Origin: a virus
Lineage: Duplodnaviria > Caudoviricetes
Strand: one strand, 5' to 3'
IMG/VR virus record: IMGVR_UViG_3300035698_013504
Location: 64,001 to 128,000 of that record
DNA: 64,000 nucleotides
The notes under the pieces were generated by a model that saw nothing but the letters and a program-made list of their open reading frames with translations, made no database searches and was not told the origin of the DNA. The position numbers and the translations under genes were made by a program. This document shows positions 1 to 64,000 of the stretch, in pieces. How positions within the stretch are numbered: position 1 is the stretch's first letter; every line of letters starts with the position of its first letter.

Positions 1-10
1 AGACTCAGCC

Positions 11-42
11 CGGTAAGGGGGCGGGGAAACCCGCCCTTACCG
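11..42 (+). other. GC-rich RNA hairpin with GAAA tetraloop upstream of the first gene
   Basis: CGGTAAGGG(GG)CGGG-GAAA-CCCGCCCTTACCG gives 13 bp with a 2-nt bulge; no U-tract, so stabiliser or terminator is unclear. Confidence 0.4.
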
Positions 43-65
43 AACTCATACTAAGGAGTACCGAG

Positions 66-407
66 ATGTCCCAGGAACAGGACGCAGCCCTCGACGCTCT
101 TCAGACGATTTCCGCTCAGGTCTATGTCCCGCGCTTCCTCGAGAAGTGTGCGGAACTCGGTGTCCCTATCGACAACGAGCAGGCCCTGGAAACCGCTTTG
201 GAGACCACGGCTCTCCTGAAGATGGGGCAAGCTGAAGAGTCGACGTCTTTGATCCAGCGCGGTGCTGACGCCCTCCGTAAAAACGCGGGCGTTCCCACTG
301 CTCAGGTTCAGGAGAAGGTCGCATCTGATGCGAGCCTCGTAGATCAGGTTATTGCCAATCCCAGTATCAGCGCCGCCCTCGACACTCTAAGGGCCGCCGC
401 AAGCTAA
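66..407 (+). CDS. hypothetical protein (113 aa)
   Basis: ORF with AAGGAG SD at 52-57; alpha-helical composition; no recognisable motif. Confidence 0.75.
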   Translation: MSQEQDAALDALQTISAQVYVPRFLEKCAELGVPIDNEQALETALETTALLKMGQAEESTSLIQRGADALRKNAGVPTAQVQEKVASDASLVDQVIANPSISAALDTLRAAAS

Positions 408-423
408 GCAAGGACGGAGAAGC

Positions 424-795
424 ATGCCAGGTGCAAAGTCACATGATTTCGATATCACGTATATGACCGCGCGCGTGTCGAACCGTACAGCCACATCTGC
501 TGACGGGGCCGCGTCCTCGATTGCTGAGCAGATTACGCTGTCGACGGCCCGACACGGGTACAACGGTCGTATCTTCGTTGCCGCTACCTTTCCGGGTGCG
601 GTAACGGCTGCGACAGTTGAACTCCACCTGGATGTGCTTGGTGACGATTCTGTATGGGCTTTGGTCGAGTCGGCAACGATTTCGGGTTCAACGCTTATCC
701 AGTTCACCGACCTTCCTCCGGGTGTGTACGTCGTCCGGTTAGCCGCTATGACCGGTAGTGGAACTATCACGTTCTATGAGCAGCATACGGCGTAA
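424..795 (+). CDS. putative virion beta-sandwich protein (123 aa)
   Basis: GGAG SD; Thr/Val/Ala-rich beta-strand pattern typical of capsid/tail decoration domains. Confidence 0.6.
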   Translation: MPGAKSHDFDITYMTARVSNRTATSADGAASSIAEQITLSTARHGYNGRIFVAATFPGAVTAATVELHLDVLGDDSVWALVESATISGSTLIQFTDLPPGVYVVRLAAMTGSGTITFYEQHTA

Positions 796-820
796 AGAGT
801 TCGCTTCAAACGTTAATCCC

Positions 821-859
821 GGGGCGGCTAGGATACTCTCTTAGCCGTCCCTTCTTTCT
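821..859 (+). terminator. probable intrinsic terminator
   Basis: GGGGCGGCTA/TAGCCGTCCC 10-bp stem (one G-U) followed by TTCTTTCT, just after the 424-795 stop. Confidence 0.55.
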
Positions 860-871
860 AGAGGCGACAGG

Positions 872-1267
872 ATGAAACCGCAAACGTCGATGTCACGCGA
901 GCGTGAGATAGGTATTGGCATCGCCGACGCCATCAGCACGGGCGATCAGGGGCCGTGGTCAGCGCCTATGCGGCGCACGGGCCGCGTTACCGCAGTTACC
1001 GCGAGTGTAAAGACGCCGTCCTCAGGGGCGGCTGTCGCCATTGCGGTCGAGATTAGCCACAACAACGGTCAAACCTGGACGAGCGTATTTACCACCAACC
1101 TGACGATTGACTCCGCGGAGAGATCCTCAGTATCGGCGGCAACACCCTATGTTATCAACGCGAACGCCAGCATCTACGCCTCTGGTGGCATCCTGCGTAT
1201 CAATATCATAGCCGCGGGCACAAACACCAGCGGCTTAAGCGTGCAAATCCACACGCTGGAGGATTAA
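872..1267 (+). CDS. virion beta-sandwich protein, paralog of 1968-2465
   Basis: shares ISxxNGxTWTS(V/I)FTTxLTID...(V/I)xxxxxxxxxxxxxLRIN(I/V) with the 1968-2465 product. Confidence 0.65.
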   Translation: MKPQTSMSREREIGIGIADAISTGDQGPWSAPMRRTGRVTAVTASVKTPSSGAAVAIAVEISHNNGQTWTSVFTTNLTIDSAERSSVSAATPYVINANASIYASGGILRINIIAAGTNTSGLSVQIHTLED

Positions 1268-1269
1268 CG

Positions 1270-1968
1270 GTGGCACGGCACTTCAGAAACCCGCCGATCG
1301 TTCTAATTTGCACCCTGCTGCTACTCTTCGCAGGATGCTCTATGTTTTACGACAGTTACGTCAAAACTCCCACCGCTAGCTTCAAAGAGAAGTCTAAGAC
1401 CACGTTTCCCAGCGGCAAAGTTGAAGAGAAGGAGACGGAGACCAAAGCGGGCGGCGGGGTGTTTAAGGGTGATGCCGCGAAGAAGCTGAAGATCGGTAAG
1501 GTACAGGTAGATAAGGCCGGGGCAAAGACAGACCCATCCACTTTTGAGCAGTGGAAGCAGAAGGTTAAGGGTAAAGAGGTCTACATCCTTTACGGCGCCT
1601 GCGGACTCGTTATGGTAGTGGGTTGCGTTTTAGGGTATTATGCAGGTAGCTGGAAACTCAGCGTCGTAATCTGCGCCGGTGCAGGCGCGGGGATGGGAAC
1701 GATAGTTCTCTTCGAGGAGTACCCCTGGGTGGTTCTTCTTCCGGTTGCGTTCTTTATCGCGGCCGGAGTGTTCCTCTTGTGGCACCTCGCACGCGGTAAG
1801 TCGATTGTTCGCACCCTAGGTGTGGTCACCGGCGCCCTTGAAGACTTGGAGGACGACGACCCAAGAGCTGCTAAAGCCGCGAAGAAGAACATCCGTAGAC
1901 GTGCAGGATCGAAGGAATCGCTGGTCAAGCGCGATATCACAGTGGTTAAAAGGAAGTTGAGGATATAA
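1270..1968 (+). CDS. lipoprotein-signal membrane protein with 3 TM helices (candidate holin/spanin-like lysis protein)
   Basis: lipobox LLLLFAG-C near the N-terminus, Lys-rich soluble segment, three hydrophobic helices, basic C-terminal tail. Confidence 0.55.
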   Translation: MARHFRNPPIVLICTLLLLFAGCSMFYDSYVKTPTASFKEKSKTTFPSGKVEEKETETKAGGGVFKGDAAKKLKIGKVQVDKAGAKTDPSTFEQWKQKVKGKEVYILYGACGLVMVVGCVLGYYAGSWKLSVVICAGAGAGMGTIVLFEEYPWVVLLPVAFFIAAGVFLLWHLARGKSIVRTLGVVTGALEDLEDDDPRAAKAAKKNIRRRAGSKESLVKRDITVVKRKLRI

Positions 1969-2465
1969 TGGCTGATCGTCCGGCACTCATTTTACGCGAT
2001 ACCACTCAGTCGAGCATTAAGACGGGTGACCGCCTCGTCGACGCTGACGGCGTCCCCTACTCGCAGGGCGGTCAACGTCTTGTTGGTTTCGCGGCCAACG
2101 GCGCCTTTGCTACCGGCGATATCTCCCCGTGGTCCGGGCCGCTTTTGATTGCAGCAGCGACCGTAGATAGCGTCTCGGCATGTGTTAAGTCCGCGGCAAC
2201 GACTAATCCTGTTGAAATCGACGTGTTGATCAGCTCAGATAACGGCGCGACGTGGACATCTATCTTCACGACTACATTAACGATCGACGCCAGCGAGTTA
2301 ACGTCTACTACGGCCGCCGTACCCGCTGTAATCGATACGGCAAACAACACCATCAACGCTACAGACATGCTCCGTATTAATGTAGACGTTGCTGACGATG
2401 CAGAGGATCTTACCGTACAAATCGGTCTTGTGGACACAGCGTCGTCATCGTCGAGCTCGGCATAG
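1968..2465 (+). CDS. virion beta-sandwich protein with C-terminal Ser tail
   Basis: TAATG coupling with the upstream gene; paralog of 872-1267; ends TASSSSSSA. Confidence 0.7.
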   Translation: MADRPALILRDTTQSSIKTGDRLVDADGVPYSQGGQRLVGFAANGAFATGDISPWSGPLLIAAATVDSVSACVKSAATTNPVEIDVLISSDNGATWTSIFTTTLTIDASELTSTTAAVPAVIDTANNTINATDMLRINVDVADDAEDLTVQIGLVDTASSSSSSA

Positions 2466-2480
2466 AGGAGACTGACAGCT

Positions 2481-4982
2481 TTGTTATCATTCTTGGTCAA
2501 CTTCAGCGCAACGTCTTCCTCGAGTTCTTCGAGTAGCAACAGCTCGTCTTCAAGTAGCTGGAGTTCCTCGTCTTCGTCTAGTAGCTGGAGTTCCTCGTCT
2601 TCGTCAAGCAGCTGGAGCTCATCCTCTAGCAGCTCCTCCGACAGCAGCTCGTCGAGTAGCTGGAGTTCATCCTCTAGCAGCTCGTCTGACAGCAGCTCGT
2701 CGAGCTCGTCCTCTTGGAGTTCATCCTCGAGTAGCTCGAGTTACTCCACTGGCGCGGACCCGAACCTGGTGTTGTTCCTCCAGGCAGAAGGCGCGGATAA
2801 CGCCCGCGCGATTACCGACGACTCGATGTACGTGCATAGTGTCTACCCGCACGGTGAGCTGGACATAACAACAGATACGGCCGCCCTCGGTACCAGCGCC
2901 ATCTACTTTGACGGTAACACGCAAGAGCTCGTTACCTCACCAGACAGCACTGACTGGAACTTCAGCGGTGACTTCACCATTGAATGTTACGTGCGCTTTG
3001 AGGGCAACTCGATCGCGCAGAACCGCGGATTCCTTGCTCAGTACAAGAACAACACGAACTGTGATGCGCCGGATGCCGCATGGATGTTCTGCTTCCACTC
3101 GACTAAGGGGCTCTCATTCACCGCGTGGGATGGCGACACCGACAGTTACGTTATTCAGCAGCCCAACAACTCCGGCTGGGCCCTTAGCACATGGTACAAG
3201 ATCGCCGTTACACGCGAAGGCAATACTTGGAAGCTCTTCAGAGACACTACAGAGGTTGCTGTTGCAACCGACGCCCGCGTCCTTGAAGACGTGGCGGGTC
3301 CGCTTTACATTGGTAACTACGCTCCCACGAACAGTACGTGGAACTGGCAGGGTTACATGGACCACATCCGTGTCTGGAAGGGTGTCGCGCAGAATGAGGG
3401 TAACAGCTCCTCCAGCAGTAGCTCGTCTTACAGCGACGGTTGCCTGCCTCCTGGCTCAGGACCTTGTAACTTCTGCGATGAGGGTATCTGCGATACGTGC
3501 GACGAAGGCCCGTGCTGCACCGTCGACGAAATGGGCTGCATGTTCTGCGATCAGGGCGCTTGCTCCTCCTGTGACGAAGGCCTCTGCACTTCCTGTGACG
3601 AGGGTTCGTGTACTCGTTGTGACGAGAGTTTCTGTATGTCTTACGACGACCCGGTACTGGGCGCCTGTAACTTCTGCGATGACGGCAAGTGCTCCAGCAC
3701 CGACGAAGGTTCTTGCCGCCGCTGCGACGAGGCCGGGTGTACCCGTTGTGACGAAGCTCTCTGCACCGGCTGCGATGAAGGCCTTTGCACCGTAGCTGAC
3801 TCCGGTCGCTGCGTAGTCTGCGATGAGGGTACTTGCGCCAACTGTGACGAAGCTCTTGGTGGCGCCAACTGCTCAAGTTGTGACGAGAGTCCCTGTATCA
3901 GCTGTGATGAGACCAAGTGGAAGTGCCACAACTGTGACGAGGGTCTCTGCTCCAGGTGTGACCAGGGCGCTTGCTCCTCCTGTGATGAAGGCGCCTGCTC
4001 TAGCGCAGACGGCGGTTGCTGTACAAATACGGACGCAGGCGCATGTAACAACTGCGACGAGAACGAATGTTACCAGTGTGACGAAGTCGGCGGTTGTGCT
4101 GTCTGCGACGAGGGTTGCACTTCTTGTGACGAGGGCTGGTGTGGCACTTGTGACGAGGGTGACTGCAACCAGTGCGACGACGGCCCTTGCACTAGCTGTG
4201 ACGAAGGTCCTTGCATCAACGGCGACCAGGGCTTCTGCTCTGCGACCGACATCGGCCCGTGTCAGAGCTGTGACGAGGGTCCCTGCCTCCTCTGCGATGA
4301 GGGCGCCTGCACCAACGCCGATTACAACGAATGCTACCAGTGCGATGAAGAAGTCGGCTGCCCGTGGTGCGATGACGGCGGCTGCGACGTCTGCGATGAG
4401 GGATGTACCTACTGCGATGAAGGTCCCTGTATCAGCTGTGACGAAGCTGACTGCGACTCGTGTGACGAGGGTGACTGCGTCGCCTGTGACGAAGGCGCCT
4501 GCACTAACGGTGACAACGGCGCCTGCTCCAATTGTGACGAGGGTGTTTGCACGAACGGTGATCAGGGTACCTGTACCAACGGTGACCAGGGTGTTTGCTA
4601 CCAGTGCGATGAAAACGGCGGATGTACAGCCTGCGACGAAGGTTGCGCATCTTGTGACGAAGGCGACTGTACCAGTTGTGACGAGGGCGCTTGTAGCGTG
4701 GCTGACGCTGGCGCATGCTCGAGCTGCGACGAGGGCGCTTGTAGTTCCTGTGACCAGGGTGGTTGTGCCTCCTGCGACCAGGGCTGGTGTGGTACGTGTG
4801 ACGAAGGCGCCTGCAGCATGTGTGACGACGGACTTTGCACTTCGACGGATGAAGGTCCGTGTACCGTCTGTGACGAAGGTATGTGTGGTTCATGCGACGA
4901 GGGCTGGTGTGGTTCCTGCGACGAGGGTCCCTGCTCTCAGTGCGATGACGGCCTCTGTGCCGCCTGCGATGAATTCCCTTAA
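2481..4982 (+). CDS. poly-Ser / LamG (ConA-like) domain / 62x Cys-X3-Asp repeat protein; probable virion fibre-type protein and putative radical-SAM substrate
   Basis: TTG start with GAGGAG SD at 2465-2470; LamG hallmarks (SAIYFDG, DFTIECYV, W.KIAVTR.G, LYIG, GYMDHIRVWKG) at ~2760-3393; Cys/Asp repeat C-terminal half. Confidence 0.8.
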   Translation: MLSFLVNFSATSSSSSSSSNSSSSSSWSSSSSSSSWSSSSSSSSWSSSSSSSSDSSSSSSWSSSSSSSSDSSSSSSSSWSSSSSSSSYSTGADPNLVLFLQAEGADNARAITDDSMYVHSVYPHGELDITTDTAALGTSAIYFDGNTQELVTSPDSTDWNFSGDFTIECYVRFEGNSIAQNRGFLAQYKNNTNCDAPDAAWMFCFHSTKGLSFTAWDGDTDSYVIQQPNNSGWALSTWYKIAVTREGNTWKLFRDTTEVAVATDARVLEDVAGPLYIGNYAPTNSTWNWQGYMDHIRVWKGVAQNEGNSSSSSSSSYSDGCLPPGSGPCNFCDEGICDTCDEGPCCTVDEMGCMFCDQGACSSCDEGLCTSCDEGSCTRCDESFCMSYDDPVLGACNFCDDGKCSSTDEGSCRRCDEAGCTRCDEALCTGCDEGLCTVADSGRCVVCDEGTCANCDEALGGANCSSCDESPCISCDETKWKCHNCDEGLCSRCDQGACSSCDEGACSSADGGCCTNTDAGACNNCDENECYQCDEVGGCAVCDEGCTSCDEGWCGTCDEGDCNQCDDGPCTSCDEGPCINGDQGFCSATDIGPCQSCDEGPCLLCDEGACTNADYNECYQCDEEVGCPWCDDGGCDVCDEGCTYCDEGPCISCDEADCDSCDEGDCVACDEGACTNGDNGACSNCDEGVCTNGDQGTCTNGDQGVCYQCDENGGCTACDEGCASCDEGDCTSCDEGACSVADAGACSSCDEGACSSCDQGGCASCDQGWCGTCDEGACSMCDDGLCTSTDEGPCTVCDEGMCGSCDEGWCGSCDEGPCSQCDDGLCAACDEFP
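2514..2747 (+). repeat. poly-serine tract (~78 aa, ~70 Ser, punctuated by W/D/N)
   Basis: mixed TCN/AGY codons with local 27-nt duplications (AGTAGCTGGAGTTCCTCGTCTTCGTC twice). Confidence 0.9.
3465..4979 (+). repeat. 62 tandem, mostly 8-aa units of consensus C-x-x-C-D-E-G-x
   Basis: manual parse: every unit has Cys at position 1 and Asp at position 5; 48 of 62 also have Cys at position 4. Confidence 0.9.
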
Positions 4983-4987
4983 CCTAG

Positions 4988-6295
4988 ATGGAGACCGATG
5001 GCATGGCAACAGAAACTCCAGTGATCTCAACGATTGACTTCAACCTATCCGACAGGTGTAACCTTCGTTGTGCCTTTTGCTACACGAAGGACGGCCACGG
5101 CAATGGCCCTGACATGGAGAGGACAAAGCGCATCTTGACGTGGTACTACGATCAGCTCCGCGTCGGAATTGAAAAGAACCCGCAGCGCCGGAAGGTGGCG
5201 AGCTTGAACATCTACGGCGGCGAACCTCTTATGGAGTGGGATAGCCTGCAGGAGACTGTAGCGTGGATTCAAGAGAACCATGGCGATCTTCAGCTCAAGG
5301 CCGGTGTCGTGACCAACATGGTGCTACTTGACGAAAAGAAGCTCGACTGGCTGATGGACAACCGCATTGGTATCCACCCATCAATCGACGGGTGTGCCGC
5401 TGCGGAGGATACTCACCGCGTGTTCCCCGACGGGTCTGGCGCCAGCAAGTTTGTATACGATAATGCGCGGCGGCTGATTAGCCGTACGAAAGGCCGCAGC
5501 TGTCGTATGACGATTTCCCCAGAGACCGTGCCACATATCTTTGAGAGCATTAAGTTTCTCTGCGAGGATATTGGGTTCCACACCGTTAACGCCATTCTGG
5601 CTGGCGGCGCTGAGTGGACACCTTCGAACCTTGACGCTGTTAAGGCGCAGACCATACAAGTTACGGATTGGTGGCTTGAAAAGATGCGAGAAGGCGAGCA
5701 TTATTCCCTCTACTACTTGAGGAACATGTTCAAAGGTATACAGGACAGCAAGCGGCGGCGAAGCCTGTGTTCGTCAGGCATAAGCCGCGTTGGTGTTGAC
5801 ACCAACGGCGATCTATGGCCCTGTCACCGGTTCTGCAACCAGTCCGCGCAGTCTGAATATAAGCTGGGTACCATCGAGACAGGGTTTACCAACCTTGTGC
5901 TATACGAAAAGCTGAAGAACTACGACATTGCGGCAAGCATGAGCGAGAAGTGCAGTACGTGCCCCGCCGTTATGGGGTGCCACGCTCTCTGCCTTCACGA
6001 GATGATGGTCGCGGAGCGGGGGATGTTTACGCCGAACAATCACTACTGCTACATCTGGCCCTTCTACTGGAACGAGGCGATGCGTGCCCATTCCATTATG
6101 ACGGCCGAGAGGAACAAGCTGTACGAAAAGATGTACTGCAGCGGTGACGACAACCGCCGTCCGCAATCACGACAGCGCCCTGCGCGACAGAACCAAGGTT
6201 CGCGCCCGACGATGATGGAGAGAATGGAAAAACTCGAGGGCGAAGTGTCCGGAATCAAAAGTTGTGGGGCTTGCTCCTGCACGCCCCCGAAATAA
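4988..6295 (+). CDS. radical SAM enzyme with SPASM domain (peptide/protein maturase, PapB/CteB/anSME-like)
   Basis: CNLRCAFC (CxxxCxxC), YGGEP, SIDG; SPASM C-x12-G-x4-C (CSSG...GDLWPC) and CxxC-x5-C-x3-C (CSTCPAVMGCHALC) plus a late Cys; true start may be 5003. Confidence 0.9.
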   Translation: METDGMATETPVISTIDFNLSDRCNLRCAFCYTKDGHGNGPDMERTKRILTWYYDQLRVGIEKNPQRRKVASLNIYGGEPLMEWDSLQETVAWIQENHGDLQLKAGVVTNMVLLDEKKLDWLMDNRIGIHPSIDGCAAAEDTHRVFPDGSGASKFVYDNARRLISRTKGRSCRMTISPETVPHIFESIKFLCEDIGFHTVNAILAGGAEWTPSNLDAVKAQTIQVTDWWLEKMREGEHYSLYYLRNMFKGIQDSKRRRSLCSSGISRVGVDTNGDLWPCHRFCNQSAQSEYKLGTIETGFTNLVLYEKLKNYDIAASMSEKCSTCPAVMGCHALCLHEMMVAERGMFTPNNHYCYIWPFYWNEAMRAHSIMTAERNKLYEKMYCSGDDNRRPQSRQRPARQNQGSRPTMMERMEKLEGEVSGIKSCGACSCTPPK

Positions 6296-6308
6296 GGAGA
6301 TATCAACG

Positions 6309-6533
6309 ATGAAGGTGAAACTTGTTGGGTCAGAGGCTGATGGGTTTTCTCTGATCACAGATAACAACAAAGATGTAGAAGAGGTTGCTCGCATACGCCA
6401 CCGCAAGTACACCAGCGGCCGTACTGCGACGTGGGTTCTTCTCGTTGACATAGCCCATGACGAGGAAGCGTCACCCCGCGCAAACCCGGTACATCGCAAC
6501 AGCAAAATACCCGCGCGGCTAACCCCAAGTTGA
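6309..6533 (+). CDS. small hypothetical protein downstream of the rSAM gene (74 aa)
   Basis: AAGGAG SD at 6294-6299, ATG at 6309. Confidence 0.55.
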   Translation: MKVKLVGSEADGFSLITDNNKDVEEVARIRHRKYTSGRTATWVLLVDIAHDEEASPRANPVHRNSKIPARLTPS

Positions 6534-6614
6534 CCCGCGTACGGATTTCAACGAAACTGTACTAAGAGGGTTGCATACGTAGCAGCCCATGCCCCGTAGA
6601 AGGAGAGGCCTAAG

Positions 6615-6890
6615 ATGAGCACTGTATTCACGAGAATCACAAACGCCGCGCGCGTTGCAAAGCACTTCGTATGGATCCCGCCTTACGGCAAGACGCTCGC
6701 CGTTGGCGCTCATATCGACGTCATCGGCATCATCGAAAGTCAGATTAAGGTCGGCGCGGGCAAGAGTGCGACGTCGCCCATGGAAACCGCGTACCTTGCT
6801 GACGTCGCTGCTGGTAACGTCACGGTCGAGCACAACGTAGCCTACGACCAGGGCAGTAGCAGCAGCTCTCTCATCCCGGCCGTCCTGTAA
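6615..6890 (+). CDS. small virion-associated protein with short Ser tract
   Basis: AGGAGAGG SD; ends DQGSSSSSLIPAVL. Confidence 0.65.
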   Translation: MSTVFTRITNAARVAKHFVWIPPYGKTLAVGAHIDVIGIIESQIKVGAGKSATSPMETAYLADVAAGNVTVEHNVAYDQGSSSSSLIPAVL

Positions 6891-6908
6891 CGGAGAAGGG
6901 TGGTACGA

Positions 6909-7715
6909 ATGAGTTTTGCACAAGACTGTATAGACGCTGGATCTAACCTGGCTGAAGTACCTGTTATGCAGATCGGCCAGCGTACGGCCGGTACGGCAGC
7001 CCTGACGATCAAGACTGCAGATGGCGCCCCGTATGACCTTACAGGGAAGACTGTGCAATTCATCGCCAAAGAGTTGTACACGGATAACGTCTCGTACATC
7101 GACAAGGCAATGACCATCGTCAGTGCCGTTGATGGCGAGGTCACGCTTGCGTATGGCACATCTGACTCCAAGTACGCCGGGGCGTGGGTAGCCCAGGCAA
7201 CAGTTAGGGACAGCGGCACCAACGAGTATATCTACCCGGTGTACTTCTATGTACGCACCTCCCTTGACTCGTTGACCTCTGAACTCGTAGGCGTACCGAA
7301 TATCTACGAGATCCGCCTGGCTATGCGCGATACCTCGGCTGTGGATAACTATCTGCTGGATGACGTCGAGTTCAGAGATGAAGAGATTATCGCCGTGATT
7401 CGCTGGCCGATCGATCAGTGGAACGAGACACCGCCCCCGGTACAGCGTTACACTCCCGCGAGCTTCCCGTGGCGCTACCACTGGATTCGTGCGATTGTTG
7501 GACACCTGTTGGAGATCAAAGCGCACAACTATCGCCGCAACCGCATGGACTACCAGGTTCAGGGCGGCCACGTTGACGATAAGAACAAAGCCGACAGCTA
7601 CGAGAAGCGGGCTAATGAGCTCATCTCGGAGTGGAAGGAGTGGATGATGCATACCAAGCTTACACTCAATATGAACCGCGGTTGGGGTACAGTAGGCTCT
7701 GGTGTGTATCGATAG
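6909..7715 (+). CDS. head-tail adaptor/neck protein with N-terminal BppU-like domain
   Basis: N-terminal half resembles BppU (PYDLTGKTVQF, GEVTL); C-terminal half has the large-myophage adaptor pattern EIRLAMRD...NYLLDDVEF.DEEI...FPWRY; position before the neck and terminator genes. Confidence 0.55.
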   Translation: MSFAQDCIDAGSNLAEVPVMQIGQRTAGTAALTIKTADGAPYDLTGKTVQFIAKELYTDNVSYIDKAMTIVSAVDGEVTLAYGTSDSKYAGAWVAQATVRDSGTNEYIYPVYFYVRTSLDSLTSELVGVPNIYEIRLAMRDTSAVDNYLLDDVEFRDEEIIAVIRWPIDQWNETPPPVQRYTPASFPWRYHWIRAIVGHLLEIKAHNYRRNRMDYQVQGGHVDDKNKADSYEKRANELISEWKEWMMHTKLTLNMNRGWGTVGSGVYR

Positions 7716-7731
7716 CAACGCGTTACAGAAA
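7713..7731. promoter_or_regulatory. conserved intergenic imperfect palindrome, copy 1
   Basis: TAGCAACGCGTTACAGAAA, 1 mismatch to the copies at 46431 and 48926. Confidence 0.5.
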
Positions 7732-7733
7732 CG

Positions 7734-8666
7734 GTGAGTAATGTGGATTGCAACATCTTCAGTAGAGTTAGCGTTGACGCATGGGTTCCCGGCGATTCTG
7801 TTGTCTATTGGAGCCTGCGCCCAGATTTTACCTACACGGGCGACGTCCACTTCTACGTAGACCACGCACGTCCTGGCGGCGATTGGACATGCTTGAACCC
7901 GGAAGACCCGGTGATCAACGCCTGCGCCTTCACCGACGGGGATAAGCGTAACTGGGGTACACAACCGCAGAGTTACTACCGTGTTCGTATGGTGAATCCC
8001 CCGGGCGGAGACACTTACGTATCTCAGCCCCAGTCCATCTTTGGTAACCTCAACCGCAACGACTGGCTGCTCGTACGTGAAGCCGCAAGACAGAAGTACC
8101 TTGAGTACGCTAAGGGTGACGGCCAGCTTGGCTGGTTGCTCAAACGCCGTCGATGGGGCACCGAGTGTCCAGATTGTCTTGACTGGGACACGGGTGAGCG
8201 TACGAACTACAACTGTGACCGCTGTTTTGGTACTGGAATCCTCTACGGGTTCTTTCCGTCCATCGCCGTACCCATGGCTATTAGGGGCCGTGCCCCACGC
8301 CGTAAGGTAACGCAGGAGCAGGTCGGGGTCATGGATCCTAAGACGGTGAAGGCGGAGTGTGTAGCATACCCGATGATCGAGACGGAAGACGTATGGGTCG
8401 ATGCAGATACGGGCGAGCGCTTCTTTATTCAGACAATCGACGTCCAGTCATCCATCCGCGGCGTACCACTTACATACGCGTCTGAGCTTCGCCTTGCCCC
8501 GTATACACACATTATCTACACAATACCGCTGGAGGGCGCGGAGGCCCGAAGTAGCTCTTCCGCTTCCAGCGTCTCGTCGAGCAGCAGCGGCTGGTCTTCA
8601 AGTAGTAGCTCACGAACGCTGGTTCAGCGCGAGTGGCGGCAAGGGTTATCCGACGACGAGTGGTGA
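7734..8666 (+). CDS. head closure/neck protein with Zn-finger
   Basis: RRRWGTECPDC...CDRCFGTG motif as in large-phage neck proteins; C-terminal Ser tract. Confidence 0.55.
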   Translation: MSNVDCNIFSRVSVDAWVPGDSVVYWSLRPDFTYTGDVHFYVDHARPGGDWTCLNPEDPVINACAFTDGDKRNWGTQPQSYYRVRMVNPPGGDTYVSQPQSIFGNLNRNDWLLVREAARQKYLEYAKGDGQLGWLLKRRRWGTECPDCLDWDTGERTNYNCDRCFGTGILYGFFPSIAVPMAIRGRAPRRKVTQEQVGVMDPKTVKAECVAYPMIETEDVWVDADTGERFFIQTIDVQSSIRGVPLTYASELRLAPYTHIIYTIPLEGAEARSSSSASSVSSSSSGWSSSSSSRTLVQREWRQGLSDDEW

Positions 8667-8714
8667 TGACCCCGTCTATTTAGGTTCTTGATCTGATTAC
8701 GAGATGGGCATACA

Positions 8715-8894
8715 ATGAAGAATGAAAAGGCAGGATCGGGTTTGTTCAACTCGACCTACTCCCTTTTTGAGTTCGAGCCGCCTGAGGAAGACGTTGAAAT
8801 GGCCTTATTTGGGCCGCCTCCGGAGCTCGGCGCGGACGAGATTGCTGCGTTACAGCGTAACGTCCGCATGGAAATGCATAAGGAAATGGAATAA
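8715..8894 (+). CDS. possible 59-aa acidic protein
   Basis: ORF MKNEKAGSG...HKEME fills the gap between genes; below the ORF-track cutoff; overlaps a TTGATC-N17-TACAAT promoter-like sequence. Confidence 0.3.
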   Translation: MKNEKAGSGLFNSTYSLFEFEPPEEDVEMALFGPPPELGADEIAALQRNVRMEMHKEME

Positions 8895-8899
8895 GCTCA

Positions 8900-9541
8900 A
8901 TGACGGAGCCCACGTACACATTCGAAGAGGTGAGCGCATTTTGCCAGAGAGGGCCGCGACCCAGATACATTACTGGCGCAATACGCTGGGCTCTAATCGC
9001 TCATTTCTCAAATGAGGACTTTATTGAGCAGGAACAGGTGAAGGGATACGTCTGGAACGAAGATAAAACCCAGTCGAACCTCCTCATCGAATCCGCCCAT
9101 AAGTGGGAAACCGTGGTGACGCAACAAAGACCTGCGCTGATGATAAAGCGCAACGAGGTCAAGCCACGCAAGCTAGGGATTAATCACGGCATGACAACCG
9201 GGATTGATACGACTGGAGACAAGCAATATCAGGGCGACGTGAAGACTTGCGCTATGACAGGTAGTCATACGGTCTTTTGCATCGGCCAGTCGGGAGCAGA
9301 AGCAGAGGCTCTCGGGCAGGAAGTCCTGCAAGAATTGCTTGAGTTCGGACCCGTCATGCTCAACGACATCAACCTAGCGAAATGGGAAGTGGCCGGAATG
9401 GGTGGAATTGCCAAGCTTGAAGAGTCCCGCGAACACTTCGTCGTCCCTGTGACGGCCGCGTGGGCTTACTTCCATAGCTGGCGACTTCGACCTACCGGGC
9501 CTTATCTTCAGAAAATCACTGTTGAGACTAATTCCGTTTAA
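8900..9541 (+). CDS. tail terminator/completion protein
   Basis: size and position directly before the sheath; QRPALMIKR, AEALGQEV pattern. Confidence 0.55.
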   Translation: MTEPTYTFEEVSAFCQRGPRPRYITGAIRWALIAHFSNEDFIEQEQVKGYVWNEDKTQSNLLIESAHKWETVVTQQRPALMIKRNEVKPRKLGINHGMTTGIDTTGDKQYQGDVKTCAMTGSHTVFCIGQSGAEAEALGQEVLQELLEFGPVMLNDINLAKWEVAGMGGIAKLEESREHFVVPVTAAWAYFHSWRLRPTGPYLQKITVETNSV

Positions 9542-9568
9542 TTCCAATTCCTCCAGGAGGAAAGACTC

Positions 9569-12379
9569 ATGCCTAGCTACATTCTTCCGCAGGCGCTGGT
9601 GTATCAGGAGTTCAATGAAACACCTACCGCTATCACCGAGCCGTTGCGTGCCTGTATCGTCGGGCCTCAGTATGACCTGTTCAGGTACGGCACCGCCGCT
9701 GAGAAGGCCCTAACGGACCTCGGAGCCTACGACCCCTCGACGGACACGTGCTACAGTTGGCCCGGTCGCGCTGCGGGTTCGGTCGTCGACACCACGTACA
9801 CGAAGGTCTACATCGACGACGCACTTCTGCAGTACTACCATGACCCTGTGGGCAGCTTGTCCACGGTTGCGTCACCGGCCGGAACGCCTAAGAACCGTAT
9901 TCGTTCCGACACGCTGGCGTTTAAGACGGGTAACGGCACCTCACGTAGCGCCGCCTTCTATGATCGCGACGTTGCTGTTGGTGACGTGATTCAGCTGACC
10001 AGCACCGCCTGTAGCCGTACGACCTCGTTGCTTAGCACGGTCATTGGCCTTGTTGCCGACGAAGTTGCGGACGTCATCGCGAGTCCTCTTGTTTCGTCTG
10101 GTAACCAGGGCACGCTCGTTGCATCGAGCAGCATCTCGCAGTCGGCTGGTACCGTCAGTGACGTATGGGCGGCTATCGACGCGACCTCCTACCTCGGCCT
10201 CTACGATGGCGATCCGTCTGAGACGTACACGATCACCGTTGTTGAAGCTTCGGTAGCCGAAGACGCCACAACCGCCGAACTTTCCGTCGTAAGCACCAGT
10301 GGAAACGATGACGTGGCTCAGGTTACACCCGCCGCCTTCGGTTCGCCGACGACGATCGGTACTCGTGGCTTGACGGTCACCTTTGACAACTCTGGCGCCG
10401 CTGGCGGTAGCTCGAGTTCGAGTTCTTCGGGCGATACCTACCAGGACGACTTCATCGTCGGCCAGGTTTGGGTTGCTGCTGTTCAGGAAACATACGCTGC
10501 CCCCGTCGTGGCCTCGAGTGGCGACTACACCGGCTCTGCCGACGATGTCTACATCATCGAATGCACGACTGGCGGGTACTTCGCAGGTACAAAACCTCAG
10601 GTTACCTGCTACAACGCTAGTGGTACGGACATGAGTGGTCCCACGACAGTGACGACCGCCGTTGCCTTCGCCGCAGGCACCCAGGGCGTGACAGCCACTA
10701 TCACCGGCTCGTACATGAGCAAGGGTGACATGTGGACCGTCGCGGTCACTGCTGCTACGTCTGGCCCCTTCAGAACGCTCGTGTTGGCGAACAACCTCAC
10801 GGACGAGATGTTGGGCGAGTGCAGCGGATGGGATACAGGCAGCTCCAGCTCTTCGAGCTCTAGCTACTCCCCTGGCGATGTAGACCTCAAGCTCTACATC
10901 AAGAAGGATATCCAGGTCACCGAGCAACGCACAGGTGTCCCCGGTACGTACAACTGGACTCAGAGCGCTACCCAGATCTGCACGGAAGATGGAATCACCG
11001 CCTACGACTCCACGTGGGTCAACGGCTCAACGCTTCTTCCGCTGACAGTACAGGGTGGTACCGTCTACGTTGAGTACCGAGCACTTGTTCCGATCGGCGC
11101 CTCGTCTGTCGGTAGTGTCATCGACGTTAGTGAAATTCCGGCCGCTGTCGGTACGATCGACGTTGATAACCCCATCTCTTACGGGGTGTACAAGGCCGTT
11201 AGCAACGCAAACGGTACACCCGTTAAGTATCTCAACATCGCCACCGACGACACTGCCGGTTGGACGAATGCACTTGAGATCCTCAACGGTACGGATCAGG
11301 TCTACGGCCTTGTGCCGGTGACGTGGGACGAAACCGTTCAGGACCTCTTTGCCGCTCACGTGGCCACGATGTCTGCCGCGACCGAAGCCAAATGGCGCAT
11401 GACATGGCTCAGTACTCCCATGGCGTCCACCTACGGCCTCGTCACGACGAACGCAAGCGCCACCACCCTGTTGGCCACGATCGAGGACGATCCTGATGCC
11501 GCGGGTACCCAGTACACACTCCTGACGGGTGTTAACAGCGAGTTCCGCACCGACGCCGTTCGTGCCGGTGACACGGTTCGCTGCAAATACTCCGGTGACG
11601 GTTGGAGTGGTGTCTCTTATGAGGAGTATCTGGTTGACAGCGTTGTCAACGAAGACACCCTTCGCCTTTACAGTGGCCCCTCAACCCCGACGGCTACGCC
11701 CTCTAAGATTGAGATTTGGCGTACCCGTACGAAGGATGAGCAGGCTAGCTACATCGCCACTAAGAGTGGAGCTTTCGCCTCCAGCCGTGTCATTAACGTA
11801 TGGCCGGACTACCCGATCGTTAGTAGCGTATCGGTGGCCGGTTACTACTTGTGCGCCGCGCTGGCCGGGTTGAAGTCCGGTGTTGTGCCTCACCAGGGTC
11901 TGACGGACGTCCAAGTCGCTGGCTTTGACGACATGACTCGCACCACCGAGTACTTCACGTATGCACAGCTCAACACAATGGCCGCTGCTGGCACTTGGAT
12001 CGTTACGCAGGACCCCGACGTTGGTACCGTCTACACTCGTCACCAGTTGACGACGGATATGACGAGTACCAATACGAAGGAACTCAGCGTCACGACCAAC
12101 GTGGACAGCATCAGCTACATTATGAAGTCTGCGTTAGAGCCCTATATCGGCCGAGGTAACGTGACGGACACGATGCTTTCGTTGATTCGTAAAGAGGTTA
12201 CCGACGCACTTGAATATCTGCAGAACAATATTACGGTTGACCGTCTTGGGGCACAACTCAATATCGGATCAATTCGTACCATTGCTCAGCACGCCACACT
12301 GTTGGACAGAATCACGGTCATCGTTGACCTTGAATTGCCGTACCCGCTTAACAACATCGAGGTTCACCTGGTCGTATAA
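9569..12379 (+). CDS. contractile tail sheath protein (936 aa, with inserted domains)
   Basis: AGGAGG SD; C-terminal sheath signature (RHQLTT...ELSVTTNVDSISY...YIGRGNV...PYPLNNIEVHLVV). Confidence 0.85.
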   Translation: MPSYILPQALVYQEFNETPTAITEPLRACIVGPQYDLFRYGTAAEKALTDLGAYDPSTDTCYSWPGRAAGSVVDTTYTKVYIDDALLQYYHDPVGSLSTVASPAGTPKNRIRSDTLAFKTGNGTSRSAAFYDRDVAVGDVIQLTSTACSRTTSLLSTVIGLVADEVADVIASPLVSSGNQGTLVASSSISQSAGTVSDVWAAIDATSYLGLYDGDPSETYTITVVEASVAEDATTAELSVVSTSGNDDVAQVTPAAFGSPTTIGTRGLTVTFDNSGAAGGSSSSSSSGDTYQDDFIVGQVWVAAVQETYAAPVVASSGDYTGSADDVYIIECTTGGYFAGTKPQVTCYNASGTDMSGPTTVTTAVAFAAGTQGVTATITGSYMSKGDMWTVAVTAATSGPFRTLVLANNLTDEMLGECSGWDTGSSSSSSSSYSPGDVDLKLYIKKDIQVTEQRTGVPGTYNWTQSATQICTEDGITAYDSTWVNGSTLLPLTVQGGTVYVEYRALVPIGASSVGSVIDVSEIPAAVGTIDVDNPISYGVYKAVSNANGTPVKYLNIATDDTAGWTNALEILNGTDQVYGLVPVTWDETVQDLFAAHVATMSAATEAKWRMTWLSTPMASTYGLVTTNASATTLLATIEDDPDAAGTQYTLLTGVNSEFRTDAVRAGDTVRCKYSGDGWSGVSYEEYLVDSVVNEDTLRLYSGPSTPTATPSKIEIWRTRTKDEQASYIATKSGAFASSRVINVWPDYPIVSSVSVAGYYLCAALAGLKSGVVPHQGLTDVQVAGFDDMTRTTEYFTYAQLNTMAAAGTWIVTQDPDVGTVYTRHQLTTDMTSTNTKELSVTTNVDSISYIMKSALEPYIGRGNVTDTMLSLIRKEVTDALEYLQNNITVDRLGAQLNIGSIRTIAQHATLLDRITVIVDLELPYPLNNIEVHLVV

Positions 12380-12387
12380 GACCGCTA

Positions 12388-12430
12388 AGGTAGCATGCCC
12401 CCTACAACAGGTGGGGGGCATGGACTACCT
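12388..12430 (+). other. stem-loop between sheath and tube genes
   Basis: AGGTAG-CATGCCCCC / GGGGGCATG-GA-CTACCT inverted repeat. Confidence 0.45.
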
Positions 12431-12450
12431 GTGGAAATGGAGAAGGAACC

Positions 12451-12966
12451 ATGCCTACAGACATCTTTAGCCGAGAGGCCGCTATCGGACAGCCGTATAA
12501 AGCCGAAAGTTCTACGCTGCTTCTTCCTGATAGCGCTACCGCGCTTGTGGTACAGAGTATGAACATTCAGTATCAGCAGCAGATCTCTAGAATCTGGGAG
12601 ATCGGCAGCAATAAGCAATACTTCATTGGTGGCCGGACGCAGGGTAACTTGCAGATGGGCTCCGTTGTTGGGCCTACCGCCATTAATTCTGAGCTGCTGC
12701 GTAATCTAGGTGACGTATGCAAGATTAAAGACGATGACGCTGTTCGCACACAGTCTATTGGTTTTCAGATGGGTAACCCCTGTAAAAGTGATGAAGCTGT
12801 TGCGGCCATCATGTGCTTGGGGTGTGTGTTGACAAGCGTCGGGTTCCGTGTTGCATCTGCTGACATGGTCGTTAACCAGGATATGACGGTCATGTTTGCA
12901 TACCTGAAGCTCTACGAGACGCTGACCCTCCCCACGGGTAATCCGTTCGAGGGTACCACTGCGTAA
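12451..12966 (+). CDS. tail tube protein
   Basis: follows the sheath; QYQQQISRIWEIGS...GRTQGNLQMGSVVG tube-fold pattern; 171 aa. Confidence 0.75.
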   Translation: MPTDIFSREAAIGQPYKAESSTLLLPDSATALVVQSMNIQYQQQISRIWEIGSNKQYFIGGRTQGNLQMGSVVGPTAINSELLRNLGDVCKIKDDDAVRTQSIGFQMGNPCKSDEAVAAIMCLGCVLTSVGFRVASADMVVNQDMTVMFAYLKLYETLTLPTGNPFEGTTA

Positions 12967-13030
12967 CCGTAAATAGCACTCGGGAGAGGGTAACGTAGAA
13001 AGCCATCGGTCTACGGCCTTTCTTCCCTAG

Positions 13031-13072
13031 GGAGGGCGACTGTCGCCGCCAGTCGCCTTCCCAACCTTTCTT
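13031..13072 (+). terminator. probable intrinsic terminator after the tube gene
   Basis: 12-bp stem GGAGGGCGACTG/CAGTCGCCTTCC followed by CAACCTTTCTT. Confidence 0.45.
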
Positions 13073-13089
13073 GGAATTGGAACTGGAAC

Positions 13090-15741
13090 ATGCCCCTAGG
13101 CATATATGGAGACGGCGGAGATGATGCTGGTTCTGCATCCGCGGACGGTTTTACGTCAGTGGTGCCCCAGCCTAGTTCACCGCTCGTGGGAACTGTCAAC
13201 GTTGTACACGGACAGATTCTCGCAGCTTACCCATCCCTGCAGTACTACACTGTGGGTGTTGGCACCAATCAGGTCTACTCTGCCCGCCCACTGGGTAGAG
13301 GCACCCGACATGTTATTGGCGCCACAGACTTTAGCACGTATATGCCCGGGACACGCGTGTACGTACTACTCCCCAAGGATACAAGTGGCGAAGCATTTAT
13401 CCTCGGGTCCTTCGCAGATATGGCGGGCTCCTACTCGAACCTCCTTATGCACCATGTTGTCGCGCGGTCTAGGTGTGGCCTCTACGAAGAAGCCGTGTAC
13501 CGTAAAGACCTCGAAGATCCCAACACGCATGTTGGCAACTATGGATGCGGCGCCCCTTACGATCTCTTGTCCGGCGATTGGGGACATGTGAATGAACTGG
13601 GGCTCATGCACTTCCTGGGTAGGCTCTTCCTCAAGATCCAGGCGAGTGACATCGCAAAGCTCGAGATGTTCTATCTCGACGACCTCGTTCGCCTCACCGC
13701 CTACAACTACGTTGCACGTCACGCATTCATTGAGCACAGCATTCTTGACGACGAAGGTGAAAACTTTGATCTTTGGAGATCAACGCATCTGCCCTGGGAA
13801 GCTCTTGGCGCGAGGATGCGGGGTACACCAACAACGGAAGAACGCACCCCCACAAAAGATTTCGCCGGGCATGAACCTGTACTCGATGCTGATCAAATGG
13901 CGATATGGAGACACCAGCGGTTCGGGGGCTACCTCGGCGAGTTGGAACACGAATTCATAGCATGGCCGCCTGACACCATTAACGTAGAAGCACTAGACCA
14001 GGGTAGGAGCTACCCAGGGCTTCTTGAGGTTATCAAACACGTTGATGGCCGCTTTGCCATTCGGTCGGCCAAGGAAATAACGTTCGAGAAGTACGCGCTG
14101 ATCCCCGTCCCTAAGCAGATCGCTGAGCCAGAAGACCCCTCAGGGGACTCGAGGGAGACGTACAGCGCGTCAAACGTGTGGCCGGGTAGCGATGACTGGT
14201 ATGAGAAGACAGAGTTTCCCTACGCCGACGACACGAGTCCTGCTTCGCGCGCGCCACAGATGTTCGACTATCACGCGTACCTGTTCAACAAGTACTTCGT
14301 TGAAGGGCTGAACAGTCACGAGCGAGACTTTCACTTCGTCAGCGAGTCAGAGGTGTTCGGGGATTCTGGTGTAGGTACGGTATCGGCCGTACATGCCGAG
14401 ACCAAGTCTAGCGGCGACAGCTTCCTCATGGCCATGCCTCAGTCGGTCAGTTTGAATATCGACGAGCGCGGCGGTACCGTCAAGTACTTCATGTCGCGTA
14501 GCTGTATCAAGCAGATGGACGATGGCTCGATCCTGATCGAAGACGGCTACGGCAGCCAGATCATGATGACGGGCGGGTCAATCTTCATGTCCGCGTCGAG
14601 AGACATCTTCCAGATGCCTGGCCGTAACGTAGTGACGTTGGCGCCGCATGACATCATTCAGCGTGCGGGTAATAGCGTTGACGTCACAGCCGCGAAGAAG
14701 GATGTAAGGCTCAAGGCCGAGCGTAACCTGCACATGCTTGGTGGTAACGGTAACCCGCATACCTGTGATGGCGCGGGCGGAATTATCATCGAGTGTCGTA
14801 GCAGCGGCCGCCAAAGCAAGGAACACTTCGACAATAAGATCGGCGAGGAAGTCGACGCGCCCGGTATCCTGCTCAAGGCAGCGAAGAGCAAAATCGCTAT
14901 CCTCGGCAATGAGATGCAGCTGGCGCTAGCGCCGGGCGCTACCGGTAACTTCTCGTTGGGTAGCTACGATAACTCAATGACCATCTTCGGCGAGACGGTT
15001 GAACTGTCAGGTAAGTCACGTGTCCAATTCTTCTGCGGTCGTCGTGGCGCCGATACGCCGGATAAGTCGCTCAACTCTTTCCTGTTGCATCCGCAGATTA
15101 CGTACTCCAACAGGCTCACAGTCATCAAGGGTAACCTTATTTGTACTCACCACGTCATGTTGAACGGGTGGGTCATCGCTAATTCAGGTCTTCATACAAG
15201 GGGGTACGTGCAGGCATACTACTTGATCCACGGTGTACGCACCCGGGGCAAGGTTGGTTTTGGGCCGCGACCCTACCGGTATGACCTCAAGGAGTATACG
15301 GAATACGTTGAGGGCGACATCACAGACTCTAAGGCGGACTTGAAGCAAAAGGAACAGGCCGCGTTCGCCGAAGGTGATGAAGCTCTCGGCAGTGCCGATG
15401 TGTTCCAGACGCTCGGGGTATCGCTTAGGAACGAAGAACAGTATGCTGTAGCAGACGACTTTGTGATATACGAGCCCCGCTGGCAACAGCTTAGACGCGC
15501 TGGCGGCAGCGTAGACGTGTGGTCAGAAGGTACAGTCGAATCTCCCAACCTCGTTGGGACAATGCCCTACCCCGGTAATGAAACTTGGGGTAGGCAAGGT
15601 GCGTACAAGGGTGTAGACATGACAGGTTCCGATTTCTTTGACATTACCGCTGGGACGGCGAAGCAGAAGCCTATAACGGGTGACGCTCCAGAGATGACGT
15701 CAATGACATTGGGCGGCAACTACATCATCACAAAACAGTAA
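13090..15741 (+). CDS. baseplate central spike, gp5/VgrG-C-like (OB-fold plus beta-helix)
   Basis: N-terminal OB-fold pattern (YMPGTRVYVLL...AFILGS); beta-helix repeats (DDGSILIEDGYGSQIMMTGGSIFMSASRDI...). Confidence 0.6.
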   Translation: MPLGIYGDGGDDAGSASADGFTSVVPQPSSPLVGTVNVVHGQILAAYPSLQYYTVGVGTNQVYSARPLGRGTRHVIGATDFSTYMPGTRVYVLLPKDTSGEAFILGSFADMAGSYSNLLMHHVVARSRCGLYEEAVYRKDLEDPNTHVGNYGCGAPYDLLSGDWGHVNELGLMHFLGRLFLKIQASDIAKLEMFYLDDLVRLTAYNYVARHAFIEHSILDDEGENFDLWRSTHLPWEALGARMRGTPTTEERTPTKDFAGHEPVLDADQMAIWRHQRFGGYLGELEHEFIAWPPDTINVEALDQGRSYPGLLEVIKHVDGRFAIRSAKEITFEKYALIPVPKQIAEPEDPSGDSRETYSASNVWPGSDDWYEKTEFPYADDTSPASRAPQMFDYHAYLFNKYFVEGLNSHERDFHFVSESEVFGDSGVGTVSAVHAETKSSGDSFLMAMPQSVSLNIDERGGTVKYFMSRSCIKQMDDGSILIEDGYGSQIMMTGGSIFMSASRDIFQMPGRNVVTLAPHDIIQRAGNSVDVTAAKKDVRLKAERNLHMLGGNGNPHTCDGAGGIIIECRSSGRQSKEHFDNKIGEEVDAPGILLKAAKSKIAILGNEMQLALAPGATGNFSLGSYDNSMTIFGETVELSGKSRVQFFCGRRGADTPDKSLNSFLLHPQITYSNRLTVIKGNLICTHHVMLNGWVIANSGLHTRGYVQAYYLIHGVRTRGKVGFGPRPYRYDLKEYTEYVEGDITDSKADLKQKEQAAFAEGDEALGSADVFQTLGVSLRNEEQYAVADDFVIYEPRWQQLRRAGGSVDVWSEGTVESPNLVGTMPYPGNETWGRQGAYKGVDMTGSDFFDITAGTAKQKPITGDAPEMTSMTLGGNYIITKQ

Positions 15742-15752
15742 GGAGAATACCG

Positions 15753-16562
15753 ATGGCACAAGATTTTACACCTCCAGATGCAGGGCCGGAGAAGAACGTC
15801 GCTCCCGTACAGGATGTAAGCGAACTGCCCCCGAGTGAGCGGCAGCGTTACGACAACCTCTTCGAGCAGCTGAACACGGCCAGCGCAGAGAGCGTTGTGC
15901 GGGGAGACGCAGAGATTCCGTCGGCGCCGGAGCCGGAATTTGCCCCTACTGCGGAGTCTGACGAAAGTCATACGGCGGAGGAGCCAGTAGATGAAGCCGC
16001 GACGTCTGATGACTCTGATAGTCGTACGTGTCAGCGGTGCGGGTTTGACACAACATTAACCGCTTTCGAGCCCGACGAAGACGACAGGAGAGCGTTCGTA
16101 CGTTCCTTGTTGGGCGGCTCGTTGTACGAGAAGGAGTTCAAACTGTTTGATGGGTCCATTAGTGTAAAGTTCCGGGTTAGGACAACCGCGCAGGGAGAGA
16201 TGATTTCGGATCAAATGAACACAGACGTTAATCTCAAGAGGATTGAATCCGACAATATCCAGCGATGGTTTTGGTTCTTTCAGCGTTACCAGCTTGCGTG
16301 TAGTCTTATCTCAATAACGAGAACGCAGGGAGCTGACCAGTCGTGGCAGCCCGTCGATCGTGCTGGTACAAATTATCCAGTAGCCTCCGAAGACGACCCT
16401 CGAGACGTGCTCATGCGGGCGTTTGACGATAAGACCGGCGAATGGCCCCAGCCGCTGCTTCAGGCTATACTGCAGGTTCATAGAACGTTTGAGGAAGAAG
16501 TAGACCTTTTGACGTCGAGGGTCCAAGACTCGGATTTTTGGACGAGCGTTGGAGCTGCCTAG
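15753..16562 (+). CDS. tail assembly chaperone (G-like)
   Basis: AGGAG SD; two genes upstream of the tape measure gene; ends ...DSDFWTSVGAA over a slippery site. Confidence 0.6.
   Translation: MAQDFTPPDAGPEKNVAPVQDVSELPPSERQRYDNLFEQLNTASAESVVRGDAEIPSAPEPEFAPTAESDESHTAEEPVDEAATSDDSDSRTCQRCGFDTTLTAFEPDEDDRRAFVRSLLGGSLYEKEFKLFDGSISVKFRVRTTAQGEMISDQMNTDVNLKRIESDNIQRWFWFFQRYQLACSLISITRTQGADQSWQPVDRAGTNYPVASEDDPRDVLMRAFDDKTGEWPQPLLQAILQVHRTFEEEVDLLTSRVQDSDFWTSVGAA
16532..16539 (+). other. candidate -1 programmed ribosomal frameshift site GGATTTTT
   Basis: 0-frame TCG GAT TTT TGG; the -1 frame is open from 16493 into the 16538-17059 ORF. Confidence 0.5.
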
Positions 16563-17059
16563 CTGTAAGGGCGCATATTGCGGGCGCCCTAGACTTCACA
16601 AGGTTTCAGCGCTATGACGTAACATGGTACGCTGGAGAGACGCTGATCTTCAGAGAGTTGGAGCGACAGTCGTGGTTACAAGTGTACGATCTTCGATATC
16701 GCAAGTATGTAGCGGGGATCAGTGTCGCCAACGCGCCGGAGTTAGCGGAGTTCTATATAAGTGAGTCCACCGAGCTAGCGCATGTCATGGCGAAAGACAT
16801 TCTGCCATGGTTCGAGTGGGATGAACATCTTCCAGAGAAGATGCAGACGCTCGCCGACACATGGAAGAACGAGCAAGCGATTAAAGACTTGCCAGAAGTA
16901 AAAAAGTCCAGAGATGATATACGAGCGGCCCTGCAAGACGAAATAGGCAAGATCGCGTCAAAACAAGCCGCAACTGCCTCACTTAACGTGGCAAGAAAAC
17001 GGAAACAGCAGAAACAAAAGGACCGGATGGGTACACGCAGTACATTAAGGCGAGAATAA
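16538..17059 (+). CDS. tail assembly chaperone extension (T part of a GT fusion)
   Basis: -1 frame overlap with the upstream gene, TTG start without a clear SD, directly before the tape measure gene. Confidence 0.55.
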   Translation: MDERWSCLAVRAHIAGALDFTRFQRYDVTWYAGETLIFRELERQSWLQVYDLRYRKYVAGISVANAPELAEFYISESTELAHVMAKDILPWFEWDEHLPEKMQTLADTWKNEQAIKDLPEVKKSRDDIRAALQDEIGKIASKQAATASLNVARKRKQQKQKDRMGTRSTLRRE

Positions 17060-17060
17060 C

Positions 17061-20000
17061 ATGGCTGGAGAATACGGAGGCGGTAGTGGGAGCTGGGGTA
17101 TCGTCAAAGGGAATACTCTAGCCCCGCTGATCGAACTGGCTAGACACCCGGCTATGTCGCAAATTGCCCCTCCGCTTATGAAGCTGATCAACGAGCTGTC
17201 CGGGAATAAGTACAAACTCCCGCTTGGATCTTCGTATTCCCCCCTTGCCGAGTTTGAACACCAGCGGAATATGAATGCGAAATATCGGATCAGCCAGCAA
17301 ATGACACGGCAGTACGACGCCCCGGTAGCCACCGAATTTTTCACAAACGCATCCGATGTCGAACGCGTTGGCCAGGTGTTTGGCGATATCTGGTCAGGTG
17401 ACCAGGACCTGACCGCGCAAGGAAGGTGGGCGTTTCAAACGGCAAGAGCTATAGACCCTAAAATGTTTGAAATGGGGTTTCTTGGCGGGAGGCCGTCGGC
17501 TCAACGTATGGCTATGCAGGTGTACCAGATGGAGCAGATGCGTATGCCGTTAGGAGAGACACCCAACGCCAGAAGCGTCTCTAATATTACCAGTCACGTT
17601 ATAGACAGTTGGTTTCCAGGCGGTGAGAACAGGTCGCCATTCCCTAACCTGCAGGCAAATGAGGTTACCGAACTCATGTCGGAGCTTGGCTCCGCCGGGT
17701 ACCTGCCGCCCGCTATGACAGACGCTGAAGCTAGACGTGAAGCAACACGGCAATTAGGCGCCGGTGGTATGCGTGGTATGTCTCGGAAGCAGCGAGACGA
17801 CCGGATTGCGAAATATAGTAAGGGCTTCGGCGGAGCCGAAGGTTTACGGTTGACGGAAGAGCGCATCGGTAAGTCTATGTTCGAAGCGCTGGACGACGAA
17901 GGGCAGACAGCCGCGATGGGCCGGGCCGAGACTTCTCAGGTGCTCGAGAAGACCACCGAGTGGGGCAAAATGGTCAGTAACCTGAAAAACATCTTCGGCG
18001 AAGGCGCGGCAATACCTGAACTCTTTAAGGCATTGAAGGATCTTACCGGCGGGGCTTCAGCCGGAATGAACGCCGAGCAGGTTGACACGTTCACGTCACG
18101 CATCAGGCACATGGCTAAGTTGGGAAACATCTCCGGTACCGAGATGCGGCAGGCCGCCCTCATGGGCGTACAGCGCGGCAAGATGATGGGCATCCCGTAC
18201 GCTCCGCTAGCGGCGGAGATGACCACAGAAGCCCTGTATAACATGAAAACGTACAACAAAGGTGCACGCTCGGCAAGTGGTTATATGGCAATGGACGATA
18301 AGGAAGTATTCCAGGCCGACGAGGCGTCGATGGCTTCGGCTATCAAGTCTAGGACTGGGACCTTCTTTGGTATGGTGGGATACCTGAAGAAAAACGTCAT
18401 TGGTGACGAGCCAGCCAACAACCAAGAAGCCGCCGTACTTGACCTGGAGAAAGACCTAAGATCTAGAGATCCTAAAGTCGCAATGGCCGCCCTACGTAAG
18501 GTGCGAAGCGGAGAAGCTGACGACATGGTGGTCGCCGCTCTAGGGGGCGACGCCAACCGGTTTATGAATCTCAAACGTGACAAGCTTACGCTGGGTAAGC
18601 ACATAAAGGATGAGGGCGGCGGCGCAGTTGCGAGAGACCTACACTCCCTGGAGAAGTGGAATACAGATGTAAAGAACCTGGTTTTTGGTTCAAAAACATT
18701 CCGGGATGCGGCAGATGCCACCGATGATTTCGATGCGGGCAGAACCGATACGGCTACAGTAAAAATGAATAAGCTCTGGGATACGATAACCAAAGAAACC
18801 GACGTGACAAACCCGTACGACCGGAATGTTGTCGCCGAGGGGTTGCGTAAATCGGGCGCGTTTGTAGTACAAAATAGTCCGCTCGAAGCTGAACAGCTTG
18901 GTAGATCGGCGTGGGCAGAACACGGGGACGAGACCCAGTATGCCGAACACAAAGCCATCTACGACAGTCAGCCCGCTAGAATGTCTCACCAAAAGAAGCA
19001 GGAGGCTACAATTACTCAACTGGGCCGTATGGCCCAGGCGCGCCACATCAAAAGACTCGCAAATGTGATTCGAGAGAGCAACGTGGCTGCTTATGGTAGT
19101 GATGCTAAAGCCGCAATGCGGGACTACACAAGAAGGACAAAGGGTTCACTAATCGGCCACACTCGGGAAAATCGCGCGATGCTTGAAGCGCGCGCTGATT
19201 TGGAAAAAGAATTTAGGAGAGACTTCGGGTCTGACGACCCGCGGAGTTTCGGTCAGCGGCTCCTTGCGTTTGTCGGTAGCCCTAACAGTGACGACGCAAA
19301 AAGAGCGCTGCAAGACGTGATGCTAACGGGCGCAGGTGTAAACCCGGAGGCCGCCAAGCGCCTTGCTAAAATCGACGCACAGGCTAATGCCGAGACCAAT
19401 CCGGCAAAGTCGGAGGACTGGACTCGTTCGTACGTTAGCGCCTCCAAGGACGCGGGGCCGGACCTTAACAGGGTCCTCGAAGAGAAGTTAGCCGTAGCGC
19501 TGGCGAAAGGGGATCCCGTTGAGCGTGAAGCCGCCCTGAATGAATTGAAGAAAGTAGCTAAATTCACCGACGCCACTGAGGACAAGTTTAACAAGAATCT
19601 TACACTTTTGACAAGTGGTAGCGATGCTGGAAACCGTCGGCAAGAGATACTTATGGCGCGTTACCGGATGAAAAGGGCTGACGAGGCGGTTGATCTGGAA
19701 ACAGCAACAGAAGCCAGCGAGTTAGCTGGGGTGGTTGGAGCGCATTCACGTTTCACGAATTCGTATAGAGATATAGAGGAACTCCAGAACCGCGAAGACA
19801 AGCTGGCACTCGCCACTAACGACACGTCTAGAGCCGCTTTGGAGAAGCGGCGTGATACCGCGTCTAGGTGGGTAGCCTTAAATTCGCCAGAGGTCCATGC
19901 GCTGCGGCAACGTATGAAGGGAGAGGACAAGTCAGACGATGAGATCAATAAAGCGGTAAAGGCCAAGGTCGGCGAGTTGAGCAAGAGAACGGCTCTGGAA

Positions 20001-20825
20001 CACGTTGAAGCCGCGGGTGATAACATTGATGCTAACCTGCGGGACCTGGCTAGACGCTCCGGCGCCGTTTCGGAAGCCGACAACAAGAAAATGACAGACT
20101 CAGAACGCGAAGAGGCGGGCACCGAAGAGGTTATGCGGCGTCTCTACTCTAAGGGTAGTTCCCCTAAATCTGCCGCGGAAGCCAATCGCGCGCGTAAAAC
20201 CTTGAAAGATTTCTCCGAAGCCAGAAAGCTCCACAATAAGCTTGCGTCTGATATAGCCGAGAAACAGCTCGACCCTGAGAAGCGCAAACAGATCACAGAC
20301 GAGGAGTACAAGAAGCGTGACATCGCTTTACAGCGTATGAACCGGGCAGCCAACGCGGCCGCGGGGGTTTTGAAGAGCGCGTCGACCAAATCAGGCGCCG
20401 AAACGAAGGAAGAGCGAGATAAACTCCAAAAGAACATGGAGCGGGACCTTATTCCACTCGAGAAGAAGGATACGGACCGCAAAATAGTCGCTGTGAAGAA
20501 AGCAGCCGACGAGTTGAAGAAAAAGGAGGCCGCTGAGCGCCTCAAAGCTGAAAAGGCGGCCGGAAGTGCCCCAAGCTCTGAAGAGGACCGCCATGGAGCT
20601 GCTGGGCGTGCTGATGGGGATGCCGCGCCCCACAGCGGTGCTGATGAACTCATCGGTAAGGGTAAGACAGAGTCTGGAACGGGTAAAGCAGCGTCTTCAG
20701 GCAATGCATCACTCGAGAAATTGAATGAAATCGCCCAACATACCAAGGATCTGGCTACAGTTGTGACTCAACTCGTTAAAGATGCCAATAAAGACCCCGC
20801 AACCGGAAAGTTTTCAAAAGGGTAA
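17061..20825 (+). CDS. tape measure protein (1254 aa)
   Basis: long Ala/Lys/Glu/Arg-rich helical protein following the chaperone pair. Confidence 0.7.
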   Translation: MAGEYGGGSGSWGIVKGNTLAPLIELARHPAMSQIAPPLMKLINELSGNKYKLPLGSSYSPLAEFEHQRNMNAKYRISQQMTRQYDAPVATEFFTNASDVERVGQVFGDIWSGDQDLTAQGRWAFQTARAIDPKMFEMGFLGGRPSAQRMAMQVYQMEQMRMPLGETPNARSVSNITSHVIDSWFPGGENRSPFPNLQANEVTELMSELGSAGYLPPAMTDAEARREATRQLGAGGMRGMSRKQRDDRIAKYSKGFGGAEGLRLTEERIGKSMFEALDDEGQTAAMGRAETSQVLEKTTEWGKMVSNLKNIFGEGAAIPELFKALKDLTGGASAGMNAEQVDTFTSRIRHMAKLGNISGTEMRQAALMGVQRGKMMGIPYAPLAAEMTTEALYNMKTYNKGARSASGYMAMDDKEVFQADEASMASAIKSRTGTFFGMVGYLKKNVIGDEPANNQEAAVLDLEKDLRSRDPKVAMAALRKVRSGEADDMVVAALGGDANRFMNLKRDKLTLGKHIKDEGGGAVARDLHSLEKWNTDVKNLVFGSKTFRDAADATDDFDAGRTDTATVKMNKLWDTITKETDVTNPYDRNVVAEGLRKSGAFVVQNSPLEAEQLGRSAWAEHGDETQYAEHKAIYDSQPARMSHQKKQEATITQLGRMAQARHIKRLANVIRESNVAAYGSDAKAAMRDYTRRTKGSLIGHTRENRAMLEARADLEKEFRRDFGSDDPRSFGQRLLAFVGSPNSDDAKRALQDVMLTGAGVNPEAAKRLAKIDAQANAETNPAKSEDWTRSYVSASKDAGPDLNRVLEEKLAVALAKGDPVEREAALNELKKVAKFTDATEDKFNKNLTLLTSGSDAGNRRQEILMARYRMKRADEAVDLETATEASELAGVVGAHSRFTNSYRDIEELQNREDKLALATNDTSRAALEKRRDTASRWVALNSPEVHALRQRMKGEDKSDDEINKAVKAKVGELSKRTALEHVEAAGDNIDANLRDLARRSGAVSEADNKKMTDSEREEAGTEEVMRRLYSKGSSPKSAAEANRARKTLKDFSEARKLHNKLASDIAEKQLDPEKRKQITDEEYKKRDIALQRMNRAANAAAGVLKSASTKSGAETKEERDKLQKNMERDLIPLEKKDTDRKIVAVKKAADELKKKEAAERLKAEKAAGSAPSSEEDRHGAAGRADGDAAPHSGADELIGKGKTESGTGKAASSGNASLEKLNEIAQHTKDLATVVTQLVKDANKDPATGKFSKG

Positions 20826-20836
20826 GGGTAAGTGCT

Positions 20837-21316
20837 ATGCCGGATATATTCCTTTCGTCGCCCGGAAAAGTTAACGTGATTGAGGCGCCAACCGGCGCCC
20901 CCGCGAAAGTGGTACTGTCGGCCGGTGCACCGGGTAGCCCCGACGTCTTTGCCGGTAACATTATTCTTACGGATATCGGCTACAACCAGGCAACAAAGCA
21001 CCAATTTATGTCATCCCTGCGCGACATAGTATACGTTTACGTGTTCGGGGACCAGATGGGCTCTATCGTTCTTAGCGGCATCTCGTTCTCAGAAAGCTGC
21101 GCCAACCCGTCCGCTAAAGCCGGGATAAACACGGTAATGGAGTACTACAAAACGTATCGGGTTTCCCAGACAAACGACACTGTCAAAGTCACGTTGGGCG
21201 GCTACACAATCGCTGGGTTTATGACAGGGCTGAACCTTCAAACGTTGTCCAGCGATGTTGAGTTTCTGATCAACAGGTTCCGCTTTACCATCAACACACT
21301 TCCAGGGACTACGTAA
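20837..21316 (+). CDS. tail tube initiator-like baseplate protein
   Basis: tube-fold pattern (YVYVFGDQMGSIVLSGISF...GFMTGLNL) after the tape measure gene. Confidence 0.5.
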   Translation: MPDIFLSSPGKVNVIEAPTGAPAKVVLSAGAPGSPDVFAGNIILTDIGYNQATKHQFMSSLRDIVYVYVFGDQMGSIVLSGISFSESCANPSAKAGINTVMEYYKTYRVSQTNDTVKVTLGGYTIAGFMTGLNLQTLSSDVEFLINRFRFTINTLPGTT

Positions 21317-22119
21317 TGATCAATCATGTACGAACGCTGCTACTGAACCGGGAGGGTAGTGAACGTCCCGCCGCGAGCTTCTACGGTGAAGAGTATGTCC
21401 CTACTGACTTTCACCCGCTTGAGCTTCCCTCGCACGCTGTCAACGTGTGGCAAACTCTATTCGGTACCAACCCGGATAACTACTTCCTGAACTTCAGATT
21501 GTGGCAATACACGCGCCTGCTCCACTCCACCGAGTTTGTAAATTACGTGACAGGTCTAGACTCTCGTATCACGTATGACCTGGATAACTCGTTGGTCAAC
21601 TATGACTACGGCGTAAATATGCAGCGCCTTTTCAGTGGCGGGACGGCGCAGCTACACCCTGTTGGCGGATTGAATACTGTATATTCAGACGGTCAGATGC
21701 ATCTTCGCTGGACAGCCACGATGAAGGCCGGGCCGCGGATTGAAATAAAGAACATCAACGGCAACTCGGTGCGTGAGCACGACGTTACATGGGTAGCCGG
21801 TCAGAGTAGCCTGTTCCCGTTACATGGTCATGGCGATAACTTCTTTGGCCGGATCCTCGCCGAATCCGCCGAAGCATGGGTGGCCGAACGACAGTGGATC
21901 GTTGACGCTATAATGTTTCCGGACATGTCACTGGCGGACGTCGCTGCCCGGCTCGCAAATGTGGGGTCATCACTGGATACACTGTTCAGTCCTGACAAGG
22001 AGCCGTATAAATCCTTCGGTGAGTTGTGGAACTACCACTCTCTGTTACCGTACAGGTTGTCTGGGGTGTTACTCGCCTTGGCATACAGAATAGAGGAGCT
22101 ACGAGTTGGCGCCGCCTAA
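21316..22119 (+). CDS. hypothetical baseplate-region protein
   Basis: TAATG coupling; position in the baseplate module. Confidence 0.6.
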   Translation: MINHVRTLLLNREGSERPAASFYGEEYVPTDFHPLELPSHAVNVWQTLFGTNPDNYFLNFRLWQYTRLLHSTEFVNYVTGLDSRITYDLDNSLVNYDYGVNMQRLFSGGTAQLHPVGGLNTVYSDGQMHLRWTATMKAGPRIEIKNINGNSVREHDVTWVAGQSSLFPLHGHGDNFFGRILAESAEAWVAERQWIVDAIMFPDMSLADVAARLANVGSSLDTLFSPDKEPYKSFGELWNYHSLLPYRLSGVLLALAYRIEELRVGAA

Positions 22120-23935
22120 ATATTACTGGTCAAACCTAAAGTTGTGGGCGGAAATTAAAGGTTTCGGACCTAAGGTGGATCTTGTTGCTGTAAACATCCA
22201 CTACGCCATCGACGGGATACCTACCGCAACGATGCGCTTAGCGGTTGGGCGCACGGTAGAGGGTAGCTACGCGCAGGCACATAACACCATTAACTCGAAC
22301 CACCTATTCGAGGAGATCTCGATCAAATTCACCGGCGAGGCCAAGCCAGACGGGCGTGCAGGCCCTGGCGGAGCATCGTGGCCCGCCGCGGGCACAACCA
22401 TCTTCAAGGGCTATGTAGTTGACCCCGGGTACTCATCTGACGGGCAGACCGTAGGGTTTACGCTTGCGGCGAGAGGGTGGCTTATAGATATGGATGGATC
22501 TATAACATCCTCGCGATCGTATTCCAATCCAGATCAACACGGATTTATGGGCCCGCCCCGTTACCCTGGGGATATGACCGCTACAGAGAAAAAGGACAGG
22601 ATAACGCCGCAAGAAGCCATGGGCGTACATTTCAACAAGATGTACAGCACCAATATGTGGGAAATGTTGAAGGCGGCGTTTACGTTCTTGACAAGCGAGG
22701 CTGTCTGGAACCCGCGGCGAAGAGGTTCAGCCAGCGCAGTTGCTAATGAACCCGGAGCCGCGGCCATCGACAAGTTCAACCCGGCTAGTTTCGGCGTCTC
22801 AATTCCTGAGTTGAAGTTGCCCTCCAGGGCGCTTGGTAAACGTATCAATTGGGACGTAGGTAAACAACTCGCGACCATCATATTCAACAACTGGTCGGGC
22901 GGCACACTTTGGCAAGCGATGCTGGCATACTGTAGAGAGTTCCTTACGCACATAGTACCCACTGTTGATAACGCCTTTCTCGTGCCGGTTGTTCCACAAC
23001 TCGGCGGCAATAGGGTGTGGAGAATTATCAACGACACAGAATACTCGGTGCTTAGCATGGCCAAGCCGTCACCGGAACAGCCTACAACTGGTGTGAAGTT
23101 AATGCCGTCCGTGGTTGGCGCCTCAGCCACAGGACACCACAGCGGCGAAAACGTTAAGTCGCTACACTATTTTGGGTATTTTGACACAGAATCGCTCGAC
23201 GTCGGGGCAAAGCGTAAAGGCGCGATCAGGTTTTTTCAGTCCCCCGCATGGCTTCTAGGTGGCTGGCCGCCGGGACGCCAGGCCGGTAAAAGTGCTGGCT
23301 TCCAGGCCAGCAAGGAGGGCGGCAAAGCCCCCGGCCTGCCCCGCGCTGCAGATAATGGTAAGACAGACCTAGAAAAGTCCGCCAAAAATGGTAAGACGGC
23401 CACCGATCGATCAGATTTTATAGACCAGACGCAGCAGAAGGCAGGTGCGCCGAGTAACGATCTAAAGGGCGACGATGAAACCATAGATGTATCAAAAACG
23501 ACTCAAGTCTATGATGGAGTAACGGTGGGCGGTACCGCGGCGCCGAGTGCTGACGTGTCCATTCTCAACATGGGCACCCGGTACGCTAAGACACTGTTGA
23601 TGAACTTATTGTTTGCCGCTCGCCAGATAACCATTGGCGGTCGACTCCGATTCGACATAGCCCCAGGGTCAATCGTAAAGGTACAGGGCTTGGGTGATCG
23701 TTTGACGGGATACAGCGAACAGTCACTCTTTGGTATGGTGAAAGAGGTCGTTATCTCGGTTAACGTAAGCAATACGTCTGGAGCGGCGACAACGTCTTTT
23801 GTTATCTCGCACATTAGAACCGCGAAGGAACAAGGTAGCAAAACGATGACACACGACTCGCACCCTATATTCACCGACGCTGGAAATATTTGGTACGGCT
23901 GCCCGCTCCTCGAGCCCGGCAAGTCTGGAGGCTAA
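22106..23935 (+). CDS. baseplate hub protein (gp27/late control D-like)
   Basis: GAGGAG SD with TTG; IPTATMRL, IFKGYV, GRLRFDIAPGSIVKV, GMVKEVVIS pattern of hub proteins. Confidence 0.55.
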   Translation: MAPPKYYWSNLKLWAEIKGFGPKVDLVAVNIHYAIDGIPTATMRLAVGRTVEGSYAQAHNTINSNHLFEEISIKFTGEAKPDGRAGPGGASWPAAGTTIFKGYVVDPGYSSDGQTVGFTLAARGWLIDMDGSITSSRSYSNPDQHGFMGPPRYPGDMTATEKKDRITPQEAMGVHFNKMYSTNMWEMLKAAFTFLTSEAVWNPRRRGSASAVANEPGAAAIDKFNPASFGVSIPELKLPSRALGKRINWDVGKQLATIIFNNWSGGTLWQAMLAYCREFLTHIVPTVDNAFLVPVVPQLGGNRVWRIINDTEYSVLSMAKPSPEQPTTGVKLMPSVVGASATGHHSGENVKSLHYFGYFDTESLDVGAKRKGAIRFFQSPAWLLGGWPPGRQAGKSAGFQASKEGGKAPGLPRAADNGKTDLEKSAKNGKTATDRSDFIDQTQQKAGAPSNDLKGDDETIDVSKTTQVYDGVTVGGTAAPSADVSILNMGTRYAKTLLMNLLFAARQITIGGRLRFDIAPGSIVKVQGLGDRLTGYSEQSLFGMVKEVVISVNVSNTSGAATTSFVISHIRTAKEQGSKTMTHDSHPIFTDAGNIWYGCPLLEPGKSGG

Positions 23936-23942
23936 CACCCCA

Positions 23943-24728
23943 ATGGCTAAAACACAGATAAATACATGGTTTGGAGGCAGCGCACCTAAGGCGTCCGCGC
24001 CAGCTGCTCCGCCCGCACGATCAGATCTGGACGTTCAGTTTGACGCATGGAAGGCCAAGCCTAATATGCAAACACTGAACAGCTTGCTCGACGCGTCTAT
24101 GCCAACCATCAATGCGGCGGCTACATCTTATGCGCGCGGCCAGCAGGATCAAGTCATGTCTCAAGCGAAGAAGTTGGCCATCAAAGCCTTCCACAAATAC
24201 CGACCGGACAGCGGCACCCAGCTTAGAACTTACATCATGACCCAGCTTCAGCCGCTGTACCGAGTGGCGCACAAGCGTCGGTCGAGCGTGCGTATTCCAG
24301 AGCAGGCCTCGCGCGAGTTGTACAGCTCAGATCTTGTGCGTAAAGAGTTGACTAGTGAACTTGGTCGGGAACCCTCAGATGACGAGCTTGCTGACCGCGT
24401 AGGCATTTCAAGGTCGCGCATGAGGTTCCTGGACAGGTATAATCGACCTGAGCGGTATGAAGGCTCGGCGTTTGATGAACAGGGCGTGCCGGTGTTCGTA
24501 GGCACAGAAGACGCCAGCGCTGAGCAGATCTGGATTGAATTCGTGTACCACGACCTAGGCCCGATCGACAAGAAGATCCTCGAGTGGAAGACCGGGTTGA
24601 ACGGTAAGCCGATTCACGCAACACAGGAGATCGCAAAGAGGCTCAACATGACACCGTCCGCCGTCTCTCAGCGAACGGCCAAGATCCAGGCGAAACTGTC
24701 GGAGGCTCCTGATCAGTGGGAACAGTAG
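23943..24728 (+). CDS. RNA polymerase sigma-70 family factor (FliA/SigF-like, regions 2-4)
   Basis: KAFHKYRPDSGTQLRTYI (region 2), ELGREPSDDELADRVGIS (region 3), QEIAKRLNMTPSAVSQ (region 4 HTH). Confidence 0.85.
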   Translation: MAKTQINTWFGGSAPKASAPAAPPARSDLDVQFDAWKAKPNMQTLNSLLDASMPTINAAATSYARGQQDQVMSQAKKLAIKAFHKYRPDSGTQLRTYIMTQLQPLYRVAHKRRSSVRIPEQASRELYSSDLVRKELTSELGREPSDDELADRVGISRSRMRFLDRYNRPERYEGSAFDEQGVPVFVGTEDASAEQIWIEFVYHDLGPIDKKILEWKTGLNGKPIHATQEIAKRLNMTPSAVSQRTAKIQAKLSEAPDQWEQ

Positions 24729-24736
24729 ACACAAAC

Positions 24737-25150
24737 ATGGAGAAGAAGATCCGCTGGATCATGGCAAATCTCGCCACGGCTGCAAACGCCCTGTCGGGGG
24801 CAGATCGCCGTGAATGGCCTGACTTCTTTGATGAAGACGACGCCGAGAACACCCCACTACCGCAGGACACTGAGGCTATCCATAACTGCTTCAACCGCGA
24901 TGAAGCCATACGTCGGATACAGGCCACACAGTCTGACCCGTCAGCGCAGCTGCGGGACGTGATTGTTGATAGGCTGGCCGTTGATGTTCTGGGCGCCATG
25001 GAAAGATGTTACCGAGCGCGCCATAGAACGCGTATTCGTGACATAGCGCACCGATCGGCAACACTATCGTCGGCGGGTACGCCCGCAGGCACCATTTATC
25101 GCAGTTACATGGACTACCCGCAGAGAATGATGCAGGCAGGTGGTGAATAA
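24737..25150 (+). CDS. hypothetical protein
   Basis: ORF between the sigma and gp25-like genes; TAATG coupling to the next gene. Confidence 0.55.
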   Translation: MEKKIRWIMANLATAANALSGADRREWPDFFDEDDAENTPLPQDTEAIHNCFNRDEAIRRIQATQSDPSAQLRDVIVDRLAVDVLGAMERCYRARHRTRIRDIAHRSATLSSAGTPAGTIYRSYMDYPQRMMQAGGE

Positions 25151-25635
25151 TGGCAAGCTCTGACTACACAAACCGACTTCATGACCTACTCATCTTCCAG
25201 GGCGCTAGTCCTGAAGGCAATGTCCCTATCACCATAGCCATTGGCGACGTGGCCAGCATCACGACCGGAGCGCAAAAGGTTGCGCAGCTATTCTACAGCA
25301 TGCTTCTGACTCAAACAGGCACAGTAGCCGGGGAGCCCACACTGGGCACGGATTTCCTCTACGAGTTGCAGCGCGGCGGTTTACGTACTGAGTCAGATGT
25401 TCAAGCAAAATTCGGCTATGCCGTAACCCAGATACTTGATAGCATGTCGGTACGGTGGGAATCTGAAGAGGTCAACGGAGAGATCCCGACGATTTCGCCC
25501 GACGAACGCCTGACTAATATCGAGCTAATCAACTTCTCGATCGAAGTAGATAAGCTGATGCTGCGAGTGCGCCTGACAACAGAAGCAGGCGACAGTCGAG
25601 AGTACTTCTATCCTGTAACGGTAGCGATCACATGA
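25150..25635 (+). CDS. baseplate wedge subunit gp25-like
   Basis: KVAQ...LLTQTG...EPTLGTD...DERL.NIEL pattern of the GPW/gp25 family. Confidence 0.7.
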   Translation: MASSDYTNRLHDLLIFQGASPEGNVPITIAIGDVASITTGAQKVAQLFYSMLLTQTGTVAGEPTLGTDFLYELQRGGLRTESDVQAKFGYAVTQILDSMSVRWESEEVNGEIPTISPDERLTNIELINFSIEVDKLMLRVRLTTEAGDSREYFYPVTVAIT

Positions 25636-27278
25636 GCACGACCCTATTTGACATTGACCAACTGTCGGACGCTGAACTTGAACAGGCACGCTCCTTTCTG
25701 CGCGAGACACTCGGCAACGAGTATCCTAGCCTGGACCTCAAGACGGGCAGCGTCTGGAACGATCTATTGATCCGTATCGCCGCGATCTTCCACGCGTTGG
25801 AGCAGCAAGATATTGAGGCTCTACAGCGTAGCATGTCGCTTGCGGCTATAAACGCCGACCCGACGCTTGCTGACCCTGACTACGTCAACGGCGTTATGTC
25901 CAACTTCCTCATCGAACGTGATGATGGCGCTAAGGCAACCGGATATGTGCGAGTCATCCTCAACGCGCTACAGACAACAATTATCAACGATGGCACTACG
26001 TTCACGACGGGTGAATACGTATTTACCACTGAAGCAACCTATGTGGGTGTTACGGATGCCACGGCCGTACTAAGGTCTACGGAGCGACTGATTGAGCTGC
26101 GTAGCGACGGTAACTACGAGTTCACGATCCCGGTCGTCGCCGCCGCTGAAGGTACAGGGTACAACATCGAGAAGGGTACTGACCTGACGATGAGCCCGGC
26201 GCCTACGCCACTAGTACTCAGTGAGGCCGCCGTAGACTTTGAGAGCGGGCTAGCGCAGGAGACAAACGCAGCGTTGACAGCAAAGCTGAGCAACGGTATC
26301 ACCGCTAAGGTGCTTTCCGGCCGCCAGCACATCGCGGCCCTTCTGCGCGAGCAGCTGGCCTCCATCGCCTCAATCTCCATCATCGGGTTCGGTGACCCCG
26401 AGATGCTTCGTGATAAGCACAACGTCATGCAGCTTGCGGTGGGCGGTAAGTCTGATATCTACGTACAGACACAGCCCGCACCTATCAGGAAGACTCTAAC
26501 GGTTACGGCAACACTGGTCGACGCCGATACGAAAGAGTGGCAGTTCGGCATAGCGCGGGACGACGCTCCTGGGTTCCTGCTGGTGTCATCCGTTTACGAA
26601 AGCTCTAGTTCCGGTGGATCATTGGAGTTGTCATATCAGGCTCGTGCCGCTGATATCTCCCAAGAGAGCAGCGAGTTTGTCCCCTACATTGACACGACTA
26701 CGTCTGTGGAAAGCGCATACTCGCGATACCAGACAAGTGTATTGCGTTTCCTGGACCCGAGTACAGCCGCTACAGTCGTCGTCGGAGACACAGCGACGTA
26801 CTACTGTGACGTTTGGTACCTCCCAGGTGTTGACACACTACAGGATTACATCAATCAGCGCGGCGTTCACACTCCGCAAGCGGACTACCTTTTGCGTGCG
26901 CCGATCCCGCTGTGGTCGACCGTGTCTGCACTCGTCAAGTACAAGAATGGCACGGTACAGCCCAGTGAGTCAGCGGTACAGCAGGCTGTCCTCGACCAGG
27001 TTAATGGTGTAGGCTTTGGTTCCGGCATCCTGGAGACTTCCGACATCATCGCCGCGATCAAGGATGTGATCGGGGAAGAGTCATACGTTTCCTCGCCGAT
27101 CGAGATCTCAGCAAGGCTCTACAAGCCGGACGGCACCTCCGTGCTTTACCGGTCTAACACAGCCATCAACATCCCGAATGACTTTACGAACAGCATCTCG
27201 TCGAGGACAGCGATGTTCCTCATCGTGGCGTCCAACATCTCGATCACGTTCGAGACGGTGGACACGGTTGAAGTGTAA
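25632..27278 (+). CDS. baseplate J-like wedge protein
   Basis: DLKTGS, ER..G.KATG.V, GTGYNI, ETNAAL, GGKSDIYV: baseplate J pattern; follows gp25. Confidence 0.8.
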   Translation: MSTTLFDIDQLSDAELEQARSFLRETLGNEYPSLDLKTGSVWNDLLIRIAAIFHALEQQDIEALQRSMSLAAINADPTLADPDYVNGVMSNFLIERDDGAKATGYVRVILNALQTTIINDGTTFTTGEYVFTTEATYVGVTDATAVLRSTERLIELRSDGNYEFTIPVVAAAEGTGYNIEKGTDLTMSPAPTPLVLSEAAVDFESGLAQETNAALTAKLSNGITAKVLSGRQHIAALLREQLASIASISIIGFGDPEMLRDKHNVMQLAVGGKSDIYVQTQPAPIRKTLTVTATLVDADTKEWQFGIARDDAPGFLLVSSVYESSSSGGSLELSYQARAADISQESSEFVPYIDTTTSVESAYSRYQTSVLRFLDPSTAATVVVGDTATYYCDVWYLPGVDTLQDYINQRGVHTPQADYLLRAPIPLWSTVSALVKYKNGTVQPSESAVQQAVLDQVNGVGFGSGILETSDIIAAIKDVIGEESYVSSPIEISARLYKPDGTSVLYRSNTAINIPNDFTNSISSRTAMFLIVASNISITFETVDTVEV

Positions 27279-27281
27279 CTT

Positions 27282-27299
27282 TAGCAGCGCGTTACTAAC
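27282..27299. promoter_or_regulatory. conserved intergenic imperfect palindrome, copy 2
   Basis: TAGCAGCGCGTTACTAAC directly before the ATG at 27300. Confidence 0.4.
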
Positions 27300-28883
27300 A
27301 TGACAGAGCCACAATATCCAGCAGCTGACTTTCGAAGAGGCAACGACCTACTGCAGTCTCTAGGTACGTTCTGGTCCTACTTCTTCGAGGACGCCCACAA
27401 ACTACAGGCGCACCTCCGGCACCAGGGGTGGCTGCATGAACAGGCCTACCTTGACTTCCTCGAGACCGTTGCCGCCCTGTCCAGGTTCACAGTGCCCGTG
27501 TTTCATAAGGAGAACTGGCACCAGCTGTTGATCAAGCAGAGCGACCTGAACACACGCCCCCTCTATTATGGTGAGGGAGCCATCTATGGCGCGCAGGACG
27601 GTAGTGACCCCGGCCACCCCCAGGGTACGATCTACGAGTATGGTGGGCCAGGAACAGCTCAACTCTACGAGTTCCCACTGCCGGGCGATCTCAAGCAGAG
27701 TAGGTACCAGATACTCAACCGCGTGATCTACCCGAGCGTCGTGTGGACATCTGGCGTCGAGTTCGAGATCGACCTGGAGAAGAACGTTATTCGCTTCCGC
27801 GAGAACCCGTTCGATAACGAGTTGATATCACAGGTGGAGACGTACGACGACACAACAGGCGTCAAGACCGAAACCAAAGCCGCCCTGTGGATCTACAACA
27901 GCGCATGGGATCTCGAACAGATCTATACGCAGTTCGGATATGCTATCGGGCTGCGGCTCGACTCTAGCGAGTTCTACCGCGACCTACTCAATGCCTTCTG
28001 GTCCTCTTTTGTGGCCGGGCCGTCCCTCGAGCACCTGCAGGGCTTCCTGTCCGCGGTAAGCGGGCTGCCGATCGTACGAGAGACCAGCGAAGTTGTTGAG
28101 GTCGTACGCACCGAGCCGAGCGCGAAGCTGGTGATTACCGACCAGCACGTCTACAGCTTCCCCGTGGCCGCCACAGTTACGGCGACCGTGGGCGATACCG
28201 TATACGCCGGTGACACCCTAGTCGACGATATCGAGATCATTGAACTCGCGGGCAACAGTCCCGATTACACGAGTGTCCCGGCCATCTCCGTGGGTAAGCA
28301 GTTTCTCACCGGAGGGTATTACGGTGAGCTTGTCTTTGAGAACAAAAGTGTCAGCCTGGTATACAGTGGACTTGATGCTGACGGCCGGGCGGTTGCGACC
28401 TTCGAGTTGTCAGGGTTCCCCGCGGACGTGGCACAGTTCTGGATCGACGTGCAGACACGAGGTAAGCAGGCGGGCATGCAGACACTCGCGGAGATGTTGG
28501 ACACCCGTGAGAACCCGACAGTGGAGCCGACCGCGGAATATCTCCCCGCGACAATCAACCCTGTGCAGTTCTTAATCGAGAACTTCTTCGCCAACAATAT
28601 GTTCCTAATTCGGCTCAATAGGAGCGCATTTCCGTCAAACGCTCCGGGCATCTCGTGCCTACGGCACCTGCGAAATATGCTTCCGCCCCACATTACCTAT
28701 CTGATCTTTATCGAGTTGGCCCCTACGCTCGAAGAGATCGATTTGTCGGAGTCTACGGACGCGCCCGGGATATATCACGCTTTGCCTGTGACGACATCTG
28801 TAGTAAACTGTAGTGGTGCAGGCGACCCCGGTATTGTCGAGGTTCACGCCCGTGTTTGGCCTGTATCGCTGACCTGTAACTAG
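27300..28883 (+). CDS. baseplate wedge protein (gp7/gpI-like)
   Basis: follows J; GPS...LSAVSGLP and LRNMLPPH motifs typical of wedge proteins. Confidence 0.6.
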   Translation: MTEPQYPAADFRRGNDLLQSLGTFWSYFFEDAHKLQAHLRHQGWLHEQAYLDFLETVAALSRFTVPVFHKENWHQLLIKQSDLNTRPLYYGEGAIYGAQDGSDPGHPQGTIYEYGGPGTAQLYEFPLPGDLKQSRYQILNRVIYPSVVWTSGVEFEIDLEKNVIRFRENPFDNELISQVETYDDTTGVKTETKAALWIYNSAWDLEQIYTQFGYAIGLRLDSSEFYRDLLNAFWSSFVAGPSLEHLQGFLSAVSGLPIVRETSEVVEVVRTEPSAKLVITDQHVYSFPVAATVTATVGDTVYAGDTLVDDIEIIELAGNSPDYTSVPAISVGKQFLTGGYYGELVFENKSVSLVYSGLDADGRAVATFELSGFPADVAQFWIDVQTRGKQAGMQTLAEMLDTRENPTVEPTAEYLPATINPVQFLIENFFANNMFLIRLNRSAFPSNAPGISCLRHLRNMLPPHITYLIFIELAPTLEEIDLSESTDAPGIYHALPVTTSVVNCSGAGDPGIVEVHARVWPVSLTCN

Positions 28884-28895
28884 AGGAGCGCCAAG

Positions 28896-29483
28896 ATGGC
28901 TGCTGCAATTTGCGACTCGCTTAAACCCGGATGGGCCCATGGCTTCGTTCGCCTGTTCTTGATCGATAAGGATACTGGACAAAAGACCCTGCTCGTCGAG
29001 AAACACAATACAATTCTCTACTCGGGCGCCGATATTATGGCCGCCAGCCTTACGGGCGACCTGTCGTATAAGGTGGCGGGTATGTACTTCGAGTACAAAA
29101 ACCTGACGCTGCCAGGTGACGCTATCTCAGCGCCTACGTATGATCGTACTGGCGGCATTGACTACTACAACGCTCTGGCCGACCCCTATGACGTGATACG
29201 AGTACCGTTGACCACATCGCCCGCTATCGCGTCGTCAGATGCAACGAAATACAGCGGTAACCAGGTAACCTTCTACGCCGCCACTGAGGGGATCGCCGGT
29301 GCAATTGCCAGCCTACCCTTCGCAGACGCCAACAACAGCGCCGTATTTGGCGTTGGCCTTGTTGCAACGCCGGACTGGACTACACAGGCCAGCGATGTCG
29401 TTTTCGCCCGTACGTACGTCGATAAGGTCCTGAAGGCGGCTAACTACGAGATTGGCTGTGCGTGGGTAATCCGCTGCACCTAA
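28896..29483 (+). CDS. baseplate/tail-fibre attachment protein
   Basis: GAGGAG SD; HNTILYSG...VFAR...IGCAWVI pattern of collar/attachment proteins. Confidence 0.5.
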   Translation: MAAAICDSLKPGWAHGFVRLFLIDKDTGQKTLLVEKHNTILYSGADIMAASLTGDLSYKVAGMYFEYKNLTLPGDAISAPTYDRTGGIDYYNALADPYDVIRVPLTTSPAIASSDATKYSGNQVTFYAATEGIAGAIASLPFADANNSAVFGVGLVATPDWTTQASDVVFARTYVDKVLKAANYEIGCAWVIRCT

Positions 29484-29498
29484 GCGAGGATGAGAATC

Positions 29499-31394
29499 AT
29501 GGCATTGACGCCTTGGGAAGCTCAAATTGATCTGGTCGTGAACGGCCAGCAGGTACAAGATACCACGCCCAACCGCGCACTGACGCAGCTGATGCGTCGT
29601 ACGGACTACCTTAAGGAGATGATGGCGTTGATCTCCGAGGGTCAGGCGATCTATCACCGAGCAGTTGCGTTGAAGTCTGACGTCCTGGTGGGTGAGGCTG
29701 TGTACTGGAATGCCGCTAACGCCCGGTACGAAAAAGGTCAGGCGGGTACGACTACGGAGTCCACCGGCGGAATCCTCCACGTCGCCGACAGCGCATACGT
29801 TGCTGGCCTCGTCACATCTAAGAGTGGCGGGACTACGGGCGATGTGATTCTCTACGGGTTGCTTGAGGACTTTGACTTCTCCAACACGCTTGGCGGGGAA
29901 ACAGCCGTAGCAGGTCAGTACTACCTCGGCTCTACCACGTCAGGTGTACTCACGTTATCGCGCCCCCCAGTTGGCGTTTTCGTGATGACCCTACGGGACA
30001 CAACGTCCGCGCTGATCAATCCGACACCGAAGGATATCCTTGACGGCCACATTCATTACCGCTTTGACCTGTACGCGCAGCCTGCCGGTTTGGCCGCGTG
30101 TCAGGCTGAAGGTGACCGCCACCACATCAGAGACATCAACCCGAACGCACAGGGCTGGCTGCCTGCCGACAATGCTGTGTTCGGCGGAACTGCTCCAGCA
30201 GGCGCCAAGTTTGGCTACAACATCGCTCAGCACGCCGACCTCTACCGCGCGTGGCCTCCCACCCCTATCGGCGGTGTTTATCTCGACCAGAACGGTTACG
30301 CGGTAGACTTGAGCACGGGCGGTACCTGTATTATCGATATCAACGGTCTCTGGTGGATGAGTGACTGTTACGGTCACGGCCCCTGGGCGCCGCAACACAG
30401 CCCGTGTGACAGCTCATCGTCCTCGTGGTCCAGTTCCAGCGGGGAATCCTCGTCCAGCAGTAGCAGTTCGCATTACTGGTCGAGCAGCTCGTGCGCGGAT
30501 GCGCCCCCCGTCAGATACATGGAAGGCCATGGCGATCTCAGCGATATGTCTATGACTCTCTGGTTCACCAAACTGGTGTACAAGACGAGTGATTCCACCG
30601 TTACGAGCCTACAGCCCGCGACTGGCTCACCAGTTACGGTGGTTGGATGTACCGGAGCAGCCGCGACGACCGGCGACCTATTCCTCGATATCAATCTCGA
30701 GCTCTCTGAGTCGCCCGTCTTGGTTGACGGCGCTCTGGTCATCAAGTCCTTTGAGGGGCTGGCGGCTAAGAAGGGTTACGTTGTCGAGAAAATTGTGCCC
30801 GGGTCGAACATCAACGTCTCCGGCTCGCGCGGCAATGATACAGACGGGTACCAAGGTACGGTTACCATCGACGCCATTATCCCCGGCAGTGACCAGCAGG
30901 AGGGCGGTATCGAGCTCGTAGGCCTCGACAACGTTCGAGAGCAGACGTACCAGGACGTTTTCTATCTTGGTATGCCCACCACAATAGCGTCGGAGCTCCG
31001 GTGTAAGATAGAACTGCCCCGTAGCGGACTCCCGTCGTCGCCGAAGCTTAAGATCTGGTTCTGGATGCTCGCACGCGCCGCGGGCACGCTGCCCCGTATG
31101 GACTTCGCTTACCGAACGATGAGCCGTCCTAGCGCGTGTGTAGCTGAGAACCTGCCGATTACGGACACTACTGTGTCTATCGACGTTCAGCCCAACGTAT
31201 GCGGCGCTTTGTCCGCAAATCAGTACATCGAAGTAGAGAGCTCGCAGTTTGACGTTGAAAACGGCGATGTTGTCTTCTTCTCTCTGCTGCGGGCCGCAAG
31301 TGATGGGTACTCCGGCGAGGTAGGAATCTTGCGCGTCGGCTACCTCATCGAGTCGGCCGCTTCCAGTTCCTCGTCTTCATCCTCGGGAGGGTAG
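29499..31394 (+). CDS. proximal tail fibre-like protein with Ser tracts
   Basis: N-terminal PNRALTQLMRRTDYLK as in fibre N-termini; internal and C-terminal poly-Ser; alternative start 29490. Confidence 0.55.
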   Translation: MALTPWEAQIDLVVNGQQVQDTTPNRALTQLMRRTDYLKEMMALISEGQAIYHRAVALKSDVLVGEAVYWNAANARYEKGQAGTTTESTGGILHVADSAYVAGLVTSKSGGTTGDVILYGLLEDFDFSNTLGGETAVAGQYYLGSTTSGVLTLSRPPVGVFVMTLRDTTSALINPTPKDILDGHIHYRFDLYAQPAGLAACQAEGDRHHIRDINPNAQGWLPADNAVFGGTAPAGAKFGYNIAQHADLYRAWPPTPIGGVYLDQNGYAVDLSTGGTCIIDINGLWWMSDCYGHGPWAPQHSPCDSSSSSWSSSSGESSSSSSSSHYWSSSSCADAPPVRYMEGHGDLSDMSMTLWFTKLVYKTSDSTVTSLQPATGSPVTVVGCTGAAATTGDLFLDINLELSESPVLVDGALVIKSFEGLAAKKGYVVEKIVPGSNINVSGSRGNDTDGYQGTVTIDAIIPGSDQQEGGIELVGLDNVREQTYQDVFYLGMPTTIASELRCKIELPRSGLPSSPKLKIWFWMLARAAGTLPRMDFAYRTMSRPSACVAENLPITDTTVSIDVQPNVCGALSANQYIEVESSQFDVENGDVVFFSLLRAASDGYSGEVGILRVGYLIESAASSSSSSSSGG

Positions 31395-31401
31395 GTGACC
31401 T

Positions 31402-32334
31402 TTGGCGATCGGATCTACCTGGAACGTAGGCTGGCTTTCCCAAAATGGAAATCGCAACTACCCGTTATCTGAGGGCGCAACCCTCGTAGACACTACGTCT
31501 GCGTTCAAGATCCCGGATGACTTCTTGGTTGACCTCCTATTTCCGTATCACACAAACGGAACAATCGACAGCACTCTCTTCCACGTTATGACGATCACCA
31601 TCTTTGGTGAGGGCGTTACCGTCGTGCTTGGGTATAACGGGACAGCCATCGGGTCTGTCAGTGTGAACTTCGATACCTTTGAAGCCTTTAGCACCGTCTC
31701 GATACAGGGCTACGGTGATTTTCACGACTCGGTGGGTAAGGTAACCTTCGGGTCGCTGGACAACCTCCTATTGCAGCCCAGCGGCAGCTGGTCCTTTGCC
31801 GTAGCCGACGCCAGGCTAGAGACCTGCGTGACGCGCCCCGACGTACGCGCCGTCACCGGTATTGTCCTTGTCAACGGCAGCGAAGAAACGGACGTCATAC
31901 AGGGCGACATTCAGCTCGTAGCAGGTAACAACTTCCGGCTGTCATACTCTGTGGCTGATAGCGTCCAACAGATTCAGTTCGACGCTATTCAAGGCGAAGG
32001 TCTTGCGCAAGAGTGTGAGTGTATCGATAATGGTGACGCGGTACCAATCATATCGATTAACGGCGTTACACCAGACGACAGCGGTAATCTGAGCATCGTT
32101 GGTATGGAGTGCGTTGTAGTCGGCGCCGCCGCTAACTCCATCACGTTGGATGACGGGTGCTCTAAGCCCTGTTGCGGCTGCGAGGAACTCGAAGAGATTG
32201 TGCGTGCGATGCAGCACGTACGTAATCAAGTGCAAACCTTGGAGAACTTGGCATCGAGGCTTACAGGTGCGATCACACAGATGGAAACGAACCTGATCGC
32301 GTCCAAGACCGGCGAACTGCCTTGTAACACGTAG
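31402..32334 (+). CDS. fibre/baseplate paralog 1 with C-terminal coiled coil
   Basis: N-terminal WLSQNGNRNYPL; INGVTPDDSGN module; CSKPCCGC; heptad C-terminus. Confidence 0.6.
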   Translation: MAIGSTWNVGWLSQNGNRNYPLSEGATLVDTTSAFKIPDDFLVDLLFPYHTNGTIDSTLFHVMTITIFGEGVTVVLGYNGTAIGSVSVNFDTFEAFSTVSIQGYGDFHDSVGKVTFGSLDNLLLQPSGSWSFAVADARLETCVTRPDVRAVTGIVLVNGSEETDVIQGDIQLVAGNNFRLSYSVADSVQQIQFDAIQGEGLAQECECIDNGDAVPIISINGVTPDDSGNLSIVGMECVVVGAAANSITLDDGCSKPCCGCEELEEIVRAMQHVRNQVQTLENLASRLTGAITQMETNLIASKTGELPCNT

Positions 32335-33738
32335 ATGACCGAGACGTCAACAGATCCCGGAACCTCCTTCGGCATTCTTAGCTCTAGGGTGTTCATCCCA
32401 TACCCATTCCGGAATAAGGTGACATCACCGGCCGGTATGGAGGAGCTCGTTGTCGATTTCTACTTGATGCATGAGAACGAAAGCGTGCTCTCCGCATTAA
32501 TCAACTACCTACACGTTGACACGGTTGGCGGCACATACCACATTATCGTGAAGGACACAGGGTACGGCAAGATCTTCGACACCACGACCGGCGTCGTGAC
32601 AACTACGTACTCGACCTACGATCGCTGGAGCGTCATCGAGTGGATCAAGGGGTCTGAGGTTTGTCGTATTGTCCTCGTCACGGACAGGATTGCGGACTTC
32701 ACGTTCCCGGCCTCTCTAGCGGGCGCCTCCCTACACGACTCAACGTTTTACCGGAGACCTCTGCGTGTTAACAAGTTTGAGACCCCGCTCGGAGACTTCA
32801 CTGATCAGGTTGAGTTGGTAAGCGGGTATAACGCAGAGGTCGCTCTTCAGGGCGAGACAGCTGGCGGGCGCATTACGTTACCGGCCGCACCGTTCAGTAC
32901 TGCTACTACGCCACGAGACGCAACACGTGTGGAGATCCTAGCCGACGCGGGCGCAGGCGCCGGTGCGTACAAGGAACCGTGTGGCGCATCAGAGCAGTCT
33001 CTCCTCACAATCAACAACCAGACCACCAGTGATGGCGACCTTAGACTGATTGCAGACGGCTGCTACTGGATTGAAAGGCCGTCTACCGTCTCTGGTGGAT
33101 ACGCCACCATAATCGACGACAACATGCTGAAGATTCACAACGATTGTGGGCCGGGGTGCGAGTGCGAGGACTACATCAACGTTTACCTAGCTCTAAGTCG
33201 CATATGGGAGTCTGCGCAAAGCGCGGCTATTCAAGTACAGGGCCTGCGGTCAGAGTATGATAGACTCCGCGCGCTCTGGCTTGCCCACCAGGACTGTTAC
33301 GAGCAGGGACTCAAGACCCACGTACGCATTATCCCGAAGCCTGGGTTTGGCGTGCTGGTTATGGGTATGGTCATGAACGCGCAGCCTTGTGAACTTGACC
33401 CGCCGTTCCATATATCGTTTGAGGCGTTCATAAACGATCACATCGTTGGCACATTTGTGCCGCAGTCTGGACGTATGACGTCCGATGATGTAAAGTTTAA
33501 CATGGTTGACCCGTTGCAAGTATCCCAAGGGCTGTGGAATATAACGTACACCTCAGTCCTCAAAGGAACGCGATGGATTCGCTATACATTTGGGTTGGAG
33601 TTCGTTGCTGACGAGGACGGGTACGATAGAACACAGTACCCACTTTCCATGCTTATGCGCGTATATGACGGTAGCGGTAACTCCACATACGAGATGTCCG
33701 AGACAGTTGACCTACTGGCGCCCCTACAGAAAGCGTAG
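32335..33738 (+). CDS. fibre/baseplate paralog 2
   Basis: IPYPF N-terminus; LLTINNQ module; NDCGPGCEC followed by a helical segment. Confidence 0.6.
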   Translation: MTETSTDPGTSFGILSSRVFIPYPFRNKVTSPAGMEELVVDFYLMHENESVLSALINYLHVDTVGGTYHIIVKDTGYGKIFDTTTGVVTTTYSTYDRWSVIEWIKGSEVCRIVLVTDRIADFTFPASLAGASLHDSTFYRRPLRVNKFETPLGDFTDQVELVSGYNAEVALQGETAGGRITLPAAPFSTATTPRDATRVEILADAGAGAGAYKEPCGASEQSLLTINNQTTSDGDLRLIADGCYWIERPSTVSGGYATIIDDNMLKIHNDCGPGCECEDYINVYLALSRIWESAQSAAIQVQGLRSEYDRLRALWLAHQDCYEQGLKTHVRIIPKPGFGVLVMGMVMNAQPCELDPPFHISFEAFINDHIVGTFVPQSGRMTSDDVKFNMVDPLQVSQGLWNITYTSVLKGTRWIRYTFGLEFVADEDGYDRTQYPLSMLMRVYDGSGNSTYEMSETVDLLAPLQKA

Positions 33739-33749
33739 CGTATACACCT

Positions 33750-36023
33750 GTGGCGATCATCCAGCAAGAGTGGCATAATCAGAACGAGAATAGGAACTAC
33801 CCGTTTGACGACAACGCGTCACGGCTAGGTCACGACGGTACGCTGTTGCCCAACGATATCATTGCCGATTGCAACATCACGTTCCCGTCCAGCTATGGTT
33901 CCTATTTGTACGTGTCCTCAGTCGTTGTCTCCAACGAGACCGTCTCCGTAACGTTTTTGGCCACAGACACGTCCCCGTACTGCGGCGGGTCATCGACAAC
34001 AACATTCCGCCCGATCGCGGCCATTACGGTAGTGAACCCCTCTAAGTGGCGCAATTACGCCGTAGACGCGCTGGTTGACGGCGTGGCGGGGTGGGTAGCC
34101 TTCGGGACAGGCGTATACGAACACTCTTTGCTGTCACTTCGCTTTGAGACGCCTGCCGCCTCAATGCTGACGCCTAGAAGCGCCAGAGGGTACGAGGCTC
34201 CTCCGGTAACGTCCCTACGCAAGGAGCAAGACGCAAACACGATACAAGGCACGGTACTCCTGACTGGTGCTGACCAGACCGTAATCGTCGAACCCGGCAC
34301 ACGCGTAATCGACGGGACGTCCCAAGATGTCGTCCTGGTTGGCCTCGACCTGTCGACTAACCCGAAAGACGTCCTGAGAACATACGCGGGCGACTGCGGG
34401 GGCCGACCTGATAGTCTTAGCTGCGCTAAACAGCCATTCCTTGACATCAACGGTGTCCGCCCTAACGAGAGCGGCAACCTGGACGTAATATTCCCCAGCC
34501 CAATCGTGGCGTCACCGATCTTTGGTGGTGGTGGTATCATTCTGGACCACCCGCTGGGGCTTGGAGACGTCTGTACCAAAGAGAACTTGGTCGACGACGA
34601 CCTCCTGCTGCCCTACGAGCCCAGCGACTCCTGTACGTGGTACTTCTCCTCAAGCTCCTCGTCCAGCGACAGCTCAGAGAGTATCTCGTCTTCGTCCAAC
34701 AGTAGCAGCTCCTGGTCAGCCGCGTCGATCTGCGAGGACTGGGAGCCGCCGAATACACCATGGCACTGGGACGATCTGCTGGGCACATGGACGTTGGAGA
34801 TCGGCGGCCTTAGTACGTTACGAAGGTTCTCCGACCCCAACGTTGGCGGCCCGCAGCTTAGTGTCTACAGATCTGCGAGTGCGCCAAAGGATGGCGACCA
34901 CCTTCTGGAAGGCGCTGCCCGCGTACATGACGCTGACGGTAATGCGTTCCTCGTATTTGGGTTTGAAGACGAAGAGAACTTCTGGTTCGCCGGGTTCTCG
35001 ACAAAGAAGATGTTCGACGGGTCTGATTTCAAACAGCTCGCGTACATTGGGCGGCGTACGTCGGACTCCGGGGCGAACTGGGATAGCGGCTTGGGTTACG
35101 GCCTGAGGTTCGAGCGTACGGCCGAGGTAGCCCCGACGACGTTCCAGCCGGGCACTGACTACTACATAAGCGTTGAGCTCCACAAGATCGGCCACACGAC
35201 AAGCATCTCTCTTCGGATCTATGACTACGCGGGTATCGCAGTGTCCTACGTGGCTATCAACGTCACAACGTCCTTGGTTACCCCAGGCCTGCTGGGAATA
35301 GGCGTTGCGGATAGCTACACCGAGTTCGACAACATCGGGTGGGACTGTGGTACTCAGATGTCTTCGAGTTCTTCATCCACGAGTGTGTCGAGCAGTTCAT
35401 CCAGTAGTTCTTCATCGTGGAGTTCCTCGTCGTCGAGTAATTCGTCGTCGAGTAGTAGCTCGTCTTGGAGTTCAAGCTCTTCGTCCAACAGCTCCAGCTC
35501 CTCCTCGAACAGTTCCAGTTCCTCGTGGAGTTCCAGTTCCTCATCATCTTCCAGCGACTCGTCAGAGTATAGCCCATTTGGTGAATTTCCAACCTCGGCG
35601 ACGCTCTACGTAGGGTCGTATACGCCCGGCACCGCGATTGTAAATCTACACGCCATAGACTCATCGTATTTGGGCGTGATTGAGGTCGTGGGGACCCCAG
35701 GGTACGATCTATATCTTGATTGGCAGTACACCGCGCCGCAACGTACGCAAGCGGTAAAGATTGTTGGGTTCTATGAGGGTAATCCTGCGCACAATGTTAA
35801 ACTATATCAGCGGGACTACCTGCTTGGCCAGTGGGTCGCGGTTACTGGCGATGCTTCGGACTTCCCGCACAATACGACAGATCAGACGTATCAGTTTACG
35901 CTCGGGGACGCTGCGACTTACGTTTCTATAGAGGGACATAGATCGCTACGTTTCCTTCATACGAGCAACGGCTTAGCAGGACATCAACTAAACCTGAATT
36001 ATGTACAGCTACTGGATCCATAA
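33750..36023 (+). CDS. fibre paralog 3 with ConA-like beta-sandwich and long poly-Ser
   Basis: WHNQNENRNYPF; INGVRPNESGN; lectin-like domain ~34730-35350 ending TEFDNI. Confidence 0.65.
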   Translation: MAIIQQEWHNQNENRNYPFDDNASRLGHDGTLLPNDIIADCNITFPSSYGSYLYVSSVVVSNETVSVTFLATDTSPYCGGSSTTTFRPIAAITVVNPSKWRNYAVDALVDGVAGWVAFGTGVYEHSLLSLRFETPAASMLTPRSARGYEAPPVTSLRKEQDANTIQGTVLLTGADQTVIVEPGTRVIDGTSQDVVLVGLDLSTNPKDVLRTYAGDCGGRPDSLSCAKQPFLDINGVRPNESGNLDVIFPSPIVASPIFGGGGIILDHPLGLGDVCTKENLVDDDLLLPYEPSDSCTWYFSSSSSSSDSSESISSSSNSSSSWSAASICEDWEPPNTPWHWDDLLGTWTLEIGGLSTLRRFSDPNVGGPQLSVYRSASAPKDGDHLLEGAARVHDADGNAFLVFGFEDEENFWFAGFSTKKMFDGSDFKQLAYIGRRTSDSGANWDSGLGYGLRFERTAEVAPTTFQPGTDYYISVELHKIGHTTSISLRIYDYAGIAVSYVAINVTTSLVTPGLLGIGVADSYTEFDNIGWDCGTQMSSSSSSTSVSSSSSSSSSSWSSSSSSNSSSSSSSSWSSSSSSNSSSSSSNSSSSSWSSSSSSSSSDSSEYSPFGEFPTSATLYVGSYTPGTAIVNLHAIDSSYLGVIEVVGTPGYDLYLDWQYTAPQRTQAVKIVGFYEGNPAHNVKLYQRDYLLGQWVAVTGDASDFPHNTTDQTYQFTLGDAATYVSIEGHRSLRFLHTSNGLAGHQLNLNYVQLLDP
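35361..35564 (+). repeat. poly-serine tract (~68 aa)
   Basis: mixed Ser codons punctuated by W/N/D. Confidence 0.9.
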
Positions 36024-36772
36024 TGGCTAGAGCACACCTATTTCAAGAGTGGCGAGACCTGACACGGTACATCAAGTATCCGTTCATGGATAGCGCTACG
36101 CTTGTCAACAGTGTAGGCGACACCATCCCGGAGAATCTGTTCAGCGATGCAAGACTGTACCCTGTCGGCGGGGGCGCCGGACAGTTTCTGTCGCGCGTTA
36201 CTATCGATGACGATGTTGTCATCGCGATCTCGGACGCAAGTGGCGAAATCGCAACAGGCACGTTTGACTTTGACACTGAGATTGATGTCGTTAAGGTGCT
36301 TGACCTGTACGGTCGCCCCGCTGGTGTATTCGTATCGTCGTGGGACCGCTTACAAACACTTGTCAACTGGGCGCCAGGAGACCACGAGTTTGAGCGTGCG
36401 CAGACAGAGTTTGCTGCGGCTGTTGTTGTCCCGCAGCCCATCGTAGGTGTAAATGGTATCGTACTGGCCGACGCCACCGTGTTCACGGGCGAGGTCATAC
36501 TCGTAGGCCATGACGGTATCGTACTACGAGAGGACGGTGGTACGGTACGGGTTGACATCGTTGGCGATCCCTACTATCTTCGTAAGCTATGCGCCGAAGA
36601 AGAGGTCGAGCGCGAGTGTGTGCAGGGTCTAAAGACGATTAACGCGATTGCGGCCGTAGACGGTAGGTTCACGATCACCGCCGGAGACAATCTCGCCACC
36701 GATACAGTATTGAGAGTCACCCCGACAACCGATGGGCTGCGGCTCACCGTTGTTGGACAGAAAGGAATCTGA
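36023..36772 (+). CDS. fibre paralog 4
   Basis: EWRDLTRYIKYPF N-terminus; LKTINAI module; TAATG coupling upstream and TGATG coupling downstream. Confidence 0.6.
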   Translation: MARAHLFQEWRDLTRYIKYPFMDSATLVNSVGDTIPENLFSDARLYPVGGGAGQFLSRVTIDDDVVIAISDASGEIATGTFDFDTEIDVVKVLDLYGRPAGVFVSSWDRLQTLVNWAPGDHEFERAQTEFAAAVVVPQPIVGVNGIVLADATVFTGEVILVGHDGIVLREDGGTVRVDIVGDPYYLRKLCAEEEVERECVQGLKTINAIAAVDGRFTITAGDNLATDTVLRVTPTTDGLRLTVVGQKGI

Positions 36773-38415
36773 TGCCAGGCGTTGACTGGTACAACCATAA
36801 CGAGCACATTGATTACCCGTTCCTTACGAACGAGGTATCCAGCTCGTCGTCTGCAGCTGGGTCAGACAACTACATTGACCTCCGGGCGGACGTTACCGAG
36901 TTTCAAGCTGGTTGGGGGACGTTCCCGGCCGCCTATGCGCCTGAGGACTGCATCGACTTCGATACGCGGCATCCGAGTATACCCGATACGTCCACTTACG
37001 TGTGGACTAATGTCGCTCCGGCTGTTATCTCCTTTACAGCGGTTGACGTATCTGTACCTATTACCGGCTACTCCGTATTCTTCTACGCCAATGTGCCTGT
37101 AGGAACCACGATGCTCCTCCGGGCGGCGGAGTCGACAACCGTAAACAGTGACGTGTACGTCGTAGGTACAGGGGTAGCTCAGTGGCACGAGTTAGAGGTC
37201 GATAAAGCTTTTTCCGCCGTCGACTTTAACACAATCGTCTACTACTTTGTCAACACGGTCGTGCCCTCGCCTGTACAGACTAAAATGTACGCGTTTCATG
37301 TGCGCGCGCATTATCTCGGCGAGCCTGTTAACACGATGCCCTACGAGGGTAGAGGCGTTATCGACGCTGGCTTCATTTTGGGCCCCAATGCGGGCTTCGA
37401 CGTGTCACAGCACCAAGTTTACCTCCACAGCGTCACGAAGACCGAAGACAACATCGAGTTCGACTTCCGCACCGACGCGGCCGAGTTCGACGGCTGGCGC
37501 TTTCTGTTTACGAGAGACTTCACGACAGCCTGCTTTGGGGAAACCGAGTATGTGGACGCTGAGGAGATACCGGTTTCATCCTCATCCTCATCCTCGTCGT
37601 CTTCGTCCCTATCGTCATCGAGTAGCAGTTACTCATCAAGTTCTTCATGGTCGTCGTCGAGCAGCAGCGATTCGTCTAGCTCTTCGTCCTCTTCATGGTC
37701 ATCGTCATCGTCGAGTAGTAGCGACTCGTCGAGTTCATCCTCATCTAACTCGTCGTCGTCTAGCTCCTCGTCGTCTTCGAACAGCAGCTCTTCTTACTCT
37801 TCCTCGTCAAGCGCGGAGAGTTGGAGCTCATCCAGCAGTAGCTGGTCGTCAACAGCGGCTACGTACAACTTCATGGGCCGAGCGTTCCTCGTTACCGGCG
37901 ACTTGTCCGAGTACGATGAGTTGGAAGAAGGAGAGACACTCTATGCCTTTGCCAACATCGAACCAGCATGTATCCAGACGCTTGCCAACAGCTATGTAAC
38001 CGGCATCACGCTCGCGAATGATGGACGCAGATGCCCTACGCTTTGCGGGAGTAGCAGCTCCACGATGGGAGACGAGACAACCTTCTATCACACGCGTAAT
38101 ATGCGCGGCGCCATCATCTTACGAGAAGGGCACAATTGCGAGCTGGTTATCAACCCCGGCAATAATCAAGTGGAAATCAACGCCAATCTGGAGTATGGTA
38201 GAGGACAGACGTGCGTCGACATCATTATCGACGAGGCTGGGTTCTCCAGCGGACAGCTGTGTGAGTCTTGCGACGACTTCGTTACGGACATTAACGGTGT
38301 AGGCATTGAGGCCACATCGTTCAACATTTCTGGAGACTTCGGGGTTAAGGTTGTCCCCGATGCAGCGGGTCACCGCCTTGTTATCGAACTGGCAACGAAT
38401 CTTTGTGGCGCGTAG
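36772..38415 (+). CDS. fibre paralog 5 with long poly-Ser
   Basis: WYNHNEHIDYPF N-terminus; CESCDDFVTDINGV module. Confidence 0.65.
   Translation: MPGVDWYNHNEHIDYPFLTNEVSSSSSAAGSDNYIDLRADVTEFQAGWGTFPAAYAPEDCIDFDTRHPSIPDTSTYVWTNVAPAVISFTAVDVSVPITGYSVFFYANVPVGTTMLLRAAESTTVNSDVYVVGTGVAQWHELEVDKAFSAVDFNTIVYYFVNTVVPSPVQTKMYAFHVRAHYLGEPVNTMPYEGRGVIDAGFILGPNAGFDVSQHQVYLHSVTKTEDNIEFDFRTDAAEFDGWRFLFTRDFTTACFGETEYVDAEEIPVSSSSSSSSSSSLSSSSSSYSSSSSWSSSSSSDSSSSSSSSWSSSSSSSSDSSSSSSSNSSSSSSSSSSNSSSSYSSSSSAESWSSSSSSWSSTAATYNFMGRAFLVTGDLSEYDELEEGETLYAFANIEPACIQTLANSYVTGITLANDGRRCPTLCGSSSSTMGDETTFYHTRNMRGAIILREGHNCELVINPGNNQVEINANLEYGRGQTCVDIIIDEAGFSSGQLCESCDDFVTDINGVGIEATSFNISGDFGVKVVPDAAGHRLVIELATNLCGA
37576..37851 (+). 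repeat. poly-serine tract (~92 aa)
   Basis: mixed Ser codons punctuated by W/Y/D/N. Confidence 0.9.
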
Positions 38416-38424
38416 CGGACAACT

Positions 38425-40197
38425 ATGACAAACGCATTTTCATCAAGATCAGGGTGCTCGCTACCGGCTATACCGGCTATCGATGGCAACCTGCTGCCCA
38501 GTTGCACACTTGAGCTGCCCCCGGACCCTATATTCGCTGGCAACTACTTTGATTTCCCCATCCCGCCGCCGCCGGACTTCCTTTTTGGATGTTACGAGTT
38601 CGGTTTCCAGCACACGGGCACCGCCTGGACAGATCTTCAGGCAGTAGCTGAAGAGTCATCCGCGTTTGCGACCCCGGACCTATGCAATCCTACGGTCGAC
38701 GTACTGGTCTTGCCTGACGACGAACTGGGGTGGTGTGACCCAAAGGTCACGTTTGATCTAAAAATCCCAGCTACGCACATTACGATCTTTAACCCGGAAC
38801 GTCCCAGCTGTAAACACACGCTTGGCCGTATTGACATAGTTGAGAACCCCGGTTGTCGGTCTGTGCTCTCGATGGTGTTAACGTGGGCTGAGGCGTGCTT
38901 TGCGCCTGAAGTAAGCTTTAGCCCGGTCATCATATCGCCGGAGCTGCCGTCTCCGATACTTCCTTCTCCCGACGTATCCATTGAGGTATCCCCCGACGTA
39001 TCCATATCTCCTGGGGTATCCATATCTCCTGGGGTATCCATATCTCCTGGGATATCTGTATCGCCTGAAATAACGCCCAGCCCCGACCCGCCGTGGTTCT
39101 CGCCTGCAATTTGTACCCCGTCTTTATGTTGCTTCGGTAACTTCTCGGAGTACTACGGCGGTGAGTGTTCTACCGAAGCGAACGAGGCCGTGTGGGACTC
39201 GCTGGGTGGCCTTGGCCAATGGAATATGCAGTGCGGTCCCGACTCCACTTGTTCCGACGAGTATGACTGCGTCTATTCCATTGAATCGATGTATGTAGAC
39301 GGATTATGTCAGATACACTGGTGCCTGGAAGATGACGGCTGCACCTCCCCTTCGCCGTCTCCGACACCGACGCCGACTCCCGAGCCGACCCCTACTCCCG
39401 AGCCGACTCCGACGCCAACTCCAGAGCCGACTCCGACTCCGACCCCAGAGCCGACTCCGACCCCAACTCCAGAGCCGACTCCGACCCCGACCCCAGAGCC
39501 GACTCCGACCCTAGAGCCGACTCCGACTCCGTCCTCCCTTAGCCCAGGCCCGCCAGGCTGGACATGCGTTGAGAGAATAGATAAAGATGCGCTCGGAGCT
39601 ACAACCAGTCATACAGCAAAATGTTGGGCCGACACTTCAAGGTGGTTCGACTGGTTTGATTTCGACAAAGAATACACATTCGGCGACGGGACGTTTATAT
39701 TCCACAGTCTTGGAAGCTACCCAGATGCTTTTGAGTGTGAATTCTATTGTGAAGTGTCGCCGTCGCCATCTCCGAGCCCGTCTCCGAGCCCATCTCCAAG
39801 CCCGTCTCCAAGCCCATCTCCGAGCCCGTCTCCAGAGGAGGGCACTCTTTATATAACGTTCTCGAATCTCCGGCACGGGTTCACGCCTAGAGAGGGAGAA
39901 CATATGCTCATTGGTAGCATGGTGGGTGGCTCGTGGATTGACCCGGGAGATACCAACACTAGGCTCACATGGATGGGTAGCTTCTGGCGCACAGAATTCA
40001 GCGTCAACTACAACTGTGCGTGCGGGTTTGCTGACTCCTCAGGTTTAGGTCGCTGGGACAACCCGTGGAATGGCGTCTATGACCAGATCCACGGCTGTGC
40101 AGACTCCAACTGCGACGGTCCTCTTGGTAACCAAAGTTGTGATGTAGCTGGAGATGAGCCCCCGTATACGTGTACGGTTTCACTTTACCCGGCGTAG
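38425..40197 (+). CDS. Cys-rich multidomain protein with Pro/Thr/Ser mucin-like linkers
   Basis: (VSISPG)3, (TP/EP)n and (SP)13 tracts separating small Cys/Trp-rich domains. Confidence 0.65.
38998..39051 (+). repeat. 3 perfect copies of the 18-mer GTATCCATATCTCCTGGG (VSISPG)
   Basis: direct reading of the sequence. Confidence 0.9.
39343..39531 (+). repeat. PTPTPEPT-type linker, ~24-nt units
   Basis: CCAGAGCCGACTCCGAC... units encoding ~63 aa of P/T/E/S. Confidence 0.9.
39757..39834 (+). repeat. (Ser-Pro)13 tract
   Basis: mixed-codon SP repeat. Confidence 0.9.
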
Positions 40198-40223
40198 TAG
40201 CTTGACCTGTTAAGGAAAACCCG

Positions 40224-40658
40224 ATGGACATACTAGAAGACATAGACGAACCGTACCCTAAAGTTATGCAGGACTTTGACGCGGCGAAGAAACTCAACTG
40301 CCCGCACATGAGGCCCATAAAGAACGGGCCACTATCTAACTGCGAGCTTATCGCAGAGCTGGGCGGTGGGGATCTGCCTTTTGTCGGATCCATTTGCCTT
40401 AGTTGCGCTGGCGGGCCGCACCCATTTACTAAAGAAAGCCCACGTCTTAGAACTCTTGCCGCGCAGAGCATTCGAGTCATGGTCCGCGCAAGGTGTAAAA
40501 CGATAACTGAGGACACGCTCCTCAAGAGTGTGCGAGCTATAAAGGTATACACGGACGTCAACACCGCTGGAGGCATTCTCGTTCAGTGGGTACGTGACGG
40601 TTTACCGCAAGACCTTGCCGTCAAAGCAGCAACTAAAGAACTTTCTGAATTGATGTAA
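40224..40658 (+). CDS. hypothetical Cys-containing protein
   Basis: AAGGA SD; CPH...C...CLSC motif. Confidence 0.6.
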   Translation: MDILEDIDEPYPKVMQDFDAAKKLNCPHMRPIKNGPLSNCELIAELGGGDLPFVGSICLSCAGGPHPFTKESPRLRTLAAQSIRVMVRARCKTITEDTLLKSVRAIKVYTDVNTAGGILVQWVRDGLPQDLAVKAATKELSELM

Positions 40659-40713
40659 AGGCATAACAACGGTACTATGTAGCTGCGGCGCAGCATATAG
40701 AGGAGATACACCG

Positions 40714-42888
40714 ATGGCGGAAGACAACATCCTGGCGCGTATCCACGCGGCAACACAGGAGCTCAGCACAAACGGGGAGCTAGACAGGCGGATACACGAA
40801 GAGCTTACTCCCGGCATCAAGACACGGGTAATAGGTCCGTGCGCTTACAGGGGCAACGAGAAAGAGGCGCGAGAGAAACCGTGTTGTGGGGGTAAGAAAA
40901 CACGGGAAATCCTTTTTGCCTGTAGTCACCCAGAAATTGCAGCCGGGGAATCCTGGTCCGCTATCTGTCAGCGCTGTAGGTTCATATCCCCGGTCGCAAG
41001 CCAACCAAACAGCCTGCTGGGCGCCAAACGCATACTTGTTATGCCGTGGGGAGACAAGGGATCTATCCGCAACCTAATCCAAGCCCTCGACAAAATGTCG
41101 TTTGACGTGTCGGTTCTCCAACGTGGTGGAGGTGAGTGGAAGGACGCCGCGGTTGAGAAACTGAAGAACGAGCACTTCGACCTTGTTGTAACCTGGCAAC
41201 GCCTTTATAGCATGGGCTGGTGCGAAGAGGTCAACAAGATCATTGACGCGCGGAACATCCCTAAGCTCATCTTGGACTTTGGCGTGTGGGACCACTACAA
41301 GTCGGCTATCGTCGACCCGGTTGGTGATAACGCCGAATCTGCGGTAGCCGGTAACTTCATTCGGTTACTGCAAAACCCCTTGCAAGCCAAAGCTACAACA
41401 GATGCAATGATACGGTTACCGGCAATGGTTGATACGGTTAAGGCGTCGGCCGAGATAGGGGCGACGTATCTGGACGATGCAAACCTGTCCGGTCTTCCTA
41501 AAGACTTTATGCTTCTGCTTCTGCAGCGTACAGGAGACCAAGTACTTCTACGAGACGCTCCAAAGTCTAGGCAGGATCAAAGCCGTGTCGCCCGAGATAT
41601 CATTGCTGAGGCAAGACTCGCAGGCAAGTTTGTGGTTGTCAAGCCCCACCCGTTTGATAAGCCTTTAGAGGGCGTAGAGGCATCTGGGCCGCATCACCGG
41701 CTAGTAACAAACTTGACGATGGGAGATCAGAACACCGCGGTACTGTCGCATCTGCTGCTTAACTGCGAGCGGATGATCACCGTGAACTCCACAACAATCT
41801 TTATGGCCCAGTTGCTAGGCGTACCTGTATTCACGCTTGGTAAAGGCTGGTTTTCTGGGAACAGAGTTGCAAATGAACCCCCGCTGATTCGCGGTGCGGT
41901 TCTTGATAAGAATGCAGTAGACGTAGAGTACGCCAAGAAGTTCTTCGCGTTTATGTATAGCCGACAACTAACAATCGGTGAGTGTGGCGAGCCGGAAGCC
42001 GTGCTCAGGATCCTGAAGCTCATGCACCCGTCTTTGCTAGAGTCTTCGGAGGTGCAATCAAGCTCGTCGCCAGAGCCTCCAAAGGTTCCGACGCCGCAAA
42101 TCACGATGCCTACTATCAACGCCCAGGCCTTGTCGAAGACCCTAAAGCCCGCCCCACGCTCTGAGATGAAAGACGTTACCGCCATGCTGTTGACATGGAA
42201 GAGAGACTCCGCGCAGCAAGTAGTTAACTCTTTGCGCGACTCGGGCGTACAGAACATCTGGATATGGTGCAATGAGGGCGCAGCTGTACCTGATGGGGTC
42301 GATGTGTCCATCGTGTCTTCTACCAACCTAGGTAACTGGCAGCGTTTTGCGATGGCGCCGCTGGTTCCAACTTCACACATCCTTTATTGCGACGACGACT
42401 GTACGATTACGCCTGCCGGTATTCAGGCCCTTTCCAAGGGTATGGCGACGTTCCCCAACAACGTACTTGGTTTATGGGGGTGGGCGTTTAACCCGTCGTT
42501 CGAACACTACCGCCAGCGGGAGGAATTTCATAGCCACACGCTGCAGGGACATCAAGCGATGTATGCCGATATGATCTCCCCGTGTGGAATGCTCGCGCCG
42601 CGTATCGCTATCCAAGAGGCTATGGGTAAGGTTAACTACTGGAACACAGCCCTGAAGATATTTGGCGACCACACGTTGGACGATATGACACTTTGCCTGG
42701 CGATGTCGAAATGCGGATGTGGCAGGCCCGCTGTCGTACAGGGTGAGGGGGCCGGACTCAAGTTTATCAAAGACACCGCCCCCGCGTCTTCACTCGCTCT
42801 GAAACCGGGCCGTCGAGAGATACTATACACAGAGACACTTCCGGCGTTCCGCGGAATCGGATGGAGTCCGATTAAAGAGGGGAAGTAA
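40714..42888 (+). CDS. multidomain glycosyltransferase: Cys-rich N-terminus + capsule-biosynthesis (KpsS-like GT-B) domain + GT-A domain
   Basis: VVKPHP, ITVNSTT...LLGVPVFTLG (KpsS/KpsC-like); YCDDD DxD motif in the C-terminal domain. Confidence 0.7.
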   Translation: MAEDNILARIHAATQELSTNGELDRRIHEELTPGIKTRVIGPCAYRGNEKEAREKPCCGGKKTREILFACSHPEIAAGESWSAICQRCRFISPVASQPNSLLGAKRILVMPWGDKGSIRNLIQALDKMSFDVSVLQRGGGEWKDAAVEKLKNEHFDLVVTWQRLYSMGWCEEVNKIIDARNIPKLILDFGVWDHYKSAIVDPVGDNAESAVAGNFIRLLQNPLQAKATTDAMIRLPAMVDTVKASAEIGATYLDDANLSGLPKDFMLLLLQRTGDQVLLRDAPKSRQDQSRVARDIIAEARLAGKFVVVKPHPFDKPLEGVEASGPHHRLVTNLTMGDQNTAVLSHLLLNCERMITVNSTTIFMAQLLGVPVFTLGKGWFSGNRVANEPPLIRGAVLDKNAVDVEYAKKFFAFMYSRQLTIGECGEPEAVLRILKLMHPSLLESSEVQSSSSPEPPKVPTPQITMPTINAQALSKTLKPAPRSEMKDVTAMLLTWKRDSAQQVVNSLRDSGVQNIWIWCNEGAAVPDGVDVSIVSSTNLGNWQRFAMAPLVPTSHILYCDDDCTITPAGIQALSKGMATFPNNVLGLWGWAFNPSFEHYRQREEFHSHTLQGHQAMYADMISPCGMLAPRIAIQEAMGKVNYWNTALKIFGDHTLDDMTLCLAMSKCGCGRPAVVQGEGAGLKFIKDTAPASSLALKPGRREILYTETLPAFRGIGWSPIKEGK

Positions 42889-42893
42889 CAGCT

Positions 42894-43796
42894 ATGGGAA
42901 GCCTGTTAGATCGCATCAAGGATGCAGCACCCAAAGATCTGAAGCCTTACGTGCCGCCCGCCGATGATATGAAGGGGGCGCACATCTATATTCTATCGCA
43001 CGAGCGATATGAGCTGCTACGATGTTGTTTGGCGTCTGTATGCGCGTCTCCAATGACGTGCTATATCCATGTTATTGATGACTCGAGTCAAGATCCCCGC
43101 GTGATGAAACTGATATGCGCGTATCTTGAAGCGGGGCTCATTAAATCTGTTACTACCACTCCGCATCATCTGAAGCACGGCTGGTCGCGCCGTCTGATGA
43201 TGAACCATTTTGACGTAGATGATGCGCACACACTCATGCAGCTCGATGGAGATATTGTTGTGCCGCCAGGCGGCTGTGAACGTATGATCTCGATATTTCG
43301 TCAGCTTCATCAAAAGGCTGATGTACAGTGGCTTGGCGCGTGCCATATGGAGTATTTCTATGGTAAACCGAAGAATACACAAGAGGTCATTTCCGGTGAC
43401 GAGAGATATTTGATCGAACGCTTAACCCGCAATGCGAGTGAGGCCGCTTTCGTTATGTCAAAAGAAGCGGTCCGGTATAAACCTGCGCTAGATACGGTGG
43501 GGCCTCCTAGAACGCATCTCGGTAATTTTATTGTAAAGGTCGCGGAGATGGGAGTGACAGCAACCTTGATCACTCCGCCTATTCGGTTTCAACATATGGG
43601 GGCGTTTGATTCAATCGTTTGGCCGGGGCGCCCGTGGCCTCGCTACCTCTTTCGCGGCCTAGATGGTAAGCCATGGCAGCCCTTTGAGTGGTGTGAAATA
43701 GACTACAAGGAGATGGAAAGCCGCTACCCAAAATCCGTGAAAGAGTTGTCGGATAGAATTATCGAACACGCAGAAGTGGAGCTCCCAAGTGTCTAA
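42894..43796 (+). CDS. GT2-like (GT-A) glycosyltransferase
   Basis: HVIDDSSQD and QLDGD motifs, FQHMG. Confidence 0.7.
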   Translation: MGSLLDRIKDAAPKDLKPYVPPADDMKGAHIYILSHERYELLRCCLASVCASPMTCYIHVIDDSSQDPRVMKLICAYLEAGLIKSVTTTPHHLKHGWSRRLMMNHFDVDDAHTLMQLDGDIVVPPGGCERMISIFRQLHQKADVQWLGACHMEYFYGKPKNTQEVISGDERYLIERLTRNASEAAFVMSKEAVRYKPALDTVGPPRTHLGNFIVKVAEMGVTATLITPPIRFQHMGAFDSIVWPGRPWPRYLFRGLDGKPWQPFEWCEIDYKEMESRYPKSVKELSDRIIEHAEVELPSV

Positions 43797-45342
43797 TATC
43801 GTTGAACGTATCACAGCAGCGTCATCGTTTCAACAAGGTAGGGCAATCCAAGAGAGTAGGACAAAGGAAACCAGCGGAACCTCGCGGGTCATGAAGTTTC
43901 CGAAAGCTATTCGACACAAAGACTTTAGGATGTACGCCGCATCAATTCTGAATTCGGCGAAGTTCGCCGGTATCGATATCGTTTACGAGTCAGGTAGAAT
44001 CTCACCTGTAACGGGTCTTGTCTTCATCACGCTGAACGGCATTGACGCGATTATTGACTACGCGGACGGGCTAACTACCAGGTGCCCCGATGTCACAACT
44101 CCGGTGTTCAGATTCAACTACACGCCATTAGCGCCAAATCCACGCAACACTTACGCGTTTGTACCGCTGACTTTTTACGATTGGAACAGCTTCAACCAGA
44201 TGCGAGAGTCTCTACCGAAGAAAAGAAACACAACACAGATTATTGCGACACAGCGCATTTTTCCGCCCCGTCTACTTTGGGATGATTATTTTGATACTGT
44301 TGGCGTGGCAGCCCAGTTACCTATTCGTCGACCGGCGGCGTGCGGTCTAAACAACCACCCACGGGAATACGTCCGGGGTATACTAGAGCCCCATATTGGT
44401 AAGCGGTTCATTTGGAAACGAGAGAGCCGCGACGTCTTTCTTCAGCAGCTAGTTGACCATTTGTTTACGTTCCACGTGCCGGGTACGAGGTTTGGTATTC
44501 TAGACCGGACAGTTTCTGAACACATGGCGTTTGGCGGTTGTGCTATATCGTCTCAGATCCTCACCGAGCTGCCCTATGGGCAGAAGCTTATCCCCGGTGT
44601 ACACTACGTTCAGTGCGCAGACGACTTCTCCGATGTTTTAGAGGTCACCGATTGGTGTTTACAGAATGTGGATAAATGTGTGGCGATAGGTCAAAACGCA
44701 ATGAAACTGTTCGATGCTACCTATCGACCGGCCAAGGTATGGGATTGGGTGTATAACATGATAACGAATGATGATACCGAGAGTGACGCACGTAGGGTGT
44801 TTAATACACGACTGGCTAAGGTAAGAGCCGACAGAATCAACATGCAACAAAATGTCGAGGAGCTGTTTTCCGCGTTCATGGAAATGTGGAAGATTCATCC
44901 AAGTCGATTTATGGAGATAGGATCACTTAACGGCGGCTCCCTCTATATACTCGCCGGAGCATGTGCGCCGGGCGCTGTAATAGCCTGTTTCGATATTAAA
45001 CGAGTTACTAAACGCCAAGCGATACTTGACGATTTACGCCGAGAGGGGTTTTTGACGTATGAACAAATTGGCGACAGCGGCTCGATGCAGACTCTCGACC
45101 GATTCAAAAAGATGTTTCCTCGCGGTTTAGACGCTTTACACATTGACGGGGATCATGGTAAACCAAACTGTTTCCTTGACTTTGAGTGGTATGGAACATC
45201 AGTACGTAACGGAGGCCTGGTTCTTATCCACGACATAGCGACTAAGTTTGAGTGTGCGGAAGCGTGGCTGGAATTACGACATCGATACCGACACGCCGAG
45301 TATAAAAACGGGGGGCAAGGGATGGGCGTTCTATTTGTTTAG
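43789..45342 (+). CDS. glycosyltransferase-like domain fused to a class I SAM methyltransferase (Methyltransf_24-like)
   Basis: N-terminal ...RTVSEHMAFG...LIPGVHYV...DFSD (GT1_2/GT90-like); C-terminal FMEIGSLNGGS, DALHIDGDH, GGLVLIHD. Confidence 0.7.
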   Translation: MSNIVERITAASSFQQGRAIQESRTKETSGTSRVMKFPKAIRHKDFRMYAASILNSAKFAGIDIVYESGRISPVTGLVFITLNGIDAIIDYADGLTTRCPDVTTPVFRFNYTPLAPNPRNTYAFVPLTFYDWNSFNQMRESLPKKRNTTQIIATQRIFPPRLLWDDYFDTVGVAAQLPIRRPAACGLNNHPREYVRGILEPHIGKRFIWKRESRDVFLQQLVDHLFTFHVPGTRFGILDRTVSEHMAFGGCAISSQILTELPYGQKLIPGVHYVQCADDFSDVLEVTDWCLQNVDKCVAIGQNAMKLFDATYRPAKVWDWVYNMITNDDTESDARRVFNTRLAKVRADRINMQQNVEELFSAFMEMWKIHPSRFMEIGSLNGGSLYILAGACAPGAVIACFDIKRVTKRQAILDDLRREGFLTYEQIGDSGSMQTLDRFKKMFPRGLDALHIDGDHGKPNCFLDFEWYGTSVRNGGLVLIHDIATKFECAEAWLELRHRYRHAEYKNGGQGMGVLFV

Positions 45343-45372
45343 AGACCGCGGACAGTTTACGACCTAAGATAC

Positions 45373-45401
45373 TTGACTCGTAGCGACTGCGTTGCTAAAC
45401 T
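45373..45401 (+). promoter_or_regulatory. sigma70-type promoter
   Basis: TTGACT-N17-TAAACT with extended -10 TG at 45393-45394, upstream of the GT9 gene. Confidence 0.55.
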
Positions 45402-45425
45402 CAGAGGAACTAAACCCCATAGGAG

Positions 45426-46433
45426 GTGGCCATGCCAGAATCAGTTCTCGTGATAAATAAGCAGAGCCCCGGCGACTACATTGTTATGAGCTCAGCAATT
45501 CGCGACCTAGCTCGTAGGCACCCGGGTAGGTACAGGGTAGCGGTCAAGACGGCCACGAAGGACGTGTGGCGCGAGAACCCCTACATCGAACACGAGCCCC
45601 TCCCCGTCGAGCCAAAGCCCAACGCCTTCAAGGCGGGTTACCCTCTGATCCATAAGTCGAATCAGGAGCGTGTCCACTTTATGTGGGGCTTCATCGAGGA
45701 CATGAACCGCCACCTCCAGCTCGACGGGTCTCCAGGTCAAGAGCAGGTGGTGCTGACTGAGTTTCGACCCGACCTGCACCTGACGGACGAGGAGAAGTCA
45801 GTCCGCCCGTTCAAGGAGCCCTACTGGGTCATGGCGTCTGGCGGCAAGTACGACTTCACCGCCAAGTGGTGGAACCCCGCAAGGTGGCAGACGGTCGTCG
45901 ACAGCCTAGCCAAGCAGCATGTCCTGTGTGTCCAAGTAGGCGAGCAAGGGCATTACCACCCAAAGATGGCGGGTACGATCGACATGGTGGGCAAGACGCG
46001 CTTCAGAGACCTCATGAAGCTGATCTATCACGCTGAAGGCGTTATGTGCGTCGTCACGTGTCTTATGCACATCGCGGCTGCATTTAACCGCCCGTGCGTC
46101 GTTGTGGCTGGCGGTAGAGAGCCCTGGTGGTGGGAAGCTTACACCGCGGAGAATCGACTGACCAACATGCGGCGAGGCATACCCGACTGGAACCCGCCGG
46201 AGACAGACTTCTTTATCCCTCACCGATACATCCATACCTGTGGCCAGCTGGACTGCTGCAAGGCAGGTGGGTGTTGGAAGGGTAGCGTTGTGACGAACAA
46301 GGAGAAGGACAGGTGCAAAGCTCCCTACCTTGACGATGGCGCCACGATCCCACAATGCCTGGCGATGATTACGCCCGAGCTGGTTCACCAGTGTGTGATG
46401 AGCTATTACGAGGACGGCACGCTCACTCGATAG
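45426..46433 (+). CDS. GT9-family (ADP-heptose heptosyltransferase-like) glycosyltransferase
   Basis: SPGDYIV; IDMVGKT...LIYHAEGVMCVVTCLMHIAAAFNRPCVVVAGG GT9 signature. Confidence 0.8.
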   Translation: MAMPESVLVINKQSPGDYIVMSSAIRDLARRHPGRYRVAVKTATKDVWRENPYIEHEPLPVEPKPNAFKAGYPLIHKSNQERVHFMWGFIEDMNRHLQLDGSPGQEQVVLTEFRPDLHLTDEEKSVRPFKEPYWVMASGGKYDFTAKWWNPARWQTVVDSLAKQHVLCVQVGEQGHYHPKMAGTIDMVGKTRFRDLMKLIYHAEGVMCVVTCLMHIAAAFNRPCVVVAGGREPWWWEAYTAENRLTNMRRGIPDWNPPETDFFIPHRYIHTCGQLDCCKAGGCWKGSVVTNKEKDRCKAPYLDDGATIPQCLAMITPELVHQCVMSYYEDGTLTR

Positions 46434-46449
46434 CAACGTGTTACAGAAA
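46431..46449. promoter_or_regulatory. conserved intergenic imperfect palindrome, copy 3
   Basis: TAGCAACGTGTTACAGAAA, identical to 48926-48944. Confidence 0.55.
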
Positions 46450-46462
46450 CAGGAGAACACCG

Positions 46463-47800
46463 ATGGCACAGCTTGAACCGTTTACAGTAGCACCTGAAGA
46501 CATAGCCGCCTGCGCGGGCTGTGGTGAAGATGTACGTGGTGCTGCGTTCAAAGACGTAGAGACCTCGAGGATTGTATGCACAGAGTGCAAGGACCTCTAT
46601 ACTGCCCCGGCCAAGCCGCGGCTGCCTGCCGTAACGGTCCGTAGCGAGCCCATGGACGTTGAACCTGTCTACGACAGCCCGGTGGGCTATAAACCAGAAG
46701 AGCTTCAGCCCTGCGGTATATGCGCGATGCTGTTGCGCAGCGAAGAGTCCATGTGGGATGTTGGACGCAGGCGCATTCTGTGTAAGGTATGTGCGTCCAC
46801 CGAATACCCGGACCAGGTACGACTTGAATCTGGGATAGTCGTCACGAAGAAACCGGTTACCACCGACGCGGGCGAAGTGAAAGGCAACATCGAGGTAATC
46901 GAGGCCCGTAAGCGTGTTGACGACATGATGACCCAACAAGGTGCGGAAGTTCTTCAACAACTCCCCCCTACGGTTAGCGCCGCGCCTACGGTGCCAGACC
47001 ACCAGACCATACAGCGGCTAGGAGGACCTGACGTAGCAGCTATGATGCAGACACACCCAGAGCTCAGATACATCGAGCCGCCCGTTGAGATACACGTCCT
47101 TCTTTATGGCAACTACACCAACTTGCACTTCCGGTGCATCAACAGCATCATTGCCAATACCCCGCCCGGCACCTACTCTCTTCGTATTGGTTGCAACGAG
47201 GTGTGTGAGGAGACGATGAAGTGGTTGGAAACAAGCGTCATGACGCAAGTCGATGACGTCAGACTCTTTGTCGCCAGGAAGAACGTCAACAAGTATCCTC
47301 TCATGCAGAAGATGTTTGCGGACATTCAGTCGAAGTGGGTGGTGTGGTTCGACGATGACACGTACGTCCTCGACGGTAACTGGCTGCAGAATCTCTCGAT
47401 GAAGGTGGCTAAGCGGCGCCCGCAGGGCTATGCCTGCTTCGGTAAACCGCTATACGTCCACGTCAAAGAGGGGAACCAGGAGTGGATGAAGCAAGCCTCG
47501 TGGTATGAAGGCATGCCTTTCGCCGAACACCCTGACGCCAAGATGCGCGACAAGGGCTACAAGAAGGTAGACTTCATCCTTGGCGCGTGGTTCGCTATGG
47601 AAGCCTCGGTTATCCGCGAGCTTGGTTGGCCCGACAAACGCCTCAATCATAACGGTGGTGACGCCGCACTCGGCGAGGCGCTAAGGCAGCATGGGTACAA
47701 GCTCGACTGGTACCACGACGGTATCCGACCTGACGCCGAGGGCCGGGAGAACAGGCGTGGAACACATGAAGAGTATCCCGAGGCTGCACCAAAGCCGTAG
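46463..47800 (+). CDS. double Zn-finger N-terminus fused to a GT2-like glycosyltransferase
   Basis: AGGAG SD with ATG 46463; CAGC..CTEC and CGIC..CKVC; WFDDDTY DxD; FILGAWF, HNGGD. Confidence 0.7.
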   Translation: MAQLEPFTVAPEDIAACAGCGEDVRGAAFKDVETSRIVCTECKDLYTAPAKPRLPAVTVRSEPMDVEPVYDSPVGYKPEELQPCGICAMLLRSEESMWDVGRRRILCKVCASTEYPDQVRLESGIVVTKKPVTTDAGEVKGNIEVIEARKRVDDMMTQQGAEVLQQLPPTVSAAPTVPDHQTIQRLGGPDVAAMMQTHPELRYIEPPVEIHVLLYGNYTNLHFRCINSIIANTPPGTYSLRIGCNEVCEETMKWLETSVMTQVDDVRLFVARKNVNKYPLMQKMFADIQSKWVVWFDDDTYVLDGNWLQNLSMKVAKRRPQGYACFGKPLYVHVKEGNQEWMKQASWYEGMPFAEHPDAKMRDKGYKKVDFILGAWFAMEASVIRELGWPDKRLNHNGGDAALGEALRQHGYKLDWYHDGIRPDAEGRENRRGTHEEYPEAAPKP

Positions 47801-47804
47801 CTCA

Positions 47805-47813
47805 TGCTATAAT
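47805..47813 (+). promoter_or_regulatory. extended -10 promoter element
   Basis: TGCTATAAT, a perfect TGnTATAAT, ~30 nt before the 47843 start. Confidence 0.5.
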
Positions 47814-47842
47814 CTATGGAGCGGTATTGGAAAGGGAGCAGA

Positions 47843-48340
47843 ATGTCTTCATCGTCTTCATCGTCTTCATCCGCATGGCCGTACAGGTACGTAAAGCTAC
47901 AGAAGAGTGTACCCGTCCGTTGGGACAGAGGTGCGCTCCACGGGTACCGTATGCTCGTCGAGGTGACAGAAGCCTACCTAATGAGCAGTGCGATCTTCAT
48001 CTACCGCAGATTCTCTGCAGGTGCGGGCGAATCGGATACGTACGACGAGTTCACGAACGTCGCCTCCCCCGCGGATATGGAAGAGTACCCGCTGACAATA
48101 CCCAATGAGACAGGTCGGCCGTTCTTCCGCTTGGCCACCATTGATCTTATCTTCAGGAACCTGGCTGACGCCGATGACGTGTGGGAATACATCCAGGCCG
48201 AGGTGAACTCGCTTGTTGTAGGTCTGAACAGGATGGATGACCTGGAAGCCACGTCGGTTGCCTTCTTCGGTAGCTCCAGTTCGTCCTCAAGTAACTCATC
48301 CTCGTCAAGTAGCTATTCGTCATCCTCATCCTCAGAGTAG
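47843..48340 (+). CDS. protein with poly-Ser at both termini
   Basis: GGGAG SD; MSSSSSSSSSAWP... and ...GSSSSSSSNSSSSSSYSSSSSSE. Confidence 0.7.
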   Translation: MSSSSSSSSSAWPYRYVKLQKSVPVRWDRGALHGYRMLVEVTEAYLMSSAIFIYRRFSAGAGESDTYDEFTNVASPADMEEYPLTIPNETGRPFFRLATIDLIFRNLADADDVWEYIQAEVNSLVVGLNRMDDLEATSVAFFGSSSSSSSNSSSSSSYSSSSSSE

Positions 48341-48346
48341 GAAGCC

Positions 48347-48628
48347 ATGGCTCTATTTCTGTCAGAACAAGCATTGAACGGCATCCTCAACGACCTACGA
48401 GTTCGAGCGGAGTTTCCGCAGCTGTCCTCCCTATGGCGTGAGACCCGCAACAAGAAGCCGTGCAAGTGCAACAGGAGCAAGGCTAGAACGAAGATACTCC
48501 AACGAGCAAAGCGCGCGATTACGAGCCTGCCCCCGGCGAAATTGGGGAGGCTGAAAGAAATACTCGGGATCAAGAATATAGAGGTTTGTACCCTTGAGGG
48601 AGGGGTGGTCAAGCAGGTGACGCTATGA
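48347..48628 (+). CDS. basic hypothetical protein (CKC motif)
   Basis: AGGA SD; 93-aa ORF. Confidence 0.6.
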   Translation: MALFLSEQALNGILNDLRVRAEFPQLSSLWRETRNKKPCKCNRSKARTKILQRAKRAITSLPPAKLGRLKEILGIKNIEVCTLEGGVVKQVTL

Positions 48629-48688
48629 CCCGATCGCCTTCATACATCCCGCTTAGAGGGTTACTATAAGCTGGAGACCCGTAGCTGT

Positions 48689-48915
48689 GCACTTCCTCCC
48701 ATAGGAGGTGTTGGTTGGCAAGATTGTCAGCGTTTCAAATAGGAAAGTTACTAGCAATCATATTTTGGATTCTAGTGTTCCTTTGGTTTATTGGCGGCTC
48801 GGGTTAACCACCCGAGTCTTGGGGGCTAACGCATTTATGTGTTGGGCCCCCTCTCAGGGGGCCCAGCATGTGGCCTTACTCTTAGCTATGCGTCCTTACA
48901 CACGCACATGCGTGT
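48689..48915 (+). other. multi-hairpin non-coding region (possible structured RNA or regulatory leader)
   Basis: four inverted repeats in a ~320-nt gap, the longest ~16 bp with G-U pairs. Confidence 0.4.
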
Positions 48916-48925
48916 AGACGCTGAA

Positions 48926-48944
48926 TAGCAACGTGTTACAGAAA
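48926..48944. promoter_or_regulatory. conserved intergenic imperfect palindrome, copy 4
   Basis: TAGCAACGTGTTACAGAAA. Confidence 0.55.
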
Positions 48945-48955
48945 GGACAGCACCG

Positions 48956-49264
48956 ATGGCACAGGAAATGCAAACCGTACTCGGCAACGGTAACACCATC
49001 ACCGTCGTAAGTTCGGAGTTCGAACACGGTGACCTTATCGTGATCCTCGAAGGTCAAAAGCCTGACGAGGTTGGTTCCGCCGAAGCCAGACAGCTCGCAT
49101 ACAGTGTCCGAACGCAGAAGGGCATGGAGTCCGCTGGCCTTGAGGCTCAAGGCGGCCCGTATCCCGTGGATGAGAAAGGCGACCTCGTAGCCGCTGGCGC
49201 TCCGGTCGAGCCTGAGAACCTCAGGTTCCGGCAGGCCTTCAAGCTGAACAGGACACGGATGTGA
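48956..49264 (+). CDS. hypothetical protein
   Basis: AAGGA SD; 102 aa. Confidence 0.65.
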   Translation: MAQEMQTVLGNGNTITVVSSEFEHGDLIVILEGQKPDEVGSAEARQLAYSVRTQKGMESAGLEAQGGPYPVDEKGDLVAAGAPVEPENLRFRQAFKLNRTRM

Positions 49265-49803
49265 TCTCCGCAACAGTCAAAGACTTAATCACGGCAGACG
49301 AGTACACGCTGCAGGACATACGGCAGGGGATGTCCATCTTCCATAATCACGATCACCTCATATTCCACCCGGGGTGTGAGGAGATCGAGTTGATGGCGGA
49401 TGACATCCTTGTCGTGTCTCTGCATCGTCTACTTCTCTATATGGGGTTCGGCGCTCAGCATGTGCGTTCAATCATTGAGCACTTCAAGGATCAGCTGATA
49501 GCTATAGGGCTAGCTGTGGGTGATATGCGGAAAGTGCCGGTGATGGCGTCCACGCTACAGATCATCGACTACCGGTGGGCAATACTGGATGGGGGCATCT
49601 GGAACTTCGTGGACTACGAGGTGTCGGCGCCGCCTGAGGTACCGTTGACGTCGATCGCTATTGGGCTGCCGGTTGCTGTATACCGGGCAGTTGGAAAGAC
49701 TGCAAAGCTTCTGGAGACCCGTTCAAAAGCGGAAGAGATGAGAGCTGATCGTGAACAAGACGGATCTGCTCCAGTACCCCAGCCTCCAGCTCCTGAAGAA
49801 TAG
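49261..49803 (+). CDS. hypothetical protein
   Basis: GTGA overlap coupling; 180 aa. Confidence 0.55.
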   Translation: MISATVKDLITADEYTLQDIRQGMSIFHNHDHLIFHPGCEEIELMADDILVVSLHRLLLYMGFGAQHVRSIIEHFKDQLIAIGLAVGDMRKVPVMASTLQIIDYRWAILDGGIWNFVDYEVSAPPEVPLTSIAIGLPVAVYRAVGKTAKLLETRSKAEEMRADREQDGSAPVPQPPAPEE

Positions 49804-50359
49804 ACGTCTGGTTGTCGAAGAAGGTGGCGTGCATGATCGGGTCGTCTGAGAAGTTGATGCCAGCCATATCCTCTTGAGTGTTGGGCCGCTCTACCAGATG
49901 CCGTAACAGTTTCGGCGTTCTCCAGATACCGTACTCCTCAAGCGCCAGCCCCACGAACTGCTTGATTTCATGCGAGAAGTCGTATCCCTGTTCGTCAGGC
50001 GGGTCAAGTAGTGTGGCCTCAGCAACGGCCCACATGATCTCCTCCGGCTCAGCAAGCTCCCACTTGTCAAAACTCGCCCCGTTACCGGACAGCGCGTTAC
50101 AGATGTGATTGAATGCCTCAAGGGAGTTGTAGAAGATGTCGGTGGTCAGGAGGGTCACGGCCGCCCAGATCTTGTCCCAGTTGCCCTTAGGTAACTCGGC
50201 CCCATAGTCTTCGGCCACCTGGATACGCAACGTGTCGGGTTCCCAGCTTAGGAACGCGGTGCCGTAACGATCCATGAGGATGGCCATCAAAGCGGTAGCG
50301 GTAGCTTTAGGGCTTTCGAGGACCTTGGCGAGTTGCGCCTTAGCGAGAGGGGTGGGCAT
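49658..50359 (-). CDS. hypothetical protein
   Basis: 233-aa ORF with protein-like composition. Confidence 0.65.
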   Translation of the reverse strand: MPTPLAKAQLAKVLESPKATATALMAILMDRYGTAFLSWEPDTLRIQVAEDYGAELPKGNWDKIWAAVTLLTTDIFYNSLEAFNHICNALSGNGASFDKWELAEPEEIMWAVAEATLLDPPDEQGYDFSHEIKQFVGLALEEYGIWRTPKLLRHLVERPNTQEDMAGINFSDDPIMHATFFDNQTSILQELEAGVLEQIRLVHDQLSSLPLLNGSPEALQSFQLPGIQQPAAQ

Positions 50360-50453
50360 GGTTTACACTTTATATCTGTGCGACAGCCGCCAAACCTAGC
50401 GTTTATTTTGTATTGTGTGTCTAGTTACGGCTGTCTCACAGAATTTCTTAGAG

Positions 50454-51551
50454 TTACGCAGTAGTCGTGTTATCCAGCGCCTGCTCAAACAGGTTCGCGT
50501 CGTCGCGGGGCAGTGTCGGCAGAATCTCTGCGAACTTCTCCGCATCCACAGACAAGCCGTCATCGGACAACACGGCGGACATGAAGTCTTCGCCCATTGC
50601 CTTTGCGATCTTGTCGAGCGGCAGCGCTTCAAGCGAATCTCTAGGCACCGTGGAGCCGGTTGTCAGCTGGATGGCCGCGCCAAGAACTGACGCAGCTTTT
50701 TCCTCAGTAACACTGAAGCAGATCTCTTCAGGCATATCGAGCCCGTCGAGGTAACTGTTGAAGAGGCCGGTCTCGCGGTCAACCGTATCCAAGATGAACG
50801 CGGCCGTCTTGAGCTGGTCATGCGACAGCGACTCGGCGTTACCGAGTTCGACAGCCATCTCAGCCAGCTTCTCGCGGAGATCGTTGTGTGTTTCGCCGAG
50901 CATAAGTACCCGACCCGCGAAACCCTCGGCAACGTCCTTAGGCATGGCCATGCCAAACCCGGCGGCCTTTTCAAGCCATTGGGCGACATCACTGACGACC
51001 GGGGTGACCTGCAGAGCATCCGAACGTTTGATCAGATTACGCGCGGCGTGCTGCCTGGCAACGAGGGGGAACTTGTGGGCCTGCATATGCAGCGACTCGA
51101 TCGACCTCAGGCACGCCTCCTTTGTGTGGGCGGGGAAGAGTCGACGTTTGCCGATGCCTGCGACTTCGTAAACGAGGCCGAACTGAGCGTCGGGGATGTC
51201 ACAAGGAGCCGAAATCTTCTCATGCTCAAGGCACAGCCGGTGGAACTCAGTGCCCATACCATGGTACGTGGCGCTCTTCTCAAGCTGGTCCCTGGTGTAA
51301 CGAGCCTCTTCATCCGGGAGCTTATGGCTCTCGTCAAGGAAGAAGGCCGTAGACAGCCACGTAGCTACTTTCGTGTGGCAAGGGAACTTCCGGGTGACCG
51401 GATATGCGAAGACTGTGGGCGCTACATCGTCAAGGTTGTCAAGCGGTTTATCGACAGCCTGCTTGACGAACGGAGGAACTTCGTGTACCTTTAGAAGTAG
51501 GTGACGTCGTTGTCCGTTCAAATCAGAGTACTGGTCCGCGATAGGATTCAT
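50454..51551 (-). CDS. hypothetical protein (365 aa)
   Basis: long ORF, GAGGA SD on the - strand; internal similarity FAYPVTRKFPCHT / GKRRLFPAHT. Confidence 0.7.
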   Translation of the reverse strand: MNPIADQYSDLNGQRRHLLLKVHEVPPFVKQAVDKPLDNLDDVAPTVFAYPVTRKFPCHTKVATWLSTAFFLDESHKLPDEEARYTRDQLEKSATYHGMGTEFHRLCLEHEKISAPCDIPDAQFGLVYEVAGIGKRRLFPAHTKEACLRSIESLHMQAHKFPLVARQHAARNLIKRSDALQVTPVVSDVAQWLEKAAGFGMAMPKDVAEGFAGRVLMLGETHNDLREKLAEMAVELGNAESLSHDQLKTAAFILDTVDRETGLFNSYLDGLDMPEEICFSVTEEKAASVLGAAIQLTTGSTVPRDSLEALPLDKIAKAMGEDFMSAVLSDDGLSVDAEKFAEILPTLPRDDANLFEQALDNTTTA

Positions 51552-51552
51552 A

Positions 51553-54300
51553 ATGCAGTCCTCAGTTCAAAACTTGAATTCACTCATCTCAGCTAAGTCC
51601 ATCTTACAGGCCTTAGATGAGCGGGTCAAGACCTCTACCGCAGGTTTTCCGTTTGCGGCGGACTGCCCCTTCTGCGACGACAGCGAGAAATCCCTCCGTA
51701 TTTTTCAAGATCCGCTCGACGGTCTAGGGTCCGAACACGGACCTTGGGTATTCTGTAGGGCGTGCGATTACGCCTCCGACGGTATTGGTTTCTTCCAGAA
51801 GTACCGAGATACGCAGGGTATTGTGCGTCTTATGGGTGTTTTGCAGACTGAGGGTTTGGTTTCATTGCCCGGCTCCATCATCGACCCCGTAACGATATCG
51901 TACTACCAGCGCGTACAAGCAATCAGCCGCATGCAGCCCATGGTACTGTGGGAAAATGCAAAACAAGAATATGCGAAAGGCGTGCAGCCGGAGTGGCACG
52001 AGTTACTGTTTGACAAGAAGTTGTGGGGCTCAGTAGGCGCAAGACAGTGGCGCGGACGCATGGACCGATACATCGGAATGATGACCCGCGACGACATCCT
52101 GAAGTATATCCCGGATGCAATGCTACCTCAGAAGGGCATGAGGCACGCGCTTGTTATACCCTACTACGATCTGCCGGGGCGCATACGTTCTATCCTGTTT
52201 GCGTCTAAGAACCAGGAGTACAGGTACTATGTCGATGAGCCTGAACTAGAGACACACGATGCCGGACTGGCGTGGATCAACTACCTCGACCAGGAACGTG
52301 TAGTCTACGCCTTTGACAACCCGTGGCTTGGTCTGCAGATGCAGCGTAAGCATTTCTTCGCAACGCATAGCCCAATGCCAATCGTCGTATGGGACAAGAC
52401 GACTACCGGAGCATGGTTATCGCTCAACGCACAGCAGGTTATCTTCTGGGCGCCAACGCCGACCGTCGACACCTTCATCCAGGCACGCCTAGCACCGAAC
52501 TCAAAGATCGCAATGAAGCCCAGCCCGGTTGCGCGAGAGATGGATGACTTCCTAAGCAGGCGACCAGCAACAGAGTTCTTGCGAATCATGGACAAGTTTG
52601 CATCTCCATGGGAGCGTGTATTCAAGTCCTGGTTCCTCAAGCTACCTGAAAACCGTTGCGCGATGGTGTTGGAGCAGATGGAGCTAACACCCGCGGAGAC
52701 AGAGCGCATACTTCAGGACTGCGCCCGACACGAAACGCGCGAGATGAAGCTGCGGCTTGGGTACACCAAAGAGGCGCGTATCGCCAACTGGTCGACCTCC
52801 AAGATTAGATCAGAAGCCGCAGGCTGGTTCAACACGAACAAGGGGCGCAAGACTTTCCAGATTACGAGTTTCCACCTCGAGATACGTAAGACCGTTCACC
52901 ACAAGCCCACTGGTAAGCATTACGTTGTTGGTACTCTCCAGACACACGGGTGCGCCGACATGGTGTTTACAGCTGAGCACGACGAGTTCGCTGAAGCCCC
53001 CGGGCAATGGATAACCCGGTTCATGATGGACAAGGGGCAACCCAAGCCGTTCATCTTACGCGGGTGGGAAAACAAGCTGATGAATATTGCTCAGGCGTTC
53101 CACTCTCCAACGAGTGAATCGTCTGACGGTAAGATTGGCTGGCAGCAGGGCACAGGCTCTTTTGTGTTCCCGTCGTTCTCGTACCAGAATGGAAAGACGA
53201 TACGGGGCCGGTCACTATTCCTCATTCAGCCCGACGAGGACTTGCCGTTCCGCGGGCTATACCCGCCGCGCATTGCACTTACTCCGGAGATCGCCAACTC
53301 CTGGGCAGCTACAACGTCCAGCACCGCGGTGTTCCTCGCGACGGCCGCCACAGTGATGGCAAACATGCTCGCCCCTGTCTTCGAGCAGCCGTACACACCT
53401 GTTGGGTTCGTTGGCACCGAGAATGACGCCAGCAGCTATGTCGGTCGGATGACTGTAGACGCGCTGCGCCTCGTGAGGGTCGGGAACGACATCCTGGCTA
53501 ACCGAACTAGAGGGGCTGTGCGTGACGCGCTCATGCTAAAGACAGAAGAACACACCGTACCCTACTTCTTCGACAAGGACGTGCTCGGGGAGAAGGGTCT
53601 TGCGCTATGGGCCACCGACGTGACACGGCCGATCATCGCAAGGCTCAGCCTGCTAGACCAGTATGCTGTAGCTACCTGCGGGACCTGGATGTTTATCAGA
53701 GCGCCCGGCGTGGCAACCAGAGCCAACAAGATTCTGAACATGCCCGCGATACTCAGGTACCTCAGATGGATACAGTCAAAGAACTACGAGCTTGAGGTAA
53801 CAGGCATCTATCAGATCGACGTGCTGAAGAGTATGCGTGAATGGCTGGAGTCAGAATACCCGGACATCTCGTTTGCTGGCGCCTTCGACGAAGCTGAAGC
53901 GTCTATGAGTTACCTCTCTGTTGCGCCGGATATGTACTCGATAAGCGAGCGGATGCTGTTGTTGGTCTGCGAGTTGTACCGACGCGACGAGATCAAAAAG
54001 ATCAACGTACCGTTCTATGAGGCGTACAAGAAGGGCACACTACCGGCGATGAAGAAGGCAACGGTACTCGTTGATAACGACAGCCAGGTAGTCTACATAT
54101 CCAGAAGAAGGTTGTTGCAAAGATTGCAACGACTGGGGCTGCCTCATCCTAACCTGTCAGACGTGGCACAGTCATTCATTAAGAGTGGCGCCCTCCTTGA
54201 GGACATCGAGGATGCTGATAACGGCTCAGGGTGGGTGATCAAGCGTAAGACTTTCGAGAGGGTCTCGAAGGCCTGGAAAGATGCAAGTAGCGCTGTTTAG
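51553..54300 (+). CDS. primase/helicase-like protein with N-terminal Zn-finger, apparently degenerate
   Basis: CPFC...CRAC Zn-finger; ALVIPYYDLPG primase-core-like motif; no clear Toprim acidic motifs or Walker A. Confidence 0.45.
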   Translation: MQSSVQNLNSLISAKSILQALDERVKTSTAGFPFAADCPFCDDSEKSLRIFQDPLDGLGSEHGPWVFCRACDYASDGIGFFQKYRDTQGIVRLMGVLQTEGLVSLPGSIIDPVTISYYQRVQAISRMQPMVLWENAKQEYAKGVQPEWHELLFDKKLWGSVGARQWRGRMDRYIGMMTRDDILKYIPDAMLPQKGMRHALVIPYYDLPGRIRSILFASKNQEYRYYVDEPELETHDAGLAWINYLDQERVVYAFDNPWLGLQMQRKHFFATHSPMPIVVWDKTTTGAWLSLNAQQVIFWAPTPTVDTFIQARLAPNSKIAMKPSPVAREMDDFLSRRPATEFLRIMDKFASPWERVFKSWFLKLPENRCAMVLEQMELTPAETERILQDCARHETREMKLRLGYTKEARIANWSTSKIRSEAAGWFNTNKGRKTFQITSFHLEIRKTVHHKPTGKHYVVGTLQTHGCADMVFTAEHDEFAEAPGQWITRFMMDKGQPKPFILRGWENKLMNIAQAFHSPTSESSDGKIGWQQGTGSFVFPSFSYQNGKTIRGRSLFLIQPDEDLPFRGLYPPRIALTPEIANSWAATTSSTAVFLATAATVMANMLAPVFEQPYTPVGFVGTENDASSYVGRMTVDALRLVRVGNDILANRTRGAVRDALMLKTEEHTVPYFFDKDVLGEKGLALWATDVTRPIIARLSLLDQYAVATCGTWMFIRAPGVATRANKILNMPAILRYLRWIQSKNYELEVTGIYQIDVLKSMREWLESEYPDISFAGAFDEAEASMSYLSVAPDMYSISERMLLLVCELYRRDEIKKINVPFYEAYKKGTLPAMKKATVLVDNDSQVVYISRRRLLQRLQRLGLPHPNLSDVAQSFIKSGALLEDIEDADNGSGWVIKRKTFERVSKAWKDASSAV

Positions 54301-54339
54301 TATTCCCCCCTATCTACGTACTAACCGAGGAGAAAATCT

Positions 54340-54780
54340 ATGCCGCCCGAATGTGATTTGTTCCGATATGAACCAGAACCTTTTGAGGTGTGCCCCAAGT
54401 GCGGGTCCGCCCCATTTCAATCAGTTAAGCGCGGATGGATCCAAAGGCCCAAACGCTTTCTATGGATCTTGTGGAAGCAGCCGTACTGCGCTATTGTCTG
54501 TTCTATCTGCGGTTGTCTAATTGGGCACGAGTACCCGCCGGAACCCAAAGACGACGATCAAACGTTCGCTAAGATTACACTCCCCAAGTTCAAACCAGGC
54601 GTACCGATGCCCGCCGTAGATCCTGCAGATGTATGTAACCTGGACGACCCGTCTTCCGCTATCTTCGCGGAAACTGTAAAGATGGTAAACGATATGGGCA
54701 TCTCCGTACAGATAGGTGACAAGGTGGTCACCCCGGGGACAGCCGCGGATGAGGTGCTTAAAGCTATCCGTAAGGACTAA
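54340..54780 (+). CDS. Zn-ribbon hypothetical protein
   Basis: GAGGAG SD; CPKC...CSIC. Confidence 0.65.
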   Translation: MPPECDLFRYEPEPFEVCPKCGSAPFQSVKRGWIQRPKRFLWILWKQPYCAIVCSICGCLIGHEYPPEPKDDDQTFAKITLPKFKPGVPMPAVDPADVCNLDDPSSAIFAETVKMVNDMGISVQIGDKVVTPGTAADEVLKAIRKD

Positions 54781-56567
54781 GTGAACGTAGGATGTCTCGG
54801 GGCAACGAAGTCGCGCTGTTCTGGCGTGAGCTTCATATCGAACTGCTTGGCCAGGTCAGGCCACTTGCGTGTCTGATGCCAGATGGTAACCGCGGCGAAG
54901 TTGACTGAGTGACAAAGGTCATCCTTCATCTTCGGGTTACGGGTAATCAGGAACACGTCGGCGCCCTTTGCCATCTCGTGCTTGTCTTCGATGAGCGCGA
55001 GGAAGTCACTGACCAGGTCCTTCATAGAGTCGTATTCGGGGAACGTGATACCGGCCGTCTTGATCATTGCAGTCGTGAGGATCAACGATCGGGTCTTGTC
55101 CAAACTCCAGAAGTGCCGCGACGATGTCTTAGACGGCGGGTTATGCGTCAGCACGTTCTTTGTCGTCGCACGGACGTAGAGCATCGGAACGATGCGGTCC
55201 ATAGGCAGCCCGGCGTGGATGAGCAGCGCCTCTTTGATTTCGCCCGACCCGCCATAGTCATGCGCGATATACTGACACTGGAAAGCCTTAAAGTCCATGA
55301 GGATCTTAGCGGCCTCTTCATCGTGACTCAGTGAGGCGTAAAGACGCTCAGAGTATATGACTTCCAGTTTACCCGCGGGGGTGAGGCCCATAATGCATAT
55401 TGTCGTAAACGATATCTCAGAGGCGCCACCGCCACCCCAGTCAACACCCATTACGCGGAGTGTATAGTTACCTACATGCTTGAGAGCCTCGTTGCGTTCG
55501 TTCTTCCAGTCGAGGCAGCACGCACGCTGGAGGTCCGTAAGCGTAATGAGCTTGACCCCGACGTCAGAGCTCTCCCCCAAAATCTCGTTCATGAACGCGG
55601 CCTGTGTTGTCTGGAACCCGTCCATGGCCGCAACGATCTTCTGCCACTTAGCCTCAACGCCGTAATGCATTGGCATGATGATCTGCGGAATATGATACCC
55701 AGCGAATAACCAGCGGCGGTCGGGGTACCTGTGCCACCACTTACCAAGACGCGGGTTTACCGGTTTGCTGCACTTTCCACAGACGATGCCCTTCCGCCCA
55801 ATCATCTTGATGATGTCGTGATCAACGGACGGGATGTTGATGTGGCGACAGCTGTCGCACCGAATAGCCCACTCTGCCTGGGAACAGTCTTCCCACAGAG
55901 CCTGAATCGTATTGTCCAACGTCTTCGGGGTACCGCTGTACTGTTGCAGCGACCACTTCGAAGCATCCAAACAAGAACGGAGGATAGGAATGAAATCATA
56001 GTCAAGGTCTTGAACTTCATCGTAGACAGCCTTGTCTGCGGAGATACCACGAGCACGGTCTACGTCTAGGAGCGCAAATGTGAAGAACATTCGTGCCCCA
56101 TTCTTCATGGTTTTCTGAAGTACAGAATTCTCGCAACTGCTGTTAATCATCATGTTTGCGATAGGTGAGTGCTCAATAAAGGGCCTCACGTAGTTACTAG
56201 AGAACTTTCGAATCTGCTCGTAGCGAGGTGTTACGAACATGGTTTGGAAGTATGGTGAAGTCAACGACTGCAAGACATTCTGCGCTGCGAGCGTAGTCGA
56301 TTTCGATACCTGGCGCCCACACTTCAGCAGCAGCTGTTGTGGAACGTCAAGGTTGAACATCGGCTCCATCGGAAAGTGTTCCATCAAAGTGTAGGGCTCC
56401 CCCTTCAACGCCAGAAGTGGTAGAATGGGAACCAGAGTTCGCACCGGCCTAATGGCCTGATGCTCCACGAAAGACTGGATAACGTCTACCTGAGTTGGCT
56501 TAAAATCCTTTTTGCCGCTGACCCACGCGCCAATGGCTTGCTGGGTCTCTTTAAGTATGGAGGACAA
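54777..56567 (-). CDS. terL: terminase large subunit, lambda gpA-like
   Basis: Walker A-like KCGRQVSKST, Walker B YDEVQD, SGTPKT, Zn-finger CDSC/CGKC, nuclease GVDWGGG...DD..HSVNFA. Confidence 0.85.
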   Translation of the reverse strand: MSSILKETQQAIGAWVSGKKDFKPTQVDVIQSFVEHQAIRPVRTLVPILPLLALKGEPYTLMEHFPMEPMFNLDVPQQLLLKCGRQVSKSTTLAAQNVLQSLTSPYFQTMFVTPRYEQIRKFSSNYVRPFIEHSPIANMMINSSCENSVLQKTMKNGARMFFTFALLDVDRARGISADKAVYDEVQDLDYDFIPILRSCLDASKWSLQQYSGTPKTLDNTIQALWEDCSQAEWAIRCDSCRHINIPSVDHDIIKMIGRKGIVCGKCSKPVNPRLGKWWHRYPDRRWLFAGYHIPQIIMPMHYGVEAKWQKIVAAMDGFQTTQAAFMNEILGESSDVGVKLITLTDLQRACCLDWKNERNEALKHVGNYTLRVMGVDWGGGGASEISFTTICIMGLTPAGKLEVIYSERLYASLSHDEEAAKILMDFKAFQCQYIAHDYGGSGEIKEALLIHAGLPMDRIVPMLYVRATTKNVLTHNPPSKTSSRHFWSLDKTRSLILTTAMIKTAGITFPEYDSMKDLVSDFLALIEDKHEMAKGADVFLITRNPKMKDDLCHSVNFAAVTIWHQTRKWPDLAKQFDMKLTPEQRDFVAPRHPTFT

Positions 56568-56569
56568 GT

Positions 56570-56668
56570 ATGGCTTCTCCCAATGATCCCTTCACTCTGA
56601 TAGCAGAGTTGATCGAGGACATCGTTTCTTCGGCGTTCACTATCGTCGCCGGAATATTCCGCCTGTAA
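56570..56668 (+). CDS. possible 32-aa hydrophobic peptide
   Basis: GGAGG SD at 56559-56563; MASPNDPFTLIAELIEDIVSSAFTIVAGIFRL. Confidence 0.35.
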   Translation: MASPNDPFTLIAELIEDIVSSAFTIVAGIFRL

Positions 56669-56736
56669 CGGCGGCGCAACTGTTGTTCATTGTACAAGCA
56701 GCCCGGTTGCTGAGTCAACGACAAACCTAGGAGACA

Positions 56737-56940
56737 GTGACAGTGAAAACGAAATCATCCAGATCGTTACTTGAAGGTATGGGCCGTGTTGACCCCCGTC
56801 GGACCGTCCCAACTTACAAGATGAACTATCTACACTCCCATCGAAGACCAGTGACAGTGACCCCCTCAGCACTCGGGCAAGACACCGTCGAATCGCGTAC
56901 CATTACCGTTGAACAGGAGGCTAGGATACCATTTGAATGA
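56737..56940 (+). CDS. small hypothetical protein
   Basis: AGGAG upstream; 67 aa. Confidence 0.35.
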   Translation: MTVKTKSSRSLLEGMGRVDPRRTVPTYKMNYLHSHRRPVTVTPSALGQDTVESRTITVEQEARIPFE

Positions 56941-57098
56941 TATATTCTCAGTAGGCGCCATAGCCGGTTGCTTAGGTGTGATCGTATTTGGCGTATGCAC
57001 AGGCGACGGCTTAGTCATTGTAGCGGGCCTTGGCGGTCTTTATATCTTCGCCAAGGCTCAGTCTATGTCGGGGCCAAAAGGCCCTTAAAGGAGCAGGC

Positions 57099-57476
57099 AT
57101 GAGTGAAATTGAAGACAGCGTAAATGAAACAAAGCCCAGTCCGTACGCCGTCGTCCTCGATCAGATCAGGGACGCGGTCAAGGCTATACTCGACACACAG
57201 CCAGCCATCAGGTCTGTCGCGATTGTTATCGACTGGGCAGTCCCAGCAGGCGTGACCGAAGCGTCGCCGCCGTCCGGAGCGTGGATCGTACAGCCGCAAA
57301 AGATCTCCCCTGTGGACATCATTGAAGTATCAGCTAAGATCGCGGAGTTTCAAGCTGGATTTTGTCTGCGTGGCGCGACAATGTTCAGACAGGCATCACC
57401 GACACAACCTATAGGGAACGAAACCGATGGCCAAGAGCAAACTGACGCAAGCGTGGGAGAGCCCGACCAGATTTAG
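57099..57476 (+). CDS. hypothetical protein
   Basis: AAGGAG SD with ATG 57099. Confidence 0.6.
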   Translation: MSEIEDSVNETKPSPYAVVLDQIRDAVKAILDTQPAIRSVAIVIDWAVPAGVTEASPPSGAWIVQPQKISPVDIIEVSAKIAEFQAGFCLRGATMFRQASPTQPIGNETDGQEQTDASVGEPDQI

Positions 57477-58695
57477 TCTGGCCGAAGTACACCAGATCCT
57501 AGCAGCGGAGCTGAGAGATGTCCCAGGAATCGACGACCAACACCCCGACCTGGGGAAAGTCGTGCTTATACTCGGTAGCCACGGAGTGGGCAAAAGCCGA
57601 ATTGTGGAAGAAGCTTGTGAGACAGCGGGCGCAGAATTTGGGGTCTGGCATGTTGGCGCAACGGTCTTTGAAGACAACGTCGGGCTCCAAGAAATAGTAG
57701 GGCCGGAGGTTGCTAGCGCTGAAGGCGCCCCGAGTACTGTACGGGGCACGGTTCACCGGGCCTCAGAGGGTATCCCCGGATTTAGTCGGCAACCTATTTC
57801 TCCCTCAGGACGTGGATGTATCTTCCACGACGAAGTATTTTCCGGTAGCGTTGAACACCAAGACCAGCTACGCTCAATCATCAGTGGCCAACTTGGCGAG
57901 TTGAGGCTGCGCCCAGGCTGGGTCCAAGTTGCTGCAACCAACCCCGAGACCGCAGAATACATCACCGTTAAGTCTGTCGATGAGGCGTTGATGTCGAGAT
58001 TCATCATCCTCCCGGTAGAGCCCACAGCAGACGAGAAGCTCATGTATTGGAAGCAGAACGGCACGCTCCCAGACAGGCTGTTTCAATTCCTCTACCTGAA
58101 CCAATCACTTATCAACGCAACGGACTCGCGAGCATGGGCCAACATTGGACACTCGCTACGTAAATGGGCTGCGGCCGGGATTGGCGCGGATCTGATCACC
58201 AACCTGTTTGAAATCAACATTAGTACCGCTGTCGCCGCCTCGTTTAACACGTTTATGGCTCTGGGCACCAACCCAGACCTGTATCCTATCTCGTCAGAGC
58301 AGTTTCTAGGGGCTACAACGGCCCAGCACCGTACACACCTCCGTAGGGTGGGTACATGGCTTAGTAAGGGCAAGACGGCGCTTATAGGAGCTACCAGCTT
58401 CGAATTAAGAGCGATCTTGTCCGCGCGTAGAGATATTCAGGAGCTCCGCGGCATTATTACGCCCACAGCCCGTGAATATATCTTCGATTTCATGGAGGCG
58501 ATCGCCGATACCCATATGGATATGGTCGACGACCTCATTAACTCAGTTCAGAGTGGGCCACTTCAAAACGACATGCTGGATTACCTTGCCGCGGAGAAGC
58601 CAGGCCTACATGAGAAGATGATTCAAGCAGCAGGAGAATACGATGAGTGGGTCAACAGACGCCAACGCGCTCAGCAAACCGCAGCCGTCGGGTAG
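57427..58695 (+). CDS. MoxR/dynein-related AAA+ ATPase
   Basis: Walker A GSHGVGKS, Walker B IFHDE, sensor AATNP, Arg finger ALMSRF. Confidence 0.85.
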   Translation: MAKSKLTQAWESPTRFSLAEVHQILAAELRDVPGIDDQHPDLGKVVLILGSHGVGKSRIVEEACETAGAEFGVWHVGATVFEDNVGLQEIVGPEVASAEGAPSTVRGTVHRASEGIPGFSRQPISPSGRGCIFHDEVFSGSVEHQDQLRSIISGQLGELRLRPGWVQVAATNPETAEYITVKSVDEALMSRFIILPVEPTADEKLMYWKQNGTLPDRLFQFLYLNQSLINATDSRAWANIGHSLRKWAAAGIGADLITNLFEINISTAVAASFNTFMALGTNPDLYPISSEQFLGATTAQHRTHLRRVGTWLSKGKTALIGATSFELRAILSARRDIQELRGIITPTAREYIFDFMEAIADTHMDMVDDLINSVQSGPLQNDMLDYLAAEKPGLHEKMIQAAGEYDEWVNRRQRAQQTAAVG

Positions 58696-60022
58696 TAGAC
58701 CACTCAACGCCGGGGAGCAAAAGTGTGTCAGCGATGCTGTTTACACGCTCCTCAGAGGTCAAAGCCATACGGATAGCGGCGATATAGGGTACGGCTTGTT
58801 CCTTCACCACATAGAGATACGGTCCGAAGATGGCCCAAATAATGGGTCTCCGGCCTCAATCGGTGTACGTAGGGATGGGACACCCGTGATGTTCCTCTGC
58901 TTCCCACGTCTTGAGGAGTGGGGTTTGTTACAACTAGACGCCTTCCGCGAAGTGTTGAAGCACGAGACACTACATTTCATACAAGGACATGTAGGTTCAC
59001 GAGGTACGATCCTCAAAGGCAAGTACGACAGGAAGGTCTTTGGGTATGCGTCAGACCTCGTCGTCAATCAGTACATCGACGTCTCAGCGATCACAACTGA
59101 TAAGTTCAGGCCTCTGACGGTAGAGGGTTTTGGCTTAGCACCAAATCTGACGACAGAGCACTACTGTAGACTTCTATCAACGCAGATGGATGAGATACAG
59201 GAGAAGCTCAAGGAGCAGTGCGGCGGGTCCGATTGGAGCCACGAGTTGGAGATCATACTGGACGGAGACTCAGAAGGAGTAGAGGCCGGTGAAGGAGCGG
59301 CGAATGTGCCAGACTCGGTACGTGACGCTGCAATCATCAGTATCATACAGCAGGTGTCTGATAAGACACGGAAGAGTCTGAGCCGCGGCTTTCAGTCGAT
59401 GGATGCCGAGGAGTACGTCAAAGCCTTGGAGCGCACAGCCGTCGTACCATGGCACGTGTATACCAGGCGCCGCGAGGGAAGGCATACGAAGAAGGAAATA
59501 GTACCAAGTAAACGTCGACCCTCCCGCAGATGTGTGCAGCACTTCGGCCGTATTCGTAAGCACGGCCTTAACGTTCTCTTCGTTGTTGATACCTCAGGGT
59601 CTATGACCCCTACTGAACTTCGGTGCGTTGAGCCCGAGGTCAGAGGTATCCATGATCGTGGAGCGCGTGTAGTTATCATGCACGTCGACGCTGGCGTTGC
59701 TAAGGTCGAAGAGTACACCCGCCACATGAAGATCGAGAAGTTTGCCGGACGGGGTGGTACTAAGTTCCAGCCCGCATTTGATAAAATCCCAGAGCTTTTC
59801 CCACCACCAGACTTCGTTGTCTACTTCACAGATGGTGCTGGGGAAGTAGGTGATGAACAACCGATCGACACGCTGTGGGTCCTTACTTCCACCGGCATGT
59901 CTACATCGGACTTCAAACGAAACGTCTGTTCGTGGGGCGAGGTCACAACACTGGATGTGAATCATGACACGAAAGTCGCCAACAGGGAGTTTGACTGTCC
60001 TGACGCATTCTCTTTCCCTTAG
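58643..60022 (+). CDS. metallopeptidase-like (HExxH) + VWA domain protein (DUF2201-type)
   Basis: LKHETLH; VVDTSGSM (MIDAS); GRGGTKF; VYFTDG. Confidence 0.85.
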   Translation: MSGSTDANALSKPQPSGSRPLNAGEQKCVSDAVYTLLRGQSHTDSGDIGYGLFLHHIEIRSEDGPNNGSPASIGVRRDGTPVMFLCFPRLEEWGLLQLDAFREVLKHETLHFIQGHVGSRGTILKGKYDRKVFGYASDLVVNQYIDVSAITTDKFRPLTVEGFGLAPNLTTEHYCRLLSTQMDEIQEKLKEQCGGSDWSHELEIILDGDSEGVEAGEGAANVPDSVRDAAIISIIQQVSDKTRKSLSRGFQSMDAEEYVKALERTAVVPWHVYTRRREGRHTKKEIVPSKRRPSRRCVQHFGRIRKHGLNVLFVVDTSGSMTPTELRCVEPEVRGIHDRGARVVIMHVDAGVAKVEEYTRHMKIEKFAGRGGTKFQPAFDKIPELFPPPDFVVYFTDGAGEVGDEQPIDTLWVLTSTGMSTSDFKRNVCSWGEVTTLDVNHDTKVANREFDCPDAFSFP

Positions 60023-60380
60023 TTTCAGAGAGTCGATAGTAACGGCGTTACAGACGCTGTGCAATGAGGACTACGACGGAAAGTCCAGGCTGTGGTGCAG
60101 CCGTGAAGAGACTGTGCTTAAAGGCACCATATGGTACTGCCATGGTCTCCCGAATACTCAGGCGGTCATGCAGACGATCCGAGATAACCTTGACAAGGGC
60201 GAATGGGTTGCGCTGGCTGAGTATGTCGACTCGTTTATGTACCAGTACCCGTGCCAGATACACGTAGTATCCAGCGAGGGTATCGCCAGCGCCCCACCTG
60301 TGGGCACGATCAACTTCTTGGCTGAGCAACTTGGCCTCATTAAGGAGGGAGACCCATTGCCAAAGGCGGCTGACGAATGA
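59964..60380 (+). CDS. hypothetical protein (start uncertain)
   Basis: ORF with ATGA coupling to the next gene; true start probably downstream of 60022. Confidence 0.45.
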   Translation: MTRKSPTGSLTVLTHSLSLSFRESIVTALQTLCNEDYDGKSRLWCSREETVLKGTIWYCHGLPNTQAVMQTIRDNLDKGEWVALAEYVDSFMYQYPCQIHVVSSEGIASAPPVGTINFLAEQLGLIKEGDPLPKAADE

Positions 60381-61213
60381 CACCAGCCAACTGGAGTATA
60401 GGTAAGCACTTCCATATGACACCGGACCGGTGGCTTTTGTGGAGGTCGATGTTACAACCTTGGATTGAAGTTCTTGGAGATGTCCCCAAAGACGCGCGTT
60501 ACGCCTTTTTGTGGAATACAGATATGAAGGGTCTGGGCAGAAGTGAGAAGTCGTATACGATAGCGATGTTATCTCTTGCGTGTAAATGGCGGGAACTCGT
60601 CGGGCCCCTTTACCGTATGGAGCTGCTTCCTAGGCCCAAGACGTGGCGTATGTACAACTGCCCACCCCCAGATAGGGTATTTGTCCCAGAGAGCCGTGAC
60701 GGCCCTATACGGCCGTGTATGTCAAGGATTTGCCCCTTCTGTACGGCCCGAGCTACGATTAAGGTCACAGAGAGCTTATCGCCAGCGTCAAAAGGTAAGA
60801 GAATCTTCCTTTCGGCAGGTACGCGGTTCATAGACACGCCGAGCAGAGATAACCTCAAAACGTTTCGAGTTCAGGCAGCTACAGCATGTAGAGCCCATAC
60901 AGATGTTCCGCTTGCGTTTCAATTCCTTGTCGGACTGCGCGACGGCGGATGGCGGGCGGATATAAGGGCTATCTCAGATGTTTGTGATCGTCCTGACGAT
61001 TTAACGGATGTTGTGTTCTCCGCGAACAAACGCCGGTTCACACTCAAACGTCAATACGTGCGTGTAAAATACCCAAGTCAGAAGCTTCCGATAAACGTTG
61101 GACTTCTACTTGGTAATGACTTCACGCCGAAGTACGCAGCGCGGATGATTCAACATCTTGAAGGTTTACGAACATTCTCCCTCATCAACAAGCAAAAAAC
61201 GCAACCCCTTTAG
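60377..61213 (+). CDS. hypothetical basic protein with Cys motif
   Basis: 278-aa ORF; CMSRICPFC. Confidence 0.6.
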   Translation: MTPANWSIGKHFHMTPDRWLLWRSMLQPWIEVLGDVPKDARYAFLWNTDMKGLGRSEKSYTIAMLSLACKWRELVGPLYRMELLPRPKTWRMYNCPPPDRVFVPESRDGPIRPCMSRICPFCTARATIKVTESLSPASKGKRIFLSAGTRFIDTPSRDNLKTFRVQAATACRAHTDVPLAFQFLVGLRDGGWRADIRAISDVCDRPDDLTDVVFSANKRRFTLKRQYVRVKYPSQKLPINVGLLLGNDFTPKYAARMIQHLEGLRTFSLINKQKTQPL

Positions 61214-61222
61214 AATTAGTAT

Positions 61223-61288
61223 ATAGTACTGTAAGTACTATTATGCACAGTAACTAGTTAGTGTGCATAATATCTACTACGTAGATAT
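61223..61288. repeat. chain of three abutting inverted repeats in an AT-rich gap
   Basis: ATAGTAC-N5-GTACTAT; a 32-bp palindrome at 61240-61271 with one mismatched pair; ATATCTAC-TAC-GTAGATAT. Confidence 0.85.
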
Positions 61289-61331
61289 ATACTTCTTAAA
61301 ACCCCTACCCCTTTTCCAGGAGGATTAGACC

Positions 61332-62435
61332 TTGCCTATCATCACTGGTGACAACCACATAGCGCCGTATACGTGGTCACGTCATCCGAACTTGAGAGGT
61401 GACAGCTACTTCGCTTTTACCCAGGTGGTCGATTTATGCATTGCCGCCGAAGAACCGATGATCATTCTCGGGGATCTCTTTGATGCGAAGAAGCTTGACA
61501 GCCGTACGGTAATTGAGTTTCAAAGACAGATGGATCGAATGAAATCGGCTGAGCTAAACGTCTTTGCGATCCAAGGACAGCATGACAGGACCGACCCCCC
61601 GTGGGTCTCGATGCACAGTCAGATCACCCACGTCGATAAGAAATGTATCTCATTCCACGATACTATGTTCTACTTCCTCGATTACCGGGACCCAGAGAGT
61701 CTGGACGAGGAGCTTAAGAGTGTACCTGAGAACGCGTCTGTTCTGTGTCTACATCAGGCCCTCAAACAGGCCCTACCTTTTGAGAATGACGACGGTAGTG
61801 GGGTCTGGGACTTCGAGGCTGAGCAGGTGCCCGTACACATCCGTAAGATATTCCTAGGCGACATTCATACGCCTTACGATTTCGAGCTTGAGGGTCGTTC
61901 CTTCCAATACACAGGTACAACGTGTATGCAGGCAATCAATGAGCCTACGGATAAGCATGTGATCTGGTATAGGGCTGACGGTGTGGAGCTAGTACCTCTT
62001 CAGACGAGACCCTTCTATTCAGGTACGGCGGTTACCACAGAGTCACTCTCCAAGACGTGCGATATCATTCGTAGTATCCCCGACCCCGCCGAGGAGAATA
62101 AGGATTTCCCCGCAGAGGTGGCACGGCCGTACGTCGTTGTTGTATATCAGGCTGACGTTGAAGGCGCTACGGACAGACTCAATGCCGCGTGCGATGAGCG
62201 CGACTGCGAGCGTCTTCTAGTCTCGGTACGTCCCGAGCTAGTCTCGAACGGAGAGATTATCGCGACGGTTGACCCGGACGAGGTATCCCTCGAGAAGTGT
62301 TTGGACCTGACCGTTAGCCGGGAAACTGAAAAGGAACTTCACACGTTCCTGACTCTATTGCTTCGCACCCGCGATAACGAAGAGGTGCATAACGTACTCG
62401 CAGCACACCGCGACGAGATGGGGATCACCCTATGA
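61332..62435 (+). CDS. Mre11/SbcD-like metallophosphoesterase nuclease
   Basis: GDNH, GDLFD, GQHD, CLHQ, GDIH motifs; AGGAGG SD with TTG. Confidence 0.85.
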   Translation: MPIITGDNHIAPYTWSRHPNLRGDSYFAFTQVVDLCIAAEEPMIILGDLFDAKKLDSRTVIEFQRQMDRMKSAELNVFAIQGQHDRTDPPWVSMHSQITHVDKKCISFHDTMFYFLDYRDPESLDEELKSVPENASVLCLHQALKQALPFENDDGSGVWDFEAEQVPVHIRKIFLGDIHTPYDFELEGRSFQYTGTTCMQAINEPTDKHVIWYRADGVELVPLQTRPFYSGTAVTTESLSKTCDIIRSIPDPAEENKDFPAEVARPYVVVVYQADVEGATDRLNAACDERDCERLLVSVRPELVSNGEIIATVDPDEVSLEKCLDLTVSRETEKELHTFLTLLLRTRDNEEVHNVLAAHRDEMGITL

Positions 62436-62659
62436 AATGGGAAGACATCATCCATCATCATTATCGTGGCGTTGTGTCTGAAGGGAAGGCTGTCCTCGTC
62501 ACTCAGGGTATCCGCGACACCAACCACATGTCGAGCTACCTAGTCTCTGAATCCGCGTGGTTCGAGTGTAACCCGTTCCCCGACGACTTCTGGCACTTCA
62601 CCGTGAAGATAGACAGATACGCGTCGGTCTGCAAGGATCACGGGCTTGAGCCACAGTAG
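62432..62659 (+). CDS. hypothetical protein
   Basis: ATGA coupling; 75 aa. Confidence 0.5.
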   Translation: MKWEDIIHHHYRGVVSEGKAVLVTQGIRDTNHMSSYLVSESAWFECNPFPDDFWHFTVKIDRYASVCKDHGLEPQ

Positions 62660-62671
62660 CACGCTACTAAC
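62657..62671. promoter_or_regulatory. degenerate copy of the intergenic palindrome
   Basis: TAGCACGCTACTAAC upstream of the 62687 gene. Confidence 0.3.
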
Positions 62672-62686
62672 GAAAGGTCGTCCGTT

Positions 62687-63178
62687 ATGTCAGACTCAAA
62701 GGACGAGAAGGAATACTACGGCGGGTATAACCCGGATCATGACTTCTCCACGCACGAGGACGCCCATCCCGGCGTTCAGGTTAACGACTTGCCCGGGTTG
62801 CCGCTGAGTAGACTTATTATCGCGCTGAAGCGGTTACGTGTGATCGTGGAGACTCAGAAGCTGAGCTACGCAAATAGTGATGCAATGGGTGATAAGTATA
62901 ACTTCTGCTCGTGGGGCATGTGTAGTGTGTCCTCCGATCTTTGGCCGGACCCAAAGGATCACACGTGGCCGTACGCCTTTATGAGCGAGGGCCGCGTTGC
63001 CCCGCTTCGCCATTCTAGCAAGTGCCCACTCTCCCGGTACACACTACCCGGTCACGGCTGCTTTTATAGCTGCTCTGTGTTTACGGCTCGTTGCAAGACA
63101 CCAAGCCGTAAGACGGCCCTGGCCTGGATCGACGAGTACATTACCGAACTTGAGTTTGTGGAGGCTGGCCGAGCATGA
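62687..63178 (+). CDS. hypothetical Cys-containing protein
   Basis: 163-aa ORF. Confidence 0.55.
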   Translation: MSDSKDEKEYYGGYNPDHDFSTHEDAHPGVQVNDLPGLPLSRLIIALKRLRVIVETQKLSYANSDAMGDKYNFCSWGMCSVSSDLWPDPKDHTWPYAFMSEGRVAPLRHSSKCPLSRYTLPGHGCFYSCSVFTARCKTPSRKTALAWIDEYITELEFVEAGRA

Positions 63179-63393
63179 ACTTTGTGAAGCTACCAGTTTC
63201 AATAAGTCTTAACATGACGGACCCGGAGGAGCTCGTTAACCTGGGCCTTGTTGAGTCGATCCGCCCACATCCAGAGCTTAGTCACGAGTGTATTCTCCGT
63301 TTCATCTCAGGTCGACAGATCTCACTCGACAGGACTGTTGAGCAGATCGAGGACATAATTTACAGGGCGAGAGTTCACAAGACGATTGTCTGA
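63175..63393 (+). CDS. hypothetical protein
   Basis: ATGA coupling; 72 aa. Confidence 0.5.
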   Translation: MNFVKLPVSISLNMTDPEELVNLGLVESIRPHPELSHECILRFISGRQISLDRTVEQIEDIIYRARVHKTIV

Positions 63394-63416
63394 AAACGAA
63401 AGGAATTCAGTAAGGT

Positions 63417-64000
63417 ATGCGACTACTAACCGCTAAACTCAGTAACTTTTGTCAGCACAGAGACCTTACGGTTGGGTTCTCGCCTGGAGTCAACGGGATC
63501 TTCGGACCCAATGGCTGCGGCAAGTCCAACCTGCTCCGTGCAATCTATTTCGCGTTTACCGGCGAGACCCCTAACATCGGCTCTAAGTCCGATGACATCA
63601 GCAACGGCGCCGACAAGGGCTTTGTTGAGGTGGAGTTCGAGGTCAACGGAGAAGTGGGTTCTATCCGTCGTCAGCTGCGTACGTCTACATGCGTACTCAA
63701 GCTTGGCGATCAGCGCTTTGGCAGCGCGAAAGAAGTCAACGCTAACCTCTGGCCTATTCTTGGTGTGTCCAAGGATCTGCTAGGTCGTACGATCTTTGTT
63801 CACCAGGAACAGCTGGACTCTGTTATCTTCGAACGGCCCGCAGAGCGGAACGCCGCGTTTCAGCGCCTGTTCAAGACGTATCGTTCGGAGGAGATTAGAG
63901 AGGTACTCCATGGAGAACTCTCACGGGTTCAGGTTGTGTCCTACGATGAGCGTATTGACGAGATGGAGAGGGAGCTGCGCGAGGTTGTCTCTGTAGACCT
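63417..64000 (+). CDS. Rad50/SbcC-like ABC ATPase (N-terminal part, runs off the window)
   Basis: my translation MRLLTAKLSNFCQHRDLTVGFSPGVNGIFGPNGCGKSNLLRAIYFAFTG contains the Walker A and SbcC N-terminal pattern; absent from the ORF track because it is truncated. Confidence 0.9.
   Translation, partial: MRLLTAKLSNFCQHRDLTVGFSPGVNGIFGPNGCGKSNLLRAIYFAFTGETPNIGSKSDDISNGADKGFVEVEFEVNGEVGSIRRQLRTSTCVLKLGDQRFGSAKEVNANLWPILGVSKDLLGRTIFVHQEQLDSVIFERPAERNAAFQRLFKTYRSEEIREVLHGELSRVQVVSYDERIDEMERELREVVSVD

Follow-up and report, generated by a model that had tools for sequence, protein, structure and literature searches.

Polyserine tracts in tail and fiber proteins of an uncultured jumbo phage: candidate O-glycosylation tags associated with a GT9-fold glycosyltransferase

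Virion glycosylation by mycobacteriophages (Che8, Corndog, and Myrna) was reportedly described by Freeman et al. in 2023. In the account cited here, glycosyltransferases (GTs) encoded by these phages modify the phages' own capsid and tail proteins (PMC12363180). The uncultured phage studied here resembles them in that its GT genes are located within or close to the structural module; it differs in host, phage lineage, and GT families (GT9-fold and GT2 here), and its proposed acceptors are long, nearly pure Ser runs on the sheath, baseplate, and fibers.

TibC and AAH (bacterial autotransporter heptosyltransferases, BAHT; GT9 family) act in the cytoplasm, where they hyperglycosylate many Ser, but not Thr, residues of a surface protein; TibC has an N-terminal β-barrel (residues 1 to 97) and a four-Cys iron finger (C339/342/358/370) (PMC4358343). 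The phage GT9 protein resembles TibC in its GT9-type GT-B fold; it also has a conserved Cys cluster in a low-confidence segment of the modeled C-lobe, which may correspond to the iron finger. Unlike TibC, it has 335 rather than 406 aa and no N-terminal β-barrel; its sequence affinity to TibC/AAH is no greater than that to WaaC/WaaF, its score lies far under the TibC/AAH family cut-off (34 versus 200 bits), its putative acceptors are disordered homopolymers rather than β-helix repeats, and a second GT stands beside it or is fused to it.

The Gram-positive serine-rich repeat adhesins Fap1 and GspB undergo heavy O-glycosylation in the cytoplasm by dedicated GTs whose genes adjoin their own (PMC2952246). 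The phage, too, has very Ser-rich surface fibers beside GT genes, their glycosylation being putative; the SAST-like dipeptide repeats, GtfA/B (GT4), and SecA2/Y2 export that characterize the adhesins are absent from it. Polyserine linkers of carbohydrate-active enzymes are said to have been treated by Howard et al. in 2004. In Saccharophagus degradans, more than one-quarter of over 180 depolymerases carry polyserine linkers that replace PT linkers (PMC2386152). Like the linkers of S. degradans and Cellvibrio japonicus, the phage tracts include long, near-pure Ser runs that join domains in place of PT linkers; unlike them, the phage runs often form tails at a terminus or short loops that are conserved, occur in virion proteins, and track a GT gene.

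Serine tracts in the tail and fiber module

The window, which is the whole stretch of 64,000 nt that was analyzed, is part of a phage genome of 200,903 bp (~201 kb). Nine tail and fiber proteins have Ser runs: seven carry strong tracts of 13 to 96 aa (a strong tract being at least 9 Ser in 12 residues), and two have S5 to S6 tails. A previous, sequence-only reading of this DNA had listed Ser runs in structural proteins, and all of them were located in the ORFs and reading frames concerned. In the called genes of the whole genome, 35 runs of six or more Ser were seen, whereas shuffling residues within each protein gave an expectation of 0.12 (maximum, 2). Such runs were carried by 7 of the 43 tail/fiber-module genes and by 0 of the 192 other genes (p = 4e-6), which bears out the observation that replication and packaging genes lack comparable runs. 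A six-frame scan of the window placed every run of this length on the plus strand, in the frame of the tract ORFs.

The mixed codon use and the W/D/N/Y punctuation noted previously were confirmed. All six Ser codons occur in the tracts at about their background frequencies (TCG, 0.23 versus 0.21; AGC, 0.21 versus 0.20), which argues that selection acts at the protein level and led us to reject an origin by slippage; the residues that punctuate the tracts are W (16), N (8), Y (8), and D (6). Some unit duplication is visible in tract DNA (27, 48, and 54 nt). The tracts lie at protein ends, within surface loops, and at domain joints. Because aragorn found no tRNA in the whole genome, the phage appears to supply no tRNA-Ser for their translation. 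A literature search on poly-serine and phages returned nothing relevant. Two pattern searches were of little use: ten repeats of the IUPAC pattern WSN across 32 records matched the ordinary codon periodicity of GC-rich genomes, and the longest tract (96 aa), used as a protein query, was uninformative, missing the positive controls G030 and G032 through composition correction.

The tract-bearing genes described here, the gene for the 590-aa protein with other linkers, and the genes of the GT cluster are all on the plus strand. A 165-aa virion-module protein (positions 1968 to 2465) ends in S6-A, a weak run (nt 2442 to 2459); an ORF immediately before the window (genome positions 62416 to 62946) likewise ends in a Ser run followed by A. 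Next in the window comes an 833-aa protein (2481 to 4982), a virion structural protein by PHROG match, which has an N-terminal tract (aa 8 to 91; nt 2502 to 2753), a LamG-like domain (PF13385), a second tract (aa 307 to 320; nt 3399 to 3440), and Cys-rich repeats. The 91-aa protein at 6615 to 6890 is a weak case, with S5 near its C terminus (nt 6855 to 6869). In the 310-aa protein encoded after a BppU_N gene (7734 to 8666), the tract spans aa 272 to 294 (nt 8547 to 8615), a site that is also Ser rich in G032, G004, G002, and G010. Farther downstream, a 634-aa baseplate-distal protein (29490 to 31394) has a Cys-flanked Ser loop (aa 306 to 334; nt 30405 to 30491) and a C-terminal Ser tail (aa 621 to 633; nt 31350 to 31388); both are near-identical in G032, including the W positions, and distant relatives have PT or PTG or nothing there. 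Two fiber-like proteins hold the longest tracts. One, of 757 aa (33750 to 36023), has tracts at aa 298 to 324 (nt 34641 to 34721) and, over 72 aa, at aa 537 to 608 (nt 35358 to 35573); the other, of 547 aa (36772 to 38415), has S5 at aa 23 to 27 and a 96-aa tract at aa 266 to 361 (nt 37567 to 37854). Non-Ser low-complexity linkers (PT, SP, and VSISPG) occur in the same module, in a 590-aa protein (38425 to 40197).

The tail sheath (936 aa; 9569 to 12379) contains two short Ser loops, at aa 281 to 287 (site 1; nt 10409 to 10429) and aa 423 to 436 (site 2; nt 10835 to 10876). The protein itself has no Pfam match; it was assigned to the sheath family by its homologs, which carry PF04984 at 45 to 47% identity, and by its location ahead of the tube and baseplate genes, with Baseplate_J downstream. 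A scan of viral contigs with the single protein gave no match, and an alignment query was required; one sheath search gave 684 homologs, many of them on ~200-kb contigs. Among 120 homologs at 43 to 51% identity, 87 have four or more consecutive Ser at site 2 and 82 have three or more at site 1, while only five runs of four or more occur elsewhere in these ~930-aa proteins. Domains of ~100 aa are inserted at site 2 in other clades, indicating that this site is surface exposed.

In the closest relative, G032 (71% sheath identity; GC, 47% versus 55%), five proteins have tracts at the same positions as in this phage (G000) despite the 8-point difference in GC. Together with the two sheath sites, this speaks for positional conservation of the tracts, one of the checks proposed previously. 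Their description as lineage-wide tags overstated the case: in distant relatives, the tract sites are empty or hold PT-type linkers or inserted domains, and two relatives that encode GT9 are almost free of tracts (see below).

The GT9-fold enzyme and the distribution of the tracts

Five genes form the GT cluster. The first encodes a 724-aa protein (40714 to 42888) with a Capsule_synth domain (KpsC/S-like, PF05159) and a weak GT64-like match, which this phage shares with G032 alone. Second is a GT2 glycosyltransferase (42894 to 43796), for which no ortholog was found among the ten relatives examined, and third is a 517-aa protein that carries Methyltransf_24 at its C terminus (43789 to 45342). 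Next come the GT9-fold enzyme (45426 to 46433) and a 481-aa protein (46355 to 47800) that combines an N-terminal half of no assigned family with a GT2 domain. Of the five, three do not extend beyond this phage or its closest relative. The GT9 gene lies at the end of the fiber module; throughout the lineage, GT9 is adjacent or fused to GT2, and the pair is followed by a small protein. Of 31 large related records, 17 have a GT9 ortholog, and in four relatives GT9 and the GT2 half are fused.

The GT9 assignment rests on profile and fold. The protein scores 45.7 bits against PF01075 (cut-off, 22), and its model (pLDDT, 84) has the two Rossmann domains of a GT-B fold; when it was compared with the PDB by Foldseek, the top 30 matches were all GT9 proteins (WaaF 1psw, 3tov, TibC 4rb4/4rap, and WaaC; E values of 4e-10 to 7e-7). 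The Aah/TibC family TIGR04414 is its best NCBIfam match, at 34.3 bits against a cut-off of 200 and only marginally over LPS heptosyltransferase I. The N terminus opens directly at the first Rossmann strand (strand at residues 5 to 10 and then helix at 15 to 31). The conserved Cys residues are at 283, 297, and 311 (invariant in A2) and at 272 and 277/278, before the last helix. Fold and profile comparison could not separate a protein-type from an LPS-type enzyme. Genes for the ADP-heptose pathway (GmhA or HldE-like) were sought in the phage and not found.

The tracts follow this enzyme across genomes. Nine GT9-positive genomes hold 33 tract ORFs, with 1080 aa in tracts, versus 2 marginal ones (36 aa) in six GT9-negative genomes. 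These counts, like the other associations with GT9, reflect few independent evolutionary events: the GT9-negative genomes fall into a single clade or two, and those rich in tracts group together. A GT9-GT2 fusion persists in G005 and G011, which have almost no tracts, only a C-terminal run of four Ser on the small protein; conversely, G033, a 75-kb fragment, has runs of S6 to S9 in and near its sheath and no GT9 was found on the fragment. The expectation that tracts co-occur with the GT cluster was borne out for GT9 and its GT2 partner and failed for the five-gene cluster as a whole.

The small protein encoded beside the GT pair (174 aa; 47816 to 48340) has Ser tags at both ends, aa 7 to 22 (nt 47834 to 47881) and aa 151 to 174 (nt 48266 to 48337). 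Its true start is probably 47843, as had been proposed, since its orthologs begin with Met and an immediate Ser run. It is predicted to form a β-sandwich and a long helix flanked by disordered Ser tags, and its model matched no known fold (Foldseek against PDB and BFVD, E > 0.2; VIA-align, best Z of 5.5). The protein is present in all relatives, and its Ser tag is present only where GT9 is: terminal runs of at least four Ser were found at 24 of 37 distinct GT9-positive loci versus 0 of 5 GT9-negative genomes. The tag switches between the N and C termini among subclades, which points to repeated gain or maintenance.

Among contigs sharing only the GT9 domain with this phage, five of eight have adjoining Ser-tract proteins, and those with adjacent Ser-tract tail proteins span four other phage lineages. 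L220 and L221 encode a GT9-GT4 fusion followed by proteins of ~1000 aa that are 36% Ser, L222 has a 1885-aa Ser-tract protein after the tape measure, L223 has a GpJ-like tip protein with a terminal Ser tail, and L217 also has a Ser-tract protein. Tracts in these phages share the style of those described above, with blocks of S6 to S10 and single I, F, L, Q, or W residues.

Candidate roles of the tracts

On balance, we think it probable, judging from sequence, that the Ser tracts are portable O-glycosylation acceptor tags, unstructured and exposed at the surface, on the assembled tail, baseplate periphery, and fibers. What was observed is the anatomy, conservation, and associations of the tracts; that sugar is transferred at all, which sugar is donated, and in what order the enzymes act are what we infer here. 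Late in infection, the cytoplasmic GT9-fold enzyme would add a first sugar to Ser hydroxyls of the tracts, and the GT2 domain of the 481-aa protein, whose place a GT4-type domain takes in unrelated phages, would extend it; the lineage-specific GTs and the methyltransferase (40714 to 45342) could then elaborate the glycan further. The outcome would be a mucin-like hydrophilic brush over sheath and fibers. The Ser-hyperglycosylating members of the GT9 family, the mycobacteriophage precedent, and the NeuB and further GT2-like domains that the phage encodes elsewhere fit this reading. The small protein looks like the ancestral tagged substrate, from which tags may, in some sublineages, have passed to further virion proteins. 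Against the tag reading, the GTs could instead have host envelope glycans as their target; by fold and profile, the GT9 protein is no closer to TibC than to LPS heptosyltransferases; and the long tracts lie at the exact sites of relatives' PT/PTG linkers, joining appended domains.

This last point leads to the most serious alternative, which we regard as less likely: the tracts may be unmodified, flexible, hydrophilic spacers that give reach and mobility to appended domains, with the tails being harmless remnants or sites where domain accretion begins and the GTs acting elsewhere, e.g., on the host envelope. The two longest tracts do tie lineage-specific C-terminal domains to conserved cores, an extra 186-aa domain in the 547-aa fiber-like protein and an extra 149-aa domain in the 757-aa one; orthologs of the latter stop at the tract site, and the G004 ortholog finishes with a Ser tail precisely at this point. 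Also consistent are the PT, PTG, or P-rich linkers that relatives have in these places, the free variation in tract length between this phage and G032 (96 versus ~60 aa and 72 versus 36 aa), the unit duplications of 27 to 54 nt, and the established status of polyserine linkers (PMC2386152). A Ser run separates two folded domains in three proteins (aa 307 to 320 of the 833-aa protein and the two longest fiber tracts). The terminal tails (of the 165-aa and 634-aa proteins and at both ends of the small protein) and the 7- to 8-residue sheath loops connect nothing and so cannot be linkers. The composition of mere spacers should drift, yet Ser is held at both sheath sites in most of the 120 homologs; nor would spacers explain why the small-protein tag and the tract ORFs track the GT9 gene or why Ser-tract proteins stand beside the same GT9 domain in unrelated phages. 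The sequence-only reading had proposed a glycan coat rather than ordinary linkers; conserved positions and GT9 co-occurrence favor the first part, whereas the exclusion of linkers was not established because the long tracts occupy linker sites joining C-terminal domains. Linker and acceptor roles are compatible, and long tracts may serve as both; in secreted glycanases, PT linkers are O-glycosylated and combine the two.

It is improbable that the tracts receive some other group (a phosphate, a phosphoglycosyl unit or polymer, or a nonulosonic acid added in the Maf manner of flagellins and supplied via phage NeuB) with GT9 not being the initiator. The phage does encode NeuB (genome positions 173297 to 174010), with further GT2-like domains at 170 to 177 kb, and the KpsC/S-like domain lies within the GT cluster; however, it is GT9 that tracks the tracts across genomes, the KpsC/S-like gene being limited to this phage and G032, and the phosphate coat suggested previously is unsupported, as no Hanks-type kinase was found in the phage. 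Least probable of all is that the tracts are adhesive and keep the phage on the host surface layer through weak binding of capsule or exopolysaccharide by hydroxyl hydrogen bonds and aromatic stacking: their location on fibers and outer sheath and a punctuation biased to W, Y, N, and D, which are not the commonest one-step neighbors of Ser codons, would suit this, but the I, L, F, or Q punctuation in other phages makes aromatic stacking not general, the link to GT9 is left without an account, and the binding is purely hypothetical.

Extending the acceptor-tag reading beyond this lineage, we tentatively propose that poly-Ser is a general, transferable glyco-tag of tailed phages, in which a dedicated GT9-fold initiator always has an extending GT (GT2 or GT4) as partner or fusion half and tags have spread from one ancestral small substrate to sheath, baseplate, and fibers to form a mucin-like coat. 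Recognition would then be of a disordered Ser homopolymer with one hydrophobic or aromatic residue per approximately nine positions, and any virion protein bearing such a run would be hyperglycosylated. If so, this would be a second, mechanistically distinct form of phage self-glycosylation, far more widespread than the mycobacteriophage case. If the tags are glycosylated, a large, environmentally widespread group of jumbo phages would use enzymes of its own to build a glycan brush on contractile tail and fibers. A coat of this kind would matter for the stability of the particle, for its adsorption to the surface layers of the host, and for its protection from proteases and, in therapeutic phages, from antibodies; a simple sequence tag with a cognate enzyme pair could also serve site-directed O-glycosylation in bacteria.

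A further gene, encoding a radical SAM/SPASM protein (4988 to 6295), was considered as a Ser-modifying enzyme of the anaerobic sulfatase maturase type and rejected. It scores 171 bits with PapB-type Cys-Asp thioether maturases versus 73 with the sulfatase maturase, and its place after the Cys-repeat protein marks it as a separate story from the Ser tracts.

Serine tracts of the tail, baseplate and fibre module

The serine runs of this phage are concentrated in its virion genes, and we lean toward reading them, from sequence, as acceptor tags at which exposed parts of the particle would be O-glycosylated by a GT9/GT2 enzyme pair; the longer runs would double as linkers. The window spans bases 64001-128000 of a complete record (200,903 bp, with direct terminal repeats), making this a jumbo phage, and nearly all of its genes lie on the + strand; aragorn reported no tRNA or tmRNA genes in the whole genome. 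The tail, baseplate and fibre module (870-48,340) includes a BppU_N domain (6900-7715), the tail sheath (9569-12379; PF04984 in homologues at 45-47% identity), Baseplate_J (25632-27278) and fibre-like genes (29490-40197). After these come five glycosylation-type genes, namely, 40714-42888 (Capsule_synth domain and a weak GT64-like match), 42894-43796 (GT2), 43789-45342 (Methyltransf_24), 45426-46433 (GT9) and 46355-47800 (GT2), and next a gene for a small 174-aa protein (47816-48340); a gpA-type terminase is encoded on the opposite strand (54777-56567).

Every Ser tract listed in the sequence-only reading was recovered in the frame assigned to it. Strong tracts (at least 9 Ser in 12 residues) occur in seven proteins, the longest measuring 96 aa (36772-38415), 84 aa (2481-4982) and 72 aa (33750-36023), and two further proteins carry S5-S6 runs near the C terminus. 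A tenth tagged ORF, a 176-aa open frame on the + strand at genome positions 62416-62946, about 1.1-1.6 kb upstream of the window start, has a C-terminal S6-A, as does 1968-2465; gene calling was crude and had placed an antisense ORF there instead. Runs of at least six Ser number 35 in the called genes of the whole genome, against 0.12 expected from within-protein shuffles, and the genes that bear one make up 7/43 of the module and 0/192 of the others (p = 4e-6). Trinucleotide slippage is excluded as the origin of the tracts, since all six Ser codons are used at the frequencies of the rest of the genome; the constraint on tract composition therefore acts on the protein. Unit duplications of 27, 48 and 54 nt are still detectable in the tracts, giving a punctuation period of about nine residues; the punctuating residues are chiefly W, N, Y and D, which is not as expected from neutral one-step decay of Ser codons.

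Placement and conservation of the tracts

The tracts occupy three settings: termini, short surface loops and domain joints. Terminal tracts are found at the C termini of 1968-2465 and 29490-31394 and at both ends of 47816-48340, whose structure model has a confident core and disordered Ser ends. Loop tracts lie in the sheath, at aa 281-287 (site 1) and aa 423-436 (site 2), and in a Cys-flanked loop of 29490-31394. At domain joints, 2481-4982 has an N-terminal tract and another after its LamG domain, while in 33750-36023 and 36772-38415 a long tract connects the protein to an additional C-terminal domain (149 and 186 aa, respectively) that is absent from orthologues other than those of the closest relative. 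The main rival explanation holds that the tracts are linkers that stay unmodified, like the polyserine linkers of Saccharophagus and Cellvibrio (PMC2386152). It fits such long interdomain tracts well, and the terminal tails, the conserved sheath loops and the GT9 link poorly; we judge it the less likely of the two readings. Two small paralogous proteins (872-1267 and 1968-2465) have the motifs GPWS.P and NG.TWTS.FTT.LTID in common, and only the second has a Ser tail. One protein, 38425-40197, combines a TPEPTPTP tract and (SP)n with VSISPG repeats, whose coding units of 18 nt are nearly perfect copies; with these three other linker types, it indicates that PT-type linkers are used beside poly-Ser in the module.

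Comparison with 13 related records in full and most of a fourteenth, G025 (160 of 188 kb), narrowed the claim that the tracts are lineage-wide. A gene-by-gene comparison with ten of the relatives showed the module to be syntenic. The closest relative, G032 (sheath identity, 71%; GC, 47% versus 55% in the phage under study), shares tract positions with it in five proteins, the sheath and those encoded from 29490, 33750, 36772 and 47816; even the W residues in the Cys-flanked loop stay in place, and tract lengths vary. Three relatives (G004, G002 and G010) have shorter, degenerate S-rich segments at equivalent places, and in five distant ones (G005, G030, G011, G024 and G016) the tract sites hold PT/PTG-type linkers or are empty, so the tracts are a clade-level and not a family-wide feature.

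The sheath loops were followed in the best 120 of 684 homologues (E <= 0.001), which are 43-51% identical and many of which come from contigs of about 200 kb. Among these 120, site 2 has a run of at least four Ser in 87 (modal run, 5-7) and site 1 a run of at least three in 82; only five runs of at least four Ser occur elsewhere in these ~930-aa sheaths. More distant sheaths have either a short site 2 or domains of ~100 aa inserted there, which marks the site as an exposed, insertion-tolerant loop. In clades without the GT9 orthologue (L031-L067), the ~100-aa inserts at site 2 (10808-10891) are of at least two unrelated kinds, and the sheaths reach 1056-1188 aa. In an IMG/VR fragment with a 32% identical sheath (L062), which stops ~14 kb past that gene, a Ser-rich stretch of ~60 aa has been inserted independently, at site 1 and not at site 2.

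Association with the GT9 enzyme

The proposed co-occurrence of tracts with the glycosyltransferase cluster held for the GT9/GT2 pair and failed for the three other cluster genes: among the five, conservation across relatives is limited to GT9 (45426-46433) and the GT2 half of 46355-47800. The two are a single ORF of 635-702 aa in G005, G011, G028 and G030, with the small protein directly after it, and are split in the phage under study and G032; in the former, the second ORF shares 79 nt with the GT9 ORF, and an uncharacterized N-terminal half of 240 aa has been added ahead of its GT2 domain. A GT9 orthologue is present in 17/31 large related records. Nine genomes with it (1.64 Mb) contain 33 tract-bearing ORFs with 1080 aa in tracts, versus 2 marginal ones with 36 aa in six genomes without it (1.2 Mb). 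The small protein is found in all of these genomes; it has a terminal run of at least four Ser in 24/37 distinct GT9-positive loci versus 0/5 GT9-negative genomes (p = 0.01), N-terminal in some subclades and C-terminal in others. These counts are suggestive of a link and are not phylogenetically independent.

More independent evidence comes from GT9 loci in IMG/VR: Ser-tract proteins adjoin GT9 in five of eight contigs that have only the GT9 domain in common with our phage. In L220 and L221, a GT9-GT4 fusion is followed by ~1000-aa proteins with 36% Ser; in L222, where the locus is of siphovirus type and includes a tape measure gene, an 1885-aa protein with an 81-aa tract is encoded directly upstream of GT9; in L223, a GpJ-like tip protein with a Ser tail at its end lies beside a GT9-GT4 fusion; and in L217, a Ser-tract ORF adjoins GT9. 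All five have the same tract style, S6-10 blocks interrupted by one I, F, L, Q or W; in comparison, GT9-negative relatives hold at most those two marginal ORFs. The proteins directly after the fusions (L220:12167-18939 and L221:12152-17910; ~870-1160 aa) have 240-500 residues in (S8-10, I) repeats.

The 45426-46433 product is a GT9 member: its model has a GT-B fold (pLDDT 84), and its best structural matches are all GT9 (WaaF, a Veillonella GT9, TibC and WaaC). TibC and AAH, the bacterial autotransporter heptosyltransferases, are GT9-type enzymes that add heptose to many Ser residues of autotransporters (PMC4358343). The phage enzyme cannot be placed among them on the same kind of analysis: the Aah/TibC model is its best NCBIfam match at 34 bits (cutoff, 200), a profile search of PDB sequences favoured WaaF and WaaC, and it lacks the N-terminal barrel of TibC. 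A conserved Cys cluster before its last helix is reminiscent of the TibC iron finger and may be its counterpart. The phage encodes NeuB; GmhA or HldE-like genes and a Hanks-type kinase were not found in it.

Acceptor tags for O-glycosylation appear to be the best-supported interpretation of the Ser runs; its weak points are G005 and G011, which have GT9 yet are nearly tract-free, and G033, a 75-kb fragment with modest Ser runs in which GT9 was not found. Phage-encoded glycosylation of virions is known for mycobacteriophages, as cited in PMC12363180. Our literature search found no paper on poly-Ser tags of phage virion proteins or on a GT9-type enzyme tied to them.

A Cys-repeat protein with a radical SAM neighbour

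At 2481-6295, the 833-aa Ser/LamG protein runs on into Cys-rich repeats of 8 residues (24-nt period) that cover ~500 aa. The next gene encodes a radical SAM/SPASM enzyme, for which the ranthipeptide maturase PapB is the best match (171 bits). Together, the two may point to thioether stapling of a virion protein, a putative modification that is separate from the Ser-tract finding.

What the first reader, a model, noticed from the sequence alone, without database searches (positions are those of the whole stretch)
3465..4979. The repeat conserves Cys1 and Asp5, not the CxxC pair, and has higher-order blocks
Seen: all 62 units keep C at position 1 and D at position 5. Position 4 is Cys in only 48 units and is A, G, T, V or Y in 14 (e.g. 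CTNGD, CSSTD, CSVAD). Codons vary, so selection is at the protein level. A block CYQCDE-x-x-G...CxxCDEG-CxxCDEG (with a 7-aa unit) recurs three times, which indicates block duplication. Inference: a pure metal-binding CxxC array should conserve both Cys; invariant C...D spacing fits enzymatic C-to-D cross-linking, leaving ~48 free Cys for disulfides or metal/Fe-S binding along a strongly acidic rod.
Basis: partly seen in the sequence, partly recalled or inferred. Interest (0 to 1): 0.75.

Follow-up and report, generated by a model that had tools for sequence, protein, structure and literature searches.

The report
Phage fibre protein with Cys-Asp staples
A large salt-lake phage encodes a surface-type protein ending in 62 eight-residue units that always keep one cysteine and one aspartate four residues apart, with an enzyme gene next to it related to those that weld cysteine to aspartate in bacterial peptides, so the virus probably staples this protein dozens of times with non-reducible bonds.

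Summary
The protein has 62 units with Cys1 62/62 and Asp5 62/62. Position 4 is Cys in 48 units and T/A/G/V/Y in 14. Codons vary.

The pattern extends to relatives. In 32 non-redundant homologous arrays (729 units), a leave-one-position-out test gives Asp5 410/412, Cys1 396/399 and Cys4 384/559. One homologue has Cys4 in only 23% of units.

Length variation always falls after position 7, so C-x3-D is the fixed element.

The gene 5 nt downstream is a radical SAM/SPASM enzyme. Its best family matches are PapB (Cys-S to Asp-Cβ thioethers in CX3D motifs) and then QhpD (Cys-Asp/Glu thioethers). It lacks the leader-binding N-terminal domain.

Array and enzyme co-occur as a two-gene module in otherwise unrelated phage contigs.

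Best reading: leader-independent, repeat-directed installation of about 62 Cys1-Asp5 thioether rings on a virion-appendage protein (confidence 0.62). The chemistry is inferred, not shown.

The 'higher-order block' is real as a landmark spaced exactly 88 aa apart, three times. Block duplication beyond the landmark is not statistically supported.

I found no published description.

This scan has flagged analogous phage Cys-repeat plus radical-SAM modules with other motifs on other DNA. Other first-stage notes flagged this same stretch.

The parts
2466..2470 (+). AGGAG Shine-Dalgarno-like site 10 nt before the TTG start of the array protein. It lies directly after the in-frame TAG stop (2463-2465) of the preceding gene.
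   Evidence: Sequence read.
2481..4982 (+). Gene for the 833-aa array protein. Order of parts: short N-terminus, Ser/Trp tract, LamG-like domain, Ser linker, 62-unit C-x3-D array running to the C-terminus.
   Evidence: ORF list; Pfam and PHROG hits on the LamG part; homologous arrays in other phage contigs.
2511..2747 (+). Poly-Ser tract punctuated by W/N/D (aa 11-89). Probably a flexible, possibly glycosylated, linker.
   Evidence: Translation. Homologues carry poly-Ser, PS, or Thr-rich linkers next to their arrays.
2922..3386 (+). Laminin_G_3 / concanavalin-like domain (aa 148-302).
   Evidence: Pfam PF13385, E 1.7e-14. PHROG matches to 'virion structural protein' families.
3465..4979 (+). 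Array of 62 units with consensus C-[TS]-[SN]-[C/G/T/A]-D-[E/Q]-G-x (aa 329-833). It holds 112 Cys, 75 Asp and 45 Glu; net charge is about -111.
4068..4115 (+). First landmark: the 9-aa unit starting CYQCDE plus the 7-aa unit CxxCDEG.
4332..4403 (+). Second landmark, 264 nt after the first: 9-aa unit, one 8-aa unit, then the 7-aa unit.
4596..4643 (+). Third landmark, 264 nt after the second.
4988..6295 (+). Radical SAM/SPASM enzyme, 435 aa, PapB/QhpD-like, with no N-terminal RRE. It starts 5 nt after the array gene's stop. An alternative start is ATG 5003, preceded by GGAG.
   Evidence: Pfam; NCBIfam; PDB sequence and fold matches to CteB; sequence. No terminator-like site lies between the two genes.
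5057..5080 (+). [quoted passage not shown]
   Evidence: Nearly invariant in the 33-sequence alignment A1.
5768..6049 (+). SPASM domain with seven invariant Cys: C261, C279, C322, C325, C331, C335 and C354.
   Evidence: Invariant columns of A1. Pfam SPASM and TIGR04085 hits.

Best explanation
The array protein is a late-expressed, virion-appendage-type protein of a 201-kb phage. Its 62 C-x3-D octads are the substrate of the enzyme encoded immediately downstream.

That enzyme is a PapB/QhpD-like radical SAM/SPASM thioether synthase. In the reducing host cytoplasm it uses SAM and its [4Fe-4S] clusters to abstract a hydrogen from the beta-carbon of Asp5. It then joins that carbon to the sulfur of Cys1 of the same unit. 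This closes a five-residue ring (a ranthionine link) in each octad, up to 62 in a row.

The enzyme has no leader-binding (RRE) domain and the arrays have no common leader. Recognition is therefore most likely of the repeat motif itself (C-x3-D-[E/Q]-G).

The product would be a non-reducible, protease-resistant, strongly acidic stalk or filament attached through Ser/Thr/Pro linkers to adhesion-type domains. The variable Cys4 is not needed for the staple. It may add disulfides or metal sites.

Shown here: the motif statistics, the enzyme family resemblance, the gene linkage and the co-occurrence. Inferred: that the enzyme acts on the array, which atoms are joined, leader independence, virion location and the mechanical role.
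For: (1) Within the window, Cys1 and Asp5 are 62/62 and Cys4 is 48/62.

(2) In 32 non-redundant homologous arrays (729 units), scoring each site with the tested position left out gives Asp5 410/412, Cys1 396/399 and Cys4 384/559 (smaller set). L053 keeps Cys4 in only 23% of 53 units, yet keeps every Cys1 and Asp5.

(3) Units of 7-13 aa differ only after position 7. The C-to-D spacing is therefore fixed, while the spacing from D to the next C varies.

(4) When position 4 is not Cys, positions 3-4 are most often Asn-Gly, a turn-forming pair inside the proposed ring.

(5) The downstream enzyme's best NCBIfam hit is the PapB family ranthipeptide maturase (E 4.7e-50). The second is QhpD (E 5e-43). 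PapB is also the best match across all 33 homologues.

(6) PapB links the Cys thiol to the Asp beta-carbon in CX3D motifs (PMC9413430). QhpD makes Cys-Asp S-Cbeta and Cys-Glu S-Cgamma bonds (PMC8326336).

(7) The CX3CX2C motif and seven SPASM Cys are invariant. The model is confident (pLDDT 88.7) and its best solved fold is the thioether synthase CteB.

(8) Linkage: the two genes are 5 nt apart with no terminator between them.

(9) All five IMG/VR contigs with an enzyme homologue of at least 37% identity carry an array next to it.

(10) In the reverse direction, five of six IMG/VR contigs with two consecutive CxxCD[EQ]G units carry the enzyme. The sixth is a 5.7-kb fragment.

(11) Four further enzyme-anchored metagenome contexts all have adjacent arrays.

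(12) Of 26 array loci from the metagenome scan, 19 have the enzyme in the fetched stretch and one has it elsewhere on the same contig. The other six are short contigs or have the array at a contig edge.

(13) Gene order occurs both ways. Apart from one glycosyltransferase, one other ORF that matches a single locus (L002) and antisense-frame shadows of the pair, the pair is the only thing shared between the whole 201-kb genome and 18 such loci.

(14) Protein-scale ranthionine installation has a recent precedent, CrpC/CrpA (PMC13692751).
Against: No chemistry was measured. The enzyme scores well below the curated PapB cutoff (170.7 against 340 bits), so it is a sister group whose product could differ.

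Two array proteins (P0058, P0059) have no radical SAM gene within 6 kb. One enzyme homologue (L002/L003) has no array within 6 kb. Adjacency is therefore common but not universal.

With an 8-residue period, Asp5 is also four residues before the next Cys1. Only the roughly 15% irregular units separate the two registers.

PapB is described as relying on a leader and RRE (PMC12373016), and both are absent here.

The pattern-based scans were ascertained on CxxCD[EQ]G pairs. The enzyme-anchored loci were not.

The acidic composition could partly reflect a salt-lake origin.
Confidence: 0.62

Rival explanations
1. The enzyme does modify the array, but with different chemistry or partners. Examples: a sactionine (S to alpha-carbon) link; oxidation of Cys1 to formylglycine as by anaerobic sulfatase maturases, with Asp5 acting as a recognition residue at +4 as Arg does in C-x-P-x-R; or a link from Asp5 to the Cys1 of the next unit.
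For: The enzyme falls below every curated family cutoff. Like anSME it has only a core plus SPASM, with no RRE, and anSME is the second-best fold match. Related SPASM enzymes make many different bonds (one search list; PMC8326336). With period 8, D-x3-C is as frequent as C-x3-D in regular units (56 against 66).
Against: PapB (171 bits) and QhpD (147 bits) clearly outscore anSME (73 bits) and the sactisynthase RumMC (64 bits). Indels always leave C-x3-D intact and vary D-to-next-C. Arrays begin with Cys and end shortly after Asp. Asp, the natural PapB/QhpD acceptor, is the invariant partner, and Glu never replaces it.
Confidence: 0.17
2. The array is an unmodified metal-binding or disulfide-braced acidic repeat (Zn, Fe or Ca sites, or a disulfide-laced solenoid). 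The radical SAM enzyme has another substrate or role.
For: There are 48 CxxC pairs and 120 acidic residues, and Cys/Asp can ligate metals. Some array proteins lack a nearby enzyme gene. The source is a salt lake, where acidic surfaces are common.
Against: The CxxC pair is not conserved: Cys4 is present in 23-100% of units per protein, 61% overall. No Pfam zinc-finger or metallothionein family matches. AlphaFold2 predicts no fold for the array (pLDDT 37.5). The tight two-way co-occurrence with the enzyme, in genomes that share almost nothing else, is unexplained by this reading.
Confidence: 0.12
3. The repeat is not a functional protein segment. It would be a chance open frame over tandem DNA, or a decaying gene split by the TAG at 2463.
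For: Several long alternative frames are open across the repeat. An in-frame TAG separates it from a preceding gene that ends in poly-Ser.
Against: The same frame carries a significant LamG domain. Codons at the invariant positions vary, and unit nucleotide identity is only 57%. Homologous arrays at 37-60% protein identity exist in dozens of contigs. An AGGAG site and TTG start follow the TAG.
Confidence: 0.02

Closest known systems
PapB / PapA (freyrasin ranthipeptide, Paenibacillus polymyxa; NCBIfam NF047865)
   Same: It is a radical SAM/SPASM enzyme and the best family match. Its substrate motif is Cys-X3-Asp repeated in tandem. Its known product is a Cys-S to Asp-Cbeta thioether within each motif (PMC9413430).
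   Different: The score is half the family cutoff. PapA is a short leader-plus-core peptide with six motifs, and PapB is described as docking the leader on an RRE. Here there are 62 motifs in 8-aa units on an 833-aa multidomain phage protein. There is no leader (some homologous arrays start at residue 3-8) and no N-terminal domain on the enzyme.
QhpD / QhpC (quinohemoprotein amine dehydrogenase gamma subunit; TIGR03906)
   Same: It is the second-best family match. It makes Cys-Asp S-Cbeta and Cys-Glu S-Cgamma thioethers inside a protein rather than a natural-product peptide (PMC8326336).
   Different: The score is far below the cutoff (147 against 453 bits). The QhpD profile aligns only from its position 88, so its N-terminal part is missing here. 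QhpC has a few cross-links in a small enzyme subunit, not a repeat array. There is no dehydrogenase context.
CrpC / CrpA of Methanococcus voltae (TIGR04463)
   Same: A radical SAM/SPASM enzyme installs ranthionine links on a large Cys-rich repeat protein encoded next to it (PMC13692751).
   Different: The system is archaeal and cellular. It has a 17-residue repeat with C-x-x-Q/D, a leader-like N-terminal 47 residues and a predicted RRE on CrpC. TIGR04463 matches only 17 of 33 phage enzymes, and weakly.
CteB / SCIFF (PDB 5WGG, 5WHY; TIGR03974)
   Same: It is the best solved-structure match by sequence (E 1.4e-21) and by fold (TM about 0.69). It is a thioether-forming SPASM enzyme with an open iron site on an auxiliary cluster.
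   Different: CteB carries an N-terminal RRE that binds the leader, and the phage enzyme aligns only from CteB residue 94. The SCIFF acceptor is Thr, not Asp.
CXXX-repeat and other Cys-repeat targets of phage radical SAM enzymes (TIGR04115 system)
   Same: These are phage or bacterial Cys-repeat proteins paired with SPASM enzymes. Distant phage relatives found here carry such other repeats (L009, L010, L016-L030). Earlier notes of this scan describe similar modules in tail-fibre regions.
   Different: They have other motifs with no invariant Asp, and other enzyme subfamilies (23-29% identity). None gives as specific a chemical prediction as C-x3-D with a PapB/QhpD-like enzyme.

Membership tests
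PapB family ranthipeptide maturase (NF047865) | HMM score at or above the curated cutoff (340 bits) | tested here: not met
   170.7 bits, E 4.7e-50. It is the best of all NCBIfam models but below the cutoff. It is also the best family across the 33 homologues.
PapB family ranthipeptide maturase (NF047865) | CX3CX2C radical SAM motif plus seven-Cys SPASM domain | tested here: met
   C24/C28/C31 are nearly invariant. C261, C279, C322, C325, C331, C335 and C354 are invariant in A1. Pfam SPASM and TIGR04085 match.
PapB family ranthipeptide maturase (NF047865) | Cognate substrate with tandem Cys-X3-Asp motifs encoded nearby | tested here: met
   There are 62 C-x3-D units in the gene 5 nt upstream. 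Linkage recurs in other contigs.
PapB family ranthipeptide maturase (NF047865) | Leader peptide recognised by an RRE domain | tested here: not met
   The enzyme aligns from residue 9-13 to position 88-94 of the QhpD and SCIFF profiles and of CteB. About 35 of 46 homologues start at the catalytic core. Arrays have no shared leader, and some start at residue 3-8.
PapB family ranthipeptide maturase (NF047865) | Product carries Cys-S to Asp-Cbeta thioethers | not testable with these tools
   This needs mass spectrometry or NMR of the modified protein.
QhpD (TIGR03906) | HMM score at or above the cutoff (453 bits) | tested here: not met
   147.4 bits. Whether QHNDH subunit genes lie nearby was not tested: no search for them was run.
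Anaerobic sulfatase maturase (TIGR03942) | HMM score at or above the cutoff, and a substrate motif C/S-x-P-x-R | tested here: not met
   73.3 against 349 bits. Position 3 of the units is never Pro and position 5 is always Asp.
Ranthipeptide RiPP class | Short ribosomal precursor with leader and core, released as a peptide | tested here: not met
   The substrate is an 833-aa multidomain protein. Arrays are N-terminal, central or C-terminal in homologues. No protease or exporter lies in the window's operon.
CxxC zinc-finger or metallothionein-type metal arrays (e.g. DnaJ CxxCxGxG) | Both Cys of each CxxC pair conserved, and a match to a family model | tested here: not met
   Cys4 is 48/62 here and 384/559 in homologues. 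The only Pfam hit on the protein is Laminin_G_3.
Phage virion structural protein | Encoded in the structural module, with domains typical of fibres or decorations, and detected in particles | tested here: inconclusive
   The LamG domain matches PHROG 'virion structural protein' families. BppU_N (6900-7715) and Baseplate_J (25632-27278) lie downstream on the same strand. There are no proteomic data.

The most novel reading that the evidence does not exclude
A family of phages builds part of a virion appendage as a 'poly-ranthionine' polymer. It consists of tens of consecutive five-residue Cys-Asp thioether rings written on a full-size structural protein. The writer is a leader-independent, RRE-less PapB-like radical SAM enzyme that reads the repeat motif itself. 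This would be the first enzymatically thioether-stapled virus structural protein. It would also be a naturally processive, leaderless stapling enzyme of biotechnological use.
Probability: 0.5. Interest if true: 0.85.

Novelty: new variant of a known kind. Interest (0 to 1): 0.72.

Why it matters
Radical SAM thioether stapling is known from small bacterial peptides (ranthipeptides and sactipeptides), from one enzyme subunit (QhpC), and since 2026 from one archaeal Cys-rich protein. If confirmed here, the same chemistry is used by viruses to harden or shape a structural protein, at a scale of about 62 rings per chain and apparently without a leader peptide.

That would add a new kind of virion maturation. 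It would explain a rare, unannotated repeat family, found in fewer than about 20 sequence clusters among 1.84 billion representatives. It would also supply an enzyme that recognises a short portable tag (C-x3-D-[E/Q]-G) for serial cross-linking, which peptide engineers using PapB currently achieve only with an attached leader.

The finding also gives a sharply testable prediction: a mass loss of 2 Da and one fewer alkylatable Cys per unit.

Tried and rejected
AlphaFold2 on the first 264 residues of the array, with a 10-row alignment of homologous arrays, gave no fold (mean pLDDT 37.5). No geometry for Cys1 and Asp5 could be read, and no fold search was run on it.

The ESM Atlas feature search on the array gave no usable hit.

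NCBIfam has no model matching the array protein at E <= 0.1.

The GTDB genome-contig scan with the enzyme alignment found no relative, using one narrow pattern only.

tblastn against isolated phage genomes found only distant enzymes of at most 27% identity (human faecal contigs and Campylobacter CP220-like phages).

Exhaustive phmmer of the array returned 66 hits. Most below the top few are unrelated period-8 tandem repeats (EFDEGVRK, TDAGTVSQ and others) and were discarded.

The test for duplication of 11-unit blocks by shuffling unit order was not significant.

Five literature searches found no paper on radical-SAM or thioether modification of phage structural proteins. The library lacks most subscription journals.

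Sequencing-run search: no RNA holder was listed, and no reads were laid.

Complex prediction was not used, because enzyme-substrate pairs are a poor case for that test.

I considered read-through of the TAG at 2463 joining the upstream gene to the array protein. It is not needed, because an AGGAG site and TTG start follow the stop, but it is not excluded.

I did not build a tree against authentic PapB and QhpD sequences, because none could be fetched by reference.
Full report
**What is there**

The window lies in a single 200,903-bp contig of 55% G+C. The same strand carries phage structural genes: a BppU_N-like baseplate protein at 6900-7715 and a Baseplate_J protein at 25632-27278. Public runs labelled salt lake metagenome hold the enzyme gene. 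Two runs from two studies hold more than half of its sampled words.

The finding lies in ORF 2481-4982 (+), 833 aa. It starts at a TTG 10 nt after an AGGAG site. Its parts in order are:
- a Ser/Trp tract, aa 11-89;
- a Laminin_G_3 / concanavalin-like domain, aa 148-302 (Pfam E 1.7e-14), with PHROG matches to 'virion structural protein' families;
- a short Ser linker;
- the repeat, from aa 329 to the C-terminus.

**Check of the observation**

A greedy parse gives 62 units.

| Position | Residues |
|---|---|
| 1 | Cys 62/62 |
| 4 | Cys 48, Thr 4, Ala 4, Gly 4, Val 1, Tyr 1 |
| 5 | Asp 62/62 |
| 6 | Glu 42 |
| 7 | Gly 47 |

Fifty-three units have 8 residues and the rest have 7-12. Every length change lies after position 7.

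Codons at the invariant positions are mixed (TGC 37 / TGT 25; GAC 44 / GAT 18). Units are on average only 57% identical in DNA. Conservation therefore acts on the protein.

C-x3-D occurs 66 times in the array, against 16.6 +/- 3.3 in shuffles. The array has 112 Cys, 75 Asp, 45 Glu and only 9 Lys+Arg, so its net charge is about -111.

The higher-order feature is a 9-residue unit starting CYQCDE followed by a 7-residue CxxCDEG unit. It occurs at aa 530, 618 and 706, exactly 88 aa apart, with different codons in each copy. Beyond that landmark the 11-unit blocks are not significantly more alike than shuffled unit orders (66 of 300 permutations reach the observed match). I accept the recurrence and treat block duplication as weakly supported. 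Nine plus seven residues restores the 16-residue register, which suggests a tolerated or required punctuation every 11 units.

**The neighbour**

Five nucleotides after the stop begins a 435-aa radical SAM/SPASM protein at 4988-6295. No terminator-like site lies between the genes.

| NCBIfam model | Score | Curated cutoff (bits) |
|---|---|---|
| PapB family ranthipeptide maturase | 170.7 bits, E 4.7e-50 | 340 |
| QhpD | 147.4 bits | 453 |
| nif11-type maturase | 137.2 bits | 518.7 |
| CXXX-repeat maturase | 115.1 bits | 350 |
| SCIFF maturase | 114.4 bits | 425 |
| anSME | 73.3 bits | 349 |

All scores are below the curated cutoffs. PapB is also the best family across 33 homologues.

PapB links the Cys thiol to the Asp beta-carbon within CX3D motifs of PapA (PMC9413430). 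QhpD makes Cys-Asp S-Cbeta and Cys-Glu S-Cgamma bonds (PMC8326336). The two nearest characterised families thus both make exactly the bond that an invariant Cys...Asp pair suggests.

The alignment of 33 homologues (27-55% identity to the window's enzyme) keeps the CX3CX2C motif and seven SPASM cysteines. An AlphaFold2 model is confident (pLDDT 88.7). Its best solved neighbour is the thioether synthase CteB (TM about 0.69), followed by anSME and ChlB.

The enzyme aligns to CteB only from residue 94, and to the QhpD and SCIFF profiles from positions 88-92. About 35 of 46 homologues likewise begin at the catalytic core. The N-terminal leader-binding RRE described for CteB, and invoked for PapB, is absent.

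**Relatives of the array**

Enzyme-anchored searches and array-anchored searches converge on one family (for the enzyme; for the array). In this family the array is a portable module.
- It can be N-terminal (P0058, L055, L047), central (L045, P0061, P0062) or C-terminal (window, P0059, P0060, L051).
- It can also be split into several arrays by poly-Thr or PS linkers (L046, L055).
- It is attached to unrelated globular parts.
- Several arrays begin at residue 3-8 of the protein, so there is no common leader.

To test conservation without circularity, I scored octads with a matrix built from the window's units while leaving out the tested position. In 32 non-redundant homologous arrays the left-out position 5 is Asp in 410/412 sites. 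Position 1 is Cys in 396/399. Position 4 is Cys in only 384/559, with Gly in 71 (first set).

Per protein, Cys4 ranges from 23% (L053, 53 units) to 100% of units, and is 61% overall. Where position 4 is not Cys, positions 3-4 are most often Asn-Gly, a turn-forming pair. Unit spacing is 8 in 613 of 690 steps, and the variation again lies outside C-x3-D.

**Linkage**

- In IMG/VR, all five contigs whose enzyme is at least 37% identical carry an array beside it.
- Five of the six contigs that contain two consecutive CxxCD[EQ]G units carry the enzyme. The sixth is a 5.7-kb fragment.
- Four more enzyme-anchored metagenome contexts all have an adjacent array.
- In the metagenome pattern scan, 26 of 28 loci contain arrays. 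Nineteen have the enzyme in the fetched stretch and one has it elsewhere on the same contig. The other six are short contigs or have the array at a contig edge.
- Both gene orders occur.
- I compared all ORFs of the 201-kb genome with 18 such loci. The array, the enzyme and their antisense-frame shadows are the only consistent matches. Beyond them, one glycosyltransferase matches two loci and one other ORF matches a single locus (L002).
- The exceptions are two array proteins with no radical SAM gene within 6 kb and one enzyme with no array within 6 kb.

**Interpretation**

The most economical reading is that the enzyme staples each octad by a Cys1-S to Asp5-Cbeta thioether. This gives up to 62 serial five-residue rings. 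The enzyme would recognise the repeat itself rather than a leader.

Cys4 is dispensable for this and may add disulfides or metal sites.

The product would be a non-reducible, protease-resistant, very acidic stalk on an adhesin-like, linker-rich, probably virion-exposed protein.

The steps that are shown and the steps that are inferred are listed under Best explanation. The main rivals are:
- other chemistry on the same array (0.17);
- an unmodified metal or disulfide repeat with an unrelated enzyme (0.12);
- a non-functional frame (0.02).

**Comparison and novelty**

This system works like PapB/PapA and QhpD/QhpC. In scale it resembles the archaeal CrpC/CrpA system published in 2026. It fails membership of each family on score. 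It also fails the leader/RRE feature.

The array matches no Pfam or NCBIfam model. It is rare: 66 phmmer hits among 1.84 billion representatives, most of them spurious.

I found no paper describing radical-SAM thioether modification of a phage structural protein, with the library's limits noted.

Earlier notes of this scan describe analogous phage modules with other Cys repeats on other DNA. Other first-stage notes flag this same stretch. They are unchecked leads, not support.

I class this as a new variant of a known kind.

Noticed in passing
window 1968-2480: The preceding gene (1968-2465, 165 aa) ends in a poly-Ser run. It is in the same frame as the array gene, separated only by TAG (2463-2465) plus five codons, and the array protein itself starts with poly-Ser. 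This looks like one domain-linker-domain gene split by a stop. An AGGAG site directly after the TAG argues for re-initiation at TTG 2481, but read-through is not excluded.
   Followed up: partly
window 872-1267 and 1968-2465: Two small proteins share a motif (NG-x-TWTS-x-FTT-x-LTID). They look like paralogues flanking a third gene. Neither has a Pfam match.
   Followed up: no
window 1270-1968: This 232-aa protein has a lipoprotein-like N-terminus (hydrophobic stretch ending LFAGC) and later hydrophobic segments. It sits inside the structural operon and has no family match.
   Followed up: no
window 6143-6292 (enzyme aa 386-435): The enzyme ends in a low-confidence basic Arg/Gln-rich tail with a small Cys cluster (CGACSC). 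Homologues P0003 and P0007 have a similar basic stretch and Cys cluster, followed by an extra domain of about 140 aa.
   Followed up: partly
window 40714-47800; L053 13530-16385; L055 2791-8759: Clusters of glycosyltransferase and methyltransferase genes (Capsule_synth, GT2, GT9, Methyltransf_24) occur in the window and next to the enzyme-array pair in two other contigs. Together with the Ser/Thr/Pro linkers around the arrays, this hints at glycosylated appendages.
   Followed up: partly
window 23943-24728: A sigma-70-like protein (Sigma70_r3, E 5e-9, with weak region 4) is encoded among baseplate-region genes.
   Followed up: no
L056 11204-11743 (-): A Peptidase_C39 gene, typical of bacteriocin leader cleavage, lies directly beside the enzyme homologue in one contig, on the opposite strand.
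   Followed up: no
L047 5850-7136 and L050 9000-10187 (same IMG/VR contig): One phage contig encodes two different array proteins with an almost identical 16-residue N-terminus (MACV-T/A-NDLVYGGPC). One lies next to the enzyme. The other lies elsewhere and carries a non-repeat C-terminal domain.
   Followed up: partly
L014 207-1067; L015 6530-7978; L009 5915-6247; L010 484-891; L016-L030 about 10800-11700: More distant phage SPASM enzymes (22-29% identity) sit beside other Cys repeats. These are CxxCDxD arrays (L014, L015), CxCN-type repeats (L009, L010), and pairs of Cys-rich ORFs of about 120 aa in many contigs from one IMG metagenome sample (3300045988). Pairing of Cys-repeat proteins with such enzymes seems widespread in phages.
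   Followed up: partly
genome outside the window (C1 166184-167107, 170713-171756, 174229-175872): Three further ORFs in the same phage genome carry a CxxxCxxC motif near the N-terminus. They are possible additional radical SAM enzymes. They were found by a crude motif scan only.
   Followed up: no
window 4149-4163, 4437-4451, 4461-4475, 4653-4667: In four units position 8 is Asp, so Cys4 also sits in a C-x3-D motif (CDEGD or CDEAD) that overlaps the main one. This is reminiscent of the nested motifs described for PapA.
   Followed up: no

Follow-up and report, generated by a model that had tools for sequence, protein, structure and literature searches.

The capsid protein of chloroviruses and the fibrils of mimivirus bear virus-specific glycans, which these giant viruses make independently of their hosts with virus-encoded sets of several glycosyltransferases (GTs) that include methyltransferases. 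Among phages, O-glycans reportedly decorate the Ser/Thr-rich tails of virion proteins in the mycobacteriophages Che8, Corndog and Myrna. According to PMC12582341, which cites Freeman et al. 2023 (Cell Host Microbe 31:1216), virion glycosylation by phage-encoded GTs is established in mycobacteriophages. Three bacterial systems are also close. TibC and Aah, of the BAHT family (TIGR04414; PDB 4RAP/4RB4; PMC4358343), are GT9-fold enzymes that hyper-glycosylate serines of the repetitive proteins TibA and AIDA-I in the cytoplasm. The capsule enzymes KpsC/KpsS, together with WbbB (GT107/GT99; PF05159), are CMP-Kdo-dependent retaining transferases, defined by a QXXXD nucleophile and an HP motif (PMC10148158). 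Finally, the Maf enzymes of Campylobacter, Aeromonas and Clostridium attach CMP-activated nonulosonates to Ser and Thr of a surface filament protein, flagellin, again in the cytoplasm, and PF01973 is their catalytic domain (bioRxiv 10.1101/2020.06.03.131540).

The locus studied here resembles each of these systems in part. It lies in the complete 200,903-bp genome of a salt-lake jumbo phage, with terminal repeats at its ends; we analysed a stretch of 64,000 nucleotides of this genome, called the window below. At the end of the tail/baseplate block, five tightly packed genes (40714-47800, + strand), numbered GT1 to GT5, encode six GT domains and one SAM methyltransferase, along with metal-finger segments rich in Cys. 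The GT domains comprise a KpsC-like beta-Kdo-type GT-B, three GT-A, a GT90/GT1_2-like GT-B and a member of family GT9:

40224..40658, + strand: small Cys-rich protein of 144 amino acids, between the mucin-like gene and GT1 (translation)
40714..42888, + strand: GT1, two-domain enzyme of 724 amino acids (Pfam, structure searches, motifs)
about 40831-40998, + strand: N-terminal Cys cluster of GT1
about 41026-42045, + strand: KpsC/KpsS-like retaining beta-Kdo-type GT-B of GT1 (Pfam Capsule_synth, Foldseek)
about 42163-42885, + strand: GT-A of GT1, GT2/GT64 type (Atlas)
42894..43796, + strand: GT2, single-domain GT-A of family GT2 (Pfam, motifs)
43789..45342, + strand: GT3, fusion of a GT-B and a class I SAM methyltransferase (Atlas, Pfam)
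about 43858-44778, + strand: GT-B of GT3, GT90/Glyco_trans_1_2-like
about 44914-45237, + strand: Methyltransf_24 domain of GT3
45426..46433, + strand: GT4, GT-B of family GT9 (Pfam, NCBIfam, AF2, Foldseek, VIA)
46463..47800, + strand: GT5, zinc-ribbon-like units and a GT-A (start codon context, Pfam, motifs)
about 46511-46795, + strand: two CxxC...CxxC zinc-ribbon-like units of GT5 (four CxxC pairs)
about 47132-47707, + strand: GT-A of GT5, DDD at 297
48835..48873, + strand: terminator-like hairpin with an 18-bp stem, the strongest of the region (consensus scan)

An initial annotation, made from the sequence alone, had described this five-gene cassette with about six GT domains and a methyltransferase. 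All five ORFs are found on the + strand as listed, and each domain was confirmed singly: Pfam, AF2/Foldseek, Atlas and VIA agree with its calls of a KpsS-like GT-B joined to a GT-A, a GT2, a GT joined to a SAM methyltransferase, a GT9, and a zinc finger joined to a GT2. The gaps between the genes range from -8 to 83 nt, and the cassette shares the strand of the preceding gene block, which contains a Baseplate_J match. It stands at the border of the structural block, adjoining a primase-like gene, and not strictly inside it. The transcription unit containing the cassette probably ends at the hairpin, in a region where the consensus scan finds no more terminator-like sites in total than in shuffled sequence. 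The small Cys-rich protein before GT1 has no match in Pfam, PHROG or NCBIfam; in the two closest relatives (L002 and L003/L010) a homolog of it immediately precedes the GT1 homolog, and it is a possible member of the cassette.

We propose, with a rough probability of 0.55, that the cassette is a late, cytoplasmic, multi-enzyme system for attaching O-glycans to the Ser/Pro/Thr-rich tail proteins of the phage itself. As in mycobacteriophages, phage GT genes stand beside structural genes, and the acceptors, here candidates by sequence only, are Ser/Thr-rich. Host and phage type differ, the present phage having a Baseplate_J-type tail block; the enzymes are of GT9, KpsC-like, GT90-like and GT-A (three domains) families with a methyltransferase; there are six GT domains instead of one to a few; and the candidate acceptors are tail or fibre proteins with very long poly-Ser tracts. 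The giant viruses share with this phage a virus-encoded multi-GT set including a methyltransferase, but they infect eukaryotes and use other GT families, whereas this is a tailed phage with Ser runs as candidate acceptors.

The N-terminal domain of GT1 has the fold of KpsC. Residues 105-444 give a confident AF2 model, and Foldseek places seven KpsC beta-Kdo transferases at the top of its PDB matches (E 4e-10 to 4e-8). GT1 reaches 31.1 bits against Pfam Capsule_synth (cut-off 20), and by sequence the match to solved KpsC is marginal (E 0.04). The motifs QRTGD (271-275) and HP (312-313), invariant in eight homologs, are those of beta-Kdo GTs, the first being of the QXXXD nucleophile type (PMC10148158). 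Read from its sequence, GT1 bears the motifs of CMP-ulosonic-acid transferases. A GT-A with DDD at 560 occupies residues 484-724 (Atlas TM 0.75-0.82 against GT2/GT64 clusters). GT1 differs from KpsC/KpsS in being phage-encoded, fused to this GT-A and to a Cys cluster, and without capsule export genes nearby; its acceptor-binding N-lobe is divergent, and a CMP-nonulosonate made by the phage itself is an equally conceivable donor.

This last point bears on the earlier proposal of a complete pathway fed by host nucleotide sugars. The window indeed holds no nucleotide-sugar genes, but a NeuB and CMP-transferase/GT29 (CMP-nonulosonate) cluster lies about 38 kb beyond it in the same genome. Because of this cluster, a supply of host sugars only is an incomplete account, and the CMP-ulosonic-acid motifs of GT1 point the same way. 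The genome's own candidate nonulosonate transferase is a GT29 fusion in that cluster, separate from the cassette.

GT4 belongs to family GT9: it scores 45.7 bits in Pfam (cut-off 22), its AF2 model has a pLDDT of 95, and VIA gives Z scores of 20-24 against GT9 structures, the next folds being at about 11. A PGD motif holds D17, and K147 and GGRE (229-232) are also present. By fold, GT4 lies as near to TibC, a protein heptosyltransferase (catalytic domain, Z 21.0, 20% identity), as to the LPS enzymes (Z 20-22). In its C-lobe, at the position of the TibC iron finger, it carries an inserted cluster of conserved Cys (277, 278, 283, 297, 311). Membership of the BAHT family was considered and rejected: the Aah/TibC model is the best one in NCBIfam, but with 34 bits against a family cut-off of 200; the N-terminal beta-barrel that TibC needs is absent; and in a profile search of the PDB, WaaF (E 7.5e-6) scores better than TibC, and by profile WaaF and WaaC are at least as near to GT4 as TibC is. 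The putative acceptors of GT4 would be disordered Ser runs instead of a beta-helix.

Elsewhere, glycolipid synthesis is the main setting in which GT9 and KpsC-type enzymes are known: these are the textbook families for the heptose part of the LPS inner core and for the poly-Kdo linker of capsules. In a live rival reading, if an unlikely one, the target during infection is a glycolipid of the host envelope: a Kdo-transferase-like and a heptosyltransferase-like enzyme, assisted by the other GTs and the methyltransferase, would modify nascent LPS core or a capsule linker; this could block superinfection or keep progeny off debris. The nearness of the GT4 profile to WaaF, the presence of WaaF and WaaC among its top structural matches, and the KpsC likeness and motifs of GT1 all speak for it. 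Against it, none of the five cassette proteins has a membrane-like segment or an amphipathic anchor. As the initial annotation had noted for flippases, Pfam detects no flippase, Gtr-type or lipid-carrier-enzyme family among the ORFs scanned (all those in 33750-48340 and the larger ones in the remainder of the window). The cassette is also packed with tail genes on one strand, not with early or lysogeny genes.

GT2 matches Glycos_transf_2 (25.5 bits, cut-off 23.3), with DDS at 62 and DGD at 118; its gene has a low GC3 (0.53), and it has no homolog in L002-L029, so that among the relatives sampled only this phage has it. Residues 24-330 of GT3 resemble GT90/Glyco_trans_1_2 (Atlas TM 0.73; weak Pfam GT90, E 0.014), and residues 376-483 match Methyltransf_24 (Pfam, E 3e-10). 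The closest PDB match of the latter is an O-methyltransferase, 2gpy (E 0.003), and the domain is probably a sugar O-methyltransferase. An exhaustive search finds the two halves of GT3 mostly as separate proteins; its hit list contains no full-length relative of similar size, and two proteins of about 1000 amino acids, with two matched stretches each, may bear both halves. For GT5 the most likely start is the ATG at 46463, which follows AGGAG, and not 46355, which overlaps GT4; its isolated GT-A domain matches Glyco_tranf_2_3 (28.2 bits, cut-off 27).

The Ser-rich proteins, among them the candidate acceptors, are the following:

2481..4982, + strand: 833-aa protein in which a Laminin_G_3 domain is accompanied by Ser runs at the N-terminus (about 80 Ser)
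29490..31394, + strand: 634-aa tail-block protein with three Ser runs, one C-terminal
33750..36023, + strand: 757-aa tail-block protein with nine Ser runs
36772..38415, + strand: 547-aa tail-block protein whose two conserved domains are separated by about 90 residues of poly-Ser with interruptions
38425..40197, + strand: 'mucin-like' 590-aa Cys-rich protein, a candidate acceptor with long (SP)n and (TPEP)n tracts (translation)
47816..48340, + strand: 174-aa protein, a candidate acceptor whose conserved core is flanked by poly-Ser at either end (translation)

The gene at 2481..4982 adjoins a radical SAM/SPASM gene. With poly-Ser defined as runs of five or more Ser, 7/38 genes of the structural block have it, versus 1/201 elsewhere in the genome (Fisher p = 1.1e-5). 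The tracts use all six Ser codons, a mixture that points to selection acting on the protein. They lie at protein ends or at the hinges that join conserved domains, with lengths that differ among relatives: homologs of 36772..38415 have 0 to about 50 residues at the same hinge. Homologs of 33750..36023 occur in all related loci, and one of 38425..40197 in matching position in L003/L010. The initial annotation, right about the mucin-like tracts, had placed the cassette directly between Ser-rich genes: 47816-48340 does adjoin it, but 40224-40658 lies before GT1. PHROGs gives no match for the Ser-rich and tail-block proteins, and 47816-48340 has no known fold or family in the databases searched, Pfam included. 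We infer that the Ser-rich proteins are virion proteins from a Baseplate_J match and gene order.

Related phages allow the enzymes to be compared with the tracts. The GT9 gene occupies the same position in 18/20 related loci, just upstream of the 47816-48340 homolog. It is often fused to, or beside, a GT5-like GT-A: tblastn finds GT5-like segments inside or beside the GT9 ORF in L018-L027, and in many relatives the GT-A is joined to the GT9 C-terminus. Homologs of 47816-48340 follow the GT9 gene in most relatives, and 9/11 of those beside it have at least 4 Ser in their last 12 residues; the two loci lacking GT9 keep the homolog, without a Ser-rich C-terminal tail. The enzymes around this core differ by relative (Maf-like protein O-glycosyltransferases, GT2s, methyltransferases, a second GT9) and vary along with fibre-like genes, which argues against glycolipid remodelling. 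GT-plus-methyltransferase sets recur in matching position in L013, L019 and L078. Where this phage has GT2 and GT3, its two closest relatives (L002, L010) have two or three MptE-like/PF01973 domains (E 5e-17 to 2e-26). Maf-type domains are, to our knowledge, known only as protein O-glycosyltransferases, a further point against a glycolipid target; the window's own cassette has no PF01973, and its likeness to the Maf system lies in these sister cassettes and in the NeuB and CMP-transferase genes of the genome.

Over six (near-)complete related genomes, the Ser in runs number none in G013, 16 in G002, 56 in G003, 77 in G005, 291 in this phage and 584 in G009. G013 has no match to GT9, GT2 or GT1, and G002 has GT9 only; G009, without GT9, has two GT2 genes 3.6 kb after giant Ser-rich genes. 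The coupling is not strict: L012/G002, L022, L025 and L027 have GT9 with no or almost no poly-Ser, so the GT9 core enzyme does not depend on poly-Ser, and the presence/absence comparison is not significant, with too few independent genomes lacking GT9.

Retention of GT9 without poly-Ser fits glycolipid remodelling. It also fits a doubtful reading in which the target is another cytoplasmic one (host flagellin or pilin, a non-virion phage protein, a small molecule) and the poly-Ser tracts are flexible linkers nearby. The neighbour 47816-48340, being without known family, and the flagellins that Maf-type enzymes natively modify would agree with it. However, poly-Ser is concentrated in the cassette's own gene block (p = 1e-5), the gene that follows the GT9 core repeatedly encodes a Ser-rich C-terminal tail, and GT genes stand beside extreme poly-Ser genes in the independent relatives G009 and L078.

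Hyper-glycosylation of phage DNA is poorly supported, and we consider it very improbable. We know of no DNA glycosyltransferase in the GT9 and KpsC-like families, and the cassette is in the tail block, not beside replication genes. Phage GT sets that decorate DNA with multi-sugar chains do exist, and the known routes begin at 5hmC, 5hmU or 5hoC, via thymidylate-synthase homologs or a methyltransferase with a TET enzyme (bioRxiv 10.1101/2023.12.21.572611; PMC13326640). The complete genome has no match to Thymidylat_synt, for which control matches occur in 10/14 genomes, or to Tet_JBP, in a search without positive control.

A protein acceptor in the virion is the best-supported target. Several indirect lines favour it: the tight packing of the cassette at the end of the tail block, soluble enzymes, the concentration of poly-Ser in that block, the conserved GT9 core upstream of a Ser-tailed protein, and the Maf-type domains in the cassette slot of the two closest relatives. 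The recurrent GT9 core, the 9/11 Ser tails, the GT-methyltransferase sets and the six-genome trend suggest tail proteins, as does the modelled closeness of GT4 to the TibC fold; the BAHT score of GT4, the GT9-bearing relatives nearly without poly-Ser and the border position of the cassette count against them.

If tail proteins are the target, the acceptor, donors, order of action and timing may be conjectured as follows. The poly-Ser, (SP)n and (TP)n tracts of tail-module proteins would be modified before or during assembly. GT4 and the GT-A of GT5 would put the first sugars on Ser, from a host nucleotide sugar, most simply ADP-heptose; the lineage-specific GT-A of GT1, GT2 and the GT-B of GT3 would lengthen the chain; the KpsC-like domain of GT1 would attach a CMP-activated ulosonic acid, either host Kdo or nonulosonate from the phage's own NeuB cluster; and the methyltransferase of GT3 would cap a sugar hydroxyl. 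Fibres and baseplate proteins would end up coated with a mucin-like glycan, and the composition of this coat would differ among related phages, since their accessory enzymes are swapped.

The phage genome is a 200,903-bp record with direct terminal repeats, rated complete, of which the window covers bases 64001 to 128000. A long block of co-oriented genes runs along the + strand of the window and includes a Baseplate_J protein and a Laminin_G_3 protein adjoining a radical SAM/SPASM gene. Five glycosyltransferase genes, here GT1 to GT5, follow one another on the same strand with intergenic gaps of -8 to 83 nt, between two genes whose products are candidate acceptors. The features that we will need are the following:

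25632-27278, + strand: Baseplate_J protein
38425-40197: mucin-like gene, candidate acceptor
40224-40658: Cys-rich gene (144 aa) between the mucin-like gene and GT1, which accompanies GT1 in relatives
40714-42888, + strand: GT1, KpsC-like domain and GT-A
42894-43796, + strand: GT2, GT-A
43789-45342, + strand: GT3, GT-B and methyltransferase
45426-46433, + strand: GT4, GT9 family
46463-47800, + strand: GT5, CxxC pairs and GT-A
47816-48340: Ser-tailed protein, candidate acceptor
48835-48873: strong hairpin, the only one, 3' of the Ser-tailed gene and one further small gene
54777-56567, strand opposite to the tail block: terminase large subunit

Our main reading, to which we give a probability of about 0.55, is that this cassette O-glycosylates the phage's own tail-block proteins in the cytoplasm, and that it is co-transcribed with the tail genes. 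Against 50,697 GenBank phage records, no match was found by megablast of the cassette, nor by tblastn with GT4 or with 36023-36772, a conserved protein of the tail block, so that no cultured relative served for comparison. PHROGs gave no family for any cassette or flanking protein, and the only matches among the neighbours are sigma-factor-like and primase-like. The first is a 261-aa protein inside the structural block (23943-24728; RNA polymerase sigma factor family phrog_351, E 3e-13); the second, of 915 aa (51553-54300; weak DNA primase match, E 4e-4), is conserved just past the module and divergent to 50454-51551. Because of this primase-like neighbour, we place the cassette at the border of the structural block. 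Since 47816-48340 has neither a usable match nor a model in the Atlas and none of the homologs of 36023-36772 bears a name, we infer the virion role of both; the Ser-rich proteins are taken to be virion proteins on the basis of the Baseplate_J match and gene order.

Runs of at least five consecutive Ser residues, which we call poly-Ser, occur in 8 proteins of the genome, and 7 of these are encoded within 1968-48340 of the window (7 of the 38 genes in this interval versus 1 of the 201 elsewhere, Fisher p = 1.1e-5). The runs draw on all six Ser codons, which argues that it is the protein sequence that is maintained, and that slippage of one DNA repeat did not produce the tracts. They are terminal in 47816-48340, at both ends, and in 2481-4982, at the N-terminus; in 36772-38415 the tract sits at a hinge between conserved domains, and the same hinge holds from 0 to about 50 residues in relatives. 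The mucin-like gene has additional long (SP)n and (TPEP)n tracts. Glycosyltransferase genes beside structural genes, with Ser/Thr-rich tails on presumed virion proteins, are seen here and form the gene context of virion O-glycosylation of the mycobacteriophage type. That the Ser tracts are mere linkers, and that the enzymes act on some other cytoplasmic target, seems to us quite unlikely.

The 4-kb stretch 43789-47800 is also present in salt-lake metagenomes: three runs from separate studies (2017-2019) each contain at least one third of its sampled words, and short contigs from four salt-lake runs align to 36000-50000 of the window with zero differences. Contigs of four runs break or mis-join at the Ser-codon tracts 37575-37713 and 47852-47871. 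A contig joint from 37608 to 47852, which lies between Ser-codon repeats and has only 20 nt on one side, was taken as an assembly artefact, and the tract lengths of such genes in assemblies may be unreliable.

The initial annotation had called five ORFs with about six glycosyltransferase domains and a methyltransferase, and its gene and domain calls are borne out by Pfam, structure models and motifs: the cassette totals six glycosyltransferase domains, one methyltransferase and three Cys-rich segments. GT4 is the core enzyme. It belongs to GT9 by its Pfam score (PF01075, 45.7 bits versus a gathering cut-off of 22), and its AF2 model (pLDDT 95) has a GT-B fold nearest to solved GT9 enzymes, with VIA Z scores of 23.8 for 3tov, 22.2 for WaaF, 21.0 for TibC and about 20 for WaaC, the next folds lying at about 11. 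Three residues that are unvarying across 28 homologs fall on known motif positions: D17 on the N-terminal catalytic Asp (GD in WaaF), K147 on the donor-binding Lys (DKHW in WaaC), and E232 on the acidic donor-binding residue (the Asp of PTDP in WaaC). Because these WaaC/WaaF-type residues are conserved, ADP-heptose would be the simplest donor.

Membership of GT4 in the BAHT family of TibC and Aah (TIGR04414) was considered and rejected: this is its top-scoring NCBIfam model, though the score is 34.3 bits against a cut-off of 200, and the beta-barrel is missing. Residue 1 of GT4 aligns with residue 91 of TibC, so that no domain precedes its GT-B part; in TibC, the N-terminal beta-barrel domain is needed for activity (PMC4358343). 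Five conserved Cys residues of GT4 (277, 278, 283, 297 and 311) sit in an inserted segment that immediately precedes the last helix, comparable in position, rather than by residue-level superposition, to Cys 339, 342, 358 and 370 of TibC, whose Cys4 iron finger, inserted in the C-lobe, is needed for assembly and substrate binding (PMC4358343). The Cys clusters of the cassette proteins may be structural metal sites.

GT1, of 724 aa, has a Cys cluster at its N-terminus, then a confidently modelled domain (residues 105-444). This domain matches Capsule_synth (PF05159, 31.1 bits versus a gathering cut-off of 20); its best seven PDB matches by Foldseek are all KpsC beta-Kdo transferases (E 4e-10 to 4e-8), and the matches include WbbB as well. 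The segments Q271-R-T-G-D275 and H312-P313 are unvarying in 8 homologs, and their spacing agrees with the aligned KpsC segment; a QXXXD motif, which holds the nucleophile Asp, and an HP motif define the retaining CMP-Kdo transferases (PMC10148158). By Pfam, fold and both motifs, the domain is thus of the retaining beta-Kdo glycosyltransferase type (GT107), with a divergent acceptor lobe. It may use either Kdo or the nonulosonate of the phage itself as donor. The C-terminal 240 residues of GT1 form a GT-A domain with a DDD motif, for which we rely on the model in the Atlas together with the DxD motif because the AF2 fold is poor (pLDDT 30-70). Elsewhere, the domain types of the cassette are found shuffled into single proteins: metagenomic P0131 (1043 aa) unites a methyltransferase, a KpsC-like Capsule_synth domain and GT9 in one chain, and P0134 joins Capsule_synth to Methyltransf_24.

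Among the other enzymes, GT2 is a plain GT2-family GT-A by Pfam. GT3 begins with a GT-B part that resembles GT90/Glyco_trans_1_2 proteins and continues with a Methyltransf_24 part that, among solved structures, is closest to an O-methyltransferase; an exhaustive search found these halves mostly as separate proteins elsewhere. GT5 has four CxxC pairs followed by GT-A, and most likely starts at 46463, with AGGAG ahead, and not at 46355, which would overlap GT4. Single-sequence PDB searches with GT1, GT2, GT3 and GT5 gave nothing useful. The GC3 of GT2 and GT3 is 0.51-0.53, versus 0.74 for GT4, a difference that would fit a recent acquisition of the former.

A hydropathy scan found no membrane-like segment in any cassette protein, the highest 19-residue values (1.1-1.8) falling within Rossmann-type strands, and Pfam found no membrane family in the cassette. 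Seroconversion of the Gtr type was rejected as an explanation, since by the same two methods the cassette is without a membrane-embedded glycosyltransferase, a flippase or bactoprenol-linked parts. Remodelling of host LPS or capsule glycolipids would be the natural reading of the GT9 and KpsC-like families, but it fits poorly with this absence of membrane association and with the late-operon position.

We now turn to the relatives. Two scans of IMG/VR were made: one, with 36023-36772, yielded 20 loci around its homologs, and the other, with 50454-51551, yielded 33. In 18 of the 20, the conserved tail genes have a GT4 homolog (35-76% identity) 2-10 kb on their downstream side; a GT5-like GT-A is often part of the same protein or comes after it, and a homolog of the Ser-tailed protein is next in most loci. 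The two most distant of the 20 have neither GT9 nor GT-A and keep the Ser-tailed protein homolog. At least four Ser are found in the last 12 residues of 9 of the 11 such homologs from GT9-bearing phages, and the homologs of GT9-lacking loci have no such Ser tail at the end. The initial annotation had suggested comparing the presence of the enzymes with the Ser tracts, which we did in six complete or nearly complete related genomes.

Table. Glycosyltransferases and Ser residues in runs of at least five, in six related genomes (genome; glycosyltransferases; Ser in runs)
G013; no GT9, GT2 or GT1 match; 0
G002; GT9 only; 16
G003; several; 56
G005; several; 77
present phage; cassette and second cluster; 291
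G009; GT9 absent, two GT2 genes present (3.6 kb past giant genes of 26-27% Ser); 584

The direction is the expected one, but strict coupling of poly-Ser to the GT9 core fails: the most Ser-rich genome, G009, is without GT9, and four GT9-bearing relatives (L012/G002, L022, L025 and L027) have no run of five Ser or more within their 20-kb loci. Poly-Ser thus tracks the enzymes only loosely, with too few independent GT9-lacking genomes for statistics. Clearly, the GT9 core does not need long poly-Ser, and its basic target may be shorter Ser-rich tails; the GT9 of poly-Ser-poor relatives also speaks for host LPS or capsule remodelling. G009 itself is a distant complete relative (185 kb, GC 0.40) with the most extreme Ser-rich proteins that we saw, of 240 aa (49% Ser), 1877 aa (27%), 1105 aa (26%) and 880 aa (27%), at L096:2500-17360, L097:960-5684 and L098:15250-17892. 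Its giant pair is followed by the two GT2 genes, by a gene for a dNMP kinase and by one for a B12-radical SAM protein.

The stretch that separates the fibre-sized genes from the GT9 core varies in gene content from phage to phage. This slot holds GT1, GT2 and GT3 in the present phage; in its two closest relatives it holds GT1, two or three MptE-like/PF01973 domains and a DUF5662 protein, with an HNH endonuclease in one of them. Other loci have two GT2 genes and a Methyltransf_24/rhamnosyl-O-methyltransferase-like gene (L013), a GT2-methyltransferase fusion (L019), a second GT9 (L016), a Glyco_trans_1_2-like gene (L026), or a protein of 46% Ser with a methyltransferase gene and a GT8-like gene next to it (L078). 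In this last locus (L078:530-8224), the Ser-rich protein, of 481 aa, is encoded two genes ahead of a GT9 fusion of 731 aa, after which come the Methyltransf_23 gene and then the GT8-like gene; Ser-rich proteins and glycosyltransferases are thus paired here once more, independently. The HNH endonuclease gene of L002 (7297-8073) is inserted between the GT9 and GT5 homologs. Some relatives have, just upstream of the GT9 core, a fibre-sized ORF with a Glycos_transf_1 domain (G005:194876-195256, in an ORF of 626 aa, which clusters with L011:15280-17259 and L017:15929-17788), so that not all large genes of the variable region are fibres.

The Maf-type (PF01973) domains of the closest relatives (L010:16543-17938, L002:3828-5961) take the slot of GT2 and GT3. 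PF01973 is the catalytic domain of Maf, which O-glycosylates flagellin Ser/Thr with nonulosonic acids in the cytoplasm (bioRxiv 10.1101/2020.06.03.131540). Maf enzymes are the sole enzymes seen in the slot whose known acceptors are exclusively proteins, and their occurrence in sister cassettes is a further argument against remodelling of host LPS or capsule, which we hold to be unlikely.

A second glycosylation cluster lies about 38 kb past the window (L030:3197-14320, or 166196-177320 of the phage genome). It encodes NeuB (E 5e-59), a cytidylyltransferase (CMP-transferase) fused to a GT29 sialyltransferase domain, a formyltransferase, a polysaccharide deacetylase, a GT2/GT7C protein, three radical SAM proteins and an HNH endonuclease. 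From the NeuB and cytidylyltransferase genes, we predict that the phage makes at least one CMP-activated nonulosonate itself. The earlier proposal that the glycan is built from host nucleotide sugars was thus incomplete, and it stands for the other donors: the whole genome has no match to SIS_2 (GmhA-type isomerase), Epimerase (SDR), NTP_transferase (sugar-1-phosphate nucleotidyltransferase) or CTP_transf_like, so these donors must come from the host, and a host supply of ADP-heptose would be needed for GT4. The CMP-ulosonate-type motifs of GT1, together with the Maf domains of sister cassettes, would connect the two loci by their chemistry. NeuB is absent from five larger relatives, which also lack GT1; the two closest relatives are fragments of 14-32%, in which its absence is uninformative. 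Three relatives have a small CTP_transf_like nucleotidyltransferase (G001:97505-97891, G002:157420-157722, G005:17244-17537), absent from the present phage, which could activate a sugar or alditol phosphate.

Known DNA-glycosylation systems enter through thymidylate-synthase homologs, or through a methyltransferase with a TET enzyme (bioRxiv 10.1101/2023.12.21.572611; PMC13326640). The complete genome has no PF00303 thymidylate-synthase homolog, in a search whose controls gave matches, and no Tet_JBP (PF12851), in a search run without a positive control. With no partner enzyme for a hydroxylated or hydroxymethylated base found in the genome, and a genomic context that is not the expected one, we consider glycosylation of the phage DNA highly improbable.

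If the cassette indeed modifies tail-block proteins, its most likely mode of action would be the following, in which we infer every step beyond the identity of the domains. The cassette would be transcribed together with the tail genes, and its soluble enzymes would modify tail-block proteins in the cytoplasm soon after their synthesis. The first sugars would be placed onto Ser by GT4 together with GT5, most simply from ADP-heptose; the three other transferase domains would lengthen the chain, the KpsC-like domain of GT1 would attach either Kdo or a nonulosonate, and the methyltransferase of GT3 would cap the chain. A more elaborate version, which we offer only tentatively and with some doubt, is a mucin-like coat on tail fibres and baseplate: GT9 would start O-glycans on poly-Ser tags, the KpsC-type enzyme would add the ulosonic acid of the NeuB cluster, the fused methyltransferase would cap the chain, and jumbo relatives would swap accessory enzymes, thereby varying the glycan as bacteria vary their O-antigens.

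By function, the closest known system is the virion glycosylation of mycobacteriophages, reportedly described by Freeman et al. in 2023; the present phage is uncultured, and its acceptors are presumed ones. Mycobacteriophage virion glycans alter antibody recognition and, to our knowledge, glycosylated phage particles have been documented experimentally only for these phages. The core enzyme has its nearest parallel in TibC/Aah with TibA/AIDA-I, although GT4 falls outside that family, and GT1 has its nearest in KpsC/KpsS. The GT9 family is known for heptosylating LPS and autotransporters; our literature search found no published account of GT9-like enzymes beside Ser-rich phage fibres. What would be new here are other enzyme families, more domains, targets in the tail and not the capsid, Ser tags of great length, a second locus for sugar synthesis and a modular layout that extends across the clade.

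Sugar-coated tail proteins are the hypothesis that we draw from these sequences. If the cassette does coat them, virion glycosylation would be widespread among environmental jumbo phages, families presumed to serve LPS and capsule (GT9, KpsC-type) would serve it, and it would evolve by module swapping around a conserved core. The mucin-like coat, if real, would mean that a bacteriophage encodes, at two loci, its own pathway for a complex protein glycan that is acidic and methylated. If the tail proteins are coated, poly-Ser tags with a GT9 core would be simple sequence markers that predict glycosylated virions in metagenomes, and the soluble enzymes, able to glycosylate Ser tracts, would be of use in glyco-engineering.
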